From a virus: a stretch of 64,000 nucleotides of DNA. The stretch is taken from the IMG/VR virus record IMGVR_UViG_3300032215_000682, positions 51,637 to 115,636 of that record; one strand, 5' to 3'. How positions within the stretch are numbered: position 1 is the first letter of the stretch; every line of letters starts with the position of its first letter. The notes under the pieces were generated by a model that worked only from the letters and a program-made list of their open reading frames with translations, was not told where the DNA came from and did not search any database. Below, piece after piece: positions 1 through 64,000 of this stretch. A program made the translations under genes and the position numbers.

Positions 1-1
1 C

Positions 2-94
2 TTCATTAGTACAACCACCTAAGTCTGATTTATTATTTACATATCCTCCTTCAAATTGCAAAAGCATATCTGAAAATTTGTTTACATCTGCCAT
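2..94 (-). CDS. N-terminus of a GH108-family lysozyme (endolysin), truncated by the window edge
   Basis: Manual translation MADVNKFSDMLLQFEGGYVNNKSDLGGCTNE carries the EGGYVN..D.GG.T signature of glycoside hydrolase family 108. It lies directly downstream of the muzzle gene and is missing from the ORF track. Confidence 0.85.
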   Translation of the reverse strand, partial: MADVNKFSDMLLQFEGGYVNNKSDLGGCTNE

Positions 95-96
95 AA

Positions 97-3000
97 TTAT
101 GTTTTACTTATTGTTTGATTATTAATTTGAAATTTCATTATATATTTGTGTTGTGAATCATTATTATTAGAAAGTCTAACAATAAAAGCATCACTTCTTA
201 ATTGTTTTGTTAAAAATTCTTCTTTATAATTTAATGCTTTAGTATTAATATTTTTATAAGGAACTTCACATGTATAAGTCATTAAAGGTTGTCCTTTAAC
301 ACTAACATCTGTTATTGAATTAAATCTCCAATTATTTTCTATATTATCTACTAAAATGTCTTTAGAAAAGTGATTAATTTTTGGATAGGCAATTGATTGT
401 TGCATATCATCTTTTTTAGCTACAATTAAATTTAACTGTCCTGTAGTTTGATTTTGATTATAAATTAAAACCCCATCTAATGTTCTATCATTTACAAAGA
501 AATAATTTAACATGTCTTCATATCTTAAAACATCACATTGATATTCTATAAAATCTACAGTGTTATTAATAAATTTATCTTGTGTAACATATTCTATTAT
601 AAAAGGAAACAATTCTTCATAAAACACTTGATATGATTTGTTTGTTAATAAATGACTCCAAAGTCCTGTGCTATTTCCTGATTGAAAATATGTATTATTA
701 GAGATATAATAATTAGGAATAAAAGAATAAAAACTAATCCATTCACCATTAATAGGAGAATAAGCTAATGTCCATGATTTATTACAAAAATATCTCTTGT
801 CTTTTAAATTTATTTCTTCTCCATTTAAATAAAAAGCATTATTTTTATATTCCACTTTTCCTTTATATTGAGAATTTAAAGCATAATCAAGTTTGGTAAT
901 AAACATCCTATCATATTTATTATCCCATGTAGTTGCTATTCCTATTTTATTATAAGCATCATCAATATTAACATCTGGAAAATCTTTTCTAATACTAAAA
1001 GGAAGATGTTCTCTAAACCATGCTCTCATTTTAGGTTTATCTTTTCCTCTTGTTATATCTATTAGCTGATTTCCTCCTAATTGAAAAATAGAAGGATTTT
1101 CACTATTAACATAAAAATGTCCAAATGGTGTACTTTCAAAACTTTGATGTGTAGAACCACCAAAACCTAAATCAGATTTATAATATTCTTGAGGCTTTGT
1201 AGCAAACATATTGCCTATGCTCACTTGTTGTTGTTCTAATGATGTATTAATTGTTATATAAGCATTAAATACTTTTGTAGAATTGGTTTGTCTACATACC
1301 ACCTTATCTTGTTCTATTCCATTTAAAGCTATTAGAGCACCATCTTCTAATGGAAAATCATAATAATCATTGGCAGAATAATTAAGCCAATTAGGAACAC
1401 CTTTATTAGAATAAATTGCTCTATTAGGAAATTGATTTCTTATATAAGAAAGGGCATTTGTATAATCATTTCTAAGAATGTAATAAGGATTTTCTAAATT
1501 TTGTTTAGAATAATCAGAATTATAAAAATAATAATTATCAAATGATATTGGGTTCAAATATTGTTGAGTCCATGTTACAATATCTCCTACATAAGGATAG
1601 AAATTCTTTTCTTGATAATTTTCCCCATGTCTCATATCCACATTATAATCACTTTCACAAGCAAAATATGGAATGCCATATGAATACATTGGAAAATATC
1701 CTCTCTGATAAAACACACTACTTTCATCAACTATTGCATGAAGTTCTGGTGGTGTAAAATTAAAAAAGGCTTGACTGCCACTAGGATCTACAGGAGCTGT
1801 ATCCATATAATATTTACTAAAAGCAACATTGCTTAATAATGAATATTGGACATCTGTATTAGGCTGGTCATTTATTCTATCTTGAATAAAAAAAGGCATT
1901 TTTCTCTTTAGTCCAAAATTATTAATATATGTATCACCTCCAAATATTGTATCACATGAAGAATCTTGTATATTATTCCAATCTATTATACCACAATACC
2001 CTGTATCTACCCACTCAATATTTTCTATTGTTCCATACTGATCTGGTACATAAATTTTATTAGAAGCATAATAACTAGCTATATTAGAATATACACCTGT
2101 TTGAAGTTGATTAGAAGCTGCTATATTATTAAAAGCATCTGTTCTACTTGTATCACCTGTTAAATTTCCATTAACATCATATATTAATGCCCCATTATTT
2201 AATACCCAATCAACACATTGAAAAGCTTTAGCAGGAATAATAACATCAGGAGTTGTAGCATCATAAGCTGGAATAGAAAAGAAAATAGAACTTTCTCTCT
2301 CAAAATTATTAATTCTTACACTGGAATAATTATCATTAATTTGTATATTTCCAGGATTTAAATATATATTGTTACTAGTGACACTAATTTTTTTATAAGG
2401 CCCATTTTCTATAAAAGAAGAACTATTATATTTACCATCAGAAATATAATATATTGTAGGATTTCTAGGAATTCCAAGAGATTTAAATAAGTCTGTAAAC
2501 TCTTTAGTATATTTACCTTGATTAGTAGCAAAACCAAATCCTATACCTATTGCAAGTTCTATAGCAAATCCTACTAATGGAGCACTTGTTCCAAATATTG
2601 TTATAGGAGCTGCTGCTGATGCTGCATTAAAAGCATCTATAACTATTTCAAGAGCTGCTAACACTTCTGCAAATGTATAAGCTTGTTTAGTTAATAATGT
2701 ATAAGGAGCATGTTTCACCACTTCTACATATTCACCTCTTGATATTCCATATTGAATAGATTCAAGTTTAATAATATTTCCTAAAAATGGTTTATTAAAA
2801 CTTGTATTAGGAGAGTGAAATGTATATCTAGCATTAACATAATTATTATTTTTATAAGGGTGCTTAACATTGCTTCCTCCTCTTTTATCTAAAAGATAAA
2901 CATCTGTATTTAAATCATTATAAGAATAAGATGGATAGTATATTTTTTCAAAGCTTTGACTACCATCTAATGCTTTTATAGGCTCTCCTTTAGAATTTAA

Positions 3001-5997
3001 AGCATTTGATTTCCATACATCATATAAAAGCCCATTAGCTAAAATAGATTTATTGCTTCTTCTATTACTTCTTTTAATTCCATAACCTACAATATTAAGC
3101 CTTTCTTCATTAGAAATTAATTTAGAAATCTCAGCATCTATTAATATTTCTTTTACACTTTCAACATCTAAATTAACCCCTATAGGATAGAATTTATTTT
3201 TTATAGTATATTGTGTAGGTCTATTAGCTACACTTCTATCAGAAGCATTGTAAGCACTATTTTGAATGTTTGCCACCCTACAATCAGGAAATTTAAAATG
3301 TCTAATTGGTTGTGAACATAATTCAGCATAAACATCTTTATTATTTGGATAGGATTCACTACTTTTCCAATAGGCAAAATCACCTATATGATAGGTTTGT
3401 TTTTCACATTCAGCATTAACATATACTTGTGTAGGTGTAGGGACTAATGATTTATAAATACATTCAAATTCATAAATTCCAGGTATATCAATAATTTTAC
3501 TTCCAATAACTGTAGGAGTGGTGATACAAATTGTAGCAAATCCCCATTTAGCTTGTCCAAAAAGTCCACTATTTTGATCCCAAGAAGGATTTGCATCATT
3601 TGTAATAGTAGTGGGATCTGGAGTAAATATTCTAAAATAGTATGTTTGCCCCACTGTTAAAGCAATTTGACCATTTGCTACATCTCCTACTAGTAAATAT
3701 ATCCCTGTAGAAGAATCTTGTGGACTTGAACAAGCTATTGGACAACTTCCTAAACAATCTTGAAATACTTCTAAACTAAATTTAGTATTAGTAAGACCAG
3801 AATTTATACCACTGAGTCCTAAATTAATAGCATGTGTTTTAGCTGTAGCTATAAATGAATACCACACTTGATTATCTGTATAACATGTACCAAAACTATT
3901 ACATGATTGACATCCTGCACATCCTGATGGATTATATAAATCTGTTGGTGATGACACTCTTGCTAAATAAGCATAATCATTAGGTTGATTAGTTGTAGGA
4001 TTGAGTCTACATGCACCATTAGTACTTGGAGCTATTTGTAAAGCTGTTGCACATGTTTTATTAATAGGAACAAATAAATCTGAGTTTAACACTTGACTGG
4101 CAGCATTACCTGTTCCTGCTCCAAAAGCATCTGCAAATGTTGTATTATATTTTGGACTATGTATTAGATTAGTTTGAGTGTATGTTGAAACACTAGTGTT
4201 AATTTGTGGTGCTTGTAATGTTTTAAATATTATTGAATCTGCAATATTATTATAGCCACTAGGAATTATACATCCACAATTTGTTAATAAAGTGTTATTA
4301 ATATTATAAAATGTAATATTATCTGAGCTATATATCTTTGTATTAGGCTCAATACCACCAATATTATTAATTTTTGAATAATAAAAAGGTGGTGTAGAAG
4401 ATTGTGGATCATTAGTATATAAATCACTATTACAACTAAAGTATTTATATGTGTCTACTATTTGTACACCAGAAGCATTATAGGGACAATTTGGAGATTG
4501 TCCTTCATCTTGTGCTGTATTATATACTTGCCATAATTTATTAATTTCTTGTGAAGGACAACCTTGTGCTGTCAACTCATTGCCATCTGTAACAATATAA
4601 TCAACATCTAAAACATCTGTTGTATTTATATAATTATCTATGGTGTCTTTCATTTTATAAGCATCTTTATAATACTGCTTATCATTATTAGAAAGAATAA
4701 AATCTGCTGTTGTTCCTCCTCCTTTTAATTTAAAATATATACTAAAAGCATATACTTCATCTCTATTATATCCTACATAATTAGCAGCATTATTACTATT
4801 AGAATAAAAATCAGATGGCACTTCTATTGTTTGCCATTTTAAATGTAATTTATTAACTACAGGTTGTAAATTTAACTCTCTTTGAGCTTCTAGTCCATAC
4901 CAAAATAGAAAATCATTAGCTTTTGTTATTCCCTCAGCTTTATTATAAAGAGGTCTTCTTCTTAATACATCATCAATAGTAAGTCTTGCTTCACTATCAT
5001 ATTCATTACCTGTAAATGTATAAATAAAATTATTAGAATTAATAGAAAATGTCCCTATTTGAAATATAGATGTTGTGTTATTTACTGTTATTAGAACAAT
5101 AATATTTATATAATTATATCTTTTAGCATCTAAATTACTAATAGAAAGTTTAATTGCTTGACTTGTTAAATAATCTGTATTAACTGTAATAGTGTTAGTG
5201 GTATCATAAATAGGAAATGGGTTGGATATTGTAAAATAATCTGTTAATTCTACACCAATACTATTAGAATAGCTTACACTAAATTGATATGTTCCAGCTT
5301 TTAAACTTCCTCCAATAACATCTTCTATTGTATTTAAACAAGGAATATTAAAAGGTTCATTCACTAATATTTTAGAACAATCTAATTGATTTGTATATAT
5401 AATTTCTCCACAATCTCCTGTTGATTGTACAATATAAGGAATATGAGAAATATCTAAAAATCTCATTCCATTATTATAGTCTGTAAAATAAATAACAATT
5501 GATTCATTATTAGGAAGATTATTATTAGGATTGTATCCAATACTAAAAGAACTTCTAATAGGAAAATTTATATTAAAATTAAGACATGGAGCATTAATTA
5601 TTGTTTCATATTGACAAAGTTCTTTCTGTTCTATTAATTCTAATGGCTTTCCTTCAATATAAGAAGCATTACATGTAGAACAAAATACTTTTTCATCAGC
5701 AATGTCTTCATAATTAGAACTTCTAATCATTCCAATTTCTGAATCTTTTGTTGATTCATTTACTAGAAAGAATATAACAATATTTTTAATAGAAATATTT
5801 AATGTTCCTATTACAGAATATCCTTCTTTAAATCTTGTACATAGCAAATTACTAGGCTCATTAGAAATTCTAAATAAGTTTCCTGATACATCTTGTATAT
5901 TAGCATTTACTGCAAGACTATAAGAGTTTGGAGACATGTTTGAGATATGAGAATCCATATCCATCCCAACACTTGTCTGATTTATTTCTTGTGACAT
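97..5997 (-). CDS. Tail stabilization / muzzle protein (crAss-like Tstab)
   Basis: 1966 aa. N-terminal GMDMD..ANIQ..NEPSN motif, GGSLKAGTYQF, YNRDEVYAFSI, FGGDTYI, C-terminal SWTLAYSP..WISFYSFIP. Follows the tail tubular and IHF genes as in crAss-like phages. Confidence 0.8.
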   Translation of the reverse strand: MSQEINQTSVGMDMDSHISNMSPNSYSLAVNANIQDVSGNLFRISNEPSNLLCTRFKEGYSVIGTLNISIKNIVIFFLVNESTKDSEIGMIRSSNYEDIADEKVFCSTCNASYIEGKPLELIEQKELCQYETIINAPCLNFNINFPIRSSFSIGYNPNNNLPNNESIVIYFTDYNNGMRFLDISHIPYIVQSTGDCGEIIYTNQLDCSKILVNEPFNIPCLNTIEDVIGGSLKAGTYQFSVSYSNSIGVELTDYFTISNPFPIYDTTNTITVNTDYLTSQAIKLSISNLDAKRYNYINIIVLITVNNTTSIFQIGTFSINSNNFIYTFTGNEYDSEARLTIDDVLRRRPLYNKAEGITKANDFLFWYGLEAQRELNLQPVVNKLHLKWQTIEVPSDFYSNSNNAANYVGYNRDEVYAFSIYFKLKGGGTTADFILSNNDKQYYKDAYKMKDTIDNYINTTDVLDVDYIVTDGNELTAQGCPSQEINKLWQVYNTAQDEGQSPNCPYNASGVQIVDTYKYFSCNSDLYTNDPQSSTPPFYYSKINNIGGIEPNTKIYSSDNITFYNINNTLLTNCGCIIPSGYNNIADSIIFKTLQAPQINTSVSTYTQTNLIHSPKYNTTFADAFGAGTGNAASQVLNSDLFVPINKTCATALQIAPSTNGACRLNPTTNQPNDYAYLARVSSPTDLYNPSGCAGCQSCNSFGTCYTDNQVWYSFIATAKTHAINLGLSGINSGLTNTKFSLEVFQDCLGSCPIACSSPQDSSTGIYLLVGDVANGQIALTVGQTYYFRIFTPDPTTITNDANPSWDQNSGLFGQAKWGFATICITTPTVIGSKIIDIPGIYEFECIYKSLVPTPTQVYVNAECEKQTYHIGDFAYWKSSESYPNNKDVYAELCSQPIRHFKFPDCRVANIQNSAYNASDRSVANRPTQYTIKNKFYPIGVNLDVESVKEILIDAEISKLISNEERLNIVGYGIKRSNRRSNKSILANGLLYDVWKSNALNSKGEPIKALDGSQSFEKIYYPSYSYNDLNTDVYLLDKRGGSNVKHPYKNNNYVNARYTFHSPNTSFNKPFLGNIIKLESIQYGISRGEYVEVVKHAPYTLLTKQAYTFAEVLAALEIVIDAFNAASAAAPITIFGTSAPLVGFAIELAIGIGFGFATNQGKYTKEFTDLFKSLGIPRNPTIYYISDGKYNSSSFIENGPYKKISVTSNNIYLNPGNIQINDNYSSVRINNFERESSIFFSIPAYDATTPDVIIPAKAFQCVDWVLNNGALIYDVNGNLTGDTSRTDAFNNIAASNQLQTGVYSNIASYYASNKIYVPDQYGTIENIEWVDTGYCGIIDWNNIQDSSCDTIFGGDTYINNFGLKRKMPFFIQDRINDQPNTDVQYSLLSNVAFSKYYMDTAPVDPSGSQAFFNFTPPELHAIVDESSVFYQRGYFPMYSYGIPYFACESDYNVDMRHGENYQEKNFYPYVGDIVTWTQQYLNPISFDNYYFYNSDYSKQNLENPYYILRNDYTNALSYIRNQFPNRAIYSNKGVPNWLNYSANDYYDFPLEDGALIALNGIEQDKVVCRQTNSTKVFNAYITINTSLEQQQVSIGNMFATKPQEYYKSDLGFGGSTHQSFESTPFGHFYVNSENPSIFQLGGNQLIDITRGKDKPKMRAWFREHLPFSIRKDFPDVNIDDAYNKIGIATTWDNKYDRMFITKLDYALNSQYKGKVEYKNNAFYLNGEEINLKDKRYFCNKSWTLAYSPINGEWISFYSFIPNYYISNNTYFQSGNSTGLWSHLLTNKSYQVFYEELFPFIIEYVTQDKFINNTVDFIEYQCDVLRYEDMLNYFFVNDRTLDGVLIYNQNQTTGQLNLIVAKKDDMQQSIAYPKINHFSKDILVDNIENNWRFNSITDVSVKGQPLMTYTCEVPYKNINTKALNYKEEFLTKQLRSDAFIVRLSNNNDSQHKYIMKFQINNQTISKT

Positions 5998-6006
5998 TAT
6001 TATTTT

Positions 6007-6966
6007 TTAAAAGTGTCTTACATTCATTCTCTCATAGGAATAGTATTGATTCCTAAGCCTTCTGCTATCTTCAACAAGTTTATTAAAACTAGGTAATTTT
6101 GAAAGGAATCTTGCCTCAGCCATACTTTTAGCTGATTTTTCATTCCAATATTTTAATTTATTTTCTAAATTAACATCTTGACTATCAGACCACATAGCTT
6201 CAAAAAAGAATAATATTAAATAATCTCTAAGAGCTTGTAAGAGCACAGGATGATCTCCCACTAATGGCAACCCTGTTTTTTCATCAAAAGGCCCTGAATA
6301 ATATCTAATAAACATCATAGGGTGCTTTAAATTAGAAAAGACATAATAAGTGTTTCCTTGTTTTCTAATAGAAATATCATGTACACCACCTCCTTTAAAA
6401 TTTTTACAATGTTTATGACAAAATGTTTCTGTTAATTTATTTCCAAGTTTTAAAAGTCTTGGTGTAAAATTCCATTCATAATTAGCATTAGCCCATGAAT
6501 TTCCTTCAACATATTCTTTAATAGTCACTTTTTCTATTACATTTTCTGGAGCACAACCATTTATATAAACACCATAAGTGGGTTGATTACATATTCCTCC
6601 AGGCTGTTGTATCATTTCACAATCTTTATGTGTATAAACAACAATTTTATCTTGAAATTCTCTCCAATGAAAAGGCTTTATTTCTTTTCCATTATATGTT
6701 TCATTTTCTAATTCTCTATGATTTTCTTTACAAAGCCAAGCAGAATCTAACATCATAAAGTCACAAGGAAGTTGTCCTTTGTGATCTGTAAGTGTTATCA
6801 TAGTGTCTTTTCTTTCAAAGAGAGAAAGTCCTAAATTAGAATTAAACCAAGCTATTTGGTCATAAAATTTACCAACATCTAAAAGACCATTAGCTGAATA
6901 AGAAGCTAAATAGTCCTCTATATAGTTCATTGTGGAGTCACAACTTATTAAATTAAAATCACTCAT
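6007..6966 (-). CDS. Tail tubular / ring protein
   Basis: Immediately upstream of Tstab. LPCDF and 'Y...D..GLPLV.DHP....AL..Y' motifs typical of crAss-like ring proteins. Confidence 0.7.
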   Translation of the reverse strand: MSDFNLISCDSTMNYIEDYLASYSANGLLDVGKFYDQIAWFNSNLGLSLFERKDTMITLTDHKGQLPCDFMMLDSAWLCKENHRELENETYNGKEIKPFHWREFQDKIVVYTHKDCEMIQQPGGICNQPTYGVYINGCAPENVIEKVTIKEYVEGNSWANANYEWNFTPRLLKLGNKLTETFCHKHCKNFKGGGVHDISIRKQGNTYYVFSNLKHPMMFIRYYSGPFDEKTGLPLVGDHPVLLQALRDYLILFFFEAMWSDSQDVNLENKLKYWNEKSAKSMAEARFLSKLPSFNKLVEDSRRLRNQYYSYERMNVRHF

Positions 6967-7529
6967 TATATTATTTGATTAATTCTTCTTTTATAAAAAT
7001 CTTGAAATTTATAAGAATAAAAATTAGCATCAGTTTTTACTTTCTTAGCTAATTGTTGTTTTAATTGTTTTGTAGGTTCCCATCTATAAACATGTGCTTT
7101 TTTAGAAGTTGTATTCTTTCTATTAAACCACATAAATCTAAACCAATCTAAATAGTGTTCTAAATTCATATATCTTTGTGGGTGAGAATATTTTTTTAGT
7201 CTTCTTTCTTTTAAATATTCTGAAAGATTAGAATTCTTTATTTTTTCTATTGTTTCTTCTTTATTTTCTCTATGGTTAATAGGTGTATATTTAGACACCA
7301 CTAATGTTCCCATATTTTTAAAAATATTAAAACCTTCAGGATTTTCTAATAGCCATTTACCTATTTCTATATTAGAAAGCATTATCACTTGGTAAATATC
7401 TGAATTAGAAAGTTGCCTTCTATTCATCTTAAATCTCTTTCTGATTTTTTTACATAATTCATTAGAAAATACAGAAGTTTTTTCTCCATATTTTAGAATT
7501 CCTTTAGATGTTTCTATCTTTTGACTCAT
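6966..7529 (-). CDS. IHF/HU-like DNA-binding protein
   Basis: Basic protein with HU-like helix plus 'F.IFKNMGTLVVSK' strand, at the conserved crAss-like position between ring genes. Confidence 0.6.
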   Translation of the reverse strand: MSQKIETSKGILKYGEKTSVFSNELCKKIRKRFKMNRRQLSNSDIYQVIMLSNIEIGKWLLENPEGFNIFKNMGTLVVSKYTPINHRENKEETIEKIKNSNLSEYLKERRLKKYSHPQRYMNLEHYLDWFRFMWFNRKNTTSKKAHVYRWEPTKQLKQQLAKKVKTDANFYSYKFQDFYKRRINQII

Positions 7530-8245
7530 TCTTTTGGTTGTATTGGTTGTTTAGTTTTGATATTTGAATCAAGGTCAGGATTGGAATCTTTTACAAACTT
7601 GCCATAAACAGAAGCTAATTCTGTTATAAGTTGTTGTTTAACATTATGTAAAAGATATTCAGGACATACAAATTCATAATCTAAAGGACTATCTATACAA
7701 TCAGGCACATCACATGATTCACATTCATCTTGTATTAAACTATCTACAAGCCAAGGTTTTTTAAAATAAGCTTCTATTGTAATAGTTTCAACATCAGAAT
7801 TAGGAATATAAATATATCCATCAATAAAAAAATAATATTTCTTTCTAAAATCAACATATTGTCTATTTTGAATAGCTCTCCACTGTTTGGGAAATATAGG
7901 TTCATAATAAGTTTCTAAATTGACACTAGAGACATACTTTATTAGATTGCCATATCTTGTAGAAAATGTGCTTGGAAGCCTGTATTTAGTCCTCTGTAGC
8001 CTTTTACATACATAAGTGTCAAGAGCTTCACAACTTGTTATAGGTACATCTATAAGGTTTAAGCAATTAATAACTTTCCACCCCTCCTGTAATTTATACA
8101 CCCTTCTGGAATCATTTTCCTTTTTAATGTAGTCTGCTGCTATATCAATAGCTTTACTAATTACAAATTGTGGAGGAAGATAATCATCTACTGAAATTGC
8201 ACGAAGATCATTCCATGTCTCACTAATTAATTGTCTGTTGGTCAT
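7526..8245 (-). CDS. Tail ring / structural protein
   Basis: YYFFIDGYIYI and 'C...LD.EF.CPEYL' motifs; synteny with the crAss-like tail ring gene. Confidence 0.6.
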   Translation of the reverse strand: MTNRQLISETWNDLRAISVDDYLPPQFVISKAIDIAADYIKKENDSRRVYKLQEGWKVINCLNLIDVPITSCEALDTYVCKRLQRTKYRLPSTFSTRYGNLIKYVSSVNLETYYEPIFPKQWRAIQNRQYVDFRKKYYFFIDGYIYIPNSDVETITIEAYFKKPWLVDSLIQDECESCDVPDCIDSPLDYEFVCPEYLLHNVKQQLITELASVYGKFVKDSNPDLDSNIKTKQPIQPKE

Positions 8246-8252
8246 AATTGTG

Positions 8253-8304
8253 TAAATATACTAATAATTATTGAATTTTCCTAATACCTCATAAAATTAT
8301 GTGA
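8253..8304 (-). promoter_or_regulatory. Bacteroidota-type promoter with upstream palindromic operator
   Basis: Minus strand TTAG-N20-TATATTTA, a variant of TTTG-N19-21-TAnnTTTG. TCATAAAATTATGTGA at 8289-8304. Confidence 0.6.
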
Positions 8305-8321
8305 AATTAGTGAATATAAAT

Positions 8322-8350
8322 AAAAAACCCCTAGAGGATGTCTCTAAGGG
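8322..8350 (-). terminator. Intrinsic terminator
   Basis: CCCCTAGAG..CTCTAAGGG imperfect hairpin followed by a U-tract on the minus strand, downstream of ORF 8364-8756. Confidence 0.55.
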
Positions 8351-8363
8351 CTTGTGTTAATTG

Positions 8364-8756
8364 TTAATTTAAGTATTCCAAACTAGAAGATAGCAATGTT
8401 TGGTTAATTTGCCCTAGAAGCTCTTCAGACATCTCTACAAGCTCTTCATCTCCTATGTCTATACTCCAATCTAATAAGTCTTCTACAAAGCTTGCAAATG
8501 AATCTAATAGCATTTTATTTGATAAATCTTCATTTACATCTGCTGTAATAGTTTCTGGAATATGTTCATATTCTCTCATTACATGTTCTGGTATAGCTTC
8601 TGCATAAAAAAGTGTTATTTTATATAACTCTTCTAATGCTAGTCTTTCTGTAGCTCTTTCTGTAATTGACATATTAAAAGTTAGTTGCTCAGGGAAAACT
8701 ACAAAACCTAGAAATATATCTTCAATGGTAAATTCATCCTCTATTTTATTTTTCAT
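8364..8756 (-). CDS. Hypothetical acidic protein
   Basis: 130-aa ORF in operon orientation. Confidence 0.6.
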   Translation of the reverse strand: MKNKIEDEFTIEDIFLGFVVFPEQLTFNMSITERATERLALEELYKITLFYAEAIPEHVMREYEHIPETITADVNEDLSNKMLLDSFASFVEDLLDWSIDIGDEELVEMSEELLGQINQTLLSSSLEYLN

Positions 8757-8885
8757 TTTATTATTTCTACTTTTCTTACATTCATTCCTTCCACATCTTT
8801 TGCTAAAATATTAGCCATTTGTGATGTATAATTGCCTAAACAATTCATTATTCTGTATGTACCATCAATACATTCTATTTTTATT

Positions 8886-9662
8886 TTAGTCATTTCTGAA
8901 TTTTTTTATCTGACAATAATCTTGCAATTTCTGATATACTTTTTTAGTAATTATTACATCATTTTCACAGTAATCAATCATGTTTTTCAATGCTTCCTTA
9001 TCTTTTTTAAGAATAACATCATTCCATAATTGTAAACCACCAGTTGATACTTTTTCACCAAGTCCAAGAAATTTAGCTATATAATCAAGTTTATTGTTAT
9101 TAAAACTAAAACTATTTCTAGCCATTTTCAATGTATCAATTGTTTGAAGTTTAGCAGGAAATGGTATTCCATGATATATGCATCTTGTCCTAATAAAAGG
9201 AATGTCAAACCCATCAGAATTATGTCCTACTAGAATAACATCTTCATTTAAAAGTTTGCTAAATTCTAATAGAAGTTTAGCATCACCATCACTATTCCAA
9301 GAAAGTGTTTGCACTTTATCACTATCATCCCAAGAATAACTAAGGCATATAATCTTTTTTTCTTCTATTATATTATCATGTGAAAGGTTAATTTTACTAC
9401 CAATTCTCCATGAAGATACAATATTAAATGAAGACTCAATATCAATAAAAAGCTTTCTTTTAGGAGCTTTAACTTCTAAGACAGAATCATCATTTTTAAT
9501 TCTAATCTTTCTAAACCTATTTCTGATATATTCACTGGACAAACCTTCACCTATCTCACTTGCCACTAAGCTCCATCTAAATTGTGTGTCTTTAGTTCTC
9601 CAATCTTCAATAAATGCATAATTTTCTAATAGAAAAGCATCAACTTTTTGTTTTAAATTCAT
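8886..9662 (-). CDS. DnaQ-like / RNase_H_2 3'-5' exonuclease
   Basis: ExoI DIESS, ExoII GHNSDGFDIP, ExoIII YCENDV. Confidence 0.85.
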   Translation of the reverse strand: MNLKQKVDAFLLENYAFIEDWRTKDTQFRWSLVASEIGEGLSSEYIRNRFRKIRIKNDDSVLEVKAPKRKLFIDIESSFNIVSSWRIGSKINLSHDNIIEEKKIICLSYSWDDSDKVQTLSWNSDGDAKLLLEFSKLLNEDVILVGHNSDGFDIPFIRTRCIYHGIPFPAKLQTIDTLKMARNSFSFNNNKLDYIAKFLGLGEKVSTGGLQLWNDVILKKDKEALKNMIDYCENDVIITKKVYQKLQDYCQIKKFRND

Positions 9663-9692
9663 TAATTATATTTAATTAAAATTTCAATAATA

Positions 9693-9724
9693 CAAAGATA
9701 TGAATAATAATTCACAATTCCTAA
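9693..9724 (-). promoter_or_regulatory. Bacteroidota sigma-type promoter
   Basis: Minus strand TTAG-N20-TATCTTTG just upstream of the exonuclease gene. Confidence 0.6.
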
Positions 9725-9737
9725 TTTTTAACAAAAA

Positions 9738-11852
9738 TTAATTATAAATTACATAATTTAACAAAGAGGTGTCTAAAGTGTTTATAACACCTGTAGGCCC
9801 AACAGCACTTATAGTAAGTGTATTAGCTGTACATACAGCAGTGTAATTAAATGTGTTAGTTAGTGTGCCTCCAACAGATACTAATTGTAAAAATGCTCTT
9901 GAAGATGTTGTAAGTCCTGTTATTGTTATTGCTTTTGTTCCTGCTACTAAAGCTATTTGACCTAATCTACCTCCAGATCCTTCAGTGATTGTGATTTTAT
10001 TACCTGCTGTTCCTAAAGTTAAATTTCCATTAGATGTCCAGTTTCCACTAGAATCACTTTGAAGTCTTATATGACCCTGACCATCAGCTAAAACAATATT
10101 ATTGGCTAATGAGGAACTTAAACCAGTTATTTGACTGCCTATTACAGTATTATAAGAACCTGTTGTTATTCCCACTTGAGTTGTCCCAGCTCCTATAATT
10201 ATATTATAAGAGCCACTTTGTATATTTTGGCTCATAGCATAACCTATACCAATATTTCCATCACCAGTTGTATTAAATAATGCTGCATAACCTAATGATG
10301 TTCCATAGTATCCATTAACATAACTACCTCCTGCACCATAACCAACATGTGTGTGATATAAACCATTTGTAATTAATGCTCCTGCTACTGATCCCACAGC
10401 AACAGAATTTGAACAAGATGTTGCTTTTTGAAGAGCTTGATACCCCAATGCTGTATTATTTCCACCAGTTAAAGAAACACTACTTAAAGTACTAACTCCA
10501 ATAGCTGTGTTTGTACTTATAGCCCCAACTCCCTTTCCTATAGTTAAACTATTTATTGTAGAATCATTAGTACATGTAAATGTATTTGCAGTTAATGTAG
10601 TTCCATTAAATGTTAAATTTGCACTTTCACTCACTACACCACTATTATCATATAAAATTCTTGTAGAAGTTCCAGAAGTTATAGCTGTAGTTCCTATTGT
10701 AATTCCTCCTGATGCAATTGTTCCCCAAGAAGTATTAGTACCATCAGTGGTAAGATATTTACCTGAATTGCTTGTTTGTAAAGGTGCTAATGCATTAAAA
10801 GCTGCATTAGCTGTTGTTTGTCCTGTTCCACCATTAGCTATTGCTATAGATGTACCATTCCATGTTCCTGATGTTATAGTGCCCACTGTTGCTATATCAC
10901 CTCCTACTAATTTACTTGAAGCAATACTACCTGCTAACATAGCATTTGTTACAGCACTAGCTGCTATAGTTGTTGTTATTGTTGTTGTACCTGAGCCAGT
11001 AACATTACCACTTAATGTTATTGTTTGATTACCTGTTATGTATGAATTAGAATCTAAACTTCCATCAGCTTTTATAAATTGGCTTGATGTGCCAGTTATA
11101 TAACTTAAAGTTCCTGCTGTAGATTTTATTATTCCTGTACCATTTAAAGCTGTTGTTAAATCTGCTGTTGCTATAGCTCTAAAAGTTGGGATACCATTAG
11201 AACCATTAGGAGCTAATAAACAATAATTTGCTGTTTGTGAAGGTATGCTAAATACACCAGTGGTATTATTATAACTTAATGGAGCAGAAGCTGATAAACT
11301 TAACAAAGAAGATTTATTATTAAATGTAGACCAATCTGAGCTAGAAAGTAATCCTCTATTAGAAGCACTAGCTGTAGGAATATTAAAAGTATGTGTACTA
11401 CCTGAAGAATTTATTGTAAAATCTGTACCACTACTCCCTGTTGTAAGAAGTTGTGCAGAAGAAGTGAGAGTGTTAATTGAATCTATTCCACTAGCTGTAT
11501 TTGTTTGTATAATAGAGCCATTATTATTTAAATATAAAGTGCTATAAGCAGGGAGAGAGGCTGTAAATGAAACTAAATGAGCATTTGTTATTCCATTGAC
11601 ATAAAGTTTTATATTAGTGACAGCACTACTAGAATAATTAACAATATTAATATTAGAAATGTCTATATTAACAGATAAACCTGTATTAACAGAAGAATAA
11701 GTGTATATTGTACTAACACTATTATTTAAAGTTATTTGAGCTAAAGGGGCATATAAATTTTCTGCTCCTACATTATACCACCCAAATAATGTACAAGTGA
11801 CAGCAGCATCTGCATATCCTGAAAGAATGTCATTTTCTTTTAAAGTAATCAT
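9738..11852 (-). CDS. Tail fibre / spike protein
   Basis: 704 aa, G/S/T-rich, with fibre modules (ASASNRGLLSSSDW, IANGGTGQTTA, GKYLTTDGTNTSW) and 'N.A.G..AL' beta-helix repeats. Confidence 0.8.
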   Translation of the reverse strand: MITLKENDILSGYADAAVTCTLFGWYNVGAENLYAPLAQITLNNSVSTIYTYSSVNTGLSVNIDISNINIVNYSSSAVTNIKLYVNGITNAHLVSFTASLPAYSTLYLNNNGSIIQTNTASGIDSINTLTSSAQLLTTGSSGTDFTINSSGSTHTFNIPTASASNRGLLSSSDWSTFNNKSSLLSLSASAPLSYNNTTGVFSIPSQTANYCLLAPNGSNGIPTFRAIATADLTTALNGTGIIKSTAGTLSYITGTSSQFIKADGSLDSNSYITGNQTITLSGNVTGSGTTTITTTIAASAVTNAMLAGSIASSKLVGGDIATVGTITSGTWNGTSIAIANGGTGQTTANAAFNALAPLQTSNSGKYLTTDGTNTSWGTIASGGITIGTTAITSGTSTRILYDNSGVVSESANLTFNGTTLTANTFTCTNDSTINSLTIGKGVGAISTNTAIGVSTLSSVSLTGGNNTALGYQALQKATSCSNSVAVGSVAGALITNGLYHTHVGYGAGGSYVNGYYGTSLGYAALFNTTGDGNIGIGYAMSQNIQSGSYNIIIGAGTTQVGITTGSYNTVIGSQITGLSSSLANNIVLADGQGHIRLQSDSSGNWTSNGNLTLGTAGNKITITEGSGGRLGQIALVAGTKAITITGLTTSSRAFLQLVSVGGTLTNTFNYTAVCTANTLTISAVGPTGVINTLDTSLLNYVIYN

Positions 11853-12580
11853 TTATGAGTGTATACATAAAATAATGTTTCTACTAGTGTTGCTACACTA
11901 AACCCTATTACACCTCCTATTACAAAAGTTTTAATAGGCTTTTTAGAAATATTTTGTTTAACAAAAATATTTTTTGTATCAGATTGTTCTAAATATTTAT
12001 TAGAATTTTTAATTTTAACAATTGACTCTGTTTTAAATAGTCCTTTTTTAACATCTCCTATAGTTATTTCCACCTTATTTGGAATGTTTAAATGTTCTAT
12101 TACAAAACCATCTTCTGTTATAACTCCATACATTTGTAAATTAGAATCAATATTTTCTATTTTTACTGGAAGTGGAAGACATTTAAATGAATCTATTTTT
12201 CCATTAATTGTATCTATTATTTCTACTAATTTAGTAGAATCTTTATATCTTATAGTATCATGTACAACTTTTATAGATGTGTTATATTTAATTTGACCTA
12301 TTAAAGAAGACATTTTATTTTCTTTCTCAATATGCTTCACTATCTCTTGATTTTTATTAGTTAAAAGCTGTTCTTGTGTGGTTATAAGCCCATCTTTTGT
12401 CTTCACTTGGAGTGTTCTCATAGAATCATTGTAAATAGCTGTAATGAGCTTATTTTCAAGTGTTCTATTATCTCCTAATGTTAGAATAGTTTTATAGCCA
12501 AATAAAACTAAAAGAAATAATAATATTATTATAATACTATTTTTGAGGAGGTTCTTCTCCTGTGGAGTTGGTTGTAACAT
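11849..12580 (-). CDS. Membrane-anchored lysis accessory protein (spanin-like)
   Basis: N-terminal TM helix, coiled-coil region and C-terminal hydrophobic segment; overlaps the holin-like gene. Confidence 0.45.
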   Translation of the reverse strand: MLQPTPQEKNLLKNSIIIILLFLLVLFGYKTILTLGDNRTLENKLITAIYNDSMRTLQVKTKDGLITTQEQLLTNKNQEIVKHIEKENKMSSLIGQIKYNTSIKVVHDTIRYKDSTKLVEIIDTINGKIDSFKCLPLPVKIENIDSNLQMYGVITEDGFVIEHLNIPNKVEITIGDVKKGLFKTESIVKIKNSNKYLEQSDTKNIFVKQNISKKPIKTFVIGGVIGFSVATLVETLFYVYTHK

Positions 12581-12818
12581 TTGTTGATTGGTTTTGTTTT
12601 GCTAATATTGCTGTATTGTAAGCCCCATAAGTCATCCACCCACCTATAACTATCATAAATGAAGTAGAGTCCATTTTGTCTATATTTTTATATACATAAA
12701 CATATGTCATAAATAACATAGATAAAAAAGTAAGACATCTTTCTATTCTTTTAGAAGAAAGTAATGTAGGCTGAGAAGAAAATGTAAGATATAATTCTTT
12801 TAAAAATGTTTTTATCAT
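12537..12818 (-). CDS. Putative holin
   Basis: 93 aa with an SSKR motif before two TM segments. Confidence 0.6.
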   Translation of the reverse strand: MIKTFLKELYLTFSSQPTLLSSKRIERCLTFLSMLFMTYVYVYKNIDKMDSTSFMIVIGGWMTYGAYNTAILAKQNQSTNVTTNSTGEEPPQK

Positions 12819-13174
12819 TTTCCAAAATGTTTAAAAAATACAAAAAAGGCTGTACCTATAGCTGTTATTACACTTACAACACTTGCTACAATAGGTATAG
12901 AATCTTTAACACCATTTTGTGCAGCTTTAGTTCTTTCTAAAGCTTCTATTCTAATTTGTAATTTTTCTATTCTATCTATAGAGGCTTCTTCTAATTTCTT
13001 ATGAAGCTCCATAGCTGTATCAGAAGTAAAATCTATCTTTTTTTCAAGATCAAAAACTTTATCATTTAAACTTTTCAATTCATAAAAAGTTGCCAATTGA
13101 ATTTGTTTTTCTGTTATTTCATCTTCTTTCCCCTCCATAATCCTTCTTACAATATCATCTAGAAATGTTGTCAT
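12815..13174 (-). CDS. Coiled-coil protein with C-terminal TM helix (lysis-associated)
   Basis: Sequence composition; adjacent to the holin. Confidence 0.45.
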   Translation of the reverse strand: MTTFLDDIVRRIMEGKEDEITEKQIQLATFYELKSLNDKVFDLEKKIDFTSDTAMELHKKLEEASIDRIEKLQIRIEALERTKAAQNGVKDSIPIVASVVSVITAIGTAFFVFFKHFGK

Positions 13175-13177
13175 GTT

Positions 13178-13702
13178 TTATATTGTTATTGTATTACTTA
13201 AAAATTCATTACCAAACATATCAAAACATCCAACTTGCACCACTGTTCCTGTAGAAAGTCCTGACCAAGTATTTGTTCCTTGATTAGCCAATCCTGTAGT
13301 GTTTGAATCAAAATAAACAATATGATTATTTTTATATTGATTAAGTTGATAAAAACTATTTACTTGAATTATATCTACACTAGAACTTGTTTGATTTGTC
13401 AATGATACATTTGTAAAATTTGTAAGCCAAACATTTTGTATATTTGAAGATTCTCCTGTCACATTGTCTACAATCCTAAGTTGAACAAAATCTCCTATTT
13501 GAGGATTTCCAGTGCCTCCTATAGGCCATGAAGGGGTTTCAAATCCTCCACTAGTAGGAAACCCAGATATTACAGGACTTATAGTATTCCATGTATTTGA
13601 TTGCCATAGTTGAAAATAATATTCTCCAGAACAATTTTCTACTGTAACTATTGGAGTCATTGATGTTAGACCTTGATCTAATCTAAAAGTTAAATTTATC
13701 AT
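13178..13702 (-). CDS. Putative virion / tail accessory protein
   Basis: Beta-rich, S/T/N-rich, in the structural operon. Confidence 0.4.
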   Translation of the reverse strand: MINLTFRLDQGLTSMTPIVTVENCSGEYYFQLWQSNTWNTISPVISGFPTSGGFETPSWPIGGTGNPQIGDFVQLRIVDNVTGESSNIQNVWLTNFTNVSLTNQTSSSVDIIQVNSFYQLNQYKNNHIVYFDSNTTGLANQGTNTWSGLSTGTVVQVGCFDMFGNEFLSNTITI

Positions 13703-13719
13703 TATTTTTATTTAATTTA

Positions 13720-14388
13720 TTAAACAACTCTTTTATAAACATTTGATGTTGAATTATAATAAGTATTTCCTATTACAAGTCCTCCTGTTATAGCTGCTGC
13801 ATTATTTGCATAGCTAGGTACATGAGATAATAAAGATTGAATATCATTAAATGTTAAATTACCAGCACCATCTGTAGTAAAAACACTTCCATTACTACCA
13901 TCTGTTAGGGGGAGATTAAAAAATAGTGTATTAGTTGATCCCCAACCTATACCATTATTATCTATTTTAAATCCTCTTGTAGAATTACTACTTTCAACTC
14001 TCCCAAAAAGACATGCATCATTGGTAATGCTTCCAAAAAAACCATTTGAATCTCCTACAAAAGAAAAACATACTATTTCTGTATTTAAATCAGAAGCAAT
14101 TAACGTACTACCAAAAGAATTTCCTAGGTCTGTTAACACTCCTGTAGCTAAAACAGTTACTACATTATTAGTAGGAGAAGCAGCTATTCTTGTACTTCCA
14201 TCTCCTCCTGTATTTATATTATTTCTTGTAAAATATTCATCTGAAGTAATACCTGTTCCAGTGCCATAAACTACTTGTCCTAATGGTTGACCTCCATTAT
14301 TCTTAGTATAACAACAAAAATTCTTATCAAGATTTGTTATTCTATTAGAAAGATTTCCAAATATCTCTTCTGCTTTTCTATCAGTCAT
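13720..14388 (-). CDS. Tail fibre-like protein
   Basis: LPLTDGSNGSVFTTDGAGNLTF fibre motif and C-terminal YANNAAAITGGL..G..Y motif. Confidence 0.6.
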   Translation of the reverse strand: MTDRKAEEIFGNLSNRITNLDKNFCCYTKNNGGQPLGQVVYGTGTGITSDEYFTRNNINTGGDGSTRIAASPTNNVVTVLATGVLTDLGNSFGSTLIASDLNTEIVCFSFVGDSNGFFGSITNDACLFGRVESSNSTRGFKIDNNGIGWGSTNTLFFNLPLTDGSNGSVFTTDGAGNLTFNDIQSLLSHVPSYANNAAAITGGLVIGNTYYNSTSNVYKRVV

Positions 14389-14410
14389 CTTTTAATTTTT
14401 AATTTGATTT

Positions 14411-14441
14411 GAAAAAAGAAAAGGGAATTTCTTCCCTCTTC
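14411..14441 (-). terminator. Intrinsic terminator
   Basis: AGGGAA-TTTC-TTCCCT hairpin with a U-tract on the minus strand. Confidence 0.5.
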
Positions 14442-14474
14442 ATAAATATATAAAAAACCAATAAATTATATATT

Positions 14475-15461
14475 TTATATTCTTTCTACTACTAATGAAA
14501 CAAAACATTTTCCACCTGGAGTATTTTTTCTACCTCTAACACTTAATAAATAATAAGAACCAGTGGTAGCTGTACTATTTGTTAATGTACTAGAAACATT
14601 TGATTGGCTTGAATTTGTTGTTCCAGCAGCAATTGTTATACTTTGAAATGAGTTAGGCCCCATAATATTACTTTCTATTTCTACAGTGGCATTATCTGTA
14701 GATTCTATGTTTTTTATTATAGATATTGTAACTTGTTTTATATTATAAGGATAACCTACAGGAGCTAATGAGAATGCTTGTTCACCACTCTCAAAACTTA
14801 TTGGAACAGTTATTGTTTCTGTAAAGCCTGATAGAATATTTACCCTATCAATAGGAACTAGTATACCACCTCTGTTAATTAATAGTTGGTCATTTGATAG
14901 AGCAATATCTGTAACATTTCCAGAAGGATTTGTACATTTAATAGAAGCATCTGGGCCATGAGCAAGTTTACTATTTGTAACAGCATTTGCTATTATTTTT
15001 AATGTACTAACAGAATTTGTAGCTAAAATTGGTGTTGTAACACTACCATTTTGCAATTGATTAGTAGCAACACTATTTACAGCTATTGCTGAGTTAGTGA
15101 CACTACTGTTAGTAAGATTTGCACTTGTAATAAATGCTTGTGTGCTATTAGGAATAATTTGTACTACCCATTGTACTCCATCATAATATATTTGTGCTCT
15201 CCATTTAGTAGAAAGCAATGTTTGATTTATTGATGTACCAAAAACACTGAAAGTTGTACTATTTGTTGTAATATCAAGATTACCTTCATAATTAATTATG
15301 ATTGTAGTGCCTTGAATTGGTGTTCCTGATGGAACTAAGGTATAATTACCAATAGCTATAACAGATCCTTTTATAATATATTCATCAATAGATGCTGTTG
15401 TTACAAAAGCTGGAATTTCTGTTCCTGTACCATTAAGAGTGTATAATTGTGTAATTGGCAT
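14475..15461 (-). CDS. Tail fibre-like protein
   Basis: 10-residue repeats of the type 'SVT..(K/Q)(I/L)A.N' typical of fibre shafts. Confidence 0.6.
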   Translation of the reverse strand: MPITQLYTLNGTGTEIPAFVTTASIDEYIIKGSVIAIGNYTLVPSGTPIQGTTIIINYEGNLDITTNSTTFSVFGTSINQTLLSTKWRAQIYYDGVQWVVQIIPNSTQAFITSANLTNSSVTNSAIAVNSVATNQLQNGSVTTPILATNSVSTLKIIANAVTNSKLAHGPDASIKCTNPSGNVTDIALSNDQLLINRGGILVPIDRVNILSGFTETITVPISFESGEQAFSLAPVGYPYNIKQVTISIIKNIESTDNATVEIESNIMGPNSFQSITIAAGTTNSSQSNVSSTLTNSTATTGSYYLLSVRGRKNTPGGKCFVSLVVERI

Positions 15462-16453
15462 TAATATTTTTTAATTATTTCTGATGTAAAACAATTTATT
15501 GTATTATATCCTGGAGCTGCATATCCACCATTACTCACTGTTTGAGCTATTTTTACATTTAAAGCTGTAAAATCTATATTAGAAATATTAGCTCCTAATA
15601 CAGAAGCATTATTGCCTACAGATATAAGATTAGAAGCAATTGGATTAACACCAAGTTGTGTATAATATGTTATTGTTGTTATACAATTTAATATTGCTGT
15701 TGTTGCTCCTGTTACAAAAAATGTCAACTCTGTAATAAAAGCTGTTTTAATAGCACTACCCCCTGTTATTGAAGATGTCTGTGTATCTAAAACAGTTGAT
15801 CCATTATTAATTGTTAATGTAAATTCAGTGTTATTAGGAGAAGGAAAACTTGTTATTTGTCCTAATATTCTATATTTAATTATATCACCAACATTAACAT
15901 TTGATTTTGTTACAAAATTTTGTGTATTATTTATCATTAATGAATTAACAAAAGAATCATGAACAACATAATCAGCATATGTAACACCTGAAAGATTTGT
16001 ATTTCCAGCAGGAGCTTCTATGTTAAATGTATGAGGGCTTGGTGTTGTAATTGTTAATGAACTAGATGTTATATTTGTAACTGTATCTGTTAAAAAATTA
16101 TTAATAGAAACAATATTATTTGTATTATTAGTAATATTATTAAGAATATTATTAGCAATCCCCACTTGATAATTGGTATTAGAACCAATAGTACTAGGTG
16201 TCACAACAGTTTGACCACTAACATTACTAACAGAAGTTGTAAAGCCACTAGCAGGAGATATAGAGCATATTTTAGCATCTAAAGCCTGTACAATAGCTTC
16301 TAATGTACTTCCTGTAGGCATATTAGTGCATGTAAGTGTGTTTCCTTTATAAAATACACATTTAGAATCATAATTTTGTAAACATCCTAAACATGTGTTT
16401 TTACATGTACAAGTTTTATTAAAACAAGAAGGACAAGAATATTGATTTGTCAT
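15461..16453 (-). CDS. Cys-rich virion/tail protein
   Basis: N-terminal Cys cluster plus CV..G..L.C....G..L module; T/N-rich body. Confidence 0.55.
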   Translation of the reverse strand: MTNQYSCPSCFNKTCTCKNTCLGCLQNYDSKCVFYKGNTLTCTNMPTGSTLEAIVQALDAKICSISPASGFTTSVSNVSGQTVVTPSTIGSNTNYQVGIANNILNNITNNTNNIVSINNFLTDTVTNITSSSLTITTPSPHTFNIEAPAGNTNLSGVTYADYVVHDSFVNSLMINNTQNFVTKSNVNVGDIIKYRILGQITSFPSPNNTEFTLTINNGSTVLDTQTSSITGGSAIKTAFITELTFFVTGATTAILNCITTITYYTQLGVNPIASNLISVGNNASVLGANISNIDFTALNVKIAQTVSNGGYAAPGYNTINCFTSEIIKKY

Positions 16454-16462
16454 TTATTTATT

Positions 16463-17431
16463 TTATACACCAACAAACTCAAAAGAAAGAGAAATATTAG
16501 AACCACCTGTTGTTGTTGCTACACCTGTAGTATTAAATATTTTAATTGAATAAACATCTCCACTATTTAAAGTGAGTCCTTTAATAACACAGCTTGAATA
16601 AGAAGTTGCTTGAGAAGTGCAATAAATTGTACCATAAGCAATTGCTTGTCCACAACCATTACAAGGACTACCAACTTTCACTAAAGCAGCTCTTATAAAA
16701 CTTGGAGCATTTGTTGCTGAACCATTTAAAAGAAAGTTAGCTACTAAACCAATGTCATAAACACCAGTTTTGTTTATTGTAAAAGCTCCTGATATATTAG
16801 TAGGAGCACCTGTTACAAATGTATTAGAAGGAGATGTCCATCCTGTTGTTAAAACAGTACCAGATCCTATACCATCTCCACATGCACCATTTCCAGAAAT
16901 TACTTGAGGAGCTGCTACAAATGTTATTTGTTGTCTAACAAATTTAATTTGCTGACCACTTGTTGTATCTAATAAAGGAGCAACAGCACCATTACCAGAA
17001 AATTTTCCTAGTAAATATCCACATGTATCACTAGAATTTACTTTATTTATATATTGTAAACATGTGTTAACAGGAATTTCTAAATTTAATTTATGATTGC
17101 CTGTAGCAGAAGTTTCTGTTATTGTTAATGTACTAGAAGTAATTTTATTTATTAAGTAATCACATACAGAGTCTGTATTAGACACTTTAACATTACATGT
17201 TGTTGGTGTAATTATAGGAACATTATTACAAACATAATTTCTTATATTATTTATTTGTTCTTGTAAATTACTTCCATTAGTTATACAATCATCTTGAGGT
17301 TGTATAGACACACATGTAGCAGGCCATATATATGGACAAGTTATTTCTGTAGGACATGGAGATGTACACAAACTACTTGGTATACTAGATTTAGAGCCAT
17401 TAAGAATTGTTGTACAACATGAATTATTCAT
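16463..17431 (-). CDS. Cys-rich virion/tail protein with C1q-like C-terminal domain
   Basis: Shared Cys module, internal KVS..D.C.YL..K repeat, C-terminal GAFTINKTGVY..LNSGD..SI. Confidence 0.55.
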   Translation of the reverse strand: MNNSCCTTILNGSKSSIPSSLCTSPCPTEITCPYIWPATCVSIQPQDDCITNGSNLQEQINNIRNYVCNNVPIITPTTCNVKVSNTDSVCDYLINKITSSTLTITETSATGNHKLNLEIPVNTCLQYINKVNSSDTCGYLLGKFSGNGAVAPLLDTTSGQQIKFVRQQITFVAAPQVISGNGACGDGIGSGTVLTTGWTSPSNTFVTGAPTNISGAFTINKTGVYDIGLVANFLLNGSATNAPSFIRAALVKVGSPCNGCGQAIAYGTIYCTSQATSYSSCVIKGLTLNSGDVYSIKIFNTTGVATTTGGSNISLSFEFVGV

Positions 17432-17436
17432 TAATT

Positions 17437-17979
17437 TTATAAATTTATAATTTTATAAGAAATATATAAGTCTAAAGTTCCATCTCCATTTGCAGGATTT
17501 CCTGTTGCAACATTTATGTTTATAGGAGAATTAATTTCTATATAATTATTTGTTAAATTATTAAGTGTTATTGAAGAAGAAGTATTAAATAAAATACTAC
17601 CATCAAAAAATACTGTAAAAGAAGGACTACCATAATATATTTGTATAAATCTATTACCTGTATATGCTGTAATGTTATAAATGTAATTAGAAACTATGTT
17701 AAAAATTAATATTATTTTATTTACTCCAGGAGCAGGTAGTAACTCTAATGGTGTTGTATGTAAATTTAATATTTGTTCTGATGTTAATGAAATTTTTGTT
17801 GTTATTAAATCATTAACTGTTGTACAACATGTAGAACATATACCACTTAATGCCTGTGTTAATGTAGCTCCTCTTGTTAAATTAAGACATGACAAATCTT
17901 GTGTTAAATAAACACAATCTGATAGTGGTGTACTATCACATACACTATTAGAATATGGAGAACAATTACAATTACACAT
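17437..17979 (-). CDS. Cys-rich virion protein
   Basis: Shared Cys module and a 'L.S.QIL.L..TP.ELLPAPG' domain. Confidence 0.5.
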   Translation of the reverse strand: MCNCNCSPYSNSVCDSTPLSDCVYLTQDLSCLNLTRGATLTQALSGICSTCCTTVNDLITTKISLTSEQILNLHTTPLELLPAPGVNKIILIFNIVSNYIYNITAYTGNRFIQIYYGSPSFTVFFDGSILFNTSSSITLNNLTNNYIEINSPININVATGNPANGDGTLDLYISYKIINL

Positions 17980-17989
17980 TATATTCTAT

Positions 17990-18643
17990 TTAATTACAAA
18001 GATTTCCTCCTTGTGCATTTAAACAATTTACTCTATCTTCTAATGTATTGAATAAACTTGTTAATGTACTAAGAGAAGTTTGCTGTAGAATTAATTGACT
18101 TGCTAATGAGCCAGCATTAGAAGTGTTTGTTGTAGCATCTGTTAATGATGCTAAATTATTTTGAAGAACATTTATTTGGTCTTGTAATGTACTTATATTA
18201 GTAAATAATTGACATAAACATGTAATTATATTTTCAAAGGCTGTTGTTAAACTAACAGTTCCATTAGTTACACAAGGATTTTGTGAACAACATTTAAAAT
18301 CCACTGTTACATTAGGTTCTGTTGGAGTTTGTAAAGCTGTTATCTGAGCTTGTAAAACACACTCTTGTTCTAATAGAAAATTAACTAATGTAAATATTGT
18401 TTTATCTTCTTGACCAATATTCCATACAGTTTGTAAACATGTAGGAATAGTTATATTAGAAAGATCTGTTGTATTTAATAATGCACAAATATTATTAGCA
18501 AAAATTAATTCTGCTGAACTAATAGGCATTCCATTACAAATATTAAGACAAGGAACATCTCCTGATTGCCAACTAATACAAGTGTTAGGCCCTGAGATAG
18601 GACATACATCTGTTAAATAAGAAGCTGAAACACATGCTGGCAT
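17990..18643 (-). CDS. Cys-rich coiled-coil virion protein
   Basis: Shared Cys module and heptad C-terminus. Confidence 0.5.
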   Translation of the reverse strand: MPACVSASYLTDVCPISGPNTCISWQSGDVPCLNICNGMPISSAELIFANNICALLNTTDLSNITIPTCLQTVWNIGQEDKTIFTLVNFLLEQECVLQAQITALQTPTEPNVTVDFKCCSQNPCVTNGTVSLTTAFENIITCLCQLFTNISTLQDQINVLQNNLASLTDATTNTSNAGSLASQLILQQTSLSTLTSLFNTLEDRVNCLNAQGGNLCN

Positions 18644-18861
18644 TATATTTTATTTATTGTACTTTTAATAGCAGAAGTTATTTCTTCTTCTGTAAAACTA
18701 TTTAAACAATCATAACAAGGAACTTCTAGCATTTTTTTATAATTTATTAATTTAAGAAGGACATCATCATCAGTTCTATATCCTAAATCAAACTTTCTGC
18801 TAGAATTTAATTTATTCACTCTTTTAGCTATTGCTTTATTTACATCTTCCAGAAGGGTCAT
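18643..18861 (-). CDS. Hypothetical structural-operon protein
   Basis: 72 aa, translationally coupled to its neighbours. Confidence 0.5.
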   Translation of the reverse strand: MTLLEDVNKAIAKRVNKLNSSRKFDLGYRTDDDVLLKLINYKKMLEVPCYDCLNSFTEEEITSAIKSTINKI

Positions 18862-19399
18862 TTTGAAAACAATTTATTATTTTGTCTAATTCTTTATTTG
18901 CATAATTATAAAGCTCATTAGCTTTTCTAATATCATTGTTATAAGCATTAGCTTTAACACCTTCTATATACACTCTTATTGTTGCTAATTCTTCTGATAA
19001 TTCTTTAGAATAACAACTAGAACAAGCATTTAAATCTAAATATAAAATAGCTTTATTGTATTTACACTCTATTTTACAAGTTCTATATTCCACTTGTTCA
19101 TACCAATTACTTTCATAAGGGCATACACTAATTTTAATTGTATATGCACCATCAGGCAAATCTTGTAAATATTGAACATCATCTACATTTGTTACATTTA
19201 AATTATTAGAATTTAATAATGTAATAGCAGATCTGTTATATGTTAATTCTACAATCTTTAAATATCCTGGAACTTTTATTTGAAGTAGAGCACCTGATAC
19301 TGTTGTAAGAGGATTATAATAGGAACTATCTAAAATGGCAAGAGTTTTGCAATTCTTAGTATCTACTATATCAAAAGAAAGTGTTGTATTACTTAACAT
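18836..19399 (-). CDS. Structural protein (tail hub-like)
   Basis: LPDGAYTIK motif; follows the auxiliary capsid genes. Confidence 0.45.
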   Translation of the reverse strand: MLSNTTLSFDIVDTKNCKTLAILDSSYYNPLTTVSGALLQIKVPGYLKIVELTYNRSAITLLNSNNLNVTNVDDVQYLQDLPDGAYTIKISVCPYESNWYEQVEYRTCKIECKYNKAILYLDLNACSSCYSKELSEELATIRVYIEGVKANAYNNDIRKANELYNYANKELDKIINCFQNDPSGRCK

Positions 19400-19537
19400 T
19401 TTTTATTACTATTCTTTTTACTCCATTTTTTATACATTCTGAACAAAGTCCATTAGTTAATTGGCAACTACATCCATGAATTATTTTTTTACATCCTCTA
19501 CAAGTTGACATTGGTTATTATTTTTATGTTTTAAAAA

Positions 19538-20011
19538 TTAATCACAATTAGGCATACTAAGTGCTACAGGAACACTTTGATGTATTACATTATATCCATT
19601 AGCAATTAATGTCACTGTCACTGTTACAATAACAGGAGAAGGTTGAAAAGCACCTTCAAAAGAAGATTGCAAATTACCTGTCCACATACCATTTTTATCA
19701 AATGTTATTGTATTAATAACACCTGCATCAGGATATTCAGGAGCTGAAAAATACACTTGGCAGGTTTTTCCTGCTAAAGCTGTATCAATTATAATAACAT
19801 TTGAAAATTTAATACCATAAACACCATCTGTTCCAGTACAAGAAAATGTACCAAAATCTACTGTTGGAATACAACAGGGTGCTAATAGTAATGCTATATC
19901 ATTATATATACTAAATGACACCACTCTTTGAATAGTATTTAGAATGTTTGATCTACGCTGGCTAGTTAATTTTTGTGCCAGTTTACCTGAAGCCTGTTGA
20001 TATATTGCCAT
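19538..20011 (-). CDS. Putative head-associated structural protein
   Basis: 157 aa, directly downstream of the auxiliary capsid gene. Confidence 0.4.
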   Translation of the reverse strand: MAIYQQASGKLAQKLTSQRRSNILNTIQRVVSFSIYNDIALLLAPCCIPTVDFGTFSCTGTDGVYGIKFSNVIIIDTALAGKTCQVYFSAPEYPDAGVINTITFDKNGMWTGNLQSSFEGAFQPSPVIVTVTVTLIANGYNVIHQSVPVALSMPNCD

Positions 20012-20032
20012 TTTATATGTGTTTATTATATT

Positions 20033-20065
20033 AAAAAAGGAGAGCAGAGATTTTCTACTCTCCTT
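20033..20065. terminator. Intrinsic terminator (possibly bidirectional)
   Basis: AAAAAAGGAGAGCAGA-GATTT-TCTACTCTCCTTT hairpin downstream of the auxiliary capsid gene. Confidence 0.7.
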
Positions 20066-20091
20066 TATTTTAAGGACTCTTGAATTTTTAT

Positions 20092-22020
20092 TTAAAGAAC
20101 AACTGGAGGCAATTGTATAGGGCTAGATTGAAGGTATGAATTAATTGCCACCTCAAATTGTTTACCTGTAGTTTCAGGAAAGTAAAAATGATACTCAAAT
20201 TTTTCATCTTTATGTCTAGCAAATGAACCATCAGGAGTTTCATAATCATAGTTCAATACATATTCATCATAATATTGATCTAAGTCAGTCATGAAATGCC
20301 AGATTTTCATATCTCTTTCAGCAGGATCAGCAGCCCAAGGGTCATTAAAATAACTTCTTGAAAGCCTTTCAAATTCTGCTACAAACCTACCATTACCTGA
20401 AGGATATTTTACTTCCTGTACAAGTGTTACAGGCCATGTATGACCACAAAGTTGTGTATAGTCATTTATATCAGGATTTCTTTCTGAAATTTCTATGAAC
20501 AATGGATCACTTTCATAAGGCACTGCATCAAAGAAACATTCTTGAGATTGTCTTGCAACATAAGCACTTTCAAATTTAACACCACAAACACAATTAGTAC
20601 CATAAATATTACCATCAACTTCAGTCCACCTAATACCTTGGAAGGCAGCAGGAGCAGTGAATGTGTAATTTTGAATGTCACATGTATCACATGCTATATT
20701 ATCAGAAACTCCTGTTATTTGATATACAGATGTACAATCAGAAGTGTTATTACTTACAAGAGTTACACCATTTCCATATATTGATTGCAACACTGCAAGA
20801 GATGTACCACCACAAGCAGGATTTTCAAGAGTTATTTGGAAATATGTTTGAGCTTTAGTACATGTTCCTACATTAGTCCAAGCTGTTGTCAATCCAGGGC
20901 CTGTAAGACTACAAGTATTTTCTTGTACATCTATAAAAGCTACAACATCACCTGCTGTTACAGGACTAAGTGTGCTAGTTGATTTATGTACTTCATAAAT
21001 AGAAGAACCATATTGATATGCAAGTCTTATTGCTGTAGTGTCTGAATAATTTGATTTAAGAGTGGTAAGAGCACTTGCATTACCAGCATCAGTTCTTGTT
21101 ACAGTGTAAATATACAAAGCAGCATTGTATGTATAACCAGAAGGACATGATGTACAATTTGGTATAATACTAGAATCTAGAGATTGATAAGCTGCTGGAG
21201 CACTAGCAATAGCAGGTTGACTAAATTGATAAGTGCTATAAGCATCTATTCTATTTATTCTTGTTATTACAAGTCCTGGATATTGTGCTTGCACAGAAGC
21301 CAAAGCATCTGGTGTACCTGCATCAAGTACAGTGAGATTATAATTTGTGTAATTAGTAGTGGTATATCCTGAAGGTGTACCACAATTAAGCAATTTAGTA
21401 GCTTTTACATATTTAGAAAGATATTGACCACCAACTGTCTTTCTACCATTTACCATTGTACCTGCAACTTTTCTACCATTTATTGCATTTATAATAGCAT
21501 CAGCTACTACATTACAATCAGTAGTGGCAGCACAATTATCAACACAATCACTTGCACAAGGAAGTGTAATAGTTATTTCTTCTACTAAATATCTCCTTTG
21601 GTCAGGAAAAAAGTTAAGAATTGGTTGACCTGAAAGTTTTATCCAGAATGTATATACTTGTCCTGGATTTGCTGTCAATGTTTTTGAAGCATTAACACCA
21701 TCATAACCAAGAGTAACAATTCTATTCTGTGGTCTTTGAGAAGCTTTACCCACCCAACTTTTAATGAGTTTACCATTAATTACAGGTGTTTTATAGGTTT
21801 CATTACCTAAAGCTGCACCATCTGGTAGCATACTCCTATCTTCTGTTCCTTGAGCTATTACAAGCTTTGGAGAAACATTATAAGATGGAGCTGTTTGAGC
21901 TTGCCATGTTTTTGCATCAAATACACCTATCTGACCAACTGCTAAGTCTGTAGTAGTGCCTGAGCTAAGAAGAGTACCTGTAGTGGCTACAAAGCAATTT
22001 CTGTAGGATTTATATGCCAT
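20092..22020 (-). CDS. Auxiliary capsid / major structural protein with Cys-rich insertion
   Basis: 642 aa with an N-terminal LAVGQIGVFD motif, at the crAss-like position after MCP and ring genes. Confidence 0.6.
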   Translation of the reverse strand: MAYKSYRNCFVATTGTLLSSGTTTDLAVGQIGVFDAKTWQAQTAPSYNVSPKLVIAQGTEDRSMLPDGAALGNETYKTPVINGKLIKSWVGKASQRPQNRIVTLGYDGVNASKTLTANPGQVYTFWIKLSGQPILNFFPDQRRYLVEEITITLPCASDCVDNCAATTDCNVVADAIINAINGRKVAGTMVNGRKTVGGQYLSKYVKATKLLNCGTPSGYTTTNYTNYNLTVLDAGTPDALASVQAQYPGLVITRINRIDAYSTYQFSQPAIASAPAAYQSLDSSIIPNCTSCPSGYTYNAALYIYTVTRTDAGNASALTTLKSNYSDTTAIRLAYQYGSSIYEVHKSTSTLSPVTAGDVVAFIDVQENTCSLTGPGLTTAWTNVGTCTKAQTYFQITLENPACGGTSLAVLQSIYGNGVTLVSNNTSDCTSVYQITGVSDNIACDTCDIQNYTFTAPAAFQGIRWTEVDGNIYGTNCVCGVKFESAYVARQSQECFFDAVPYESDPLFIEISERNPDINDYTQLCGHTWPVTLVQEVKYPSGNGRFVAEFERLSRSYFNDPWAADPAERDMKIWHFMTDLDQYYDEYVLNYDYETPDGSFARHKDEKFEYHFYFPETTGKQFEVAINSYLQSSPIQLPPVVL

Positions 22021-22032
22021 TTGTTTTTATTT

Positions 22033-22695
22033 TTATGATTCTGAATTTATTCTATCTTTTGCTAAAGCCACTCCTAATTGATTTTCATAATTTCTCATGA
22101 ATTCCTCAGCAGCTCTACTTATTATTTGATCTACATATTGTTCTGAAAGTATAATTGGAGCATTAGTAGAAGCTGTTCCATCTATTTTTATATAACCTTC
22201 AATATCTAATGGAGGAATAAGTTTGAAATATTCAACATCCACTTTTAAAATTTCAAAGTCTGTTTTATAAACTCTTAATTTATTATTTTGAATTGTTAAA
22301 AAACTCCATTCCCATTCAAAACTTGGCTTATTAAATTCATCAAAATATACAATTTGTTTATTTGGATTTTTTATTTCTCTAAGCCTTATTGTTCTTTTAC
22401 AATTTCCTTTTTTAGCTAAACATTTGGCATCTATGAATTCATAAAATTCATTTGTAAAACTAAAATCAGAATATTCATCATAAACAGTAGGAGAAACAAT
22501 TGAAACAGATTTAACAAGTTCTTGAATAGAATCTATTAGAATAGAATTCTTATTTTTTAACTGTTGATCTACCCATCTATTCTTTTGCTCATTAAATATA
22601 GTGATGAATCTTCCCTTATCACAAGTTCTATTAGCTCCTGTGTTATTCCTATTTATTTTTATTAGAAATTTTGAATAACATTCTTGTGGGGACAT
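22033..22695 (-). CDS. Tail ring / neck protein
   Basis: Conserved crAss-like gene two places downstream of MCP. Confidence 0.55.
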   Translation of the reverse strand: MSPQECYSKFLIKINRNNTGANRTCDKGRFITIFNEQKNRWVDQQLKNKNSILIDSIQELVKSVSIVSPTVYDEYSDFSFTNEFYEFIDAKCLAKKGNCKRTIRLREIKNPNKQIVYFDEFNKPSFEWEWSFLTIQNNKLRVYKTDFEILKVDVEYFKLIPPLDIEGYIKIDGTASTNAPIILSEQYVDQIISRAAEEFMRNYENQLGVALAKDRINSES

Positions 22696-22738
22696 TTTCT
22701 ATTTGTTTGTTTGTGTATGATTTAGTTATAAATCATCA

Positions 22739-23674
22739 TTAGCCAGCTATATTTTTTCTATTAGCTTCATGTTTTTTAACTTTTCCTATTAATTCAGCAA
22801 GTTCACCTGCCATATCTGGAGTTTTAAAATATTCAATACTTTCTTTTTCTGTACCTCTATAATTTAATCCACCTCTGTAGAAAAGTTTATCTGAACTATT
22901 ATATTTTATAATACCATAAATAACAGCCCTTTTAAATGTGTTAGCTATTATAAGTTCTTCATTAGAAAGTTTACAAGCTTCAAAGAATGCTTCTAATGTA
23001 TTTTCATATTTATTACCTTCTGTTGTATAAGTTTCTAAATCTTCTTCAAGTTTATCAAAACTTATATTTTTCTTAGGTTTGAGTCCTAAATAGAAAGTTA
23101 CATTCCAAGCTCTATCATATCCTGTTTGCTCATCTTCAAAAAGAGCAGTCATTTCAACACTTCTCTTTCTTTCCATCCTAATTTTAGTTTTGTTAAAAGA
23201 CACTTCTTCTTCTTCAGAAGTAAGATAGAATTTAGCATTTCTAAATCTAGGGTCATGCATTTCTGATTTAGAGAAAGGTATATCACCCCTTCTCTTTAAT
23301 ACTATCAATGCAAGTTCATCCATTGGATTGGATTCAGGATGAAATTCTCTAACATTTCCTTTCATATCTACTACAAAAGGTATGACATATCCATCCCAAA
23401 ATTGAACATTTTTATATGACAAGTCATCTATACCAGTGAGAGCTTGAAGTTGTTCCCTCTTTTCTTTCACTTCTTTTTGTTTGGCTTCTCTTTCTTTCTT
23501 ATCTTGTATTCTAAGAATTTGAGGATCATTTTCATCAAATCCTGTTAAATGTCTATTAAGATTGGAATCAAAAAGAGGACAAAGATAATCACCTGTGTTA
23601 GGATATTTAGACAAATTATACTGTCCTAACTGTTCATATTTATTTACTTTCTGATATGCTTTTGTTGCTAACAT
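22739..23674 (-). CDS. Conserved crAss-like protein downstream of MCP
   Basis: Synteny; TGFDE and KFYL motifs. Confidence 0.55.
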   Translation of the reverse strand: MLATKAYQKVNKYEQLGQYNLSKYPNTGDYLCPLFDSNLNRHLTGFDENDPQILRIQDKKEREAKQKEVKEKREQLQALTGIDDLSYKNVQFWDGYVIPFVVDMKGNVREFHPESNPMDELALIVLKRRGDIPFSKSEMHDPRFRNAKFYLTSEEEEVSFNKTKIRMERKRSVEMTALFEDEQTGYDRAWNVTFYLGLKPKKNISFDKLEEDLETYTTEGNKYENTLEAFFEACKLSNEELIIANTFKRAVIYGIIKYNSSDKLFYRGGLNYRGTEKESIEYFKTPDMAGELAELIGKVKKHEANRKNIAG

Positions 23675-23705
23675 TTTATTGGTTTTTGTTTGCGTTTATT
23701 TTAAA

Positions 23706-25367
23706 TTAATTATAGTTGTTTTGTATAGCATCCAACTCAACAAGTACACTGCGGGTAGGATCTTTTAACCATATAGAAGATTGACCTTCTGCTATCATTC
23801 TAAATCCATCTGTAGCACTTGATGCAACACCATATTTACCTGAATAAAGTCCATAAGGAGATGTTCTACCATTTATAATTGTAAATTTAGTGGCAGGCAT
23901 TCCAGAGTTTCTCACCATGAAAACATTAGCATTCTTATTAGCACCATCCATAAATTCTATAGAAGAACTTGGTGTAGCTGCATTTGTAGATTCACCATCT
24001 GTAACATCAAATATTGCAGAAGTGTAAGAATATCTACCATAAGCTCCTATTAGAGGCTCATCTGCTTTCCTAGATGTTTGTGCATCAAAAGCTGGATTGT
24101 ATTCAATTTCCACCCATCCTGTACCTGGAAGATACATTTTACTCACTTCAAAACCTGCACTAAGATTCATTCTATCACCTGATACAATACCAAGAGATTT
24201 ATTATCTAGCATCAAGCCAAATTGTGTAGCTGTTCTTTGAAGTTCTTCAGCAAAAATTCTTGTATATTCATTCACTGCACCTCTACCACCTTGCACTTTA
24301 AAATGCCTATCTTTAGGAGCAATATCAGGTCTTGAATAGAACAATGAACCAAAAGCATTCATAATAGCTTCTCTAGAATACCTAGGAATCCTATATCTAT
24401 TACCTTTTTTCATTTGGTCATACAAACCACCATTAATAAACATCTTCATACCTCTTGCACCCATAACCTCTCCAGGTTGTGCCCACATGAGTTCATTTTC
24501 TTCCATTCTAAGATATTCTTTAGCTATCATGATTTCCACCATTGAAGCCCAAGTAAGAGTACCTTTTTCTATTCCACCTTTTCCATCATTCTTACCAAAC
24601 ACAAGAGCAAACTCTTCTGATTGAGGAGACATCATAGAATTATATCTTTTTTCAAAATCTATATTCTTAGGAAGTTTCAATCTACTTGCAGAACCTGTAA
24701 TAGTGTATTCAACACCTCTCCAAGAACCAAGTTTATGAAGCAACTTCATCATTCCAGACTCTTCTACTATACCAGAGAATTGTTCTGAGAATTCATCTAT
24801 TCTATTAGACACTTTGAAGAATTGTGTTCCTGGAGACAAATAATATTTATCAAACCAAGAATTCTTTTTATCTACAGCTACAAGTTCCACTGTATATACA
24901 AAACCTTCACCCAATTGATCTCCAACTTCTCTAATAAAGAGATTTTGACCATCCCTAAAATCATATGTTATTGTATCACCTTTTTGGAATGTAGGCATGT
25001 TAGAACCATCACCAAGCAATACATCAAATGTTTGACCATCTATACCTGGTTTAATGTTTGTAACATCAGTGATGTCTTCCATCACCCTTACACCTTCAAG
25101 CTTATAAGGCATTGAGAATGTAAATTCACCATCATCACCATTTACATATATGACATTCTTTTGAAGTTCTGTCATTTTTATCAAAGGTGTGCTTATAAGT
25201 TGCATTTGATTCCATACATCTATAACACCCAAATATGTTCTTGAAATATCTTCACCCCATATATTGAATAAGTGGTTAGCATCTGAAAATATACCAGATG
25301 TTTTAAAAGCAGATTTCTTAACTACTAGGTTATTACCAAATGCACTAAAAGTAGGATATTGTGCCAT
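23706..25367 (-). CDS. Major capsid protein
   Basis: 553 aa, downstream of portal and scaffold. KPGIDGQTF, E.ELMW, GGLYDQM and C-terminal IWLKDPTRSVL match crAss-like MCPs. Confidence 0.85.
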   Translation of the reverse strand: MAQYPTFSAFGNNLVVKKSAFKTSGIFSDANHLFNIWGEDISRTYLGVIDVWNQMQLISTPLIKMTELQKNVIYVNGDDGEFTFSMPYKLEGVRVMEDITDVTNIKPGIDGQTFDVLLGDGSNMPTFQKGDTITYDFRDGQNLFIREVGDQLGEGFVYTVELVAVDKKNSWFDKYYLSPGTQFFKVSNRIDEFSEQFSGIVEESGMMKLLHKLGSWRGVEYTITGSASRLKLPKNIDFEKRYNSMMSPQSEEFALVFGKNDGKGGIEKGTLTWASMVEIMIAKEYLRMEENELMWAQPGEVMGARGMKMFINGGLYDQMKKGNRYRIPRYSREAIMNAFGSLFYSRPDIAPKDRHFKVQGGRGAVNEYTRIFAEELQRTATQFGLMLDNKSLGIVSGDRMNLSAGFEVSKMYLPGTGWVEIEYNPAFDAQTSRKADEPLIGAYGRYSYTSAIFDVTDGESTNAATPSSSIEFMDGANKNANVFMVRNSGMPATKFTIINGRTSPYGLYSGKYGVASSATDGFRMIAEGQSSIWLKDPTRSVLVELDAIQNNYN

Positions 25368-25383
25368 TTTTTATTGTTTAATA

Positions 25384-26559
25384 TTAAATTGTAAAAGGAT
25401 TCTTTTGTTTTGTTTTACTTGCAAATTCAGGAGCAAAAGTTGTTTTCTTTGTACCTTCACCTTGACTTCTCCTTAAAAAATCAAATGTAGCTTTTTTCAC
25501 TTCATTTGCTGTAACATTTTCATTTTCAAATTTATCAAAATCTTTTACAAATTTAACAAATTTATAATATTTTTTAGGATCTTGTTGTATTTCTAAAAAT
25601 TTAGCTCTAAAATCATTATTAACACCTTCTGGTGTATTTTTATATTCAAAGTAAAATTTTTCTAATTCTTTTTTTTCTCTATCAGGAAGATTGTCAGAAT
25701 GTATAAATTTCTTCATACTCTGATTAAATTGCTGTTCAGCAATCTTTCTTCTATTCTCATATTCTTTTTGAGCAGCTTGTGTAGCTTCTAATTCTTCTTT
25801 AACAGAATCTAATAGAAGAGTTTTATTTTCTGTAGCCTCATTCCTAAGAGCTTCATCACCTTCTTCTTTAAGAAAATTGATTTGTTTATCAGTCCAAGTT
25901 TTAGACTTACCAGCTCTTGTATAATATTCTCTAATTATTTCTTCACAACCTTCAGTTGTTTCAATATCAATAGCAGAAATATCTCTTTCTTGTTCAAATA
26001 TAGAAAGAATTTGTCTTGGATCACCATTATTAGCTTCAAACTCTACAAGTTGTTTAGCTACATCACCAAGAGTGTTTATTTTTTCTGAGACAGCATCTTC
26101 AGCTTGAGCTTTCACTTGTGCTTTAAGAAGTTCTCCAAATGAATTCTTATCAAATTCAAAAGTATCTCTACCATCAAAATCAATAAAAAGTCCTTCTTGA
26201 ACTAAATAATCCACTGCTGACTTATAATCAATATCTAAAGACTCAGAAGATTTTTCTTCTTTTACATCTTTAGACATTGGTTTTTTTTCTTTTTTAGCAG
26301 GAATTTCTGCTTTTTCTTCTGAGGATTTTTCCTCAATTTCTTCTTCCTCATCTTCTTCAAAAGCATCTAAATCTTTGATTTCAAGCTTTTTATTAGAAAG
26401 AGAATTAACAGATTCTTTAGTGGATTCTGTTTTTTCAATAACTTTTCCCTCTTCAGAGGCTTTCAATATATCTTTCTCAGACACATCTGGGGAAAGCATA
26501 TTATTTATTTCATCATCAGATAGGCTTTCTATCTGAATAGATCCTGGTGAATTGAACAT
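25384..26559 (-). CDS. Putative scaffold protein
   Basis: Highly acidic, disordered N-terminus and helical C-terminus; lies between portal and MCP. Confidence 0.6.
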   Translation of the reverse strand: MFNSPGSIQIESLSDDEINNMLSPDVSEKDILKASEEGKVIEKTESTKESVNSLSNKKLEIKDLDAFEEDEEEEIEEKSSEEKAEIPAKKEKKPMSKDVKEEKSSESLDIDYKSAVDYLVQEGLFIDFDGRDTFEFDKNSFGELLKAQVKAQAEDAVSEKINTLGDVAKQLVEFEANNGDPRQILSIFEQERDISAIDIETTEGCEEIIREYYTRAGKSKTWTDKQINFLKEEGDEALRNEATENKTLLLDSVKEELEATQAAQKEYENRRKIAEQQFNQSMKKFIHSDNLPDREKKELEKFYFEYKNTPEGVNNDFRAKFLEIQQDPKKYYKFVKFVKDFDKFENENVTANEVKKATFDFLRRSQGEGTKKTTFAPEFASKTKQKNPFTI

Positions 26560-26644
26560 ATGTGCTTATTGGTTTAATGTAAAAGTAATATTAATTTTTG
26601 ATTAAAAAAATTTTTTAAAAAGTCTAATTATTTATATAGTATAT

Positions 26645-26881
26645 TTATAACCAAATGTATTCTTCTTGACTTATCCATACTTTAATTCTATTAGAATTAG
26701 ACTCTTTTATTTTTTTTATAGTTTCTTCAGAATGCTTATACCATTTTCTATTTTCTACTATTAGATTTTTAGTAACATCAGACATTTTTCTTCCTTTATT
26801 ACCATGTTCTAATAATTTCTTATTTGGATGGCTTCCTTGCTTTTGCAATTTGTTTGTCTGCTTGTATTCTTTCTCTTTCAA
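26645..26881 (-). pseudogene. NUMOD3-only remnant of a homing endonuclease
   Basis: KGRKMSDVTK and KHSEETIKKIKES are NUMOD3-like motifs, with no nuclease domain. Overlaps the portal 3' end. Confidence 0.5.
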
Positions 26882-29519
26882 GGGTGGCTTTAATTTTAGA
26901 TTCTTTTTCTTTCAAATTAAGTTCTTTATCTTTTAGTTTGAGTTTGTCTCCTTCAAGTTTATTCTTCTTATTTTCAGCTTCTCTTTGTAAAGCAAGTTCT
27001 CTAATATGTTTAAGTTTTTCAAACTCTAATTTCTCAGCATCAAGAGATTGATTAGCAACATCTTGTATAAGAGCACCATCTTTAGTGTAGCCTGTAGCTT
27101 TTATTTCAGCTTCTCTAATTTTAGTTTCTCTATCAAGTTGCTTATTCATATTTTCATTTTCTCTAGCTTTTTCAGCCTCATCAGCAGCAACTTTCAATTG
27201 AGCATCTTGCATTTCTTTTTGTTGACTCTGCATAGCTTGTTCATTTTGATTAAGCTCACTTTCAGCTTGTTCTAACATCTTCTGAAGATCTTTAACACTA
27301 TTTGCAGCCACCATAGAGACAAGTTTACTCATTGGAAGCTTAGTGGTATTATTATTTATTGCAAGTTGTCTAATAGCTTCTAATTGTCTCTGAGCCTCTT
27401 GTGAATTAATTATATTAACACCCAAGTCTCTAAGCATTAAATCTGTACCATTAACTTTAATAAATGATTTACCAAGATCTGATGTAACATAAGACATTGT
27501 AATATCATCTTCTCTTAAAGCTACAAATTGAGCTATATCAAGATGCATTTTAAGCTTTCTTTTCTTATAATTATAGAATTTTTCAAAATAAGATTCTGTT
27601 TGAGCATAAGAGTTATTAACAGCTTGTGTTGTACCTGTAGCTGTTTCACTAGCTTGCACTTGTCCTGCTCTTTGTGGTGTAATTCCTATTTGCATATAAG
27701 CTTGTTGTTCTACAAGCATAGCAAGATTTATAAGAGCTTGTACTTTATCATGTTCTGACATATCCACTTGTTGAAAGTGTGCAAAGTTAGAACCTTGTGT
27801 ATTTTGAGGTCTAGCATCTACAATACCAAGCCCTAATGATTTAGCAATAGTCATAAATTTTTGAGCACCTTCTTCACTTCCCCAATCTTTTAATGAAGGA
27901 ATTATATTCACATCCATTAAAAAGAATTTACCAAGATTTTTTTGTGCTATTTCATATGCTTGATTATAAAGCATATTATAAAAGATTTGATAGGGCTTGA
28001 GCAAATCTACTAAAGCCATACTCCTACCATTTCTATTATTAAATATTTGTCCACAAACAGGAAGTTTAGAATTAAAAGGATTGTAATCACCTTTAAATTG
28101 GAATTCATTAGGAGCTATATCTAAATATATAGCCATTCCTTTCCTCTTTTCTTGATCCATATTGTAATTAGCATTAATTTTAATGCCTTTCCAAGTTTGA
28201 GGTGCCCATGTCCAACATATTGTATTAGGCTCATCAGAATCTCTAAAAGATTTATCTACTATTTCTATATCAAATAATTTAGGATTGAAATTCTCATCTA
28301 CTATATGTACTATAGGCTCTCCTGTTTGTTCATCTAATAGAATAAGCTTACCAATTTTTCTTTGAGATCTCCAATAAGCTTCTGTCACTTGAACTAAATC
28401 TCTTTGTGTAAAATAGTGATTAGAGCCATATAATAAATTATTTTCATTAGCTGCATCAAGAGAAGGAATACCTGCAAGAGGAAGTCCTGAATGTGGATCA
28501 AATCCTAATGTATTCACTTGACTAGCAAAATCTCTATACCCATCCCAAGGATACATTGTAGCATTAAAAAATTCTGTATAAACATCTTCAGATGTACCTT
28601 TCTTATAATATTCTGGATAGAGGCTTTCTATTTCATCTTGAGTCATTTTCCATCCATATCTATCTATTATTTGAGCTTTAGATATAAAAAACACTCTTCC
28701 TATAAAATCTCCTTCTTCTAAATATCTTACTTCAGGACTATAATGAAAGAATGTATTTATTGGATTCCAATTCTCAACATCATATCCTGTAGATGTTAAA
28801 TAATAATGTGCAAAACATCTATCTGCCACTAAAACATCTTCAAATTGTTCTTGTTCTTTTTCTCTTATATAAAGCTTCTCTGTATCATTAAGAATAATAC
28901 TCTCACCCCATGATTCAGCAGCACTTCTATAGTCATATCTCATGTATTTTTCAATAGACTTAGGTGTTAGCTCTTGTTCTTTCTGTTGTAAATCTTTTTG
29001 ATAAGCATCTGCTTCTTCTTGACTTTGAAAGTCTTTTTTATTAACATCAACACCTTGTCTCTGAAGTTTCATCATCACTTCTTTATGCACTTCTCCTTGC
29101 ATATAAGATTGTAACATTTCTGTTTTAGTTCTAAGGAATTCAGAATCTGCTTCATTGCCAGAAGCACTCACCCTAAATATATCAGGTCTTTTTATAAATT
29201 CTCCCACTAGAATATTAACAGCTTTAGATGTAATATCATAATGCTTTAAATATTTAGGAATGGAAAATTCTTGAGCAACAGTGCTAGACAAATCTGCTAT
29301 ATCTTCTTTATCAAAATAATGTTCAGCAATAAATCTGCCTTTGATTATTTCATAATTTTCTTTAAGAGCAAGATTTTGAACAAATTGTATTCTGCCTATG
29401 CTCTCTAATGAATCCATACAGTCTTTACCCCACTTTCCCTTGTCTTGTAACTTTCTTTTTAAAGGTACTTGTTGTGGCGGAAGTTGAGCGTTTATACTTT
29501 TGTTTATATTATTTAACAT
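26820..29519 (-). CDS. Portal protein
   Basis: 899 aa after the terminase. HYDI....N.L.GE..KRP, KPYQIFYN, GITPQR.GQ...ETATG and a coiled-coil C-terminus. Confidence 0.9.
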   Translation of the reverse strand: MLNNINKSINAQLPPQQVPLKRKLQDKGKWGKDCMDSLESIGRIQFVQNLALKENYEIIKGRFIAEHYFDKEDIADLSSTVAQEFSIPKYLKHYDITSKAVNILVGEFIKRPDIFRVSASGNEADSEFLRTKTEMLQSYMQGEVHKEVMMKLQRQGVDVNKKDFQSQEEADAYQKDLQQKEQELTPKSIEKYMRYDYRSAAESWGESIILNDTEKLYIREKEQEQFEDVLVADRCFAHYYLTSTGYDVENWNPINTFFHYSPEVRYLEEGDFIGRVFFISKAQIIDRYGWKMTQDEIESLYPEYYKKGTSEDVYTEFFNATMYPWDGYRDFASQVNTLGFDPHSGLPLAGIPSLDAANENNLLYGSNHYFTQRDLVQVTEAYWRSQRKIGKLILLDEQTGEPIVHIVDENFNPKLFDIEIVDKSFRDSDEPNTICWTWAPQTWKGIKINANYNMDQEKRKGMAIYLDIAPNEFQFKGDYNPFNSKLPVCGQIFNNRNGRSMALVDLLKPYQIFYNMLYNQAYEIAQKNLGKFFLMDVNIIPSLKDWGSEEGAQKFMTIAKSLGLGIVDARPQNTQGSNFAHFQQVDMSEHDKVQALINLAMLVEQQAYMQIGITPQRAGQVQASETATGTTQAVNNSYAQTESYFEKFYNYKKRKLKMHLDIAQFVALREDDITMSYVTSDLGKSFIKVNGTDLMLRDLGVNIINSQEAQRQLEAIRQLAINNNTTKLPMSKLVSMVAANSVKDLQKMLEQAESELNQNEQAMQSQQKEMQDAQLKVAADEAEKARENENMNKQLDRETKIREAEIKATGYTKDGALIQDVANQSLDAEKLEFEKLKHIRELALQREAENKKNKLEGDKLKLKDKELNLKEKESKIKATLERERIQADKQIAKARKPSK

Positions 29520-29526
29520 TTATTAT

Positions 29527-31620
29527 TTATTTTATTCCTGTAAAAGGAGAATTATTATATTTTCTTTTATTTTCACTAAAAGGATTATTTATTTTTTGAC
29601 TTTCCATTCCTATAAATGGTGTTGTGATATGTCTTTTAGGAATATAAGTTTCACTTTTTCCAATAGAAGCTACATCAAAATTTGTTAATGGTGTTGCTAT
29701 ATCTAAGTATCTTGCTGCTGTTAAACAATGCCCAAAACCAATGATTCTATCATAGTTTCCATCATGCACACCTTTATTACTAGAAGATTTACCCTTATAT
29801 TCTATCATTTCTTCAAGAAGCATTACATCTGGAATTCTACAACATCCCATTTTTATTACTTCTTCCCCATCTTTATCATACATGTATATTTCTTCTTTGG
29901 TGTATTCCACCATAATATTCATGTAATATTTTTGATTAACTGTTGTAGCAGCAAGTCCTTTATTTCTTTTAGCAAATGTTAGAGGATTTATTTGTTTAGC
30001 AAGTTCTTGGGATTCTAATAGAAGATGATCTTTATTTTTTAAATAAAAATATTGTATAAGAGTTTTATCTTCATTCTCTGGAAGTCCTAGAGCATTATAA
30101 TATTCACATACATCTACACAAAGTCTATGAAAATCTTTCACTTCTTTACATCTTCCTGTAAAAGAACAAACAACACTATTTTGATATTCTCCAAGAGGTG
30201 TATACATTCTTTTAAAAACATATATACTTCCTAAAGAGTTTATTTTATCACTAGATTCATTTTCATTATAAGGGTCAATTCCTACAACATAAGTTCCAAA
30301 TGGTAGTCCTTCTATTGGATGCTCATATATAACTACAGGAGCTTCTTTAATATCTTTAGGGCCAACAGGAAATTTTAATATTGGTTTTAAATTAGATTCT
30401 TTATATTCTACTTTATTATTTTCATCTCTATATAATTGTACACATAAAGGTTCATAGTGTTTTTCTAATTCATTTTTATGACCTTTAATAGCATCAACAG
30501 GAAAATTGTTATTAGAATCTGAAAGGAAAACATCATCTACTGTAAGTGGGTAGTACATCTTCCACTTGTGGTACATTGCTGTATCATTAGAATTTAAAAA
30601 TGCATCAAGTTCTTTTTTTATTGTTTCTCTAGCTAATACTTTATCAGATATTTTTATAGTGGTAATCCATAATTCTGAATCTTTAGGTATTTCTAATAGA
30701 ACACTAGTGTCAAGCAGGTGTTGAGCAAGTGTTGTTATATACTTACAATCACTTCTGTATTCTCCTGATAAAAATATACCTGTCACTCTACCATCTTCTT
30801 GTACTTCAGAAATTAGATTATGAGCATCTGGATTAAAGAATAATTGTTTAGCATCAAAAGCATTTTCAACATTACCTCCTGTACCCATTAGCATTGGAAT
30901 ACAAGTCCATCCAAATTCATTAAGCATTGCTGGTTTAGAACCTATAAATGCTGAAAGAAATTCTGCCTTACCTATTTCATCCCATATATTACATTTAAGT
31001 CTTGAAACACCAGCAGCCTTTTCTGTACTTTTACCTCCTGATGTATTTCTAATCACATATTGAGAATACACATCATTATCATTATTCTTTCTTTTAACTC
31101 CAAGTAACACCCTCTCATCACTCCAATCTCTTGTAATCCTTGGTATTCTAAATGGTTTAGAACAATTTAATAGACCATAATCAAGAGAAGCTGTTAAGTT
31201 ATTAAGGTCATCTTTACTTGTTCCCATTAAAAGATTTTGACCTCCTTTAAATAATATACCAGATCTACCTGCATAAGAAGATTGTACTGTCGTCTTACTG
31301 AATTGTCTAAGGCCCATTATTCCTATACCTTTTCTTGTTCTTTCAGCTTCTAATAGAATGTCATTAAACTTTAATTCATTATCTCTAAAAGTAGGTGTAA
31401 TAGTAATGGGTACAGGTTCTCCCCAATCAGAAAGTTTAGAACCTTCTATCTTCCAATGATTAAGATGCCAATAAAGCCATCCTGACATTTGCCATCCATC
31501 AATATTAATTCCTCTCTCTACTTTTCTTCTTTCTTCATTCCAGAATTCTTTATATCCAACATCATCTGGATGCCAGGGAATTGTTTTCTCATCCATGTGG
31601 ATGAACATTTGTACATTCAT
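29527..31620 (-). CDS. terL: Terminase large subunit
   Basis: RQFSKT Walker A-like motif, DEIGK Walker B, GTGG, nuclease GIDPY and GNYDRI. Confidence 0.9.
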   Translation of the reverse strand: MNVQMFIHMDEKTIPWHPDDVGYKEFWNEERRKVERGINIDGWQMSGWLYWHLNHWKIEGSKLSDWGEPVPITITPTFRDNELKFNDILLEAERTRKGIGIMGLRQFSKTTVQSSYAGRSGILFKGGQNLLMGTSKDDLNNLTASLDYGLLNCSKPFRIPRITRDWSDERVLLGVKRKNNDNDVYSQYVIRNTSGGKSTEKAAGVSRLKCNIWDEIGKAEFLSAFIGSKPAMLNEFGWTCIPMLMGTGGNVENAFDAKQLFFNPDAHNLISEVQEDGRVTGIFLSGEYRSDCKYITTLAQHLLDTSVLLEIPKDSELWITTIKISDKVLARETIKKELDAFLNSNDTAMYHKWKMYYPLTVDDVFLSDSNNNFPVDAIKGHKNELEKHYEPLCVQLYRDENNKVEYKESNLKPILKFPVGPKDIKEAPVVIYEHPIEGLPFGTYVVGIDPYNENESSDKINSLGSIYVFKRMYTPLGEYQNSVVCSFTGRCKEVKDFHRLCVDVCEYYNALGLPENEDKTLIQYFYLKNKDHLLLESQELAKQINPLTFAKRNKGLAATTVNQKYYMNIMVEYTKEEIYMYDKDGEEVIKMGCCRIPDVMLLEEMIEYKGKSSSNKGVHDGNYDRIIGFGHCLTAARYLDIATPLTNFDVASIGKSETYIPKRHITTPFIGMESQKINNPFSENKRKYNNSPFTGIK

Positions 31621-31621
31621 A

Positions 31622-31939
31622 TTAATCTTCTTTCATCATAAATGACATTTCTACATCACCTTTAGTAGCAAGTTTTTTCTTATCTTCTTTCTCTCTTAAT
31701 TCATCTAAAGCTGATAACATCTTAGGAAGTTTTTCCATAATAAATGCAACAGTTTTTAATTGATCATTTTTTGAATTAATTATACCATTAACAACTCGCC
31801 CATTTGGTAATTCTTTAGGCCCATATTCATGTTGTAAATCATCTAAATTATAAGTATCAAGAGCTTTCCTCATTGATGCTATTTTATCTTCTAAATATTG
31901 TAATTCTAATGAAATATAATTTCCTTTATTTACTGCCAT
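31622..31939 (-). CDS. Putative terminase small subunit
   Basis: 105-aa helical protein immediately upstream of TerL. Confidence 0.4.
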   Translation of the reverse strand: MAVNKGNYISLELQYLEDKIASMRKALDTYNLDDLQHEYGPKELPNGRVVNGIINSKNDQLKTVAFIMEKLPKMLSALDELREKEDKKKLATKGDVEMSFMMKED

Positions 31940-32618
31940 AATAATCTTTTTTAAATACCCATTTAAAATCTTTATAAATTTCTTTTGATTTAATTGCTTT
32001 ACCTATCATTGGAGCACACATATTGATGCTCTTAGAAGCTTCTTTTACTGTACCAAATTCTTCTACAATAATATTAGTTATAGGATTTAATTTTAAAACA
32101 GCTTTGGCTACATAACTATCTTTACCTTTTCTACCAATTAAATCTGTCCTTTTATAAATTAAATCTTTCATCTTTTGTTTCTTAGATTCAGAACCTTTCA
32201 TACCAGTTCTTATCTTAGAAAATTTTTTACTTAGTTCTTTAGAAATTTTATAACCTTTTCTTCCATTTCCACTTTTACCACCTTCTGTAAAATTAACAAG
32301 TTCTCCTGTCTTTAATTTTCTTCTACCATAAAGTTTTATTAATTCTACCTCTCTAGCTAAACATTCTTTTCTATTATCAAATTCTTCTATAATTTCTATA
32401 TTATATCTATACTTATTAGCTACTCTTTTCCAATACCCACTTCTATTTTTAAAATTACAAGCTCTACCATAATATCCTTTATATTCACAAGTACCAATTC
32501 CTATGTAAAATATTCTATTAGTATCTGCTCTGGCATGTTGATAAAGATAATATTTTTTATTTACAAAATCACAATTTATTATAATACTATCACAACTAGA
32601 CTCACTATCAATTTCCAT
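31926..32618 (-). CDS. GIY-YIG-like homing endonuclease with NUMOD motifs
   Basis: YYLYQH..FYIGIG, E..LI..YGR, LVNFTEGG and a C-terminal NUMOD1-like F.TVKEAS. Confidence 0.75.
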   Translation of the reverse strand: MEIDSESSCDSIIINCDFVNKKYYLYQHARADTNRIFYIGIGTCEYKGYYGRACNFKNRSGYWKRVANKYRYNIEIIEEFDNRKECLAREVELIKLYGRRKLKTGELVNFTEGGKSGNGRKGYKISKELSKKFSKIRTGMKGSESKKQKMKDLIYKRTDLIGRKGKDSYVAKAVLKLNPITNIIVEEFGTVKEASKSINMCAPMIGKAIKSKEIYKDFKWVFKKDYYGSK

Positions 32619-32946
32619 TCTCTAATATTTTTTTAAGTTCAGAATAATATTCTATCTTTCCATCTTTAATTTCCACCATTCCTCCAAGAGCATACTGTAA
32701 TGAGTCTAATTTAGCTTTCATTTCTACTGTTAACACTTCTTCTAAGACACTTTCACATTCTATTTGAAGAATACTACACACCACTTTAAATTCAGCCTCT
32801 AATGCCATTATTTTAGTTATTAGAGCACCGAGTTTAATTTTATCAGATTGTGTTTTAACATCATTCTTTAATTTATCAATCTCAGGATTAATAATTCCAA
32901 TATCATTTAGTATTTTTTCTAATCTTTTTATTAACTTTTCCTTCAT
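32608..32946 (-). CDS. Hypothetical protein
   Basis: 112-aa ORF in operon orientation. Confidence 0.6.
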   Translation of the reverse strand: MKEKLIKRLEKILNDIGIINPEIDKLKNDVKTQSDKIKLGALITKIMALEAEFKVVCSILQIECESVLEEVLTVEMKAKLDSLQYALGGMVEIKDGKIEYYSELKKILENGN

Positions 32947-33292
32947 ATATTAATTCTAATTTACCTTTTATTTCTTTATAATAATTACCTGTTATTTTAT
33001 CATAGAATACATTACCAAGTAATTCTTCTAATTCTTCTTTTTTAATATTTTCCATTTATATTTTTTGCTATAAAATAAATTGCTTCAGTGGTATCTTCCA
33101 AATCAAATTCTTCTTTTATTTTATTCAAATAAACTTCTAATTTTTTAGATTTCTTTTTTAATTTTCTAGGCAATCTTTTAACAGTATAAGGAATACTAAA
33201 GGTCACACCACTTGGTTCTATCTCAGTCATTTTAAAAGGAGAGGTGTTAATTAAATTAATTTCATTTATATCTATCATATTTTAATATTTTT

Positions 33293-33772
33293 TCATTTCA
33301 ATAATTCAAGTTCTTCTTGTTCTGAAAATGTACACACTGGATCTAAATTATTAAAAATTTTATCCATCTTTGTACATATAATGACTTTTCCTTCTTTATC
33401 TAAACTCAAATAAGTTTCATTAGAAAATTCAGTATTAAGTCTTGGTATACTATTACAACTTTCTATTTTATTACCTTTACCTCCATAAGCTTTTGGATAA
33501 TCAAAAGGATTAGCTCTTGTTGCTGTTAAATTAACACCCTTAATAATAGATATTTTAGGTAGAGTAAATAATTTCTTAAAATTATTATAACTTTTCCAAA
33601 ATATATTTTTAAAAGATTGTGTATAATTAGGATTAATTATATAAAATTTTCCACTTCTAATTGGAATACTAATTGTAATTCTATTCCATTGAATATCTAT
33701 TTTTTGTATCTTTTGTTCCATAATATTAATATTTTCTAACATATTCAAAATCTTCTGAAAATTCTCCATCAC
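33293..33772 (-). CDS. Hypothetical protein
   Basis: ORF track; the true start is probably internal. Confidence 0.45.
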   Translation of the reverse strand: MMENFQKILNMLENINIMEQKIQKIDIQWNRITISIPIRSGKFYIINPNYTQSFKNIFWKSYNNFKKLFTLPKISIIKGVNLTATRANPFDYPKAYGGKGNKIESCNSIPRLNTEFSNETYLSLDKEGKVIICTKMDKIFNNLDPVCTFSEQEELELLK

Positions 33773-34010
33773 CTAAATAAGATTGTTCTAATTCTCTTTC
33801 ATATTCTTCTAGTCTTTTCATATACTTATCATTAGACCAATAATGAGGACTACTTCCATCACCTTTACTTCTAAGTATATTATTTCTATGTTGTGCAATA
33901 GGTATATCTGGATAGGTTTCTGCTATTGAAGCTTCTTTATTAATAATAGCACTTCTCAAATATCTTTCTGGTTTTGCTTCTTTAAATTCTCTTATTGTTT
34001 GTTCTTGCAT
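33726..34010 (-). CDS. Hypothetical protein
   Basis: 94-aa ORF. Confidence 0.55.
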   Translation of the reverse strand: MQEQTIREFKEAKPERYLRSAIINKEASIAETYPDIPIAQHRNNILRSKGDGSSPHYWSNDKYMKRLEEYERELEQSYLGDGEFSEDFEYVRKY

Positions 34011-34016
34011 TTTGAT

Positions 34017-34700
34017 TTATTTATTAATTTTTAAATTATATTTACTCTTAATATCTCTATAATTATTTTCTTTAAATAATGTATTATGTATTGTTGCAAA
34101 TAAAATATTCAATTTTTTAGATATTTCTAATATTGAAAAATTTTCATTATACATTTTAAATATTTCTATAATTATTTCTTCTGAATATCTTCTTCTTATA
34201 TTAGGTTTTCCTTTAGTACAATTTATTATTGATAATATTTGTTTTTCTGTTTTTGGTCTTTTACCTAATTTCTTTCCATTTTCTATAACTAATTTAGAAG
34301 CTACTCTACCCTCTTTCCATTTAATACCCTTTTTTGTACTACTCATTTTTTCTCTAACTTCTTTAATAGGTGAATATGTACCTTTTCCACCATTATTACT
34401 ATTTACGAGTTTAGCTCCTAGAGATTTAAAAAGTAATATAGTTTCTATTTCACATTCATTTATACTTTCTAATTTTACACATCTTAATATTTCCATATTA
34501 ATAGTATTACCTTTAAGTAATTCAAATTGAATCCATTTATGCTTATAATATTTTAATCTCTTACTCTCACAAATATGACTTCTTAATCTTGCTTTAGGAT
34601 TTTTTGAATACCCTATATATCTAATAATATTATTACTAGAAGATTTTAATCCATAAATATAACTAATTTCAGTGTAATTATTCATATTACCATTTGCCAA
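34017..34700 (-). CDS. GIY-YIG homing endonuclease
   Basis: YIYGL...RYIGYS..P..RL..H, E...I, LVN...GG and NUMOD3-like EVREKMS. Confidence 0.8.
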   Translation of the reverse strand: MANGNMNNYTEISYIYGLKSSSNNIIRYIGYSKNPKARLRSHICESKRLKYYKHKWIQFELLKGNTINMEILRCVKLESINECEIETILLFKSLGAKLVNSNNGGKGTYSPIKEVREKMSSTKKGIKWKEGRVASKLVIENGKKLGKRPKTEKQILSIINCTKGKPNIRRRYSEEIIIEIFKMYNENFSILEISKKLNILFATIHNTLFKENNYRDIKSKYNLKINK

Positions 34701-34899
34701 GAGGGCAACTTATTTTTTCTTTACTTTCAACATTACTCATTGACTTCATTAAAAGTGGACATTGACATATACCACATTTATCATCTTCAACATCTTTATC
34801 CCAATCAAAAGTTTCACTATTATAAGACTGTCTATTAGGACATGTCTTACATATCTCAAGTCTAGCTTTTGATATTTTTTCTATTTCTTCTATTTTCAT
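34687..34899 (-). CDS. Small Zn-binding protein
   Basis: RLEICKTCP...CGICQCPL...CPLGKW. Confidence 0.7.
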   Translation of the reverse strand: MKIEEIEKISKARLEICKTCPNRQSYNSETFDWDKDVEDDKCGICQCPLLMKSMSNVESKEKISCPLGKW

Positions 34900-35267
34900 T
34901 ACTCTGCTATTTGTATTATTTTAAGCATTGAATACTGTACATCATTTATAGTAAAGTCATAACAGCACCAAGGTAATCCTCCTAATATAACTTGATTCAT
35001 TTCTCTACTTCCTTTATTACTATCTAAATTCTTATCATATTGGATTTTAAACTTTCCTTTTGGAGTTAGATAATAAAATTCTTCATAATTTGGTATTGTT
35101 ATATTACCATTATTTTGAACTAAATTTACAAATTTAGGGAATATCTCTTCTATAAATATTCTAGTTAATTCACTAGTTGCTCCTCTTCCTGTTTTAATAA
35201 TAACATCTCCTTCTGGTAGAATATCTATTATTTCTTCTTTATTTTTACTTATTATTTCAAATTTCAT
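34899..35267 (-). CDS. Hypothetical protein
   Basis: 122-aa ORF. Confidence 0.55.
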   Translation of the reverse strand: MKFEIISKNKEEIIDILPEGDVIIKTGRGATSELTRIFIEEIFPKFVNLVQNNGNITIPNYEEFYYLTPKGKFKIQYDKNLDSNKGSREMNQVILGGLPWCCYDFTINDVQYSMLKIIQIAE

Positions 35268-35631
35268 GTTTTCGATTTATTTTTTTGTTCAAACTTTTTA
35301 AATTTAGTTTTACTACACACTGTAAATAATACATTTGTAAAACTAACATCATCTATTATAAAACCATCTTCTCCAAAATGTTCTTCTATAAAATTAGTAA
35401 GTTTTTCTTTTTAAATTTTTGTTAATCTTATTTGCATATCTATCGCAACTTTTCCTATATTGTATTTATGATTAGTTATTTTTTTAAATAAAAATTGTCC
35501 TATTCTTTTCATTTTAATATTTTATATATTTTCCATAATTTATTTTAGTAGTTTATATATCTTCCATCTAATAAAATTAGTCCATCCTTCTATTATTTCT
35601 TTTCTATGTTTCCAAATGTATATTATTCTTT

Positions 35632-35979
35632 TCATTTTTCTTCTTCATATTTATTTACTAAATCTAATAGATATTCCATAAACTTTTCTTTTGTTTTCTT
35701 ATCTATATCTTGTAAAGAATTCCAACACCAAACACAATCATAGTCTGTAGCTCTATCATAAACAAATTTACCTGCTATAGGAAATACTAAATAAACTCCA
35801 AAATCTTCATAAAAACTTTTTTGAAAAAGAAACACATCTTTTAATTGTCCTAAATCACTAAAAGTATTACTAATACTATCCTTAAAGTTATCAAATTCAG
35901 AATTATAAATAAGAGTATTATTTTGGAAATTATCCCAGTCTTTACTCTTTATATACTCACTTAATATTATTTCTTCCAT
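35632..35979 (-). CDS. Hypothetical protein
   Basis: 115-aa ORF. Confidence 0.55.
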   Translation of the reverse strand: MEEIILSEYIKSKDWDNFQNNTLIYNSEFDNFKDSISNTFSDLGQLKDVFLFQKSFYEDFGVYLVFPIAGKFVYDRATDYDCVWCWNSLQDIDKKTKEKFMEYLLDLVNKYEEEK

Positions 35980-36388
35980 ATTTTTCTTTTCTTGCTAAAT
36001 AAACATGTCTTAATGATTCTAATTGTTTCCAACATGCTCTTAATTTCAATGTAACATCAGTTTCCATATTTACTATTTGTGGATAGCCAAGTCTATATCT
36101 TTCTGATTTTCTTAACCTTCTTGCTATATTAATTAAATCTCTTGTGTATTTTCTAAGAGAAGAATTATTAGTATAGAATATTCCAAGATGCTTAACTTCT
36201 AAAACAGGAAAAGATGAAGTGTCTATTTGTTTTTTAAACTCCCTCCAAAACATTTCATTGATAATTTCTATCTTTTCAAAATCTTTAATAGGACATTTAT
36301 CATTCTTTGCTACTTTATGATTTATATAAGCTAAGTTTCCTAACATATTAACGATTGTCAAGTAATATTTTAAACAAAGCCACATCAC
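35957..36388 (-). CDS. Second IHF/HU-like protein
   Basis: 'I..I..MFW.E.K..I......LEVKHLG.F' HU-like pattern. The start is probably the MLGNL at about 36346. Confidence 0.5.
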   Translation of the reverse strand: MMWLCLKYYLTIVNMLGNLAYINHKVAKNDKCPIKDFEKIEIINEMFWREFKKQIDTSSFPVLEVKHLGIFYTNNSSLRKYTRDLINIARRLRKSERYRLGYPQIVNMETDVTLKLRACWKQLESLRHVYLARKEKYGRNNIK

Positions 36389-36689
36389 TTAAAGGAAAAT
36401 TTAAATCATCACAAAGACATTCTCCAAATCCTTTATTCTTAATCATTCCCACTTTTCTTAATTTAGAAACAGTGTTATCTAATGCTGCTTTATTCTTTAA
36501 TATTTTATTTTCAATTAGTTGTTCTTTAGTGTATTGATTATATCCTTGTCCTAGGAAATGAGACAACACTAATATCTCACTCTTTGATAATGTAATGTTT
36601 TTTGTTAATGCTACAATACAAACTAATATTCTTGCCATATCAATTTTGTTATTGGTTTTTAACACTGTCTTTAATTGTATTGGTTCCAT
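36348..36689 (-). CDS. Winged-HTH DNA-binding protein
   Basis: LSKSEILVL...ALDNTVSKLRKVGMIK. Confidence 0.6.
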   Translation of the reverse strand: MEPIQLKTVLKTNNKIDMARILVCIVALTKNITLSKSEILVLSHFLGQGYNQYTKEQLIENKILKNKAALDNTVSKLRKVGMIKNKGFGECLCDDLNFPLSDVALFKILLDNR

Positions 36690-36719
36690 TCTTTATTTTT
36701 ATTCTTGAAATAGTATATT

Positions 36720-36992
36720 TCAAATTTCTTTCAATACCACTCTCTTCCTAATCCATGTTTTAGGTATTTTAATACATCCATCTAAATTTTTTATTCCATG
36801 TTCTTGAGGATTTATTCTAGAAGCTATTAACATGTATTCTTTAGTTTCTTTAATTAAAAATCCTGTTTGTTGAATTACCCAATCTGTTGTATCTGTCCAT
36901 TTTAATATTTCTTCTTCTGAAAGCCATGATGTATTATTACTAATAGCATCTATCCATTCTATGTATATTAAAGGAAATGTTTTATCTTTCAT
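36720..36992 (-). CDS. Hypothetical protein (IEW.DA family)
   Basis: IEWIDA...TGFL...IP motif common in phages. Confidence 0.55.
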   Translation of the reverse strand: MKDKTFPLIYIEWIDAISNNTSWLSEEEILKWTDTTDWVIQQTGFLIKETKEYMLIASRINPQEHGIKNLDGCIKIPKTWIRKRVVLKEI

Positions 36993-37255
36993 TCTTTATT
37001 TTTAAATATTTCTAATGTATAAATAGTATCTCCACCTCCCATCATATCTTGATAATAAATAGCTGTAATAGTTTTACAATTATAACATTCATAACATCCA
37101 GTCCAAGATAAAGATGGTAAATGATTTACATAACATCCACATTTATAACAACCTTTTTTATTCTTTTTAACATCAATTGTTTCTATTAATTTAAAGTTTT
37201 TCTGTAAATCTTTATAATCAATTAGTTTACTATCTGTATATTCTTTAATAGTCAT
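36989..37255 (-). CDS. Zn-finger-like hypothetical protein, first gene of the leftward operon
   Basis: CYKC and CYNC pairs. Confidence 0.55.
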   Translation of the reverse strand: MTIKEYTDSKLIDYKDLQKNFKLIETIDVKKNKKGCYKCGCYVNHLPSLSWTGCYECYNCKTITAIYYQDMMGGGDTIYTLEIFKNKE

Positions 37256-37578
37256 TTAAAATATATTTTGTATTTTCAATTAGACATAAGAAGCCCTTAC
37301 ACATTTAAGTGCTTTTTGTTTTTAATTTAGATTTTCATACTACCAGGTGTCTTACTTATAACCACATTTGCATGTTTTCCTTTCTGTCCACTTATTGCTT
37401 CTTGCTTTTAAAAGAAGTAGGAAATCCTGTTTCTTATATCTAAACCATTTTTGTCACTATTGGAGAAAATCAATTTCAACTATATTTCTATGTCTACTCT
37501 CCCAATCCAACTTCTGAGCTACTATTTAATAGCTGATAGAAATTATTCCTAAAGTCAAAATAATTATCTGTGACTATA

Positions 37579-37610
37579 CAAAGATAATATATGTTTTTGA
37601 CATTTGCAAG
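37579..37610 (-). promoter_or_regulatory. Bacteroidota-type promoter
   Basis: Minus strand CTTG-N20-TATCTTTG. Confidence 0.55.
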
Positions 37611-37649
37611 TTTTTTACAAACTTTAACATATTATTATTTTAGTGTCTG

Positions 37650-37701
37650 CAAATATAAACTATTAATTTGACATTTCCAAATGTCTCATAAAATTATGTG
37701 A
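37650..37701 (-). promoter_or_regulatory. Consensus Bacteroidota promoter with palindromic operator, heading the structural arm
   Basis: Minus strand TTTG-N20-TATATTTG. TCATAAAATTATGTGA at 37686-37701. Confidence 0.7.
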
Positions 37702-38140
37702 AAACACTGAAAACTCTCTTTTATCTATTTAACAAATTTTATGTTAATTTATTTTAACATTAGAGCAAAATATTTTTGTTTATATAGTATATTTTTGACC
37801 AGAGGATTTTTAATTTTTATTAATTCTAAAATCTAAATAGAACTTCCCCAAGGTGAAAAGTTTCTTTGAACAGAGGAAACTTGTTTACTCAATCTATTAT
37901 GTATATAATACATAATAGAGAATATGATAGGTGAGTTTAAAAATAACCCATTAGAGACACTTTTATTTAAAATACACCCTCCTATACCACTTAGCCTATA
38001 TTAAGCCCCCTATACTAGCTTAAAATTTGTTTTATGTGTGTTTTATAGTAAACCCAGATCCAAAAAAGACCCACACCAAATCTTGAGGAGCATCTATGCC
38101 CCCTCTATCTATTATTCATTCATAAAAAATTCAGACAAAA

Positions 38141-38533
38141 ATGAAAAGAACATCTATCAAAAGTCTTGTAATATCTAAGACTATCAACTCAATATCTTCA
38201 TTGAGAACAAACACTTCAGGATATTTCTATGTCACTATGCTTAGTGGCACTAAGAGCAGCAATCTGTATCTAAGTAAAACTGCTACAGCAACTGCTAATG
38301 CATTAGGCTTGATGGCTGATGACAAAATACCTGCTGAACTTTTGAAGAACTCTGAAGTAGTTGAGACTACTAATGAGGCTAAAGAAGTGAGATATAAACT
38401 CTCATTTGGTAATTCAGGTGTCTATGCTTCATCAACAGAGCTGAATGACATCTTTGGTATTGAAGAGCAAATGGGTGATTTTGATGTTGTAGCATTCAAA
38501 GCTACATTCACTGAAAAGCCTGTTGCTGCTTAA
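38141..38533 (+). CDS. Hypothetical early protein
   Basis: First rightward ORF, with an A-rich leader. Confidence 0.7.
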   Translation: MKRTSIKSLVISKTINSISSLRTNTSGYFYVTMLSGTKSSNLYLSKTATATANALGLMADDKIPAELLKNSEVVETTNEAKEVRYKLSFGNSGVYASSTELNDIFGIEEQMGDFDVVAFKATFTEKPVAA

Positions 38534-38539
38534 ATTAAT

Positions 38540-38574
38540 AGAATAGATTGGTGCTAATAACACCTTTCTATTCT
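38540..38574 (+). other. Intercistronic hairpin with tandem U.U mismatch
   Basis: AGAATAGA-TT-GGTG-CTAATAA-CACC-TT-TCTATTCT. Confidence 0.6.
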
Positions 38575-38613
38575 TATTTGTAAAACATTTAAAATCAATT
38601 AAAATTTAACAAA

Positions 38614-39039
38614 ATGAACAAAATCATCCAACAATTACTTGTCAAGACATTTCCTACTATGGACATTACTTCTCTTATGGAAGTAATAAATGCTACAGAT
38701 AAACCTGAAATAGCTACTGAAATACTTTGTGGTATTTATGTAGCTCCTGAAACTGGTGCTACTATCAGAACTCATGAAGGTAGAGGAACTGTAGAGTTCA
38801 AAGGTTATGATAAATGGAAAGATGAAATATCTTGCACATATCAAGAACCTGTAACAAAGAGTGGTTATTTTCCTAAAGAGACAGATAGAGGTATAATAAC
38901 TCTGGAGAATTTTGATACTCTCAAAGTTCCTTATTCTTCTAATACTATTAGTGTTTCTATCAAAACAGAAGAATTCAGATTAGCAAAATATACATGTTCT
39001 TTAGAAACTTGGCTTCAGCTTCCAGTATTAGCTGTATAA
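38614..39039 (+). CDS. Hypothetical early protein
   Basis: 141-aa ORF. Confidence 0.7.
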   Translation: MNKIIQQLLVKTFPTMDITSLMEVINATDKPEIATEILCGIYVAPETGATIRTHEGRGTVEFKGYDKWKDEISCTYQEPVTKSGYFPKETDRGIITLENFDTLKVPYSSNTISVSIKTEEFRLAKYTCSLETWLQLPVLAV

Positions 39040-39048
39040 GACTTTAAT

Positions 39049-39092
39049 GGTTCAGAGGAGATAACTTCAAATCTGAACCTTTCCTTTTTTTT
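39049..39092 (+). terminator. Probable intrinsic terminator
   Basis: GGTTCAGA...TCTGAACC stem followed by a U-rich tract. Confidence 0.5.
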
Positions 39093-39461
39093 ACTCAAAA
39101 TTAAAATCCATAAATGTGTATGCAAGAATTTGATATAGAAGAATCTATAGGAAGCTTATCAATGCTCTATTATAGTTGTTACACTCTTAAAAAGGAAAAA
39201 GACATCAAAGAAACAAACAAAGCTATAGAACTTATTGAAAATAATATCATAGCTCAGTTTAAAAAATTAAAAAAACAATTAAATAAACAATTATGTACAC
39301 AATAACAGTGTTTGGTCAAGTGGTTTATTCTACTATTGATAATTTAACAGAACTATTTAATATATTTTTTCTATTAAAATCATCAGAATGGAAGAATAGT
39401 GTACAAATGAGAATATCATAACCTTTTGATTATCATTTGTTTCAAATGACATCAATTTAAT

Positions 39462-39554
39462 AGAGAAGATTTGTTGTAGTAGTGGGTACTCATGTAATAT
39501 TGAGACTAGTCTAACCATAAACAGCAATGTGTGTAACTACAACATTTCTTCTCT
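39462..39554 (+). ncRNA. Candidate structured RNA
   Basis: AGAGAAGA-TT-TGTTGTAGT pairs with ACTACAACA-TT-TCTTCTCT, enclosing CTCA/TGAG and ACA-GCAA-TGT hairpins. Confidence 0.5.
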
Positions 39555-39641
39555 TATTATTTTCTTGATTAACACATTTGAGGAGCACAGAACTCTATAC
39601 AATATGAATCACTCTGAACATTGTATTCTTAAGCAAGTGTG

Positions 39642-40166
39642 TTAATCTTTTATCTCACCATCCTTAGTAATATCTCTAAAGAACATACTAAGTTCACAAT
39701 TAATAGTCTTTCTTTTCCTTGCTATATAAGGATTAAGCATATAAATCTTTTGTACATAACCAGAAGGTGCACATACACAATAAGATAGAACATTCTTATT
39801 AAACAGTCTTTTGACCATTTTATAAAACTCATCAATACTCATATTAAGTTTAACTGCAAGAGTATCAGATGTATGTGGATGATTATTATTTTGTGATATA
39901 ACAGAACAATCTCCTTTTAACATATTTCCCATTTTAAATACTCTTGCTATATCTACATTAGAAAACTCTTTAGCAAGATATATCATAGCTTCAGAGCTGA
40001 ATGTTACATACTCATCTGAGTTGATAATGAATTGATTAGTTCCTTCTTTCATAGTGATAGTAATGTTATTCTTCACTTCAGAAGATAATAGTTCACCTGT
40101 TTCAATATTAACATATTGATCAGGTATTAATTTGGAATTCTTTTTAATTTTTGTAATTGTATTCAT
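39642..40166 (-). CDS. RepL-like replication/maintenance protein
   Basis: VNIETGEL N-terminal motif, HTH region and C-terminal YMLNPY. Confidence 0.6.
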   Translation of the reverse strand: MNTITKIKKNSKLIPDQYVNIETGELLSSEVKNNITITMKEGTNQFIINSDEYVTFSSEAMIYLAKEFSNVDIARVFKMGNMLKGDCSVISQNNNHPHTSDTLAVKLNMSIDEFYKMVKRLFNKNVLSYCVCAPSGYVQKIYMLNPYIARKRKTINCELSMFFRDITKDGEIKD

Positions 40167-40321
40167 ATATTTGTATTTTAAATCCTGAAAGTAGTGGTTT
40201 TTCTCTACTAATAACCTAAAAAGTAGTGATTTTCCACTAGTCTTATAATCTTTTGTAATTTATACTAGTATTAAGTTAGAGAATGATTTTAATTAGTTTC
40301 CTTCTTATTATTATTTGAATA

Positions 40322-40373
40322 CAAATATACAAAGAATATTCCAATAAAACAAATCTCTCACATAATTATGTGA
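40322..40373 (-). promoter_or_regulatory. Consensus Bacteroidota promoter of the repL-like gene with perfect palindromic operator
   Basis: Minus strand TTTG-N20-TATATTTG. TCACATAATTATGTGA at 40358-40373. Confidence 0.7.
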
Positions 40374-40390
40374 ATTTATATAAAACTTAT

Positions 40391-40475
40391 GCCTCCATGA
40401 TGAAAAGGTAGACATGAAAGATTTAAAATCTTTTTTCCCTAAAAGGAAGTGTTGGTTCAAATCCAACTGGAGGTA
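40391..40475 (+). tRNA. tRNA-Leu(UAA)
   Basis: Acceptor GCCTCCA/TGGAGGT, anticodon arm AAAGA-TTTAAAA-TCTTT, long variable arm, T arm GTTGG-TTCAAAT-CCAAC. Confidence 0.9.
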
Positions 40476-41240
40476 CTATTAATTAATTTAAAAACAAAAT
40501 AACATGTTTAATATAAAAGAAAAACTTGCAGTAGTGTCTATTATTAGCAATGTGTCTCCTGAATCTAAAAAAATTCAACAAGAAATCATTGATGAATTTG
40601 AAAGAATTCAAAAAGAAAATGAGAAATTAAAAATTTTAATTGATTTATCTAATATATTTTGGATAACTAATTGATTTTCATTAAATTATTAATAGAAATT
40701 AGTGTTGATTGATGTACATAAATTACATTCCATCAATAAAACTCTTACAAAATTTCTATTTAACATAATATTATTTACAGAACACTCTAATAACAAATTA
40801 ATTTGTTAAAAAATTGTTAAAATATACAAATCATGCTACAAACCATCTTACTAATATCTCTAATTTGTAATGGAATATTTATTTCTTTTAATGAAGAAGG
40901 TATGATATTTTACAAAATTGGAAAATATTTAGAACAACATACAATAAACATATTGAGAGAGTATAATGAGGGAAGGGTAGCTTAAATTCTATAATAATAG
41001 CTATTTAGGAAATATCATATATATTAGTAATTATATTTTCTCATATCTTATTCTTGCAAGATAAAAAGTTAAGCCTGATCAGCTTAATAGAACAGATTTT
41101 TATTGAAATTAGCAGGCAAAACTTATAGCACTAACTATAATACCTAGCTGTAGGGTGTATTCCAATGATACAATCTAATACATAGTTTTTATGTTCATTT
41201 TTTAATTAATTGTCTCATTCATTATAAATGCCTCATTTAT

Positions 41241-41314
41241 TACTTCTTAGTTCAATTGATTAGAGCATCTGACTGTTAATCAGAAGATTATTGGTTCAAA
41301 TCCAATAAAAATAG
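41241..41314 (+). tRNA. tRNA-Asn(GUU) with degenerate acceptor stem
   Basis: Anticodon arm TCTGA-CTGTTAA-TCAGA; D and T arms intact. Acceptor TACTTCT/AAAAATA has two C-A mismatches. Confidence 0.7.
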
Positions 41315-41345
41315 CATTATTTATTAACACACAAAAAACACATTT

Positions 41346-41636
41346 ATGAATAGAAAACAAATTCTCAAACAAGCTTTAATAGCATTTATTTGTAAGTTAA
41401 ATTATACAGATAAAGGATTGTGCTCTTATTTTTATAATATGGGGCATATGAAAATTCATGAGCTTGAAATATTATTTCCTGAAATTTCTATTTATAAACC
41501 TATTAATAATGATAGAATAATAACAACAAATTATTGGTGGGCAAATACTATTCAAAAAGATAAGTCTTTGACAAATCCTTTAAATAGAGAACAAAGAATC
41601 AAAATATTAAAACAATTATATTGTTCTATTAAATAA
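41346..41636 (+). CDS. Hypothetical protein
   Basis: GLC..F...YWW...R..IL pattern seen in small phage proteins. Confidence 0.6.
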   Translation: MNRKQILKQALIAFICKLNYTDKGLCSYFYNMGHMKIHELEILFPEISIYKPINNDRIITTNYWWANTIQKDKSLTNPLNREQRIKILKQLYCSIK

Positions 41637-42676
41637 TTAAAAACATACACAAATGAAAAAAACAATAACACTTACAATTGAAGAAGCTAGAAATTTGTAT
41701 AAAAATGCAAATTTTAACTTTAAAACTAAAATATATGTTTACAGATATAATAACTTGTATATTTCTTTATATCATTAATTATGTAATTAGCCTCATAATT
41801 ACAGCAGGGGATTTCATAAAATCTATATTTTGGTTCATTTTACTTATAAAACAGATAATCAAGATATTAACTAATCTTCTTTTTGTATTTATTAAGATAA
41901 TTTTTGAGTAAATTCTTTAGAATAGATTGTGTTACTTAAATTCTCAGTGTAACATCTGCAAAAAATTTAATACTTTCTATTCTAATCTTATAAAACCCTA
42001 ACTAAACATCAAATTAATAGTAAAAAAATTAGATTTATCACCAAATTTTAAACATATGTTCAGTGAATTTAGAGTTGTAACTACCAACTTAGAAGTAGTG
42101 AGGGTTTTACTTTATATTTTAGAAATGACAAAAGCAGAATAATAACAAATAGTATTGAGGATTTAATTAAAGAATTAGAAATAAAACTAAAACAATGAAC
42201 ATATTTTATTTACAACTGTTATCTAGTTTATTATCAATAGGATTGATAATTTACAATGGAAATATAGAAGATTTTATAGCTAAAAGAAATTATAATTATT
42301 TAATAATAGATATTCTATTTAAAATATTAGCATGGCAAATAGCTTCTTTAATAATTTCTATTATAATCTATTTACTATATTATTCAATAACACATTTAAT
42401 TAACTAAACAATGAAACAACAACCAACATATACATTTCTATTAGCTGTTACAATATATTTTTATACTATAGCTTTAGGATGTATGTATATTTTTTAATAA
42501 AAATTTAAAACACACAAAATGAAATCAAGAGTAAAAAAGAATTTGTACACAGGAAGTTTCAATCTATCTCCTAAAACACCTGAAATACTATTACCTAAAA
42601 AAACTAAAAGAGATGAATATTCTTATTCTAATAAAGGAATAATGGAATTTTTAGGATTTAATAAATAATTATTTCT

Positions 42677-42752
42677 CTTTCCATAGTTCAATTGGATAGA
42701 ATATATTACTTCTAATAATATGATGGAGATTCAAATTCTCCTGGAAAGACCA
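42677..42752 (+). tRNA. tRNA-Arg(UCU), CCA encoded
   Basis: CTTTCCA/TGGAAAG-A-CCA; TATTA-CTTCTAA-TAATA; GGAGA-TTCAAAT-TCTCC. Confidence 0.9.
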
Positions 42753-42779
42753 TTAAAATTAACACACAAAACAAAAAAA

Positions 42780-43541
42780 ATGAAAAAATTACTAGAAGCT
42801 TTAAAAAATCAAAAATTTATTTCTCCTGATTCTAAACAAAAATTTTATTTTATGTCAGGAATTAATAGAGAAATAAATCCAGGACATGTAACTAAAATGG
42901 TAAGTTCTATACAAAAAATGGGTGTGATAAGACCTGTAGTATGTGTAATGACATCTTGTATAGAAAATATAAAGAAACTTTATATAATAGATGGACAACA
43001 TCTTTTTACAGGATGTATAAGAATAGGTTGTGAAATACCTATTATAACACTTTATAGTGAATCTAAAGAAGAAATAATAGAATGGATGGCAGCACTTAAT
43101 AATTCTTCAAAATCATGGTGTTTATTAGATTATATAAAAGTGTGGAAATGTCTTGATGGTAAAGAAGATTATAATGTTCTATTAAACTCTTTTAACACTT
43201 ATGATTTAGAAATAAATATTATAGCTTGTTGTTATAATAATATTCAAATAGGATGTTCTCAATCTAAAATTATTAAAAAGGGAGAATTTAAAATATTAGA
43301 TAGAAAAAAAGGTGATGAAATATTAAAGGATGGTTCTGATTTGTTTTCTGTTTTAAAAGGAAATAGAGAAAGCAGAGATGTTATTAAATATTTTATGACT
43401 GCTTATGTTAAATGGAGATATTCAACATCTTCATATAATCATAGTAAATTTTTAGAATTTCTTAATAAAAATAAGAATGTTTTTGAAAGTTTAGTCAATT
43501 CTCCTAAAGAAACAAATGATTTTTTAAATAAATTTAAATAA
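42780..43541 (+). CDS. ParB/Srx-like N-terminal domain protein
   Basis: NR.IN..HV..M..SI...G...P and YIIDGQH motifs. Start moved to 42780 because the ORF-track start lies inside tRNA-Arg. Confidence 0.75.
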   Translation: MKKLLEALKNQKFISPDSKQKFYFMSGINREINPGHVTKMVSSIQKMGVIRPVVCVMTSCIENIKKLYIIDGQHLFTGCIRIGCEIPIITLYSESKEEIIEWMAALNNSSKSWCLLDYIKVWKCLDGKEDYNVLLNSFNTYDLEINIIACCYNNIQIGCSQSKIIKKGEFKILDRKKGDEILKDGSDLFSVLKGNRESRDVIKYFMTAYVKWRYSTSSYNHSKFLEFLNKNKNVFESLVNSPKETNDFLNKFK

Positions 43542-43678
43542 AAAATTTATGAATGATGATTATATAGATGAATTAGCAGATGGTTTTTTATTATTTGGAG
43601 ATAATAGTCCTGGTGGGATAGTTATTTTTATTATAATATTAATAATCTTTTGTATTTATGAATACACTAAAAATTAAA

Positions 43679-43837
43679 TAACACACTACTATTAGTTAGA
43701 TAATATAGTGGAAGTATAGCGAAAGTTGGGGAATGTTCAAATCATTCCAATAATGTATAACATATTATGAGAAAACAGAAACAATGGTTATATGAATATA
43801 TAGGAACCCTCATAGATATGAGATAAGTGGTGTGTTA
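43679..43837 (+). ncRNA. Candidate multibranch structured RNA with a T-arm-like hairpin
   Basis: 12-bp closing stem TAACACACTACT/AGTGGTGTGTTA, GGAATG-TTCAAAT-CATTCC and a C-GAAA-G loop. Confidence 0.55.
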
Positions 43838-43932
43838 ATGCCTTTTGATAGTTTTGGAACATTAATTTGTTTATGGGGAGGTGATTTAATTTCACCAAAA
43901 AACTATTATTTTTAAAAATTTAAATAAATATT

Positions 43933-44181
43933 ATGAATACTTTAGAAGAAGGAATAAAAATTTTAGAAGATTTACCAATTGGAACTTATAAGTGTTATGA
44001 TAAAAATAATGAATTATTTATTTTTATGAAAGTAAAAAGTCCTCATGATAATGATGAAAGTTTAGATATTTATGCAATAGGTTCAGATGAGCCATATACT
44101 GCTAAAGAAATTTTAAAATTTAATATAATTAATTCAAATTCTGAATTTCATAAATATTTTAATATTGAATTAATAAAATAA
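43933..44181 (+). CDS. Hypothetical protein
   Basis: 82-aa ORF. Confidence 0.55.
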   Translation: MNTLEEGIKILEDLPIGTYKCYDKNNELFIFMKVKSPHDNDESLDIYAIGSDEPYTAKEILKFNIINSNSEFHKYFNIELIK

Positions 44182-44224
44182 ATTATTTATAAAGTTAAAA
44201 AATTTTTTTAAAAATTTTAAAATG

Positions 44225-44621
44225 GGGGGTGAGAAGAATAGATTAGATTGATTAGTTAAATAATTAAGCAAGTGAATGATATTTTACACTTTAAAAATTA
44301 ATATCAAACAATAAATGCAACAGAATTGTCTGCCTTTACCTTTGATGATGCAATGAATTTTGTATCTCAGGATGAGCTTGTAGAAGCTGCTATATAAGAA
44401 ATTATATTGCTGTTCTTGGAAACAGAAGTCTACAAATATAGCTTTTCTTATTTACTTAGAAATAAGATGGTGGAGCACAATCAATATTTGGTTGTCCTAT
44501 TTTTATTAATTTAGTAAAATTAATTATTTGGAATACTAGAATAGTATTATCCTAAGCTTATAATAAATTATTTAATAAACCTTTTTAAGACCTGGCTAGC
44601 ATTATGCCAGCACCTCCACCA
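44225..44621 (+). ncRNA. ssrA: tmRNA (transfer-messenger RNA)
   Basis: GGGGGTG/CACCTCC-A-CCA acceptor with a G3.U pair. Helix TTAAATAATT/AATTATTTAA. Resume context ATAAAT-GCA and tag ORF 44317-44397. 397 nt. Confidence 0.88.
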
Positions 44622-44689
44622 CACATTATATTTTAAGTAGAAGTTAATGCTCAAGCATTAAGGTTTTGGTGCAAATCCAGATAGTGTGT
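44622..44689 (+). ncRNA. tRNA-like RNA with non-canonical anticodon arm
   Basis: CACATTA/TAGTGTG acceptor, mini D arm TTTT-AAGT-AGAA, TTAATG-CTCAAG-CATTAA, T arm TTTGG-TGCAAAT-CCAGA. Confidence 0.55.
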
Positions 44690-44719
44690 CTATTAACAAA
44701 ATAAAATTTAAACAAAAAC

Positions 44720-45862
44720 ATGAATTTAAAATCAAAACTAAACAACTTTTTATTCAATAAGAATAAATATAAAGAACATGATGAAGCAATTATAATATCT
44801 TGCTTTTTTAATCCTCAAAAATCTATTTATAGAATAAATGCTTTTAATCAATTTTATGAATCAATTAAACATCTCAACCATCATATAGTAGAATGTACTA
44901 TTGGAAATGATATTAGGCAATTAGATACTTCTAATAAAAATATTTCACATGTAAAAACAGATGTTTTATTGTGGCATAAAGAATCTCTTTTAAATAAAAT
45001 TATTAAAACACTTCCTGCTAAATATAAATATATTCTTTGGATAGATGCTGATGTAATATTTGAGAATAAAAATTGGATGATAAATGCTGTTGAACAACTT
45101 CAAAAGAATAATATTATTCAATTATTTTCAGATTGTGTACATTTAAATCAATATGAAACTCCTAATAACTTAAATTCTGATTTTAAAGATCAATGGAGTA
45201 AAAGATCATTTCCAATTAATAATAAAAGAATATGGAATTCATTTGCTTATAATTGGGTGTTTAATAGAATATTGGCAAAATCTGAAAACTATGATATACA
45301 TGGACATGTAGGATTTGCTTGGGGAGCTAAAAGAGAAGTATTAGAAAAATGTCCTTTATATGATAGAGCACTAATTGGTGGGGCAGATCATATAATGGCT
45401 CATGCTTGTGTAAATCAAATTCCTTGTTCTTGTATAACAAAATCTTTTACAGATGATATAGATGAAGTGAGCAAATGGTCTAAACAATTCTATTATGCTT
45501 GTGAAGGTAAATTAGGAGTTGTAAGTGGTACATTATATCATATTTGGCATGGAGATATTCAAAAAAGAGAATATTTAAAAAGAATTAAAGAGTTTACACC
45601 TCAAACTAAGCATATTACTAAAAAAGATAATAATGGTTTATACACTACAACTAATAAACAGGCTTTACATTATGTAAATGATTATTTTGATAGAAGAGAA
45701 ACAGGACATGATAGTGATTTTCTTACATCAATGGTTTTAGGATATATAACAGATATGCCTTTTATAGGTAATAATACATTAGGAAGTATGATAGGAGCTG
45801 AATTGAGAGATGCTTCCAACAATAATTCTACAAATATAGTAGATTTTCAAAATTTTTCTTGA
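44720..45862 (+). CDS. GT-A-fold glycosyltransferase-like protein
   Basis: WHKE.LLN, WIDADVIF (DxD), GFAWG, GGADH and HIWHG motifs. Confidence 0.6.
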   Translation: MNLKSKLNNFLFNKNKYKEHDEAIIISCFFNPQKSIYRINAFNQFYESIKHLNHHIVECTIGNDIRQLDTSNKNISHVKTDVLLWHKESLLNKIIKTLPAKYKYILWIDADVIFENKNWMINAVEQLQKNNIIQLFSDCVHLNQYETPNNLNSDFKDQWSKRSFPINNKRIWNSFAYNWVFNRILAKSENYDIHGHVGFAWGAKREVLEKCPLYDRALIGGADHIMAHACVNQIPCSCITKSFTDDIDEVSKWSKQFYYACEGKLGVVSGTLYHIWHGDIQKREYLKRIKEFTPQTKHITKKDNNGLYTTTNKQALHYVNDYFDRRETGHDSDFLTSMVLGYITDMPFIGNNTLGSMIGAELRDASNNNSTNIVDFQNFS

Positions 45863-46084
45863 AATAAAATTTAAACAAAATGATAAAAATTAAAAATTGG
45901 CTTTGGTAATAAATATAAATATTTATAAAGAAGACAATAATTAAATAGTTCTTTTAAATAAATTTATGAAAACAAAACAAAATTCTATGCCATGATGTTT
46001 AGTAAAAAGGATTTACTTTTAGAGCAAGAATAAAAACATCTGATATATGTGTTATATATTAAAACAATTTAAAAAAGTAAAAAA

Positions 46085-46450
46085 ATGACAACAGTAACAA
46101 GGATCACAAACTTTTCAGGTAAAGGTGGTGAAGTAAATGCAGACAAAAATGGTAAAAATCCAGTTTACCTGACATACATTAAAGGTGATGCAATTCCTGA
46201 TAGGGCAAGAGTACTTAGTGGTACAATAGCTGAAAATCTTGGATTAGAAGTGGGCAAGACATATCTTATTAACACTACAGAAGGTGTTGAAGATGCAGTT
46301 TATGGTAAACAATATACACATACAGTGGTAACAGAAATGTCTGGTGCTGATTTGCTTGGATTGTTTGCTAAAGAACTTAGTAAAACAGTTAAATCTTCTG
46401 TAACAGTAGAAGAAAAACAACAAGTACATCAAGGAGGTGGGCTTGATTAA
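46085..46450 (+). CDS. Hypothetical protein
   Basis: 121 aa, followed by a terminator. Confidence 0.7.
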   Translation: MTTVTRITNFSGKGGEVNADKNGKNPVYLTYIKGDAIPDRARVLSGTIAENLGLEVGKTYLINTTEGVEDAVYGKQYTHTVVTEMSGADLLGLFAKELSKTVKSSVTVEEKQQVHQGGGLD

Positions 46451-46477
46451 TTAACAATTTGAGAAATTGAGATCATT

Positions 46478-46521
46478 AGAGAGAGCATAAGGATCTATTA
46501 TTCTTGTGTTCTTTCTTTTTT
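46478..46521 (+). terminator. Intrinsic terminator
   Basis: AGAGAGAGCATAAGGAT/ATTCTTGTGTTCTTTCT stem with G.U pairs followed by a U-tract. Confidence 0.6.
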
Positions 46522-46526
46522 ATTAT

Positions 46527-46598
46527 GGAGTTTATAGTTCAATGGTAGAATAATTAATTGTGGTTTAATAGATTTATGTTCAACTCATAATAAACTCC
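46527..46598 (+). tRNA. tRNA-His(GUG)
   Basis: G-1 plus GAGTTTA/TAAACTC-C; ATTAA-TTGTGGT-TTAAT; TTATG-TTCAACT-CATAA. Confidence 0.85.
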
Positions 46599-46617
46599 CT
46601 TAAAAAATTAAAATAAA

Positions 46618-47256
46618 ATGAAACAAAAAATAATTGGAATTCCTGCTTATTCTGGTAAGGAAATCTTTGGATGTGGATTGGGCTACTTGGATTGGATTAG
46701 CCAATTTGGTATTCCAAGACTTATATTTCCTAAAGAAGAATTTGTTAAAGGATTGGATATGTTATTTCTCCCAGGAGGCCCTGATCTTAATCCCACTTCA
46801 TACAATGCTATACCTGAATTCTACACAAACTCTCCATGTATTCATAGGCAATTCTTTTATGATATAAGACTTAAAAATTATATTGGAAAGGTTCCTATAT
46901 TTGGAACTTGCCTTGGGTTTCAAATGTTGAATTGTTTTTTTTCAGGAAAACTTGAGCAGGATATTTCTCACTACGTGGACAAAGATGGATGTCATGAAAT
47001 TTATGACATGGAGTATAAATTAATAAAAGCACTACCAAAAGATAAAGAAGGAATTAAAGTGACAAGTTCACATCATCAAGGATTTAAAATAAATAATCTT
47101 GGAGAAAATCTAACACCATTAGCTCAAAGTGCAGAAGGATATATAGAAAGAATGGAGAATACACATTTAAATATAGCAGGAGTGCAAAGTCACCCTGAAA
47201 GATTAGAAGATGAATGGAGTGTAAATAAAATTAATGAATTTTTAAAAATTAAATAA
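46618..47256 (+). CDS. Class I glutamine amidotransferase / peptidase C26
   Basis: LPGGPD, PIFGTCLGFQ (nucleophile Cys), S.HHQG and GVQSHPE (His-Glu). Confidence 0.88.
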   Translation: MKQKIIGIPAYSGKEIFGCGLGYLDWISQFGIPRLIFPKEEFVKGLDMLFLPGGPDLNPTSYNAIPEFYTNSPCIHRQFFYDIRLKNYIGKVPIFGTCLGFQMLNCFFSGKLEQDISHYVDKDGCHEIYDMEYKLIKALPKDKEGIKVTSSHHQGFKINNLGENLTPLAQSAEGYIERMENTHLNIAGVQSHPERLEDEWSVNKINEFLKIK

Positions 47257-47513
47257 TGCTTACAATAATAATTAATAATGATATATGGAAAATGCCTGAT
47301 GATGAATCTTGGCATATATTTTTAATAAAAGTTGCTCCAACTGAATCACAAGTTGTATTTATGAGATGTGCTTGTAATAATAAATCTGTACATTGTACAT
47401 CATCTGAAAAACTAGCACAAGAAATAGTGCAAGAAATTACAAAAGGTATAATGGAAGGAAAAACTATTATAAATATTCAAACAAAAGAGAATTTAATTGT
47501 TGAAACTAAATAA
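47256..47513 (+). CDS. Hypothetical protein
   Basis: 85 aa, translationally coupled. Confidence 0.55.
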   Translation: MLTIIINNDIWKMPDDESWHIFLIKVAPTESQVVFMRCACNNKSVHCTSSEKLAQEIVQEITKGIMEGKTIINIQTKENLIVETK

Positions 47514-47519
47514 TAATAA

Positions 47520-48362
47520 ATGATAAGAACTGTTATTAAATACACAGATAATAAAATATTATTAAATGATGCTGAAGTGTTTGAAACTTCTAAAGAATTA
47601 TTTCCTGGTATATATGAAATAGAAACTGACACTTATGGGGCTTTTAAAAATTTTGTATCATTAGAAATACCTAAAGCATTTCCATTGATGCCCTCAGATG
47701 AATTACAAAACTTAGAAGACTATATAAATAATTTTTTATCTGATGATTATGAAAATTTGTGTAAAGAAGCAAGAATTTTAAAAAAATCAGGTATATTATT
47801 ATATGGTAAGCAAGGAATTGGTAAATCTAATTATATTAATTATATTATAAATAAGTGTCTAGAAGAAAAACAAGCATGTATTTTTAGTTGCACTGGTTTA
47901 AGAGATGTACAACAAGTAAATGATAAGTTAAAGGAATTAAGAAATATACAAAATACTTTGTTTGTAGTGTTATTAGAAGAAATGGATGAAATATTAAACA
48001 GCAATGCAAATCCAGAAGGTACATTAAAAAATTTTATGGATGGTATTAATAGTGTTGATAATTGTTTATTTTTAGCTACAACTAATTATATAGATAAAAT
48101 ACCAAAATCTTTAACTGAAAGACCTTCTAGATTTAAGAAAGTGTTGGAAATAAAACCAACAGAAAATATAGAAGAGTTAAAAAAATGGCTTACTATTACA
48201 TATAAAAATTTTATACCAGATTTAAGTAATGAAGAATGTGAACATTTACATGATATGTGTATAAATAAATCTATTGATGAAATTAAACATATTATTATAG
48301 ATTATAAAATGGGAATTGAAAATTTAGAAAAACCAAAAAAACTAGGATTTAAAAAACAATAA
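47520..48362 (+). CDS. AAA+ ATPase
   Basis: GILLYGKQGIGKS, LEEMD, ATTN and RPSRF. Confidence 0.85.
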   Translation: MIRTVIKYTDNKILLNDAEVFETSKELFPGIYEIETDTYGAFKNFVSLEIPKAFPLMPSDELQNLEDYINNFLSDDYENLCKEARILKKSGILLYGKQGIGKSNYINYIINKCLEEKQACIFSCTGLRDVQQVNDKLKELRNIQNTLFVVLLEEMDEILNSNANPEGTLKNFMDGINSVDNCLFLATTNYIDKIPKSLTERPSRFKKVLEIKPTENIEELKKWLTITYKNFIPDLSNEECEHLHDMCINKSIDEIKHIIIDYKMGIENLEKPKKLGFKKQ

Positions 48363-48365
48363 TAT

Positions 48366-49226
48366 ATGATAAAAATAACTAATATAGGATGTGATCCCGA
48401 ATTTTTCATTCAATCTCAAGGAAAACATATTTGTGCTATTCCATATTTAGGAGGAGCATGTAAAGAACTTCTATTTCCAATGATGGAAAATAACATAATT
48501 AAAGAAGGATTTTTCTTTTGTCATGATAGAGCTTCTGTTGAATTTAATGTACCTCCTACAATGGATTTTAAGACATTTAGAGATCAATTAAATTATGCTA
48601 AACAGTTTATATTGCATCTGGTTAATAATGACTACAATGGCCCTAAAATTGAAATCTCAGAGGATGCTAGTGCTTTCTTTAATTGGGATGAACTAACAAA
48701 TCCTAAAGCTTTAGAAGTGGGATGTCATCCATCATGGAATGCTTGGACTAATTCTCAGAATAAATTAACAAAAGATTTAGAAAAATCTAATTTTCAGTGT
48801 GCGGCTTTTCACTGGCACCTTGAATGTGATTTTGGTTGTGATGATAAATTTCATCTCATGATGGCTTGTATTAGAGCATTTGACTTATTTTTAGGTGTTC
48901 CTTCTGTAATGATGGATAATGACTTATGGAGGAAAGATTCAGGCTATGGACTTGCAGGTCAATTTAGAGAAATGTTAGATAAAAACAGATTTGAATATCG
49001 TGTTTTGTCTAATTTTATTCTATTTGATGATGTAGCATTAGAATTTATGTGGAATCAAATGTTTAAAGCTATTGATTATGTTAATGAATTTGATATAATT
49101 ACAGGTGAATTAGGAGATAGAATACAAAAATGTATTAACACTTCTGATAAAATATTAGCTTATGAAATTTGTAAAGAGTTTAAAATTGAAATTCCTGTAA
49201 ATGAAAAAGTATTAACTAATGAATAA
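48366..49226 (+). CDS. phiEco32-like COOH-NH2 ligase type 2
   Basis: IGCDPEFF, D...VEFN.PP, GC.P..NAW, H.H, YG.AG.FR and EYRVLSNF. Confidence 0.8.
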   Translation: MIKITNIGCDPEFFIQSQGKHICAIPYLGGACKELLFPMMENNIIKEGFFFCHDRASVEFNVPPTMDFKTFRDQLNYAKQFILHLVNNDYNGPKIEISEDASAFFNWDELTNPKALEVGCHPSWNAWTNSQNKLTKDLEKSNFQCAAFHWHLECDFGCDDKFHLMMACIRAFDLFLGVPSVMMDNDLWRKDSGYGLAGQFREMLDKNRFEYRVLSNFILFDDVALEFMWNQMFKAIDYVNEFDIITGELGDRIQKCINTSDKILAYEICKEFKIEIPVNEKVLTNE

Positions 49227-49511
49227 AAAAATTGTATTAATACCAATAATACTTGTATGTACAATGTTTCTATTACATGATGCTAATAATTCTCCTTTAA
49301 CAAGAGATTGGATGTTATTTGTTGTATTAGAACTTTGTTTACAAATATTAATAAAAGAAAAATAAAATGAAATATACAAGAAAAAAATATTCAGATGTAC
49401 AAATTTATGTAGAATTTGAAGATTATTCTATAGATGAAGATGGAAGTTTTATAATCAAACTACATTAACAAAAATTAGAGAAAAATTGAATAATAATTAA
49501 AAACAAAAAAA

Positions 49512-49778
49512 ATGAGAATATCAAAAGAAGAAGCATTAGAAAAAATGCAAAACAATAAAGGAAGATTTTTTACAGTGGAATTCACTACTAAAAAAGATAA
49601 CACTGTTAGAAGAATGAATTGTCAGTATCTTTCAGGACAAAAAGTTTCAAAGCTTGGACTTGTAAAAGTAAAAGAATGTTCTAAAATGAAGAAAACCCCA
49701 GATAATTGTATTAGGAATTTTTATATAGGAAACCTAATAGAATTAAAAATTAATGGTGAAGAGTGTAAAATTAAATAA
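49512..49778 (+). CDS. Sm/SH3-like beta-barrel protein
   Basis: GRFFTVEF..KKD..VR.MNC motif. Confidence 0.55.
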   Translation: MRISKEEALEKMQNNKGRFFTVEFTTKKDNTVRRMNCQYLSGQKVSKLGLVKVKECSKMKKTPDNCIRNFYIGNLIELKINGEECKIK

Positions 49779-49914
49779 TGAAAAATTTTAAAGATTTTTT
49801 CAGAATAATATTAGTGCTATGTGCAACATATTTAATGTTACATAATATTGATGGTTGGGGATGGTTGATATTTACTTTAATATTAACTTTTTGAATTTAA
49901 TTAAACAATTCTCA

Positions 49915-51717
49915 TTGGAGAAGATAGTATATGACATTGAAAGTTATAAGAACTTCTTTTGTTGTACATGTCTTAATTTAGAAAATAATGATAAACAAAT
50001 ATTTATCATTGATGAAAAAATTAACAATTATGAACAATTAAAGAAGTTCTTTTTTCAAAAATGCTTTATTGGTTATAATAACAAAGGATATGATGATGTT
50101 ATTATTAATTACATTTTAACAGAAAAAATAATGTGTCCTTATAAAATAAATGATTTTTCAAATTTAATTATTCAAACAAAAGATAATTATGAAGAAATTA
50201 AATATTATAAGTATAATAATAATTATAAAAGTGTTGATTTAATGACACATTTGTTTTCTAAAGCTCTTAGAGTAGGGCTTAAAGAATTAGAAGTGAGTAT
50301 GAACTATGAAAATGTACAAGAACTTCCTATAGCTTATGATGCTATATTAACAGAAGATGAAAAACAACAGATTATAGAATACAATTTAAATGATGTTTTG
50401 GCTACTAAGATGTTAGCTGAAAAATGTAAAGATTCTTTAAAACTTAGAGAAGCTATTAAACAAGAATTTGGTTTAGATTGTTATTCAAAAGATGGTGTTG
50501 GTATTGGTAAAGATTTACTTTCTAAATTATATTGTGAAAGATTGAATTTAAAATATAAAGATATAAAAGAATTAAGAACTTATAATCAAGAAATTAAATT
50601 TAAAGATATAATCAGTGATAGAATTAAATTTTCTTCTAAAGAATTTAATAATTTATTAAAAACACTAATAAATACAAATATAACAACAACTAAAGATGCT
50701 TTAGATTATAAAATATTATATAAAAATGTAATGTTTGTATATGGGACTGGGGGTTTGCATAGTAAAGATGGACCTGCTTATATCATACCTAAAGATGATG
50801 AAATATTACAAGATCTAGATATTTCTAGTTTATATCCAAGTATATTAATTGAATATGGCTTTAAACCAGCTCATTTAAGACCTGAATTTTTAGAAATATA
50901 TAAACAAGTAAGAGATGATAGAATAAAAGCTAAAAAAGAAGGAAATAAACTTATTTCAGAAACTTATAAATTACTTTTAAATTCTAGTTATGGTTTATTA
51001 TTAAATTCTTATTCATGGCTTTTTGATACAAAGTCTGCAATGGGGATCACTATAAATGGACAATTATTTTTAACAATGTTAGCTGAAAAACTATTAGATA
51101 ATAGTATTCAAATAGTATCAATTAATACAGATGGTATAACATGTTTATTTAAAAAATCTCAGTTAGAACAATATTATCAAATATGTAAAGAATGGGAACA
51201 ACTAACAAAATTGGAAATTGAATATACAGAATATCAAAAAATATTTAGAAGAAATGTTAATACATATTTTGCTTTATTAAAAAATGGAAAAGTAAAAGAA
51301 AAAGGAGAATTTCTTACTACTCCAGTGTTAGGTAAAGGATATAATTCCTTTATAATTCCAATAGCTTTAAAAGAATATTTTATTAATAATATTCCTATTG
51401 AAAAAACAATTGTTTCTCATAAAAATATTTATAATTTCTGTAATATGCAAAAGATTGATAAGAAATTTAAAGTAGTATGGAATAATAAAAAACAACAAAG
51501 AATTAATAGATATTATGTTTCTAATAAAGGAGCATATTTGTATAAAATTGATGGACAAAAAACAATAAATATGTTATCTGGATGGGGTGTTCAGATATTT
51601 AATAAATTTGAATATAAAGAGAATTTTGAAGAATATGATGTTAATTATAAATATTATATTTCTGAGACAAATAAAATATTAAATGAAATATGTCCTAAAC
51701 AATTAAATTTATTTTAA
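49915..51717 (+). CDS. polB: Family B DNA polymerase with 3'-5' exonuclease domain
   Basis: YDIES, GYN..YDD, YNLNDV; D.SSLYPS, K..LNSSYG, NTDG. Likely TTG start at 49915 (ORF track gives 49855). Confidence 0.9.
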   Translation: MEKIVYDIESYKNFFCCTCLNLENNDKQIFIIDEKINNYEQLKKFFFQKCFIGYNNKGYDDVIINYILTEKIMCPYKINDFSNLIIQTKDNYEEIKYYKYNNNYKSVDLMTHLFSKALRVGLKELEVSMNYENVQELPIAYDAILTEDEKQQIIEYNLNDVLATKMLAEKCKDSLKLREAIKQEFGLDCYSKDGVGIGKDLLSKLYCERLNLKYKDIKELRTYNQEIKFKDIISDRIKFSSKEFNNLLKTLINTNITTTKDALDYKILYKNVMFVYGTGGLHSKDGPAYIIPKDDEILQDLDISSLYPSILIEYGFKPAHLRPEFLEIYKQVRDDRIKAKKEGNKLISETYKLLLNSSYGLLLNSYSWLFDTKSAMGITINGQLFLTMLAEKLLDNSIQIVSINTDGITCLFKKSQLEQYYQICKEWEQLTKLEIEYTEYQKIFRRNVNTYFALLKNGKVKEKGEFLTTPVLGKGYNSFIIPIALKEYFINNIPIEKTIVSHKNIYNFCNMQKIDKKFKVVWNNKKQQRINRYYVSNKGAYLYKIDGQKTINMLSGWGVQIFNKFEYKENFEEYDVNYKYYISETNKILNEICPKQLNLF

Positions 51718-52376
51718 AATGAAACAAGAAAGAAAATTATATACATTAAGTGGGGAAGGAGATTCTATATTTTATATATCAGTAAATGATATTAATAATA
51801 AAGTGGTTTATTTTTCAAATATTAATAGAGAAGAAGAAGGTGATGCTGGATGGAAAAATAAAGAATGTGCTAAAGAAATAAATCCAGACTATTTAGAAAC
51901 TTATACAGTGACAAGAATTAAACCAAATTGTTGGGAAAAACATATAAAATGAATATAGAAATTAAAGGATGTAAAACTTGCCCATTTATAAAGTCTAGTA
52001 CAACATGGATGGATACTGAAATAGGATTTTGTAAATTAATTTTTTATTTAAATAATACTAAAAAAAGAACACTTAATTTAATAGAATATAATAAAGACAA
52101 GGTAGAATCTAAAAATAAAAAAACTTTAGATAATTGTCCATTAATTAATAAAAGTTTAACAATAGAATTAAAATGAAATACACAAAAGAAAATATAATAG
52201 GAATAGTATTTAAAGAGTTTAATAAAGCATTAAATCTTATAAATCAAATTTGTGAAAATGAAAAAGAAAAAAATTAAAAAGTATTTAAAATGGATAATAA
52301 TTATAGAGATAATTCATATTATTTATTCAACTATAGGTACTTATTATTTTATTGATTATATTTTAAATAAATAATT

Positions 52377-52784
52377 ATGGAAGAAGTATGTATAAAGTTT
52401 GAAACTAGTAAATTAGCTAAAGAAAAAAATTTTCATTGGGATCAATTAATTTTACCTGATTATAAAATTATTAAAGGTGTAAAACTACCCAGAGGAGGAT
52501 ACACTTGTTATGATAAAAATGGTAAAGAGATTTGTCCTAAAAGATATAATGCTAATAATTTTCATTATTCTAGACCTACACAAGCACTACTAGCTAAATG
52601 GTTAAGAGAAGTTCATAATATTCACATAGAAATACATTATTTTACTAATCAACCTGTAGGTGATGAAAATTGGGAACATGCTTATCAATGCTTTATTGAT
52701 AATAAAGATATTCATCTTTATTTTAAAACTTATGAAAAAGCTTTAGAGGTTGGATTATTTAATGCACTTAAATTAATAAAATGA
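52377..52784 (+). CDS. Hypothetical Bacteroidota-phage protein
   Basis: FETSKLAKEK, PTQALLAKWLRE.HNIHI and TYE.ALE.GL motifs. Confidence 0.65.
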   Translation: MEEVCIKFETSKLAKEKNFHWDQLILPDYKIIKGVKLPRGGYTCYDKNGKEICPKRYNANNFHYSRPTQALLAKWLREVHNIHIEIHYFTNQPVGDENWEHAYQCFIDNKDIHLYFKTYEKALEVGLFNALKLIK

Positions 52785-53314
52785 ATAAATCAAAATGTTG
52801 TGGGAAAGATTTAAGAAAAGTCCAATATGGAACTATATGTTCTAATTGTCTTTTAGTATCTAAATCAAAATTAAACACTAGACTATTTTTCATTATAGGC
52901 TTTTTAAGCATTATAATGTTAGGAGCTAATACTAGTATTAAAAATAATACATTTAAGTCTGTAATAGTCTATAATGAAGTAATTAAGGACACTACAGACA
53001 TTACTCCATGTGATTCAGATATTATACACCAATTACAGAAAGATTCTTGTATGTTCATAGACATGGGAATAATCCAAGCTCACATAGAAACTGGATGGTA
53101 TACTAGTACTATAATGAAAGAAAATAAAAACTTATTTGGACTTCGTTGTAACTGTAAATATACATCAGGATATATAAATGGACATTCTAAATATAATTCC
53201 TATATCAATTGTTGTAAATGTTATGTAGAATTTACAAATAAATATTGGAAAGAATATTGCAATAATTATGCTGAAAACAAGAATTATTATAAAACAATTA
53301 AATTAATGAAATGA
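52781..53314 (+). CDS. Membrane-anchored glucosaminidase (GH73-like)
   Basis: TM helix, then QAHIETGW..S....NKNLFGL and YAE...Y. Confidence 0.7.
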   Translation: MNKSKCCGKDLRKVQYGTICSNCLLVSKSKLNTRLFFIIGFLSIIMLGANTSIKNNTFKSVIVYNEVIKDTTDITPCDSDIIHQLQKDSCMFIDMGIIQAHIETGWYTSTIMKENKNLFGLRCNCKYTSGYINGHSKYNSYINCCKCYVEFTNKYWKEYCNNYAENKNYYKTIKLMK

Positions 53315-53631
53315 AATTTCAAATAAATAACACAGACATATCTATCAAATTCCATCATGAGAATAATACTAACAGTCTAAATAAAAATGAAACTAAAAGT
53401 ACAAAACCATCTTTTACCATTTGTACTATACAGGTTGATAATAGAAAATATACTGGAAAAGCTCAATTACATAAAGGTGATAACTTTTCCAAGAGCTTTG
53501 GTAGATTAAAATCACTAAAAAGAGCTTTAACTTTAGATAAAGATGAAAATGGTAAAATTATTTCATATCTTACTAAAGATGAAAGAAATAAACTGTACCA
53601 GCAATATTTCACTCAATGTAAAATTAAATAA
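53311..53631 (+). CDS. Hypothetical protein
   Basis: G.A..H..DNFSK..GR..SL.RAL phage motif. Confidence 0.6.
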   Translation: MKFQINNTDISIKFHHENNTNSLNKNETKSTKPSFTICTIQVDNRKYTGKAQLHKGDNFSKSFGRLKSLKRALTLDKDENGKIISYLTKDERNKLYQQYFTQCKIK

Positions 53632-54608
53632 AATGATAATAACAATAATGTCAATAATGTTAATAATAATCGGATTAGGAATGTTATATTACACATTAAG
53701 TACAATGTATGATTCTTTTGGACTCACTGTATTCTTTGGAGAAATTGGTTTAGGAGCAATAATTCTTGGATTTATGTTGTTTGGAGATGTTTTTTATAAA
53801 AAAGGTTATGAAAAAAGTCAAATAGATTATGCTAATGGTGAAATAAAAATTGAAAAAGAATTAAAAATAATTTATTACACAAAATGAAAACAACACTTAA
53901 TCAATTATTAGAATGGATTAGAGAGAATCCAAAGTATCATGAAGATAAATGTTGGTATGTTAAAACAGAGGATTTAAATAAGAAAATCCAAGAACTAATT
54001 CCTGTAGAAAAAGAAATAATTGAGAATGCTTATGATAAAGGAAATTATGAAGAATATAAACATCGTTATAGTTTAGGAGATAGTGTGTATAAAAATTCAG
54101 AAGATTATTATAATAAAACATTTAAAGATGAAGAAAAATAAATCAATCAAATGGTGTTTTAATTACTTTCTAATAGGTTTTATTAATAATCTAAGAAGTT
54201 ACTTCAAAGATAAGAATAATAATGCCTACAGAGCATATAAAGCATCAAGAGAACCAAAAGTAATTACTATTAATCCTGATGGATGGGAAAGTTTTTCAGA
54301 AATGGAAAGATTGGAACAAATTTCAGAATCTTTATTAGAAAATAAATTAATAATGCAGAAATGATAATAACTATAATAGTAGTAGTATTACTAATATATT
54401 ATATAAATAAAAAAAAATGAATAAAATTTTATGTTTTTTAGGAATACACAATATTAAATTTATTCTAACAAATAAACATGCAATTAAAAGGCCATGTTGT
54501 AAAAATTGTAGAAAAATCTATACATGGAAACAATATTATTTAAAGAGCAATATTATTTAGAAATAGAAAGAAATAAACAAGAATTAGAATTATTAAAAAA
54601 AATAGAAA

Positions 54609-55073
54609 ATGGAAATAAAATTTCAAGGGAAATATTGGGAAGATGGCAAACAAAAGGAATTTTCAAATCTTACACAAGAAGAGTTGTTAGAAAAAGTAGA
54701 TGATGACATAGATAATATAGAAAATCTCATTATATCTATTAAGCTTGATGGTAGACATAATATTTTTGATGTGAGACAAAATTGGTCTAATTGTGGAATT
54801 CTAGATATTAGAAATTTCTTTGCAGGATCATCAGGGAGATATGATGAGCCATACACAGAGCAACAAATTAAAGGATTAGTAAGCACAATTGAACAACTTA
54901 CACCAGATTTTGATTTAACAGGTAATTTTTTAATGGGGACAATTAATGAAGATCAAAAAATAGAAATTGGGGATGATTTTGAAAAATGTGGCTGGAATAT
55001 TACAGAATTATTTACTAATGATAATGGAGGAAATGTTTGTTATTTAATTACTAAAAAATTATTTGAAGAATAA
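54609..55073 (+). CDS. Hypothetical protein
   Basis: 154-aa ORF. Confidence 0.6.
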   Translation: MEIKFQGKYWEDGKQKEFSNLTQEELLEKVDDDIDNIENLIISIKLDGRHNIFDVRQNWSNCGILDIRNFFAGSSGRYDEPYTEQQIKGLVSTIEQLTPDFDLTGNFLMGTINEDQKIEIGDDFEKCGWNITELFTNDNGGNVCYLITKKLFEE

Positions 55074-55441
55074 TGGTAAAAAGTAAATTAGATTTTGTAA
55101 ATGATAAAGAAAAATTATTTGATATTTTAAGAGAAATTCCAACAGCAAAAACTTGTCATGGAGAAGCATCTTTTAGTTATTCTTTTAAATTAGAAGATGG
55201 ATCAACATTACAAATTGGACAATCAGATGATGATGTATCAGAACCACATTTTTGTTTCTTTCATTGGTGGAAAAAAGATTGAAAATGAGCAGTAAAGAAA
55301 GATTAAAGAAAACAGAAGGTTATTATGAAATGGCAGCTTTAGTAACACAATGGTATAAAAAAGATAAAGTAATTAAAAAGTCTTTATTTATTAAATTTAA
55401 AGAATGGTTAAATAAAATATTGAAAAATTAATTAAGAAATT

Positions 55442-55651
55442 ATGACAGAAAGAGATTTTGTATATTGGCTTCAGGGATATTTTGAAATTTGTGACACTGA
55501 TAAACTTACTGAAAATCAAGTGGTAATTATAAAAAACCATTTAAATTTAGTATTTCATCATACAATTGATAATCAATATAAAGAACCTGAAAAGGCTCAA
55601 AGAATACATGATGAAGGTAGATTTAATTCTGATAGAAGAATTAAATGTTGA
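55442..55651 (+). CDS. Conserved small phage protein
   Basis: MT..DF.YWLQGYFE motif. Confidence 0.65.
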   Translation: MTERDFVYWLQGYFEICDTDKLTENQVVIIKNHLNLVFHHTIDNQYKEPEKAQRIHDEGRFNSDRRIKC

Positions 55652-55671
55652 AGGTAAGAAAACAAAAATAA

Positions 55672-56310
55672 TTGTTAAAAACAATAAAAAAGAATGTCTT
55701 AGATGTATATAACATCTCAATGGATCAATTATTAATAATTGAGCTTTTATTTTTTAAAGAATATATTGAACTAGAAAGCTATATTACAAGACTTGTACAA
55801 AATTATGATGTTATAATGCAAAATCTTTTTAGAAGAGATTTTATTAAACTTTATAACACTAATATTTCAGGATATAAGCATGTTAGAAATATATATTTAA
55901 GTTTGAAAGGAGAGAATGTTATAAAAACATTAAGAGATGTTAAATTTGAAGAAGGAGATGGAGAAATTATCATTACAGTGGAAACCTATTTTAATGAATT
56001 CTGGGACACTTTTCCAGCTAGTGATAAGAATCCTCCATTTCCTCCTACAAGAAGCCTTAAAGCTGATAAGAATGGCTGTAATAAGAAGTATGTAAAGCTA
56101 TTAATGGAAGAAGGATATAAACATGAAGAAATAATAGAAGCTTTGAAATTTCAAATAGCTTTATTTAAGAAAAATTCTACAATGGTGGAAAATAAAATGA
56201 AATATTTCCAAAATAGCTCTACATGGCTTAATCAAAAAACATTTTTAGAATATCAAGAGCTTGCTAAATCTGAAAATATTGAAAATGAATCAAGAGGACT
56301 TATTTTATGA
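55672..56310 (+). CDS. Replication initiator / replisome organizer-like protein
   Basis: FNEFW..FP and Y....STWLNQ..F motifs; directly upstream of the helicase. Confidence 0.65.
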   Translation: MLKTIKKNVLDVYNISMDQLLIIELLFFKEYIELESYITRLVQNYDVIMQNLFRRDFIKLYNTNISGYKHVRNIYLSLKGENVIKTLRDVKFEEGDGEIIITVETYFNEFWDTFPASDKNPPFPPTRSLKADKNGCNKKYVKLLMEEGYKHEEIIEALKFQIALFKKNSTMVENKMKYFQNSSTWLNQKTFLEYQELAKSENIENESRGLIL

Positions 56311-57515
56311 ATCATTATTTTCAAGAAGCACAAGATTTAGTAATAAGAGGTACAGAAGAAAAGTCTGAATATATTCCATTAACAAAACATCCATTAAGTG
56401 ATGAGCTTTCTAAATTAGGTAAACAAGTGACAATTGGTAAGAGCCAGTACATATTATTAGGAGGCCAAAGTGGGGCAGGTAAGACAGCGATAGTTGACAG
56501 TCAATTTGTTTTAAATACTTATTTTTGGTGGAGAAGGCATAAAGAAACAGCTAATAATAGTTTATATTATATTTACAGATCAATGGAAAGACCAGTAAAG
56601 TATAAAATACTGAAATGGATGGCATATTTAATGTATGTTGAGCATGGAATATTAACAGACACAGCAATATTAGCTGGAAAACCTAATAGAAGAAGGGATA
56701 TAACAAAACAAGAAATTAAATTAATTGGAGAATATGAAAAATTCTTTGATGAATTTTTTGAACACATTGAACTTTTTAATGGTGGTGAAAATCCAACAGG
56801 TATTAGAAATACAGCTATGAAAATAGCTTTTGAGAAAGGTAAACTTGTTACAAGCAGAGAAGATGGTGTTTATATTAATAATGTAAAAGCTGCTTCCTAT
56901 TCTAATAAAAGTAATGGTGAAAAAAGAGAAAAGCTTTATGCTGATGTCACTATTAATAATGTTCCTTATAGACATTATGAATTTACAAAAAAATATTTTG
57001 CTAACAATCCTAAAGAAATTGTATTTCATATAACAGATCACTGTGGAAAAATTATTGCTGAAAGAGGTATGAATGATAAACAAACCCTGGATAAACATAG
57101 TGAATACATGGGAGAAATGAGGGATATTTTTGAATGGAATATAATTGATATTCAACAATTAAATAGAGGACTTACAGATGTTTATAGAAAAATGAATACA
57201 GAACTTGATGTAGGCCCTGAAGATTTCTCAGGAACAAGTGACCTATACCAGAACTGTGATTTAGCTATTGGTCTATTAAACCCATATAAACTTGATGTTT
57301 ATGATTATTGTAAATATCAAATCAAAAAGCTTGTAAGTGACAGTGGAGAAAACCGTTTTAGAGGATTGAAGGTAATAAAAAATTCAGATGGTATAGATGA
57401 TTTTAGAATAGGATATATGTTTGTTGGTGAGAATGGAATGATGCTAGAACTCCCACAAGCAAAAGACCTAACTGATGCTGATTATCAGAAAATTAGAGAG
57501 GCTAAATACATTTAG
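56307..57515 (+). CDS. DnaB-like replicative helicase
   Basis: GQSGAGKT, SME, TDH, QQLNR and KVIKN motifs. Confidence 0.8.
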   Translation: MNHYFQEAQDLVIRGTEEKSEYIPLTKHPLSDELSKLGKQVTIGKSQYILLGGQSGAGKTAIVDSQFVLNTYFWWRRHKETANNSLYYIYRSMERPVKYKILKWMAYLMYVEHGILTDTAILAGKPNRRRDITKQEIKLIGEYEKFFDEFFEHIELFNGGENPTGIRNTAMKIAFEKGKLVTSREDGVYINNVKAASYSNKSNGEKREKLYADVTINNVPYRHYEFTKKYFANNPKEIVFHITDHCGKIIAERGMNDKQTLDKHSEYMGEMRDIFEWNIIDIQQLNRGLTDVYRKMNTELDVGPEDFSGTSDLYQNCDLAIGLLNPYKLDVYDYCKYQIKKLVSDSGENRFRGLKVIKNSDGIDDFRIGYMFVGENGMMLELPQAKDLTDADYQKIREAKYI

Positions 57516-57590
57516 AGGCTAAATGTGTAACAAAAAGTGAGAATAAATAGCTGTGAAGCTATATTTGAATGATGATTAAAGTGTGGAGAA

Positions 57591-57911
57591 ATGTTTTATA
57601 CAAATAAGGTAGCAGCCTATGAAAAAATAAATGATGTCATAAAAAGTGGTGGCATTATGTGCATGAGAGAAATTGGAAGAAATGGTGTAGTGGGTAAAAT
57701 CATTGGTGTTAGTTATACAGAAGAAGGACTTAGGGGAATTGCTAATAAATCAAGCAAATATCCTTATTCTGGTGTAAATAATATTAAAGATGCTTACAAA
57801 GCACCAAAAGCTTCTAATATTAAAGTGGAAAAATTTATTCCAAGTGACATTCCTTCAAAAGAAGAAGTGTTGTGGATAGATAAGAGTTATAGACTATTGA
57901 ATATACGTTAA
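57591..57911 (+). CDS. Hypothetical protein
   Basis: 106-aa ORF. Confidence 0.55.
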   Translation: MFYTNKVAAYEKINDVIKSGGIMCMREIGRNGVVGKIIGVSYTEEGLRGIANKSSKYPYSGVNNIKDAYKAPKASNIKVEKFIPSDIPSKEEVLWIDKSYRLLNIR

Positions 57912-57920
57912 AAAACAAAA

Positions 57921-58703
57921 ATGGATTTACCATTTACTCCTGTAGTAGGAGAACAAAAAAATGCAAGAAAACTTCTTATTTTTTCACAAACTAAAGTGGG
58001 TAAAACAACAGCCCTATCAATGCTTCCTAATAATCTTATTATAGATTTGGAAGATGGTAGTGATTTTGTTGGAGGACTTAGAATAAATGTGAGAAAAGAA
58101 GCAGCTTTACAAGGAAAGAAGCCTTTAGATATAATTGTAGATATATCTAATAGTATTAAAAAAGAGAATGAAAAACAAGGAAAACATGTTTATGATTATA
58201 TATCTCTTGATACATCTACAGCATTAGAAGAAGAAGCTAGAAAATATGCAGTGGAATTATATAAAAGAACCTTAATGGGAAATAAATTCACTGGTACAGA
58301 TGTAGTTACAGAACTTCCTAATGGCGCAGGTTATAATTTTTTAAGAAATGCTTTTGATAAAATATATTCTTTATTTGAAGGTCTTCCTGGAATTTGTTTA
58401 ATATTATCTTGTCATATAAAAATGACAGCAATATCAAAAGAAGGAAAGGATTTTCAAGCAAATGATATTTTATTAACAGGTAAATTAAAATCTCAGGTGT
58501 GTGCAGATGCAGATGCAATAGGATATATGTACAGAGATAAAGAAAATCCACTAAAAACAATGATTTCATTTAAAACAAATGAACTTGATTTAGTTAGTGG
58601 TGCAAGACCAGAACATTTAAAACAAAAAGAATTTACATTATTAGAATATAATCCTAATACAAAGGAAATGAAAGCTAATTGGGAAGAGATTTTTTTAAAA
58701 TAA
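57921..58703 (+). CDS. AAA_24 / Sak4-like ATPase
   Basis: QTKVGKTT, IIDLEDGS, LPNGAGY, ADAIGY and GARPEHL motifs. Confidence 0.8.
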   Translation: MDLPFTPVVGEQKNARKLLIFSQTKVGKTTALSMLPNNLIIDLEDGSDFVGGLRINVRKEAALQGKKPLDIIVDISNSIKKENEKQGKHVYDYISLDTSTALEEEARKYAVELYKRTLMGNKFTGTDVVTELPNGAGYNFLRNAFDKIYSLFEGLPGICLILSCHIKMTAISKEGKDFQANDILLTGKLKSQVCADADAIGYMYRDKENPLKTMISFKTNELDLVSGARPEHLKQKEFTLLEYNPNTKEMKANWEEIFLK

Positions 58704-58707
58704 TATT

Positions 58708-59511
58708 ATGAATAGAAATGATAGAGACAAACTTGTAAAAGAAAGGTTTTTAGAAAAATATGTAGAAATAGTGCTAGATTTACAAGGTATGAATGGGTAT
58801 ATAGGTAAAAAAGGAAAAGTAGTAGATATACAAGCAGGAGATCATAGCACTATGTTGAGAGTAGAAGGAGAAAATTTAAATATTTGGATGTATATTTCTG
58901 AAATAGAACTAATACCAGAAGAAGCCCCAATTCCTCATAAAGAAAAACAAATAACATTTCTACCTAAAACTATAGAGAATGTTGATGAATGGGGAAATTC
59001 TTATATTATACATTTGCTTCCAAATTCTGATGAAAAATTTATATATCTCTCAACAGCATTAAGAACCCTTCTTAATATTAAAGATGGGGAATATATAAGT
59101 TTTGCAGTGGATACAGAAAATAAATTGTATTATATTTGTAAAGAGAATGATAGTAATAATGGCTATAAAGTGGAGCATGGTAAAATAGAAAGTAATGTTG
59201 AATGGCGCAATCTTTATAATACATTTAATAATGAAAAAACAAAGCCTAATGATGGAAAATTAATATTACATGTTTCTCATTATGAAAGAGAGCAAGATGA
59301 ATTTCCAGATTATAGTTTGTTTCTTATAAATGAATCTTGGGAAATGGTCAAGAAAGCTAAAGATGTAAAAATTTCTGCAAAAAGCTATTTTGATAATGTT
59401 TATAAACCTCAAATAAAAATGGTAGATTGGGGAATAGATAATTTTGAAGTAGAAGTAGATAAAGCAGTAAACTTAATAGAAGAGCCTCAAATAGCAAGAA
59501 TTAGAAGATAA
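58708..59511 (+). CDS. Hypothetical protein
   Basis: 267-aa ORF in the replication operon. Confidence 0.6.
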   Translation: MNRNDRDKLVKERFLEKYVEIVLDLQGMNGYIGKKGKVVDIQAGDHSTMLRVEGENLNIWMYISEIELIPEEAPIPHKEKQITFLPKTIENVDEWGNSYIIHLLPNSDEKFIYLSTALRTLLNIKDGEYISFAVDTENKLYYICKENDSNNGYKVEHGKIESNVEWRNLYNTFNNEKTKPNDGKLILHVSHYEREQDEFPDYSLFLINESWEMVKKAKDVKISAKSYFDNVYKPQIKMVDWGIDNFEVEVDKAVNLIEEPQIARIRR

Positions 59512-59535
59512 TTGATAGTAAATTAAAAACAAAAA

Positions 59536-60129
59536 ATGAATTTTAACACAAAAACAGAAAAGACAACACAATGGACAAGTCCTAAATTTAATGTAGGATG
59601 GAATCAAGCTAAAATAGAAAATATTTCTATTAAAACAGCTACAACAGGTAAAAAACAATTGAAATTTCAAGTGTATGGCCCACCAATTACAACAGAAGGT
59701 TTTAAACCATTCATGAAAGCAGATAAGGTGACACCATATGCAGGACAATGTGGACTCATTCAAACATTCTATTTTGATGATACAAATGAAGAAGCTATGT
59801 CTAAAGTTATATCTCAAACCATCAATCCTATAGCTGTAGCTTTTGGTGTTAAAGAACAATTGGATGAAATTACATCATCAGGTGACATTACATCTCTTGA
59901 GAAATTTGTAGATGTGCTTAATAGGCTTTTCACTAATGAAGATCTTCCATATGTATGGATGAATTTTAGTGGTTCTGAATATGAAAAACCTGGCTCTACA
60001 TATCCTGGATATACACTTTCTTTTAGAAATATTGTTAAAGGAGAGCCTGATTTCACTAAAATGCCAGCAGGAATAATGAAAACTCTTGCTCCAAAAGCAG
60101 AAGATACATCAACTGATGTTGTTTTTTAA
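59536..60129 (+). CDS. Putative single-stranded DNA-binding protein
   Basis: Lies after the Sak4-like ATPase; OB-like strands and acidic C-terminal tail (EDTSTDVVF). Confidence 0.45.
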   Translation: MNFNTKTEKTTQWTSPKFNVGWNQAKIENISIKTATTGKKQLKFQVYGPPITTEGFKPFMKADKVTPYAGQCGLIQTFYFDDTNEEAMSKVISQTINPIAVAFGVKEQLDEITSSGDITSLEKFVDVLNRLFTNEDLPYVWMNFSGSEYEKPGSTYPGYTLSFRNIVKGEPDFTKMPAGIMKTLAPKAEDTSTDVVF

Positions 60130-60156
60130 ACATGTTGTATTTTAATTTTTAAATAA

Positions 60157-60188
60157 TAAAAGGGAGGAGAGAAATTTTCTCCCTTTTT
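60157..60188 (+). terminator. Intrinsic terminator
   Basis: AAAAGGG-AGGAGAGAAATTTTCTCC-CTTTTT hairpin with a U-tract. Confidence 0.65.
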
Positions 60189-60200
60189 AATTATATTTTT

Positions 60201-60614
60201 ATGAATGAACAAGAAATATTAGAAGGAAATAAAATATTAGCTGGATTTATGGAAATAGAAAAAGTAAATTTAACTCAATCTGATATTTATAGATTAACTT
60301 CTAGTCTTTATCATAGAATATTTACTAAAAATCATTGTAAATATTTAGATTTTGATAAATCATGGGATTGGTTAATACCTGTAGTAGAAAAAATAGAATC
60401 TATTAGAAATAAAAAATTTGGATGGTTTTGTGTCTACATAAATTCTAATAATTGTTCTATTCAAAGTAAATATTTATCTAAAGATATAGATGGAACACTT
60501 AATAAAACAATAAATGATGTTTTTTATACAGATTGGACATTAGACACAAAATTAGAGTCTGTATGGAAAGCATGTATATTATTTATAGAATTTTGGAATA
60601 AACAAGAAAAATAA
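60201..60614 (+). CDS. Hypothetical protein
   Basis: N..LA.FM and F..SWDWL.PVVEKIE motifs. Confidence 0.65.
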   Translation: MNEQEILEGNKILAGFMEIEKVNLTQSDIYRLTSSLYHRIFTKNHCKYLDFDKSWDWLIPVVEKIESIRNKKFGWFCVYINSNNCSIQSKYLSKDIDGTLNKTINDVFYTDWTLDTKLESVWKACILFIEFWNKQEK

Positions 60615-60907
60615 TGAAAGAATTTACATACAAATTTACACTTCCAGATATTACATTAAAAGTAACAGAAGAAAAATCTCATTGGAAAGCTTATTCTTTA
60701 AATATGGGAAACACTTATATAGGTTGTATGGGTTATGATTTTTATAACAAAACTGCTGATTTAAGTTTATATCTTCCTTTTACTACAAGTTATGAAGTGA
60801 ATTTAGAAAAACCAGAAGATATTATTAATGAAATTTATATTTTTATGGAAAATAAGTTAACATACTTTAAAGATGAAGGGATAATAAGTAAAAAAATAAA
60901 AAAATAA

Positions 60908-61885
60908 ATGAATTTTTCAACAAAAACAAAAACACTCTATCAACAACTTTTAGAAAAAATTAATGAAGAAGATGTCTTTCAATATTATTTTCCTTTTACA
61001 TTAAACAAAATGTATTTAAGTCCATTTAGAAAAGACAATTTGCCTAGTTTTCATATTACAAGAAATAAAGAAGGAAATTTATTCTTTCATGATTTTGGAT
61101 TTGGTGGTGGAAATTGTATAAGATTTGTTGAATTATTATTCAGAATATCATATTCAGCAGCTTATACAAAAATATTAAAAGATTTTTCATTAAATGAGCC
61201 TATTAATAAAAACTATGAAAAAAGCTATATAAGTCTTCCTAAGCAAGAAAAGAAAGAATATAATATAAAGTTTAGCCCAAGGAAATTTAATGCCTTAGAG
61301 AGGATGTATTGGCTTCAATATAATATTACAGAAGAAGAATGTTTAGAAAATGAAATTTGGGTTCCTAAAAGTTTATTTATTAATGATAAGAAACAATATT
61401 TATCAAATGAGTTATTATTTATTTATAGATTCACAAAAGATGGAGAGCCAGATAAAAAGAAGATTTATAGACCTTTTAATAAAGAATTTAAGTGGGCAGG
61501 GTCTGTATCACAAAAATTAATTGAAGGAATAAATTATTTACCAAAGATTTCTAATATTGTTCTAATAACTTCATCAAGAAAGGATAGAATTGTGCTTTCT
61601 CATATATTTCCTGACACTGTGAATACACAAAATGAGAATGAAAAAGCCATTATAGAAAAAAATGATAGATTTTTTAATGAAAATTATGATGCTAAGTTTA
61701 TATTTTGGAATAATGATAAAAAAGGTAAAGAAGAAAATAAAAAATTAAATTCAAAAGGATATTTGTGGGTAAATATTCCTGATGAGTATGGAGTAAAAGA
61801 TCCTTCTGATTTAATAAAGAAATTAGGAGTGAAAGAAGGACAAAAGATTTTAAAACAAGAATTAATAAAAAAGGGCATATTATGA
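60908..61885 (+). CDS. DNA primase (crAss-type, TOPRIM)
   Basis: SPFR.D..PSF...FHDFG, KIYRP, ITSSRKD and KDPSD motifs. Confidence 0.85.
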   Translation: MNFSTKTKTLYQQLLEKINEEDVFQYYFPFTLNKMYLSPFRKDNLPSFHITRNKEGNLFFHDFGFGGGNCIRFVELLFRISYSAAYTKILKDFSLNEPINKNYEKSYISLPKQEKKEYNIKFSPRKFNALERMYWLQYNITEEECLENEIWVPKSLFINDKKQYLSNELLFIYRFTKDGEPDKKKIYRPFNKEFKWAGSVSQKLIEGINYLPKISNIVLITSSRKDRIVLSHIFPDTVNTQNENEKAIIEKNDRFFNENYDAKFIFWNNDKKGKEENKKLNSKGYLWVNIPDEYGVKDPSDLIKKLGVKEGQKILKQELIKKGIL

Positions 61886-62503
61886 AGTATTTAGTAAAAC
61901 AAACAAAGTATTATTTTGATGGTCATGGAGAAGGTATGGTCGGGGAAGGATCAGAAAATAAATTTATTAGTGATAATCCTGTTTATGGGTTTGTAGATAA
62001 TGATTATGAGGGTTATTATTATGATTTAGAAGATGTAGATCCAGAAAGTGGTGATATAAAAGGAGAAATAAAAGAAAATTGTATGGCTGATGAAGATAAT
62101 TTACATGAACAAGATGGATATAACTGTACAGCATATACTTATGAAGTTAAAAAAATCTCAGATGAAGAAGCAGAAAGAATTAATAAAATTTTAGAAGAAT
62201 ATAATAAAATATAATGAGAAAAAGAGCAGATGATTTTAAATTATATCAAATTAGAAATACATGTTCAATGAGAGAAATGTCTTTTGTGCATGATTATAAT
62301 TTTAGAGAGGATGTATTAACTATAGAAGAGTTTAATAGTGTAGTACAAAAGTATAATAGTAAAACAAGATTTAAAACAATTTTGTATAATTGTACAATAA
62401 AAGACTTAGAATTTAAGTTAATAGAAAAGTTTGGATTTAAGAAAGTATATGAATATATGGGAAATGGAGGTATGATGGTTAGTGTATTAATAAAAACAAT
62501 ATA

Positions 62504-62680
62504 ATGGAAACAACTAAAGAAATAAAATGTTCTTGTAAAGACGAATGGCAAGATAAAATATATGGACTAGGAAGAAGACTTATGAATGCTTTTGGAAAAC
62601 CTCATAAAGGATATAGATGTACAGTGTGTGGAAAAGAAAACACACAAAATGAAAAATTTCCAAAATTAAATTCTAAATAA
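62504..62680 (+). CDS. Small Zn-ribbon protein (58 aa, not in the ORF track)
   Basis: METTKEIKCSC...QDKIYG.G.R..N......YRCTVCG. Confidence 0.6.
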   Translation: METTKEIKCSCKDEWQDKIYGLGRRLMNAFGKPHKGYRCTVCGKENTQNEKFPKLNSK

Positions 62681-63271
62681 TGTATATTTTAAAGAAAACA
62701 AATGACAATAAATACAGAAAAAGTAAAACAATCAAATTTATTTAAAATATTAGACTTAGCAATAGAAAAAGGATTTACATTTCCTGCTAAAAATACAACA
62801 CAAATATATTTATTTATAAGAGAATGGCTTGAAGCACAAGATATTTTTATTGTAATTAAAAAATATGAGGGAATGACAAAACCTTATTTACATGAATTAA
62901 GAATTGGCAATAGAGTGGTGACACCTACAGCAGTTGATTCTTGTGAAACAGCTAAACTTTCTGTAGAAAAAGCCATTTTATATTGTTTAAATCAAAAAGT
63001 GTTTGCTAATGATAATAAATAAATTTATACTAGAATATGAAAGTAGTGTTATGGAAGAGGGTAATGAATATTTACCAATTTTAACATCCTTATCTAAAGA
63101 AGATTTAGTGATATTTATTCAAAATAATAATAAAGATATTAAGTTTTCAGGGCCTTGGGAGACAGGATTTATTAAAGAGTTTAATAGACATCTCAGTAAA
63201 TATGAGATAGATAATTTAGAAAAGTTTTTATTTACATTAGATGAATGGTTTGATAAAGAAAAAATTAAAAT

Positions 63272-63919
63272 ATGAATGAATTAGAACAAAGACTTTCTCC
63301 TTATATTGAGGAAAAATGGCTTAAATTTCTTGTTCCATTTTTTAATGCTCATCCAGAAATATTTAAAACACTTTCTGAAAGAAAAACTAAATGTAAAATA
63401 GTTCCTGAACAAAAAGATATGTTTAATGTTTTTAAATATACACCATTTGATAATGTAAAAGTTGTTATTATAGCAGATACTCCATATAATGAATTAATTA
63501 ATGGAAAAATAAAAGCTAATGGACTTGCTTATAGCTTAGACAATAGTTTATATATTTCTAAAAGTTTACAGAAAATTAGAGGTGAGATAGAAGATGAAAT
63601 TGCACAAGGACAGCCTATTAATTTTAATACAAATTTAGAACATTGGGCTAAGCAAGGAATATTATTATTGAACACATCATTAACAGCAGAATTAAATTGG
63701 AAAGAAGCTCATATTTATTTATGGAAACCCTTTACAGAACATGTTATTAAAACATTAAATGAATATAGCTCTGGTGTAATATATTGTTTGTGGGGAAAAA
63801 ATTCTGAACAATATAGACATTTAATAAACAAAAATAATTATATTTTAGAAGATAAATATTTTTCAAGAATTAATGAAATATTAAAAGAAAATAATAAAGA
63901 TAAGATAGAATGGATATAG
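63272..63919 (+). CDS. Uracil-DNA glycosylase family 1 homologue with degenerate active site
   Basis: F..TPFDNVKVVI, WAKQGILLLN.SLT, W.PFT and LWG present; GQDPY reads ADTPY and HPSPLS is absent. Confidence 0.8.
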   Translation: MNELEQRLSPYIEEKWLKFLVPFFNAHPEIFKTLSERKTKCKIVPEQKDMFNVFKYTPFDNVKVVIIADTPYNELINGKIKANGLAYSLDNSLYISKSLQKIRGEIEDEIAQGQPINFNTNLEHWAKQGILLLNTSLTAELNWKEAHIYLWKPFTEHVIKTLNEYSSGVIYCLWGKNSEQYRHLINKNNYILEDKYFSRINEILKENNKDKIEWI

Positions 63920-64000
63920 AAATAAAACATGATGATGAGAATAAATTTAAGAATTATTTTTATGACAGTACAAAAGCAAGACTTGATGCAATAATGTGTC

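Follow-up and report, generated by a model that had tools for sequence, protein, structure and literature searches.

Results

The stretch of phage DNA analysed here (the window, 64,000 bases) raises the question of how a genome can be nearly emptied of a single dinucleotide, CG, and of what keeps it so. A first-pass annotation had put the number of CGs at about 30 and the G+C content at about 27%; counting gives 29 CGs, where ~1,170 are expected, at 27.08% G+C, corresponding to a CG odds ratio of 0.025 with both strands counted. The CG positions that it listed are correct within one base (the counted ones include 8202, 14104, 19956, 23693, 23752, 29478, 29489, 43720 and 58325), and GC, GG and CC are indeed common, with odds ratios of 1.12 (GC) and 1.19 (GG/CC). 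The whole genome (G000; 115,636 bp, its ends overlapping by 123 bp) is the complete genome of a 116-kb crAss-like phage and contains 53 CGs versus about 2,100 expected (O/E again 0.025), i.e., about 97.5% of its CG dinucleotides are gone. The CGs left in the window share no common sequence context, and residual CGs are 2–3 times denser in the plus-strand replication module (Table 1).

Table 1. Features of the window and their CG content (coordinates are those of the window)
Feature	Coordinates	Strand	Observations
CG purge	1..64000	both strands	29 CG vs about 1,170 expected
MCP homologue	23706..25367	-	matches crAss001 gp32 and phrog_35737; one CG (23752)
Portal protein	26820..29519	-	phrog_6547, E 3e-122; two CGs
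TerL	29527..31620	-	phrog_6681, E 2e-65; one CG in 2,094 bases
Divergent intergenic region, 885 bp	37256..38140	between minus- and plus-strand gene blocks	0 CG vs 15 expected
tRNA-Leu(TAA)	40391..40476	+	0 CG; T-loop GGTTCAAATCC; 37% G+C
tRNA-Asn(GTT)	41241..41315	+	0 CG; TTCAAAT T-loop
tRNA-Arg(TCT)	42677..42752	+	0 CG; reads AGA, replacement codon for CGN
tmRNA-like candidate	44225..44621	+	0 CG vs about 8 expected
tRNA-His(GTG)	46528..46599	+	0 CG; TTCAACT T-loop; 26% G+C
DNA polymerase	49855..51717	+	phrog_1252; inside plus-strand replication module

The depletion persists by codon position and in intergenic DNA: CG is rare in codon positions 1-2 (14 observed versus 516 expected), in positions 2-3 (8 versus 501), across positions 3-1 (26 versus 410) and between genes (6 versus 125), with O/E values of 0.016–0.06 after position-specific correction, nowhere near 1. 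All ten classes of NCGN context display an O/E of 0.00–0.08, the non-palindromic ones being as low as the palindromic ones, and trinucleotides are depleted on the coding strand equally with their reverse complements, which is consistent with recognition of either duplex DNA or the bare CG.

These contexts bear on the idea that many ordinary restriction sites are avoided cumulatively, in which hosts would carry a large and shifting set of restriction-modification specificities and the free erasure of CG would pre-empt every CG-containing site. This explanation is possible but unlikely. Indeed, the phage lacks several classical 6-bp palindromes (observed/expected: GATATC 0/28.5, CAGCTG 0/17.4, GAGCTC 0/10.6 and CTGCAG 0/8.4), the cultured Bacteroides phage crAss001 (MH675552) eliminates GATC, CTAG and GGCC, CG is by our own count part of roughly one in three palindromes of 4 and 6 bp, and species of the Bacteroides fragilis group possess hundreds of methylation motifs (PMC10333322), all of which would suit cumulative avoidance. 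However, ~70% of the CGs expected are not part of a 4-bp palindrome and are equally purged, the most avoided non-CG 4-mers are just ~2-fold low (e.g., GATC 0.46) versus 40-fold for CG, and published surveys report avoidance mostly at orthodox Type II sites rather than at those of Type I or IIG (PMC6286503). Orthodox sites are 4–8 bp long and usually palindromic, whereas CG is lost here in all ten NCGN classes, and some relatives even purge the 3-base word TCG. Palindromic site avoidance, though present, does not account for the equally strong loss of CG in non-palindromic contexts.

Within genes, the removal of CG is silent and context-dependent, and the proteins are unaltered. Arginine is encoded by 907 AGA and 103 AGG codons versus 14 CGN codons, i.e., 1,010 of 1,024 are AGA/AGG, as the annotation had noticed. 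Codons ending in C account for 1,435 of 12,985 (11%) before a base other than G and for 26 of 4,481 (0.6%) before G; when synonymous codons were shuffled, 404 ± 16 junction CGs were expected versus 26 observed. As an example, all ten invariant Arg residues of TerL are written AGA or AGG, and its Arg content is 4.0% versus 3.5% in the TerL of Leptolyngbya phage Lbo-JY46, whose orthologous gene contains 40 CGs versus one here. Note that GC, considered as a control, is not depleted at silent positions; it was dropped as a decisive one, since Ala codons force GC and make its full erasure impossible.

This recoding also bears on methylation-driven decay, in which a CG-specific cytosine methyltransferase, of the host or co-resident, would lead through 5mC deamination from CG to TG/CA. 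We regard such decay as rather improbable. In its favor, TG/CA is mildly high in G000 (1.12–1.15) and in crAss001 (1.12), and the CpG-poor Mycoplasma penetrans possesses M.MpeI (as cited in PMC11282364). However, among the other purged genomes, TG/CA is without excess in G002 (0.99) and has little in G003 (1.04), silently changing CGN to AGR is a C-to-A transversion and not a deamination, Bacteroides plasmid DNA scores 1.19, and an O/E of 0.01–0.03 needs a roughly 40- to 90-fold hypermutability, above that of 5mC deamination. In vertebrates, which undergo 5mC deamination, CpG O/E is about 0.2; we estimate from mutation rates that 0.02 is out of reach for deamination acting alone. The deamination of methylated CpG put forward in the annotation also finds no phage-encoded enzyme to act through, since searches for PF00145, PF01555 and PF02086 in G000, G001, G003 and crAss001 gave no methyltransferase. 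The methyltransferases of G002 sit in a distinct 41-kb block and resemble M.HaeIII-type enzymes more closely than M.MpeI. As a side observation, TG/CA products look alike under silent selection and under deamination.

The RNA genes are purged as well. The four tRNA genes, confirmed with ARAGORN and Rfam, together contain 0 CG versus 7.5 expected and, as previously described, none has TTCGA, all four displaying a TTCAA T-loop; among relatives, TTCGA is retained in 14 of 17 and 20 of 22 tRNAs. TTCAA is a normal T-loop variant, and the odd feature is its occurrence in all four tRNAs, not TTCAA as such. The tRNA-Arg(UCU), said to suit the AGA usage, is a real gene and does so, though it is a common phage tRNA among AT-rich genomes. 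As for the element described as a tmRNA, the quoted GAATAGAT is present, the acceptor stem has a G3.U pair and the CCA is encoded, but the tmRNA identity is putative: its full-length alignment to Rfam RF00023 scores 13.7 bits (E 0.004 in 1.2 kb), below the gathering score of 47, and ARAGORN called no tmRNA for the element, which is thus only a candidate, proposed from its sequence.

Purged RNA genes may suggest selection at the RNA level, where a host ribonuclease or sensor would recognise CG in the transcripts of the phage, much as ZAP does in vertebrates. Since CG is identical on both strands, any CG that is transcribed will occur in RNA; transcription covers almost the entire genome, and the purge extends to the tRNAs and the tmRNA candidate. 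In contrast, the divergent intergenic region, expected to be partly non-transcribed, is also free of CG, host mRNAs are full of CG, and we know of no CG-specific bacterial RNase, so that this reading appears improbable.

The phage is a virulent-type crAss-like phage and belongs to Crassvirales in the broad sense, with homologues of the hallmark proteins (MCP, portal and TerL), BLASTP matches to crAss001 gp32 (MCP), gp20 and gp19, and tblastn matches in many Crassvirales records. A giant virion RNA polymerase is encoded by a 4,378-aa ORF (genome positions 32349–45485) that matches gp66 of phi14:2, the catalytic RNAP subunit (E 1e-26), and also crAss001. Among cultured phages, the unclassified Lbo-JY46 is the closest relative (portal 41% and TerL 40% identical), and no near-identical relative was found among viral or metagenome contigs, the closest portal being 76% identical. 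Relatives were recovered with TerL and portal (at least 57% and at least 46% identity, respectively, within the clade), and all members of the phage's clade, on contigs from several metagenomes, display a CpG O/E of 0.025–0.13: the CG purge is a clade-wide lineage trait. The sister clade, which includes Lbo-JY46, ranges from 0.45 to 0.76. The purge arose more than once, independently in G003, a distant relative at 0.011 among relatives at 0.22–0.67, and in crAss001 (0.028 over the whole genome), and CpG O/E varies several-fold even among close relatives.

This distribution leaves a negligible probability to a sequencing or assembly artefact, such as modified CGs being chemically converted or miscalled, for which we found no support: the trait recurs across independent metagenomes as well as in the finished genome of a cultured phage, reading frames are intact up to 4,378 aa, and conserved Arg residues are retained as AGR. 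It is also very improbable that the phage simply matches a host that is itself nearly CG-free, even if phage dinucleotide content tends to track that of the host (PMC11282364). Against such mimicry, the resident Bacteroides thetaiotaomicron plasmid p5482 has a CpG O/E of 1.19 versus 0.028 for crAss001, so that the same depletion in the host, which the annotation had left as an alternative, is contradicted, by proxy, on the cultured analogue. The several-fold spread among close relatives also opposes it and, weakly since the contig is possibly chimeric, so does the 41-kb block joined to G002 at an O/E of 0.54; to our knowledge, no bacterium has a CpG O/E near 0.02. A protein-cluster search with the GT11 enzyme and the endolysin of the phage returned viral clusters only, a plasmid search with its tRNA-Arg gave no match, and, among genome contigs, the one match was itself phage-like and came from an Acetivibrio MAG (O/E 0.55).

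Comparing by BLASTP the gene content of purged phages (G000, G001, G002, G003 and crAss001) with that of unpurged ones (Lbo-JY46 and phi14:2), we found no purged-specific gene, which argues weakly for an outside cause. Partial candidates from this comparison were a Dps-like protein, DUF6915 and a 192-aa protein without assigned function. The same comparison makes it quite doubtful that the purge protects the phage from its own weapon, i.e., a phage nuclease that would cut host DNA at CG and to which a CG-free phage would be immune. Such a weapon would solve the self/non-self problem, since host and plasmid DNA are CG-rich, and nucleases of the HNH, endonuclease VII-like and PD-(D/E)XK types are present in the phage. 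However, these belong to the usual kinds that serve homing or recombination, no gene is common to all purged phages and missing from unpurged ones, and crAss001 reportedly coexists long-term with its host and does not destroy it.

Discussion

Our results suggest, with a probability of about one in two, that the phage is kept nearly CG-free by ongoing selection on its DNA, the likeliest driver being a CG-reading activity during infection. We infer that the purge is maintained by selection and not by mutation, and that the purging agent acts on DNA. Wherever coding lets a CG be avoided, it has been rewritten silently (CGN to AGR, NCG to NCH and NNC|G to NNT|G), and the same erasure is seen in spacers and RNA genes. 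Such removal is cheap, because CG alone among the self-complementary dinucleotides can be erased without amino-acid change. The driver would be an activity encountered during infection that recognises CG by itself on phage DNA, either duplex or just entering the cell, and most probably a host defence or nuclease; the CG purge may thus be seen as motif avoidance shrunk to two bases. The interpretation in the annotation is partly supported, with indirect evidence for its strong selection against CG in the silent and context-dependent recoding, the purged RNA genes and spacer, the clade-wide and recurrent occurrence, and the Arg residues kept. Against a CG-directed nuclease, CG-rich cells and plasmids would need protection from it. 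No CG-reading protein was identified in this analysis, and we know of no such protein, nor of any bacterial enzyme that reads CG alone.

Somewhat more tentatively, a discrete activity specific for just two bases (CG), whether it defends the host or arms the phage, may act during infection in several bacterial phyla and may have driven many unrelated phage lineages, including crAss001, to lose CG. If found, the agent could prove to be a defence or counter-defence of a new type and could account for some of the peculiar biology of crAss-like phages, and the CG purge could serve as a compositional marker when host or lifestyle is to be predicted. Our literature search found no paper on CpG or dinucleotide depletion in crAss-like phages, crAss001 included.

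Comparison with known systems

Losing a single dinucleotide 40-fold and irrespective of context goes far past the restriction-site avoidance described for phages, and we know of no enzyme with a 2-base site. The closest parallel is such avoidance in non-temperate dsDNA phages, as surveyed by Rusinov et al. 2018 (PMC6286503): in both cases short words are silently removed from the genome of a virulent-type phage without methyltransferase, and classical 6-bp palindromes are eliminated in the window phage too. However, the word has 2 bases here versus 4–8 bp for the orthodox Type II sites there, and all flanking contexts, non-palindromic included, are purged equally here.

The pair of Mycoplasma penetrans and M.MpeI is likewise a prokaryotic system specifically short of CG; there, a CG methyltransferase is present and mutation is proposed (cited in PMC11282364), whereas here no methyltransferase was found in the genomes searched and the depletion is far deeper.

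Vertebrate-infecting viruses suppress CpG silently under CG-reading host sensors (ZAP, TLR9), and we know of no bacterial counterpart of this sensing. The likeness is that the virus drops CG by silent changes, and the difference is that the sensors are eukaryotic there and the depletion is stronger here (CpG suppression in these viruses is reviewed in PMC10500230).

Finally, crAss001 shares with the window phage the CG purge, the lack of any methyltransferase found, and the MCP, portal, TerL and virion RNA polymerase. It differs in its family, which is a distant one (TerL 21% identical), in keeping TTCGA in 10 of 23 tRNAs, in its additional purge of GATC, CTAG and GGCC, and in its known host, Bacteroides intestinalis, a culturable commensal that opens the CG purge to direct experiment.

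Gene content of the phage

The window forms the second half of one 115,636-bp virus record, whose ends overlap by 123 bp and which, judging by its proteins, is a crAss-like phage. Indeed, PHROGs matches include portal, large terminase, capsid protein and DNA polymerase, and the cultured Bacteroides phage crAss001 matches in capsid, portal, terminase, tail proteins, primase and two giant ORFs (3,212 and 4,378 aa), with a giant-ORF match also to the virion RNA polymerase gp66 of Cellulophaga phage phi14:2. Among cultured phages, the closest is the unclassified Leptolyngbya phage Lbo-JY46 (identity 41% for portal, 40% for TerL).

When forty non-structural proteins were scanned against Pfam, none matched a DNA methyltransferase; the scans identified several glycosyltransferases (four or five genes of GT1, GT2 and GT11 types), an exonuclease VIII-like PD-(D/E)XK protein, HNH and endonuclease VII-like proteins, a MazG-like protein, primase, a UDG-like protein and endolysin. 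A cluster of ATP-grasp protein, class I and class II amidotransferases, amidoligase and COOH-NH2 ligase, divided between both genome ends, also occurs in Lbo-JY46 and, with identities of up to 47%, in phi14:2. Note that the DUF6915 protein (129 aa) is 50–52% identical in two related contigs, G002 (IMGVR_UViG_3300034111_001103) and the distant G003, far exceeding the 32% of their terminases, which suggests transfer or strong conservation.

Coordinates of the features discussed (genome, the full 115,636-bp record)
Feature	Sequence	Position	Strand	Loci
ATP-grasp/amidoligase cluster, first part	genome	520-6268		L007
ATP-grasp/amidoligase cluster, second part	window	46618-49226
Glycosyltransferase genes	genome	14160-21381		L007, L008
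Glycosyltransferase genes	window	44720-45862
DUF6915 protein	genome	19150-19539	+	L007
tmRNA candidate	window	44225-44621
Replication/accessory modules	genome	1-21765; 88892-115636	+
Structural/RNA-polymerase block	genome	22019-88891	-
Block of normal CpG	G002	1-41,000		L110, L111, L093, L094

Extent of the CG loss

The near-total CG depletion noticed in the first-pass annotation was confirmed: the window holds 29 CG against ~1,170 expected at 27.08% G+C (strand-symmetric odds ratio 0.025). The example positions given there are accurate to within one base, and GC (1.12) and GG/CC (1.19) are indeed common, with TG/CA at 1.15. The whole record contains 53 CG (~2,100 expected), with at most 6 in any 5-kb stretch. 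After correction for position-specific base composition, observed and expected CGs were 14 and 516 at codon positions 1-2, 8 and 501 at positions 2-3, 26 and 410 across codon junctions, and 6 and 125 in intergenic DNA. When synonymous codons were shuffled with proteins and codon usage held constant, 404 +/- 16 junction CGs were expected against the 26 observed, and C-ending codons are chosen in 0.58% of cases ahead of a G codon versus 11% ahead of a non-G codon. The depletion thus survives composition and codon correction, clearly away from the odds ratio near 1 named beforehand as refuting it, and arginine is, as claimed, almost all AGA (907) or AGG (103), with 14 CGN.

No flanking context common to the 53 remaining CGs was found; their NCGN classes track base composition, and every class stands at 0.00–0.08 of expectation, palindromic and non-palindromic alike. 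An 885-bp divergent intergenic region has no CG (15 expected), and genes without homologues in relatives (0.028) are purged as much as core genes. The remaining CGs are 2-3x denser in the plus-strand replication/accessory modules (0.037–0.048) than in the minus-strand structural/RNA-polymerase block (0.017; binomial p = 0.002). An artefact was rejected, given intact reading frames, retained arginine (4.0% of TerL here, 3.5% in Lbo-JY46) and invariant TerL arginines that are AGA/AGG in 10/10 cases; the TerL gene has 1 CG, versus 40 in its Lbo-JY46 orthologue.

The loss extends to structural RNAs. Both ARAGORN and Rfam call four tRNA genes, the number previously reported: Leu-TAA, Asn-GTT, Arg-TCT and His-GTG. 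These have 26–37% G+C, together contain 0 CG where their composition predicts 7.5, and all carry the TTCAA T-loop, as had been noted. Among unpurged relatives, TTCGA occurs in 20/22 tRNAs of Cellulophaga phage phi17:2 and 14/17 of Lbo-JY46, with ~3 CG per tRNA; in crAss001 it occurs in 10/23. Since TTCAA is a legitimate variant, no individual tRNA is unusual, and the oddity lies in the whole set. The reported tmRNA does contain the quoted GAATAGAT, and shows a G3.U acceptor stem, an encoded CCA and 0 CG; its identity stays that of a candidate, with a full-length but sub-threshold Rfam alignment (13.7 bits, gathering score 47) and no ARAGORN call at this location. This poor score may be an effect of CG-free, AT-rich sequence.

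Purge among relatives

Searches of viral and metagenome contigs with portal and TerL yielded relatives that form a continuum of observed/expected CpG (O/E) from 0.011 to 0.76. The window phage, the related contig G001 (0.117 across 129.8 kb) and the G002 backbone (0.06) group with full support on the TerL tree; two further fragments of this clade score 0.125 and 0.08, and the sister clade including Lbo-JY46 0.45–0.76. G003 (121 kb, TerL 32% identical) has 26 CG (0.011), and since its relatives on the tree score 0.22–0.67, its purge is of independent origin. The purge is a lineage trait that has arisen more than once, and one that moves quickly, since close relatives can differ two-fold. Cultured crAss001 has 87 CG in 102,679 bp (0.028), and phi14:2 scores 0.46.

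Other patterns were also observed. In L039 (IMGVR_UViG_3300049491_000418) and its TerL-tree neighbours, the three-base word TCG/CGA is purged (in L039, ACGA 0.01, GCGA 0.00, TCGA 0.00, but ACGT 0.43), and in G001, CCG/CGG is purged two to three times harder than the remaining contexts. The 169-kb crAss-like contig G002 is purged except in its first 41 kb (O/E 0.4–0.7), with a sharp boundary at 41–44 kb; this block has no homologues of window-phage genes, encodes its own Terminase_3, SNF2 helicase, one N4/N6 and two C5 methyltransferases, and would represent a chimeric assembly or else a second phage-like element fused to the crAss-like genome.

Possible causes

Phage-encoded methylation was rejected, as six-frame searches for C5, N4/N6 and D12-class methyltransferases were negative in the window phage, G001, G003 and crAss001. 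The same result makes mutational loss through 5mC deamination unlikely; in addition, TG/CA is not in excess in G002 and only slightly so in G003, CGN to AGR requires a transversion, and, given deamination rates and the vertebrate equilibrium of ~0.2, an O/E of 0.01–0.03 would be unreachable without selection. Mimicry of the host's own CpG is probably still less credible, judging by proxy from the cultured crAss001 (0.028), which is far from a resident B. thetaiotaomicron plasmid (1.19).

The genetic code allows CG to vanish completely with proteins unchanged, through silent routes (Arg to AGR, NCG to NCH, and C-ending codons, all with a T-ending synonym), and the other self-complementary dinucleotides are forced, GC by Ala, TA by Tyr and AT by Ile/Met. 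Weak per-site selection in very large phage populations could therefore erase CG. In all purged genomes, each coding-strand trinucleotide is depleted like its reverse complement (ACG/CGT, CCG/CGG, GCG/CGC, TCG/CGA); this symmetry and the 885-bp region agree better with an agent that reads duplex DNA, or bare CG, than with a flank-dependent transcript reader, an RNA reader of CG only being a possible agent. BLASTP found no gene common to the purged phages (window phage, G001, G002, G003, crAss001) and missing from unpurged Lbo-JY46 and phi14:2, which weakly points to an outside cause.

Summed avoidance of ordinary restriction sites keeps some weight because Bacteroides carry hundreds of methylation motifs (PMC10333322). 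Indeed, over its whole genome the window phage avoids classical sites, largely 6-bp palindromes: GATATC (0/28.5 observed/expected), CAGCTG (0/17.4), GAGCTC (0/10.6), CTGCAG (0/8.4), CTTAAG (1/9.7) and GATC (108/234, 0.46), and crAss001 erases GATC (1/306), CTAG (2/325) and GGCC (0/62). However, ~70% of the CGs expected would fall in no 4-bp palindrome and are equally purged, the strongest-avoided non-CG 4-mer is merely two-fold low, and avoidance across ~4,000 surveyed viruses is almost exclusively of orthodox Type II sites (PMC6286503). We favour, at a probability of about one half, selection through a putative CG-reading activity that the phage encounters on infecting its host, with a defence system targeting phage DNA as the most likely candidate, although CG-rich host and plasmid DNA would then need protection or exemption. 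Selection, as proposed in the first-pass annotation, is thus likely, while the causes it named, CG-directed host restriction or defence and deamination, are unproven.

Relation to known systems

Its presence in crAss001, a model phage in culture, makes the trait highly interesting, and the window is a very clean case. In the literature, covered incompletely, we found no link of crAss-like phages or crAss001 to CpG or dinucleotide depletion. We regard the purge as motif avoidance reduced to two bases. Among described phenomena, restriction-site avoidance comes nearest, and the CpG suppression seen in vertebrate viruses offers the best analogy, but neither extends to a phage cleared of a two-base word whatever its context.

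Follow-up and report, generated by a model that had tools for sequence, protein, structure and literature searches.

A divergent tmRNA homolog with a degenerate elbow and a long acidic tag frame in a crAss-like phage

We identified a 397-nt element in a viral genome (positions 44225–44621, plus strand, of the window, meaning the whole 64,000-nt stretch of DNA analyzed here) that is almost certainly a real tmRNA homolog. Its assignment as a complete one-piece tmRNA (ssrA) gene rests on an end-to-end alignment to the Rfam model RF00023, on the pattern formed by its two ends, and on homologs in other phages. We refer to this element as W and to the tmRNAs with which it was compared as R, V, S, T, U, and X. 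Our preferred reading, to which we assign a probability of roughly 0.7 on the basis of sequence comparison, is that W is a working tmRNA that depends on the SmpB of its host and adds a tag without an LAA end.

The IMG/VR record from which the window comes is 115,636 bp long and has direct terminal repeats; the window covers its right-hand 64 kb. The portal, large terminase, 1,966-aa virion protein, and family-A-like DNA polymerase of this genome match phage protein families typical of crAss-like phages, and the phage is a member of that group. Its genome has a G+C content of 26.9% and is fully coding with the standard code. The terminase matches those of crAss-like phages of Bacteroides, Flavobacterium, and Cellulophaga. 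Because the best deposited or cultured match of the large terminase (window 29527–31620, minus strand) has only 38% identity and comes from a Leptolyngbya (cyanobacterial) phage, Lbo-JY46, which ranks above the Bacteroidota crAss-like phages, the host of the W phage is uncertain. A search of Lbo-JY46, the closest cultured relative by terminase, found no tmRNA. We also considered that TGA might be read as sense by a UCA tRNA, causing read-through that needs rescue, and rejected this idea since TGA is the stop codon of 14 of 66 long ORFs. As a side observation, a tRNA of the R phage (L121:1173–1250, plus strand, the same as L233:11849–11926) is labeled SeC by ARAGORN, has the anticodon UCA, and is a possible opal suppressor.

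The elements of W follow the canonical order: an acceptor with G3.U, a D-loop analogue, helix 2, pseudoknot 1 (PK1), an A-rich leader, an ORF without a start codon, a stop hairpin, three 3' hairpins, a T arm, and ACCA. The presence of this full layout argues that W is a genuine tmRNA. Its features, and the element that abuts it, are as follows.

44225–44621, plus strand: whole one-piece tmRNA (ssrA) gene W
44225–44231, plus strand: 5' strand of the acceptor, GGGGGUG, which holds G3 and pairs with 44611–44617 (GC GC GU GC GC UA GC)
44232–44240, plus strand: D-loop analogue AGAAGAAUA, without the canonical GG
44241–44269, plus strand: 5' strand of helix 2 (base 44241–44245, H2c 44255–44265, H2d 44265–44269), which pairs with 44556–44590
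44270–44306, plus strand: PK1, with stem S1 AAGUG/CACUU (5 bp) and stem S2 UGAUAU/AUAUCA (6 bp), just upstream of the resume codon
44317–44397, plus strand: tag frame, with resume codon GCA, 26 codons, and stop codon TAA at 44395–44397
44389–44410, plus strand: helix 5 hairpin with the stop codon, GCUAUAUAA (GAAA) UUAUAUUGC, 8 of 9 pairs standard
44447–44552, plus strand: region in the position of PK2–PK4, resolved here as three conserved hairpins (44447–44466, 44477–44495, and 44530–44552) with covarying stems
44556–44590, plus strand: 3' strand of helix 2, with a conserved AAGAC at its end
44592–44610, plus strand: T arm, with a 5-bp stem CUGGC/GCCAG and a 9-nt loop UAGCAUUAU at 44597–44605
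44611–44621, plus strand: 3' strand of the acceptor, CACCUCC, followed by the discriminator A and an encoded CCA (44618–44621)
44622–44690, plus strand: degenerate 69-nt tRNA-like element starting right after the CCA, reported by ARAGORN with -ps80 only, as 'tRNA-???' with a 2-nt 'anticodon'

An earlier note, made from the letters of this DNA, had described the tmRNA frame, and its description holds: the G3.U acceptor, discriminator A, and encoded CCA are present as stated, the 26-aa acidic tag ORF at 44317–44397 is confirmed (six acidic and no basic residues), and the T stem CTGGC/GCCAG (44592–44596/44606–44610) does close a 9-nt loop. A 7-bp acceptor with G3.U70, a discriminator A, and a 3' CCA, whether encoded or added, characterizes W and all of its relatives. 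The G3.U pair is kept in 10 of the 10 relatives examined, and the CCA is not encoded in R (ACUU) or V (ACAA). The H2a pairs of W are GA AG UA UA AU, that is, a tandem G.A/A.G followed by Watson–Crick pairs, and H2c is 11 bp long.

With an ARAGORN negative and an Rfam score below threshold, standard tools alone leave the identity of W unsettled. The earlier note had looked to these two programs for confirmation, which neither supplied. ARAGORN called no tmRNA at W with default or strongly relaxed thresholds, and in the window it gives four tRNAs. Nothing was found at W at the Rfam gathering threshold of 47 bits; in E-value mode, model positions 1–374 of RF00023 align exactly to 44225–44621, with 13.7 bits against that cut-off. 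On the plus strand W reads GGGGGTGA...CACCTCCACCA. The combined pattern of its two ends has a single occurrence in the window and none across 100 shuffled sequences, and the fold of W has a z-score of −2.5.

Within our sequence comparisons, it is homology that settles the identity of W. Two related crAss-like phages share the element with compensatory changes, and all three copies link by sequence to S, a tmRNA that scores 76 bits; for these reasons we identify W as a tmRNA. The earlier identification of a phage tmRNA is thereby backed by homologs with compensatory changes and by a tag conserved as a peptide.

R comes from IMGVR_UViG_3300033120_000864, the phage whose polymerase (66% identity) and portal (70%) most resemble those of the W phage, and matches W collinearly. 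Its locus (L151:1468–1923) has the acceptor GGGGGUG/CACCUCC with G3.U, the T stem CACGC/GCGUG, a 6-nt loop GUCGCU, and a 50-codon frame; neither an Rfam match nor an ARAGORN call was obtained for it. V (L125:7427–7820, plus strand), which was found by scanning loci for a G3.U acceptor with an adjacent T arm, belongs to a more distant crAss-like relative whose polymerase is 37% and whose portal is 27–29% identical to those of the W phage. The V tag is 38 aa long (DKISSDQGSILDVKFCMENNMLKNTYKSPVQVSSLVEA) and its T-loop is AUCGUAC; ARAGORN made no call and Rfam gave no match at E≤1.

S (L219:12057–12468, minus strand; also L226 and L231) lies inside the replication module of a 58-kb viral contig and was found by a PK1 sequence scan. 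It matches the Rfam tmRNA model with 76 bits (E = 1.5e-29), and was missed by ARAGORN at every threshold tried, despite a canonical UUCGAAU T-loop and a GG D-loop. Its 38-aa tag ends in VAMAA, and of the nine positions at which its metagenome variants differ, one is a synonymous tag change. Scanning for the 3' module gave two further types, T (L234:6939–7283, minus strand; also L238 and L239) and U (L237:443–825, minus strand; also L240 and L241), both of them ARAGORN-detectable. T has a 33-aa basic tag (VKNTFSKVSNKVVDFANRVADIRIAPVAMRMAA) ending in RMAA and lies in a cluster of 11 tRNAs, and U has a tag of 17–21 aa, (GNTI)AKLSTLGLIRTEEVTVA, ending in VTVA. The T and U contigs are 13–49% complete by CheckV at 38–124 kb, which suggests that they come from very large phage genomes. 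No W-like portal was found on the S, T, and U contigs (CheckV 13–63% complete).

Other searches were less productive. The gene is missing from G003, a complete relative, and from four further related contigs. The W element gave a single chance 42-nt match by blastn against 50,697 phage records. Scanning viral contigs with the 3' 16-mer returned at least 120 chance matches and was uninformative, and the 59 matches to the hairpin-A motif were nearly all a conserved protein-coding motif, the sole real one being a known relative. The 380-aa downstream protein, used as a synteny probe, returned zero relatives. In one genome from each of 185,579 bacterial and archaeal species, the PK1 pattern gave six chance matches and no tmRNA, and so pointed to no donor lineage. 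In metagenomes the PK1 pattern returned near-identical S variants only.

Covariation was assessed with scripted pair tables (W, R, V, S, T, and U; the helix-2 comparison leaves out the U type) and rests on few sequences, with three found for the lineage with the degenerate elbow. Between W and R, we counted at least six both-sided compensatory changes and no disrupted pairs across the T stem, H2a, H2d, and PK1. Two pairs of the T stem are changed on both sides (CG UA GC GC CG in W, CG AU CG GC CG in R), as are one pair of H2a (A-U to G-C) and two pairs of H2d (UAAGC/GCUUA in W, UAGGA/UCCUA in R). Relative to S, T, and U, the acceptor has a both-sided change from U-A to C-G and the T stem is also changed on both sides; its pairs in S are CG CG GC AU GC. 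Every sequence compared keeps the tandem G.A/A.G on which helix 2 starts; in the third H2a pair, W and R have U-A where S and T have C-G.

Stem S1 of PK1 changes from A-U to G-C in the R and S types, and stem S2 differs by one G-U wobble between W and R. In V, stem S2 is GAGGCA/UGCCUC, with every pair different from W and every pair complementary, and the PK1 of the S type is nearly identical to those of W and R. The 3' hairpins keep their places between helix 5 and helix 2, with stems that are rebuilt. Hairpin A has the loop ACUUAG and stems that covary between W and R, and the rebuilt hairpin B has standard pairs throughout. The last one is shaped GGA-stem-UA-UCC; its inner stem is AUACUA/UAGUAU (W), GAGAU/AUCUC (R), or GAGC/GCUC (S), and an invariant UAUCCUAA follows the hairpin; the module made up of UAUCCUAA and the GGA-stem-UA-UCC hairpin is common to W and S.

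The tag frame behaves as a sequence that is translated without initiation, which is a hallmark of tmRNA. The W tag reads ATELSAFTFDDAMNFVSQDELVEAAI followed by a stop, has a net charge of −6, and ends in ...DELVEAAI. From the upstream stop (44299) to the GCA, the frame contains no ATG, GTG, or TTG. As in the E. coli tmRNA, W has U at −5 and A at −4 relative to its resume codon, and the proposed resume codon begins with G in all types. In R a hairpin stands directly before the stop codon, and in W the stop lies inside the hairpin.

The tags of W and R align with a z-score of 3.8, which was reached by 1 of 500 shuffles, and share TE-LS..T.DD...F and a C-terminal LVE. A C-terminal LVE(A) is common to W, R, and V, with V ending in ...LVEA and W in ...LVEAAI. 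Neither of the other frames is conserved between W and R: the peptides from the ATG-initiated one (13 and 16 residues) are unrelated, and stops fill the third. The alignment of the W and R tags, the shared LVE(A), the synonymous change in S, and the lack of conservation in the other frames all argue that the tag frame behaves as coding sequence. The tags of W and R are markedly acidic, and those of V, S, and T are not (net charges of −6 in W, −13 in R, −1 in V, −2 in S, and +4 in T). The W tag has no (Y/F)ALAA-type end, which is a property of most tmRNAs and not a requirement for membership.

W departs from a typical tmRNA at the elbow, where its T-loop differs from the 7-nt UUCRANY within an arm that is otherwise homologous and whose stem covaries. 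The three crAss-like copies have T-loops of 9 nt (UAGCAUUAU in W), 6 nt (GUCGCU in R), and 7 nt (AUCGUAC in V, where positions 54 and 58 have been exchanged to give A and U). The loop of S, T, and U is UUCGAAU or UUCGAAA, and with the unrelated X included the set is UUCGAAU/UUCGAAA/UUCAAUU. Because relatives outside the clade are canonical and all three crAss-like copies are non-canonical, the atypical T-loop is a derived, lineage-specific state and not a misreading. The GG of the D-loop is kept in S, T, and V (AUUGGAAUA, UAUGGUUUU, and AGAGUUGGCUAUU) and is missing in W (AGAAGAAUA) and R (UAUAUGUAUU). Alanyl-tRNA synthetase (AlaRS) needs the acceptor stem only, and EF-Tu and SmpB make their contacts with the T stem and the side of the elbow. 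Loss of the near-universal elbow nucleotides, with a 9-nt T-loop and a D-loop without GG, could impair SmpB binding, EF-Tu binding, or function on the ribosome. W, R, and V form a natural experiment: they retain the acceptor, T stem, base of helix 2, PK1, and tag frame but not the supposedly near-invariant T-loop/D-loop corner.

W is situated within a tRNA island (Leu, Asn, Arg, and His) at the start of the rightward, replication arm, 5.2 kb upstream of the DNA polymerase. V and R lie 2.2 kb and 12.5 kb upstream of the DNA polymerase, respectively, and R adjoins a tRNA-Arg gene. This tRNA-gene setting upstream of a DNA polymerase recurs in the annotated crAssphage cr273_1, which supports the view of W as a phage tmRNA. 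We rejected the possibility that W is the remnant of an integration site, as W is full length and no integrase is found among ten neighboring proteins (Pfam/PHROGs). The earlier note saw no smpB in the window, and its absence extends to the whole 115.6-kb record; a search with PF01668 found none in the W, R, and S phage records and matched the control genomes.

In the tRNA-like element at 44622–44690, a possible processing signal, the acceptor stem is 7 bp long, the T-loop reads UGCAAAU, and the anticodon arm consists of a long stem and a 4-nt loop; the z-score of its fold is only −1.4. A Bacteroidota-type promoter motif is not enriched (4 matches versus 5.1 expected), and a scan beside W for sigma-70 promoters and terminators returned nothing above chance. 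Farther downstream (window 46618–49226, plus strand), genes for a peptidase C26/class-I GATase, a classical AAA ATPase, and a phiEco32-like COOH-NH2 ligase are adjacent and look like part of a peptide or amide-ligase pathway. The best solved matches of the AAA ATPase are VCP-like proteins and BCS1. A link between the W tmRNA and the AAA ATPase was considered and dropped: the AAA gene near the tmRNA of R shares only 27% core identity.

If W is a working tmRNA, its RNA would be excised from a longer transcript, with the 5' end cut by RNase P and the 3' end probably produced by RNase P cleavage at the abutting tRNA-like element, leaving the encoded CCA. Host AlaRS would charge the RNA through G3.U, and host SmpB and EF-Tu would then carry it to ribosomes stalled on broken mRNAs; the phage itself lacks an smpB gene. 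Translation would resume at GCA (44317) and append (A)TELSAFTFDDAMNFVSQDELVEAAI to the stalled product. The likely benefit would be that ribosomes are kept free during infection while host mRNA is destroyed. Because the tag ends in ...LVEAAI rather than ...LAA, whatever handles W-tagged products is probably not the usual ClpX recognition of a terminal Ala-Ala, or else that recognition works on them less efficiently. The earlier note likewise suggested that the phage may use host SmpB while altering the fate of tagged proteins, or may compete with the host tmRNA. A functional W RNA would show how much of the tRNA elbow trans-translation can spare, and W also offers a long non-LAA tag.

The same pattern of conservation could be read as that of a decoy or inhibitor. 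W would then bind AlaRS and SmpB, act as a poor ribosome substrate, titrate SmpB, and shut down host trans-translation. Such a role would fit the degenerate elbow of W, R, and V alongside the strict conservation of their acceptor stem, T stem, and helix 2 G.A base. It also has a precedent in mycobacteriophage DS6A, which has little beyond the tRNA-like domain; a molecule of this kind strongly inhibits tmRNA, perhaps by titrating SmpB (PMC4131195). If W RNA does block host rescue, it would represent a phage weapon against ribosome rescue. We nonetheless consider this role unlikely: a decoy needs no PK1, resume-codon context, peptide-conserved frame, or helix 5 stop, and all of these are kept through heavy divergence.

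It is also rather doubtful, as a larger proposal built on the same sequences, that the lineage of W, R, and V has remodeled both ends of trans-translation, with an elbow that no longer resembles a tRNA and escapes host factors or uses a phage-encoded partner in place of host SmpB, and a tag that, with its acidic body and conserved LVE(A) end, serves as a phage-specific, non-ClpXP signal. A remodeled elbow might evade modification enzymes or elbow-directed anti-phage nucleases. A speculative candidate for the tag reader is the phage's own classical AAA+ ATPase, approximately 3 kb downstream.

We regard as improbable that W is a decaying relic, captured from a host or another phage, that drifts in an AT-rich genome, is non-functional, and has so far escaped deletion. 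The non-canonical T- and D-loops and the sub-threshold Rfam score would be expected of a relic, as would the loss of the encoded CCA in R and V and the patchy distribution among related phages (absent from G003 and four related contigs). Decay is harder to reconcile with both-sided changes that preserve helices, an invariant G3.U, a tag frame that is open for 26, 50, and 38 codons where random frames close quickly, and a C-terminal LVE(A) conserved across phages with 27–29% portal identity. The remaining reading, in which a tRNA-like frame encloses by chance a small ordinary protein gene or a structured RNA of another kind, could appeal to the ARAGORN negative, the sub-cut-off Rfam score, and the fold z-score of −2.5, but is very improbable and effectively refuted by the homolog series, given that no shuffle in 100 matches the ends, the frame has no start codon, homology to a 76-bit tmRNA is clear, and the architecture is conserved in ten related sequences.

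W resembles the canonical one-piece tmRNA (RF00023; E. coli tag (A)ANDENYALAA) in its G3.U, ACCA, helix 2 G.A base, PK1, U-5/A-4, and G-initial resume codon, and also in its helix 5 stop codon, 3' hairpins, and 5-bp T stem. It differs in having the 9-nt UAGCAUUAU in place of UUCRANY, a D-loop without GG, a 26-aa tag with a charge of −6 ending in AAI rather than LAA, an Rfam score of 13.7 bits (cut-off 47), and a location on a phage without smpB. Mycoplasma tmRNAs, whose tags are reportedly approximately 27 aa long and read by Lon (Gur and Sauer 2008), resemble W in having a long non-LAA tag and an AT-rich genome; unlike W, they belong to bacteria, their tRNA-like domain is canonical, and their tag protease is known.

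Among phages, S, T, and U share with W the UAUCCUAA module, the GGA-stem-UA-UCC hairpin, and long tags (38, 33, and up to 21 aa), and S also shares PK1; they differ from W in their canonical T-loops, GG D-loops, and tags ending in AMAA, RMAA, and VTVA. The tmRNA of mycobacteriophage Bxz1 (cluster C1) is, like W, phage-borne and located in a tRNA cluster, with a long acidic tag and a hydrophobic non-LAA tail; by ARAGORN, its tag is acidic, 25 aa long (ATDTDATVTDAEIEAFFAEEAAALV), and ends in ALV. Unlike W, the Bxz1 tmRNA is ARAGORN-detected, its phage type and host are unrelated, and the similarity of the two tags is at the level of composition-matched shuffles (z 0.36). The RefSeq-annotated tmRNA of crAssphage cr273_1 (NC_055904.1, Buhlduvirus, 35492–35861, the same as L250:10693–11062) has a 15-aa tag (GNINVVDYTGLQEAA) and adjoins tRNA-Met and tRNA-Leu. 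Like W, it belongs to a member of the Crassvirales, lies by tRNA genes upstream of the DNA polymerase, and has a non-LAA tag; unlike W, it is circularly permuted (two-piece), has a shorter tag, is ARAGORN-detected, and has no visible sequence relation to W.

The earlier note overrated the novelty of the element, which is preceded by the tmRNAs found by ARAGORN in 402 of 18,146 phage genomes (PMC9004378), the acidic tag of Bxz1, and the annotated crAssphage tmRNA. Known phage tmRNAs include those of Bxz1-like mycobacteriophages, Wildcat, and Bacillus phage G, and a TLD-only form in DS6A (PMC4131195), and in huge phages a tmRNA occurs together with SmpB (PMC7162821). In the literature that we searched, no paper took up the biology of tmRNA in crAss-like phages. 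There is already precedent for phage tmRNAs, for long acidic tags in phages, and for a crAssphage tmRNA, and W is an unusual variant whose distinctive points are its degenerate elbow, its invisibility to standard finders, and its acidic tag ending in LVEAAI. Because surveys use ARAGORN, which misses W, R, V, and the Rfam-accepted S, phage tmRNAs are under-counted. In a separate observation, a pattern scan turned up by chance a canonical one-piece tmRNA (X; L202:2238–2595, minus strand) with a 10-aa tag, DNYVEELQAA, on an 18-kb viral contig.

Follow-up and report, generated by a model that had tools for sequence, protein, structure and literature searches.

A tRNA-derived element without a standard anticodon loop directly follows the tmRNA of a crAss-like phage

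The stretch of DNA analysed here (the window, 64,000 nt) spans positions 51637-115636 of an IMG/VR phage record. The record is 115,636 bp long, has direct terminal repeats and contains 27% G+C. The portal, the large terminase and the DNA polymerase of the phage match PHROG families, and tblastn with the portal retrieved crAss-like phages, with Leptolyngbya phage Lbo-JY46 (41%) at the head and Cellulophaga and gut crAss phages after it. The phage is crAss-like. The dinucleotide CG is nearly missing from its genome (29 CG versus 1314 GC in the window), and 84% of the genome lies in ORFs that are 100 aa or longer, of which 21 of 95 stop at TGA. Reading TGA or TAG as sense codons did not improve ORF coverage, either in this genome or in that of its closest relative (G001; DNA polymerase 66% identical). 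The genetic code of the phage is standard; a suppressor tRNA is therefore not needed, and an opal-suppressor reading of the element described below was dropped. Within the window, the RNA genes follow each other in the order tRNA-Leu, tRNA-Asn, tRNA-Arg, tmRNA, a 68-nt element (the subject of this work) and tRNA-His. The element thus lies inside the phage tRNA cluster, whose four canonical tRNAs reach Rfam tRNA scores of 55-63 bits. The coordinates of all features are collected in Table 1.

Table 1. Coordinates of the features discussed in the text (window positions unless a genome or contig is named)
Feature	Position	Strand	Basis or remark
tmRNA of the phage	44225..44621	+	RF00023 end-to-end alignment; conserved blocks shared with the G001 and G006 tmRNAs
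68-nt element, tRNA-derived cloverleaf without standard anticodon loop	44622..44689	+	ARAGORN
Acceptor 5' strand, CACATTA	44622..44628	+	pairs with TAGTGTG, 44682-44688; ARAGORN drawing
D arm TTTT-AAGTA-GAAG, without G18G19	44631..44643	+	ARAGORN drawing
Anticodon arm, 8+2+8 palindrome TTAATGCT-CA-AGCATTAA	44644..44661	+	letters, ARAGORN drawing, folding
T arm TTTGG-TGCAAAT-CCAGA	44665..44681	+	ARAGORN drawing
A-rich 30-nt trailer CTATTAACAAAA..., up to the next ORF	44690..44719	+	letters
380-aa ORF, weakly GT2 glycosyltransferase-like, lineage-specific accessory	44720..45862	+	PF00535, 22.2 bits, just below cut-off
Trailers with ATTAAC(A)-type motif and A-rich run	40477-40503, 41316-41345, 42753-42790, 44690-44719, 46600-46617		
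Long terminator-like hairpin 5' of tRNA-His	46478-46516	+	17 pairs, then a T run
tmRNA of G001	L036:1468-1928		homologue of the window's tmRNA
Mini tRNA-like sequence of G001, 64 nt	L036:1387-1450		Rfam tRNA 16.1 bits, under cut-off
tRNAs with odd anticodon loops	L004:4294-4363; G001:15848-15925 (= L001:1173-1250); G001:124104-124197		ARAGORN, default settings
tmRNA + 3 nt + tRNA pairs	L082:8748-9169, L104:450-864, L118:1729-2178, L141:6293-6742, L121:4456-4882		stand-alone pairs in unrelated viral contigs

The gene upstream of the element was missed by ARAGORN and by Rfam at the gathering threshold, and a whole-genome search with RF00023 at E ≤ 0.001 returned no match. When searched in E-value mode, however, RF00023 aligned to it over model positions 1-374 with 13.7 bits (E = 0.0034), which is below the cut-off of 47 bits. 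Both ends of this alignment are confident (5' GGGGGUGA, 3' ...CACCUCCACCA). The acceptor pairs 5' GGGGGUG with 3' CACCUCC and carries the alanine-type G3:U70; the pseudoknot PK1, the resume codon GCA and a tag frame of 26 codons are readable. At 9 nt (TAGCATTAT), the T loop, closed by the stem CTGGC/GCCAG, is atypical, and the 3' ACCA is encoded, with the CCA at 44619-44621. The tmRNAs of G001 and of a second lineage, G006 (contigs L040, L048 and L055), share with that of the window the 5' end, PK1, the TATCCTAA block and the 3' acceptor, and the G006 tmRNA scores 76 bits against RF00023, over the cut-off. The upstream partner of the element is a divergent but genuine tmRNA and, since its blocks align across three lineages, the placement of its 3' CCA is sound.

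The T loop is also non-canonical in the G001 tmRNA (6 nt, GTCGCT), and the G006 lineage has kept a canonical TTCGAAT loop and a tag ending in …AMAA. The tags of G001 and of the window are long, with LVE near the end in both (…DELVEAAI and …LVEEDYV), and their tails are alike.

An earlier sequence-only reading of this DNA had placed a cloverleaf directly after the tmRNA CCA, and this is what we find: the CCA ends at 44621, and the element begins on the very next base of the same strand. ARAGORN, run at -ps95, draws it with stems of 7, 4, 5 and 5 bp in the standard order and with complete pairing. The length of 68 nt, the 7-bp acceptor (one pair being G.U) and the TGCAAAT T loop given in that reading all recur in the drawing. 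The small D loop was likewise recovered, although its size was given as 4 nt and ARAGORN makes it 5 nt (AAGTA); either register is possible. The variable region is AGGT, the discriminator is T44689, and no CCA is encoded 3' of the element.

All three loops of the element are aberrant, and its four stems are fully paired. The D loop (AAGUA) has no GG, which is present in the D loops of all four canonical tRNAs of the phage. Position 55 is U (pseudouridine) in tRNAs; in the T loop of the element, UGCAAAU, it is G, and the T loops of the other phage tRNAs read TTCAAAT or TTCAACT. The anticodon arm measures 18 nt instead of the standard 17 and forms the near-perfect palindrome that had been noticed from the letters. 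It can be paired in two ways, as the 5-bp stem TAATG/CATTA with a 6-nt loop, CUCAAG, which is the arrangement drawn by ARAGORN, or as a 7-bp stem with a UCAA tetraloop. In the minimum free energy (MFE) fold, both of the element alone and in the context of the tmRNA, the arm is a closed 7-bp hairpin capped by the UCAA tetraloop. The earlier statement that no standard 7-nt loop or anticodon can be assigned is borne out: ARAGORN labels the element 'SeC|Leu (ca)', and no anticodon can be named. The CUCAAG loop is a single homopolymer step away from CUUCAAG (UCA), CUCCAAG (CCA) and CUCAAAG (CAA), and judged from these letters it is possible that the loop arose by a 1-nt deletion or by an assembly slip.

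The cloverleaf has -7.2 to -11.1 kcal/mol versus -14.4 kcal/mol for the MFE fold, a difference of 3-7, and the MFE fold of the element retains the acceptor and anticodon helices only; the folding z-score is -1.78. A44621, the last base of the tmRNA, could pair with T44689 as an eighth acceptor pair. In the MFE fold of the element in its context, the acceptor helix is formed and the A44621-U44689 pair is included.

We next consider whether the element is more than a chance fold. The ARAGORN match, at 96258-96326 of the genome (44622-44690 of the window), appears once the threshold is lowered to 95%, just under the default. From -ps95 down to -ps90, the element remained the sole addition to the four canonical tRNAs over both strands of the 115.6-kb genome. 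A simulated second-order Markov genome of 4.6 Mb yielded 8 matches at 95% and 50 at 90%, the former corresponding to a background of about 9e-7 per position and strand, and ARAGORN gave 0 extra matches at 95% in real related-phage DNA (513 kb). By these simulated and real background rates, a match that begins on precisely the base following the CCA represents an event of about 1e-6 per position. The Rfam model RF00005 (gathering score 29 bits) found no match at the element in searches of 1 kb and of 121 nt, even at E ≤ 10. The surroundings resemble those of the other tRNA genes: the tRNAs for Leu, Asn, Arg and His are each followed by an ATTAAC(A)/A-rich trailer with an ORF start 18-30 nt on, and the same is true of the element, where the ORF starts after 30 nt. 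These shared trailers, five of which are listed in Table 1, suggest at the level of the letters that tRNA-ORF modules are laid out in one long transcript. We conclude that the element is a genuine tRNA-derived element and not a chance fold. It is non-canonical, and its use as a codon reader is probably excluded.

Other functions for this stretch were considered and rejected. The palindrome is not a repeated site, as a repeated operator would be; open frames over the element span just 24-37 aa and are of low complexity, which speaks against a small protein; and no terminator-like site was called inside the element. Between the tmRNA and the element there is no terminator-like site either, and promoter-like matches at the element did not exceed the frequency in shuffled sequence.

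The sequence-only reading had also proposed to look for the same 3' appendage on other phage tmRNAs. The element is missing downstream of the tmRNA in both G001 and the G006 lineage, the sole two related tmRNA lineages, and 0 of 14 ARAGORN-called phage tmRNAs, a sample picked by the tmRNA 3' end only, have a tRNA in the 60 nt that follow. The tmRNA of G001 has CACCTCCAC at its end and then TTATT, so that CCA is not encoded, and a reverse-strand gene comes next. The sequence after the CCA in the G006 lineage shows no tRNA-like signal. Given this absence in both related lineages, the element is dispensable for tmRNA maturation in the family.

Searches further afield gave no second copy. The 18-mer spanning the junction of tmRNA and element had no match in IMG/VR, and the anticodon-arm pattern with free loop length had one, which was random and not in a tRNA. 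By blastn, the locus matched only the tmRNA blocks of G001 among the whole records of five relatives and nothing in a collection of phage isolates. Two tmRNA block patterns retrieved G001 and G006 only from IMG/VR, and a scan of metagenome contigs with a single tmRNA pattern gave the G006 lineage and random matches only. No tmRNA was found in the cultured crAss-like Leptolyngbya phage Lbo-JY46, in Cellulophaga phage phi17:2 or in csAssE-Sib, and no relative carrying the element was found in IMG/VR through the downstream 380-aa gene.

A second small tRNA-like sequence lies close to the tmRNA of G001. There, the RNA genes run Leu-...-mini-tmRNA-Arg-odd tRNA-like, and the mini sequence ends 17 nt upstream of the tmRNA. 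It resembles the element in its collapsed anticodon arm, shrunk to an AU stretch of about 12 nt, in its discriminator T, in its D arm (GTTT-AAGGAAA-GAAT) and in adjoining the homologous tmRNA. It differs in standing upstream of the tmRNA at 17 nt rather than downstream at 0 nt, in the GG of its D loop, in its canonical T arm with the loop TTCAATT, and in the U run that follows it. The identity between the element and the mini sequence is 62%, no more than the background among tRNAs, compared with 64-66% for orthologous canonical tRNAs of the two phages; the identity of the element with unrelated tRNAs is no lower. The mini sequence may be the counterpart of the element across the tmRNA, or it may be a terminator-like hairpin. 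The odd tRNA-like sequence at G001:15848 was rejected as an orthologue of the element, as its positional counterpart is the tRNA-His of the window.

Tight pairs of a tmRNA and a tRNA do occur in other phages, as a minority. We scanned for ...CCTCCACCA followed by a D-arm motif 7-10 nt on, with 120 loci listed. Among these matches, at least five viral contigs from at least two lineages have a tmRNA CCA, exactly 3 nt and then a canonical tRNA called by ARAGORN, which is tRNA-Ala(TGC) in 4/5 of the contigs and tRNA-Met(CAT) in 1/5. The tmRNA tags end in AMAA before tRNA-Ala(TGC) (n = 4), and a tag of 29 residues precedes tRNA-Met(CAT) (n = 1). As tmRNA is itself charged with alanine, the pairing with tRNA-Ala is suggestive. 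The matches listed also include at least 17 pairs of two tRNAs with spacers of 1-3 nt and none with a spacer of 0 nt; a second case of a 0-nt spacer combined with a crippled tRNA was not among them.

RNase P needs chiefly the acceptor/T-stem helix of its substrates. This top half, formed by stacking of the 7-bp acceptor and the 5-bp T stem, appears to be what was kept of a tRNA-derived gene whose decoding features were lost. The reading we favour, which we hold to be evenly balanced between right and wrong, is that the element is a tRNA-derived, non-decoding relic that still serves as an RNase P cut site at its junction with the tmRNA. The tmRNA, the element and the glycosyltransferase-like gene would most likely be co-transcribed within a series of tRNA, tmRNA and protein genes on one strand, and host RNase P would cleave at the 44621/44622 junction or beside it. 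Such a cut is probable because the acceptor/T helix of 7+5 bp is uninterrupted, shares its strand with the tmRNA and is not preceded by a terminator-like site. This single cut would free the tmRNA with its CCA already 3'-terminal, without a trailer and off the downstream mRNA, and the 68-nt by-product would probably have no role in translation. The sequence-only reading had noted that cleavage directly before the element would leave exactly the tmRNA CCA; as a matter of geometry, with zero spacer, one strand and no intervening terminator-like site, this is correct.

The RNase P reading has its weak points. The element probably lacks the elbow contacts (G19-C56) that are used by the specificity domain of RNase P, and the enzyme prefers other bases at its cut site than the C+1 and A-1 present here. 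Pairing of A44621 with U44689, as in the modelled fold, could displace cleavage by a single base. In addition, the cloverleaf lies above the MFE fold in energy, and the relatives do without the element.

Known systems supply parallels for individual parts of this arrangement. For tmRNA, the 5' end is made by RNase P, and the 3' end by RNase III or E followed by trimming by RNase T/PH (PMC3968760). In polycistronic tRNA transcripts of E. coli, RNase P alone can separate the units, each downstream one being cut at its 5' end (PMC2190699). The E. coli operons valV-valW and leuQPV (PMC2190699, PMC7049720) and phage tRNA clusters resemble the present locus in their same-strand tandem units with tiny spacers, and in tRNA operons the 5' cut of the downstream unit sets the 3' side of the upstream one, as we propose here. 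The present locus departs from these operons in having a 0-nt spacer, a tmRNA as its upstream unit and, as its downstream one, an element that is no usable tRNA. A further parallel is provided by mascRNA and menRNA of MALAT1 and MEN-beta (PMC8457004, PMC11693755), which are also small cloverleaves with a reduced anticodon arm located just 3' of a non-coding RNA; in both settings, an RNase P cut would make the end of the upstream RNA. However, mascRNA and menRNA are eukaryotic and conserved, and their RNase P and RNase Z cuts and their CCA tail were demonstrated experimentally, whereas the element is a single phage occurrence known from its sequence alone, and its upstream RNA is itself tRNA-like. 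A pseudo-tRNA or tRNA-like gene in a phage tRNA cluster and RNase P punctuation are thus both of known kinds, and the element is a new combination of them.

If the element does direct the 3'-end cut of the tmRNA, the phage would retain the pared-down shape of a tRNA for no other purpose than to signal RNA processing. tRNA 'punctuation', known from mitochondria and from mammalian long non-coding RNAs, would then extend to phage operons of RNA and protein genes, and this would account for the 'pseudo-tRNAs' that tRNA finders call in phage tRNA clusters.

The strongest competitor, possible though clearly less probable than the RNase P relic, is that the element is an inert, decaying tRNA pseudogene and that an endonuclease and an exonuclease form the 3' end of the tmRNA in the usual way. 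The three loop defects are readily seen as independent lesions, one in each functional loop, and decay would also agree with the lack of an Rfam tRNA signal, with the relatives that lack the element and with an anticodon loop only one homopolymer step from loops of 7 nt. Odd tRNA-like genes are, moreover, common in this phage group (3/8 default ARAGORN calls). Neutral decay at 27% G+C would, however, not be expected to leave 21 of 21 stem pairs intact beside damaged loops, and at an abutment of 0 nt any residual recognition by RNase P automatically touches the tmRNA end. Were the element merely decaying, the outcome would be one of routine annotation, namely a pseudo-tRNA beside a divergent tmRNA missed by standard tools.

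A more far-reaching version of the favoured reading holds that the element, perhaps together with the mini sequence of G001, is a maintained non-decoding module coupled to the tmRNA, a phage counterpart of mascRNA, by which RNase P would excise the tmRNA from an mRNA-containing transcript and whose freed RNA might act as a decoy or binder. We regard this as doubtful.

It is improbable that the element is a working decoding tRNA, either with an odd anticodon loop of 6 or 8 nt or as a normal tRNA given a wrong loop length by misassembly. The pattern Y32-U33-NNN-R37 is kept in the loop (CU-CAA-G), and an otherwise excellent tRNA of a distant relative (Rfam 49.9 bits) also has a 6-nt loop. These points are set against a D loop without GG, a G at position 55, the missing Rfam tRNA match and an anticodon arm that zips up into a closed hairpin. 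In bacteria, tRNA-Leu carries A73 together with a long variable arm, and the discriminator of tRNA-Trp is G73. The discriminator U of the element and its lack of a long variable arm argue against an identity as Leu or Trp. With the standard code, an opal suppressor would be unnecessary as well.

Quite unlikely, too, is a released tRNA mimic, which the sequence-only reading had suggested in a nuclease-resistant form, with a job of its own, for example as a decoy for a tRNA-targeting host defence nuclease or for another tRNA-binding protein. Phage tRNAs counter anticodon nucleases by changes in the loop (PMC10264068), and these variants share with the element their tRNA-derived nature, their place in a phage cluster and an altered anticodon loop; a closed anticodon arm would presumably be no substrate for loop-cutting enzymes. 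The published variants, however, retain 7-nt loops, normal D and T loops and decoding, all of which the element has lost, and the element is neither conserved nor accompanied by a partner gene. Finally, a chance fold in an AT-rich spacer, or a DNA-level palindrome or operator without an RNA role, would fit a cloverleaf that is not the MFE fold, the z-score and a rough estimate that palindromes with 8-bp arms occur a few times per 64 kb, but it is very improbable in view of the exact abutment by the ARAGORN background, of a palindrome that is not repeated and of the absence of a coding-looking small ORF over the element.

The 380-aa gene downstream of the element is of a widespread, bacterial type, with homologues of 50-59% identity in genomes of Leptospiraceae, Flavobacterium, Bacteroidota and cyanobacteria. 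G001 has no homologue. As the closest phage relative lacks it, the GT2-like gene is, judged from these comparisons, probably a recently acquired accessory gene. Joint acquisition of the element with this gene was considered and rejected, as bacterial loci of the gene have no adjacent same-strand tRNA. An identical 380-aa protein is encoded on a second contig, which may be another assembly of this phage.

Non-7-nt anticodon loops were seen in three of the eight tRNAs called by ARAGORN at default settings in related crAss-like contigs. In the order of Table 1, these are a 6-nt loop (TGTAGG) in a strong tRNA, an irregular or 10-nt loop and an 8-nt loop, and the tRNA with the irregular or 10-nt loop is called 'SeC(tca)' despite the standard code of G001. 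Such loops may be characteristic of the phage group or may reflect assembly indels. Further along the cluster of the window, the hairpin immediately 5' of tRNA-His is the sole terminator-like site on the + strand of the 8-kb RNA gene region.
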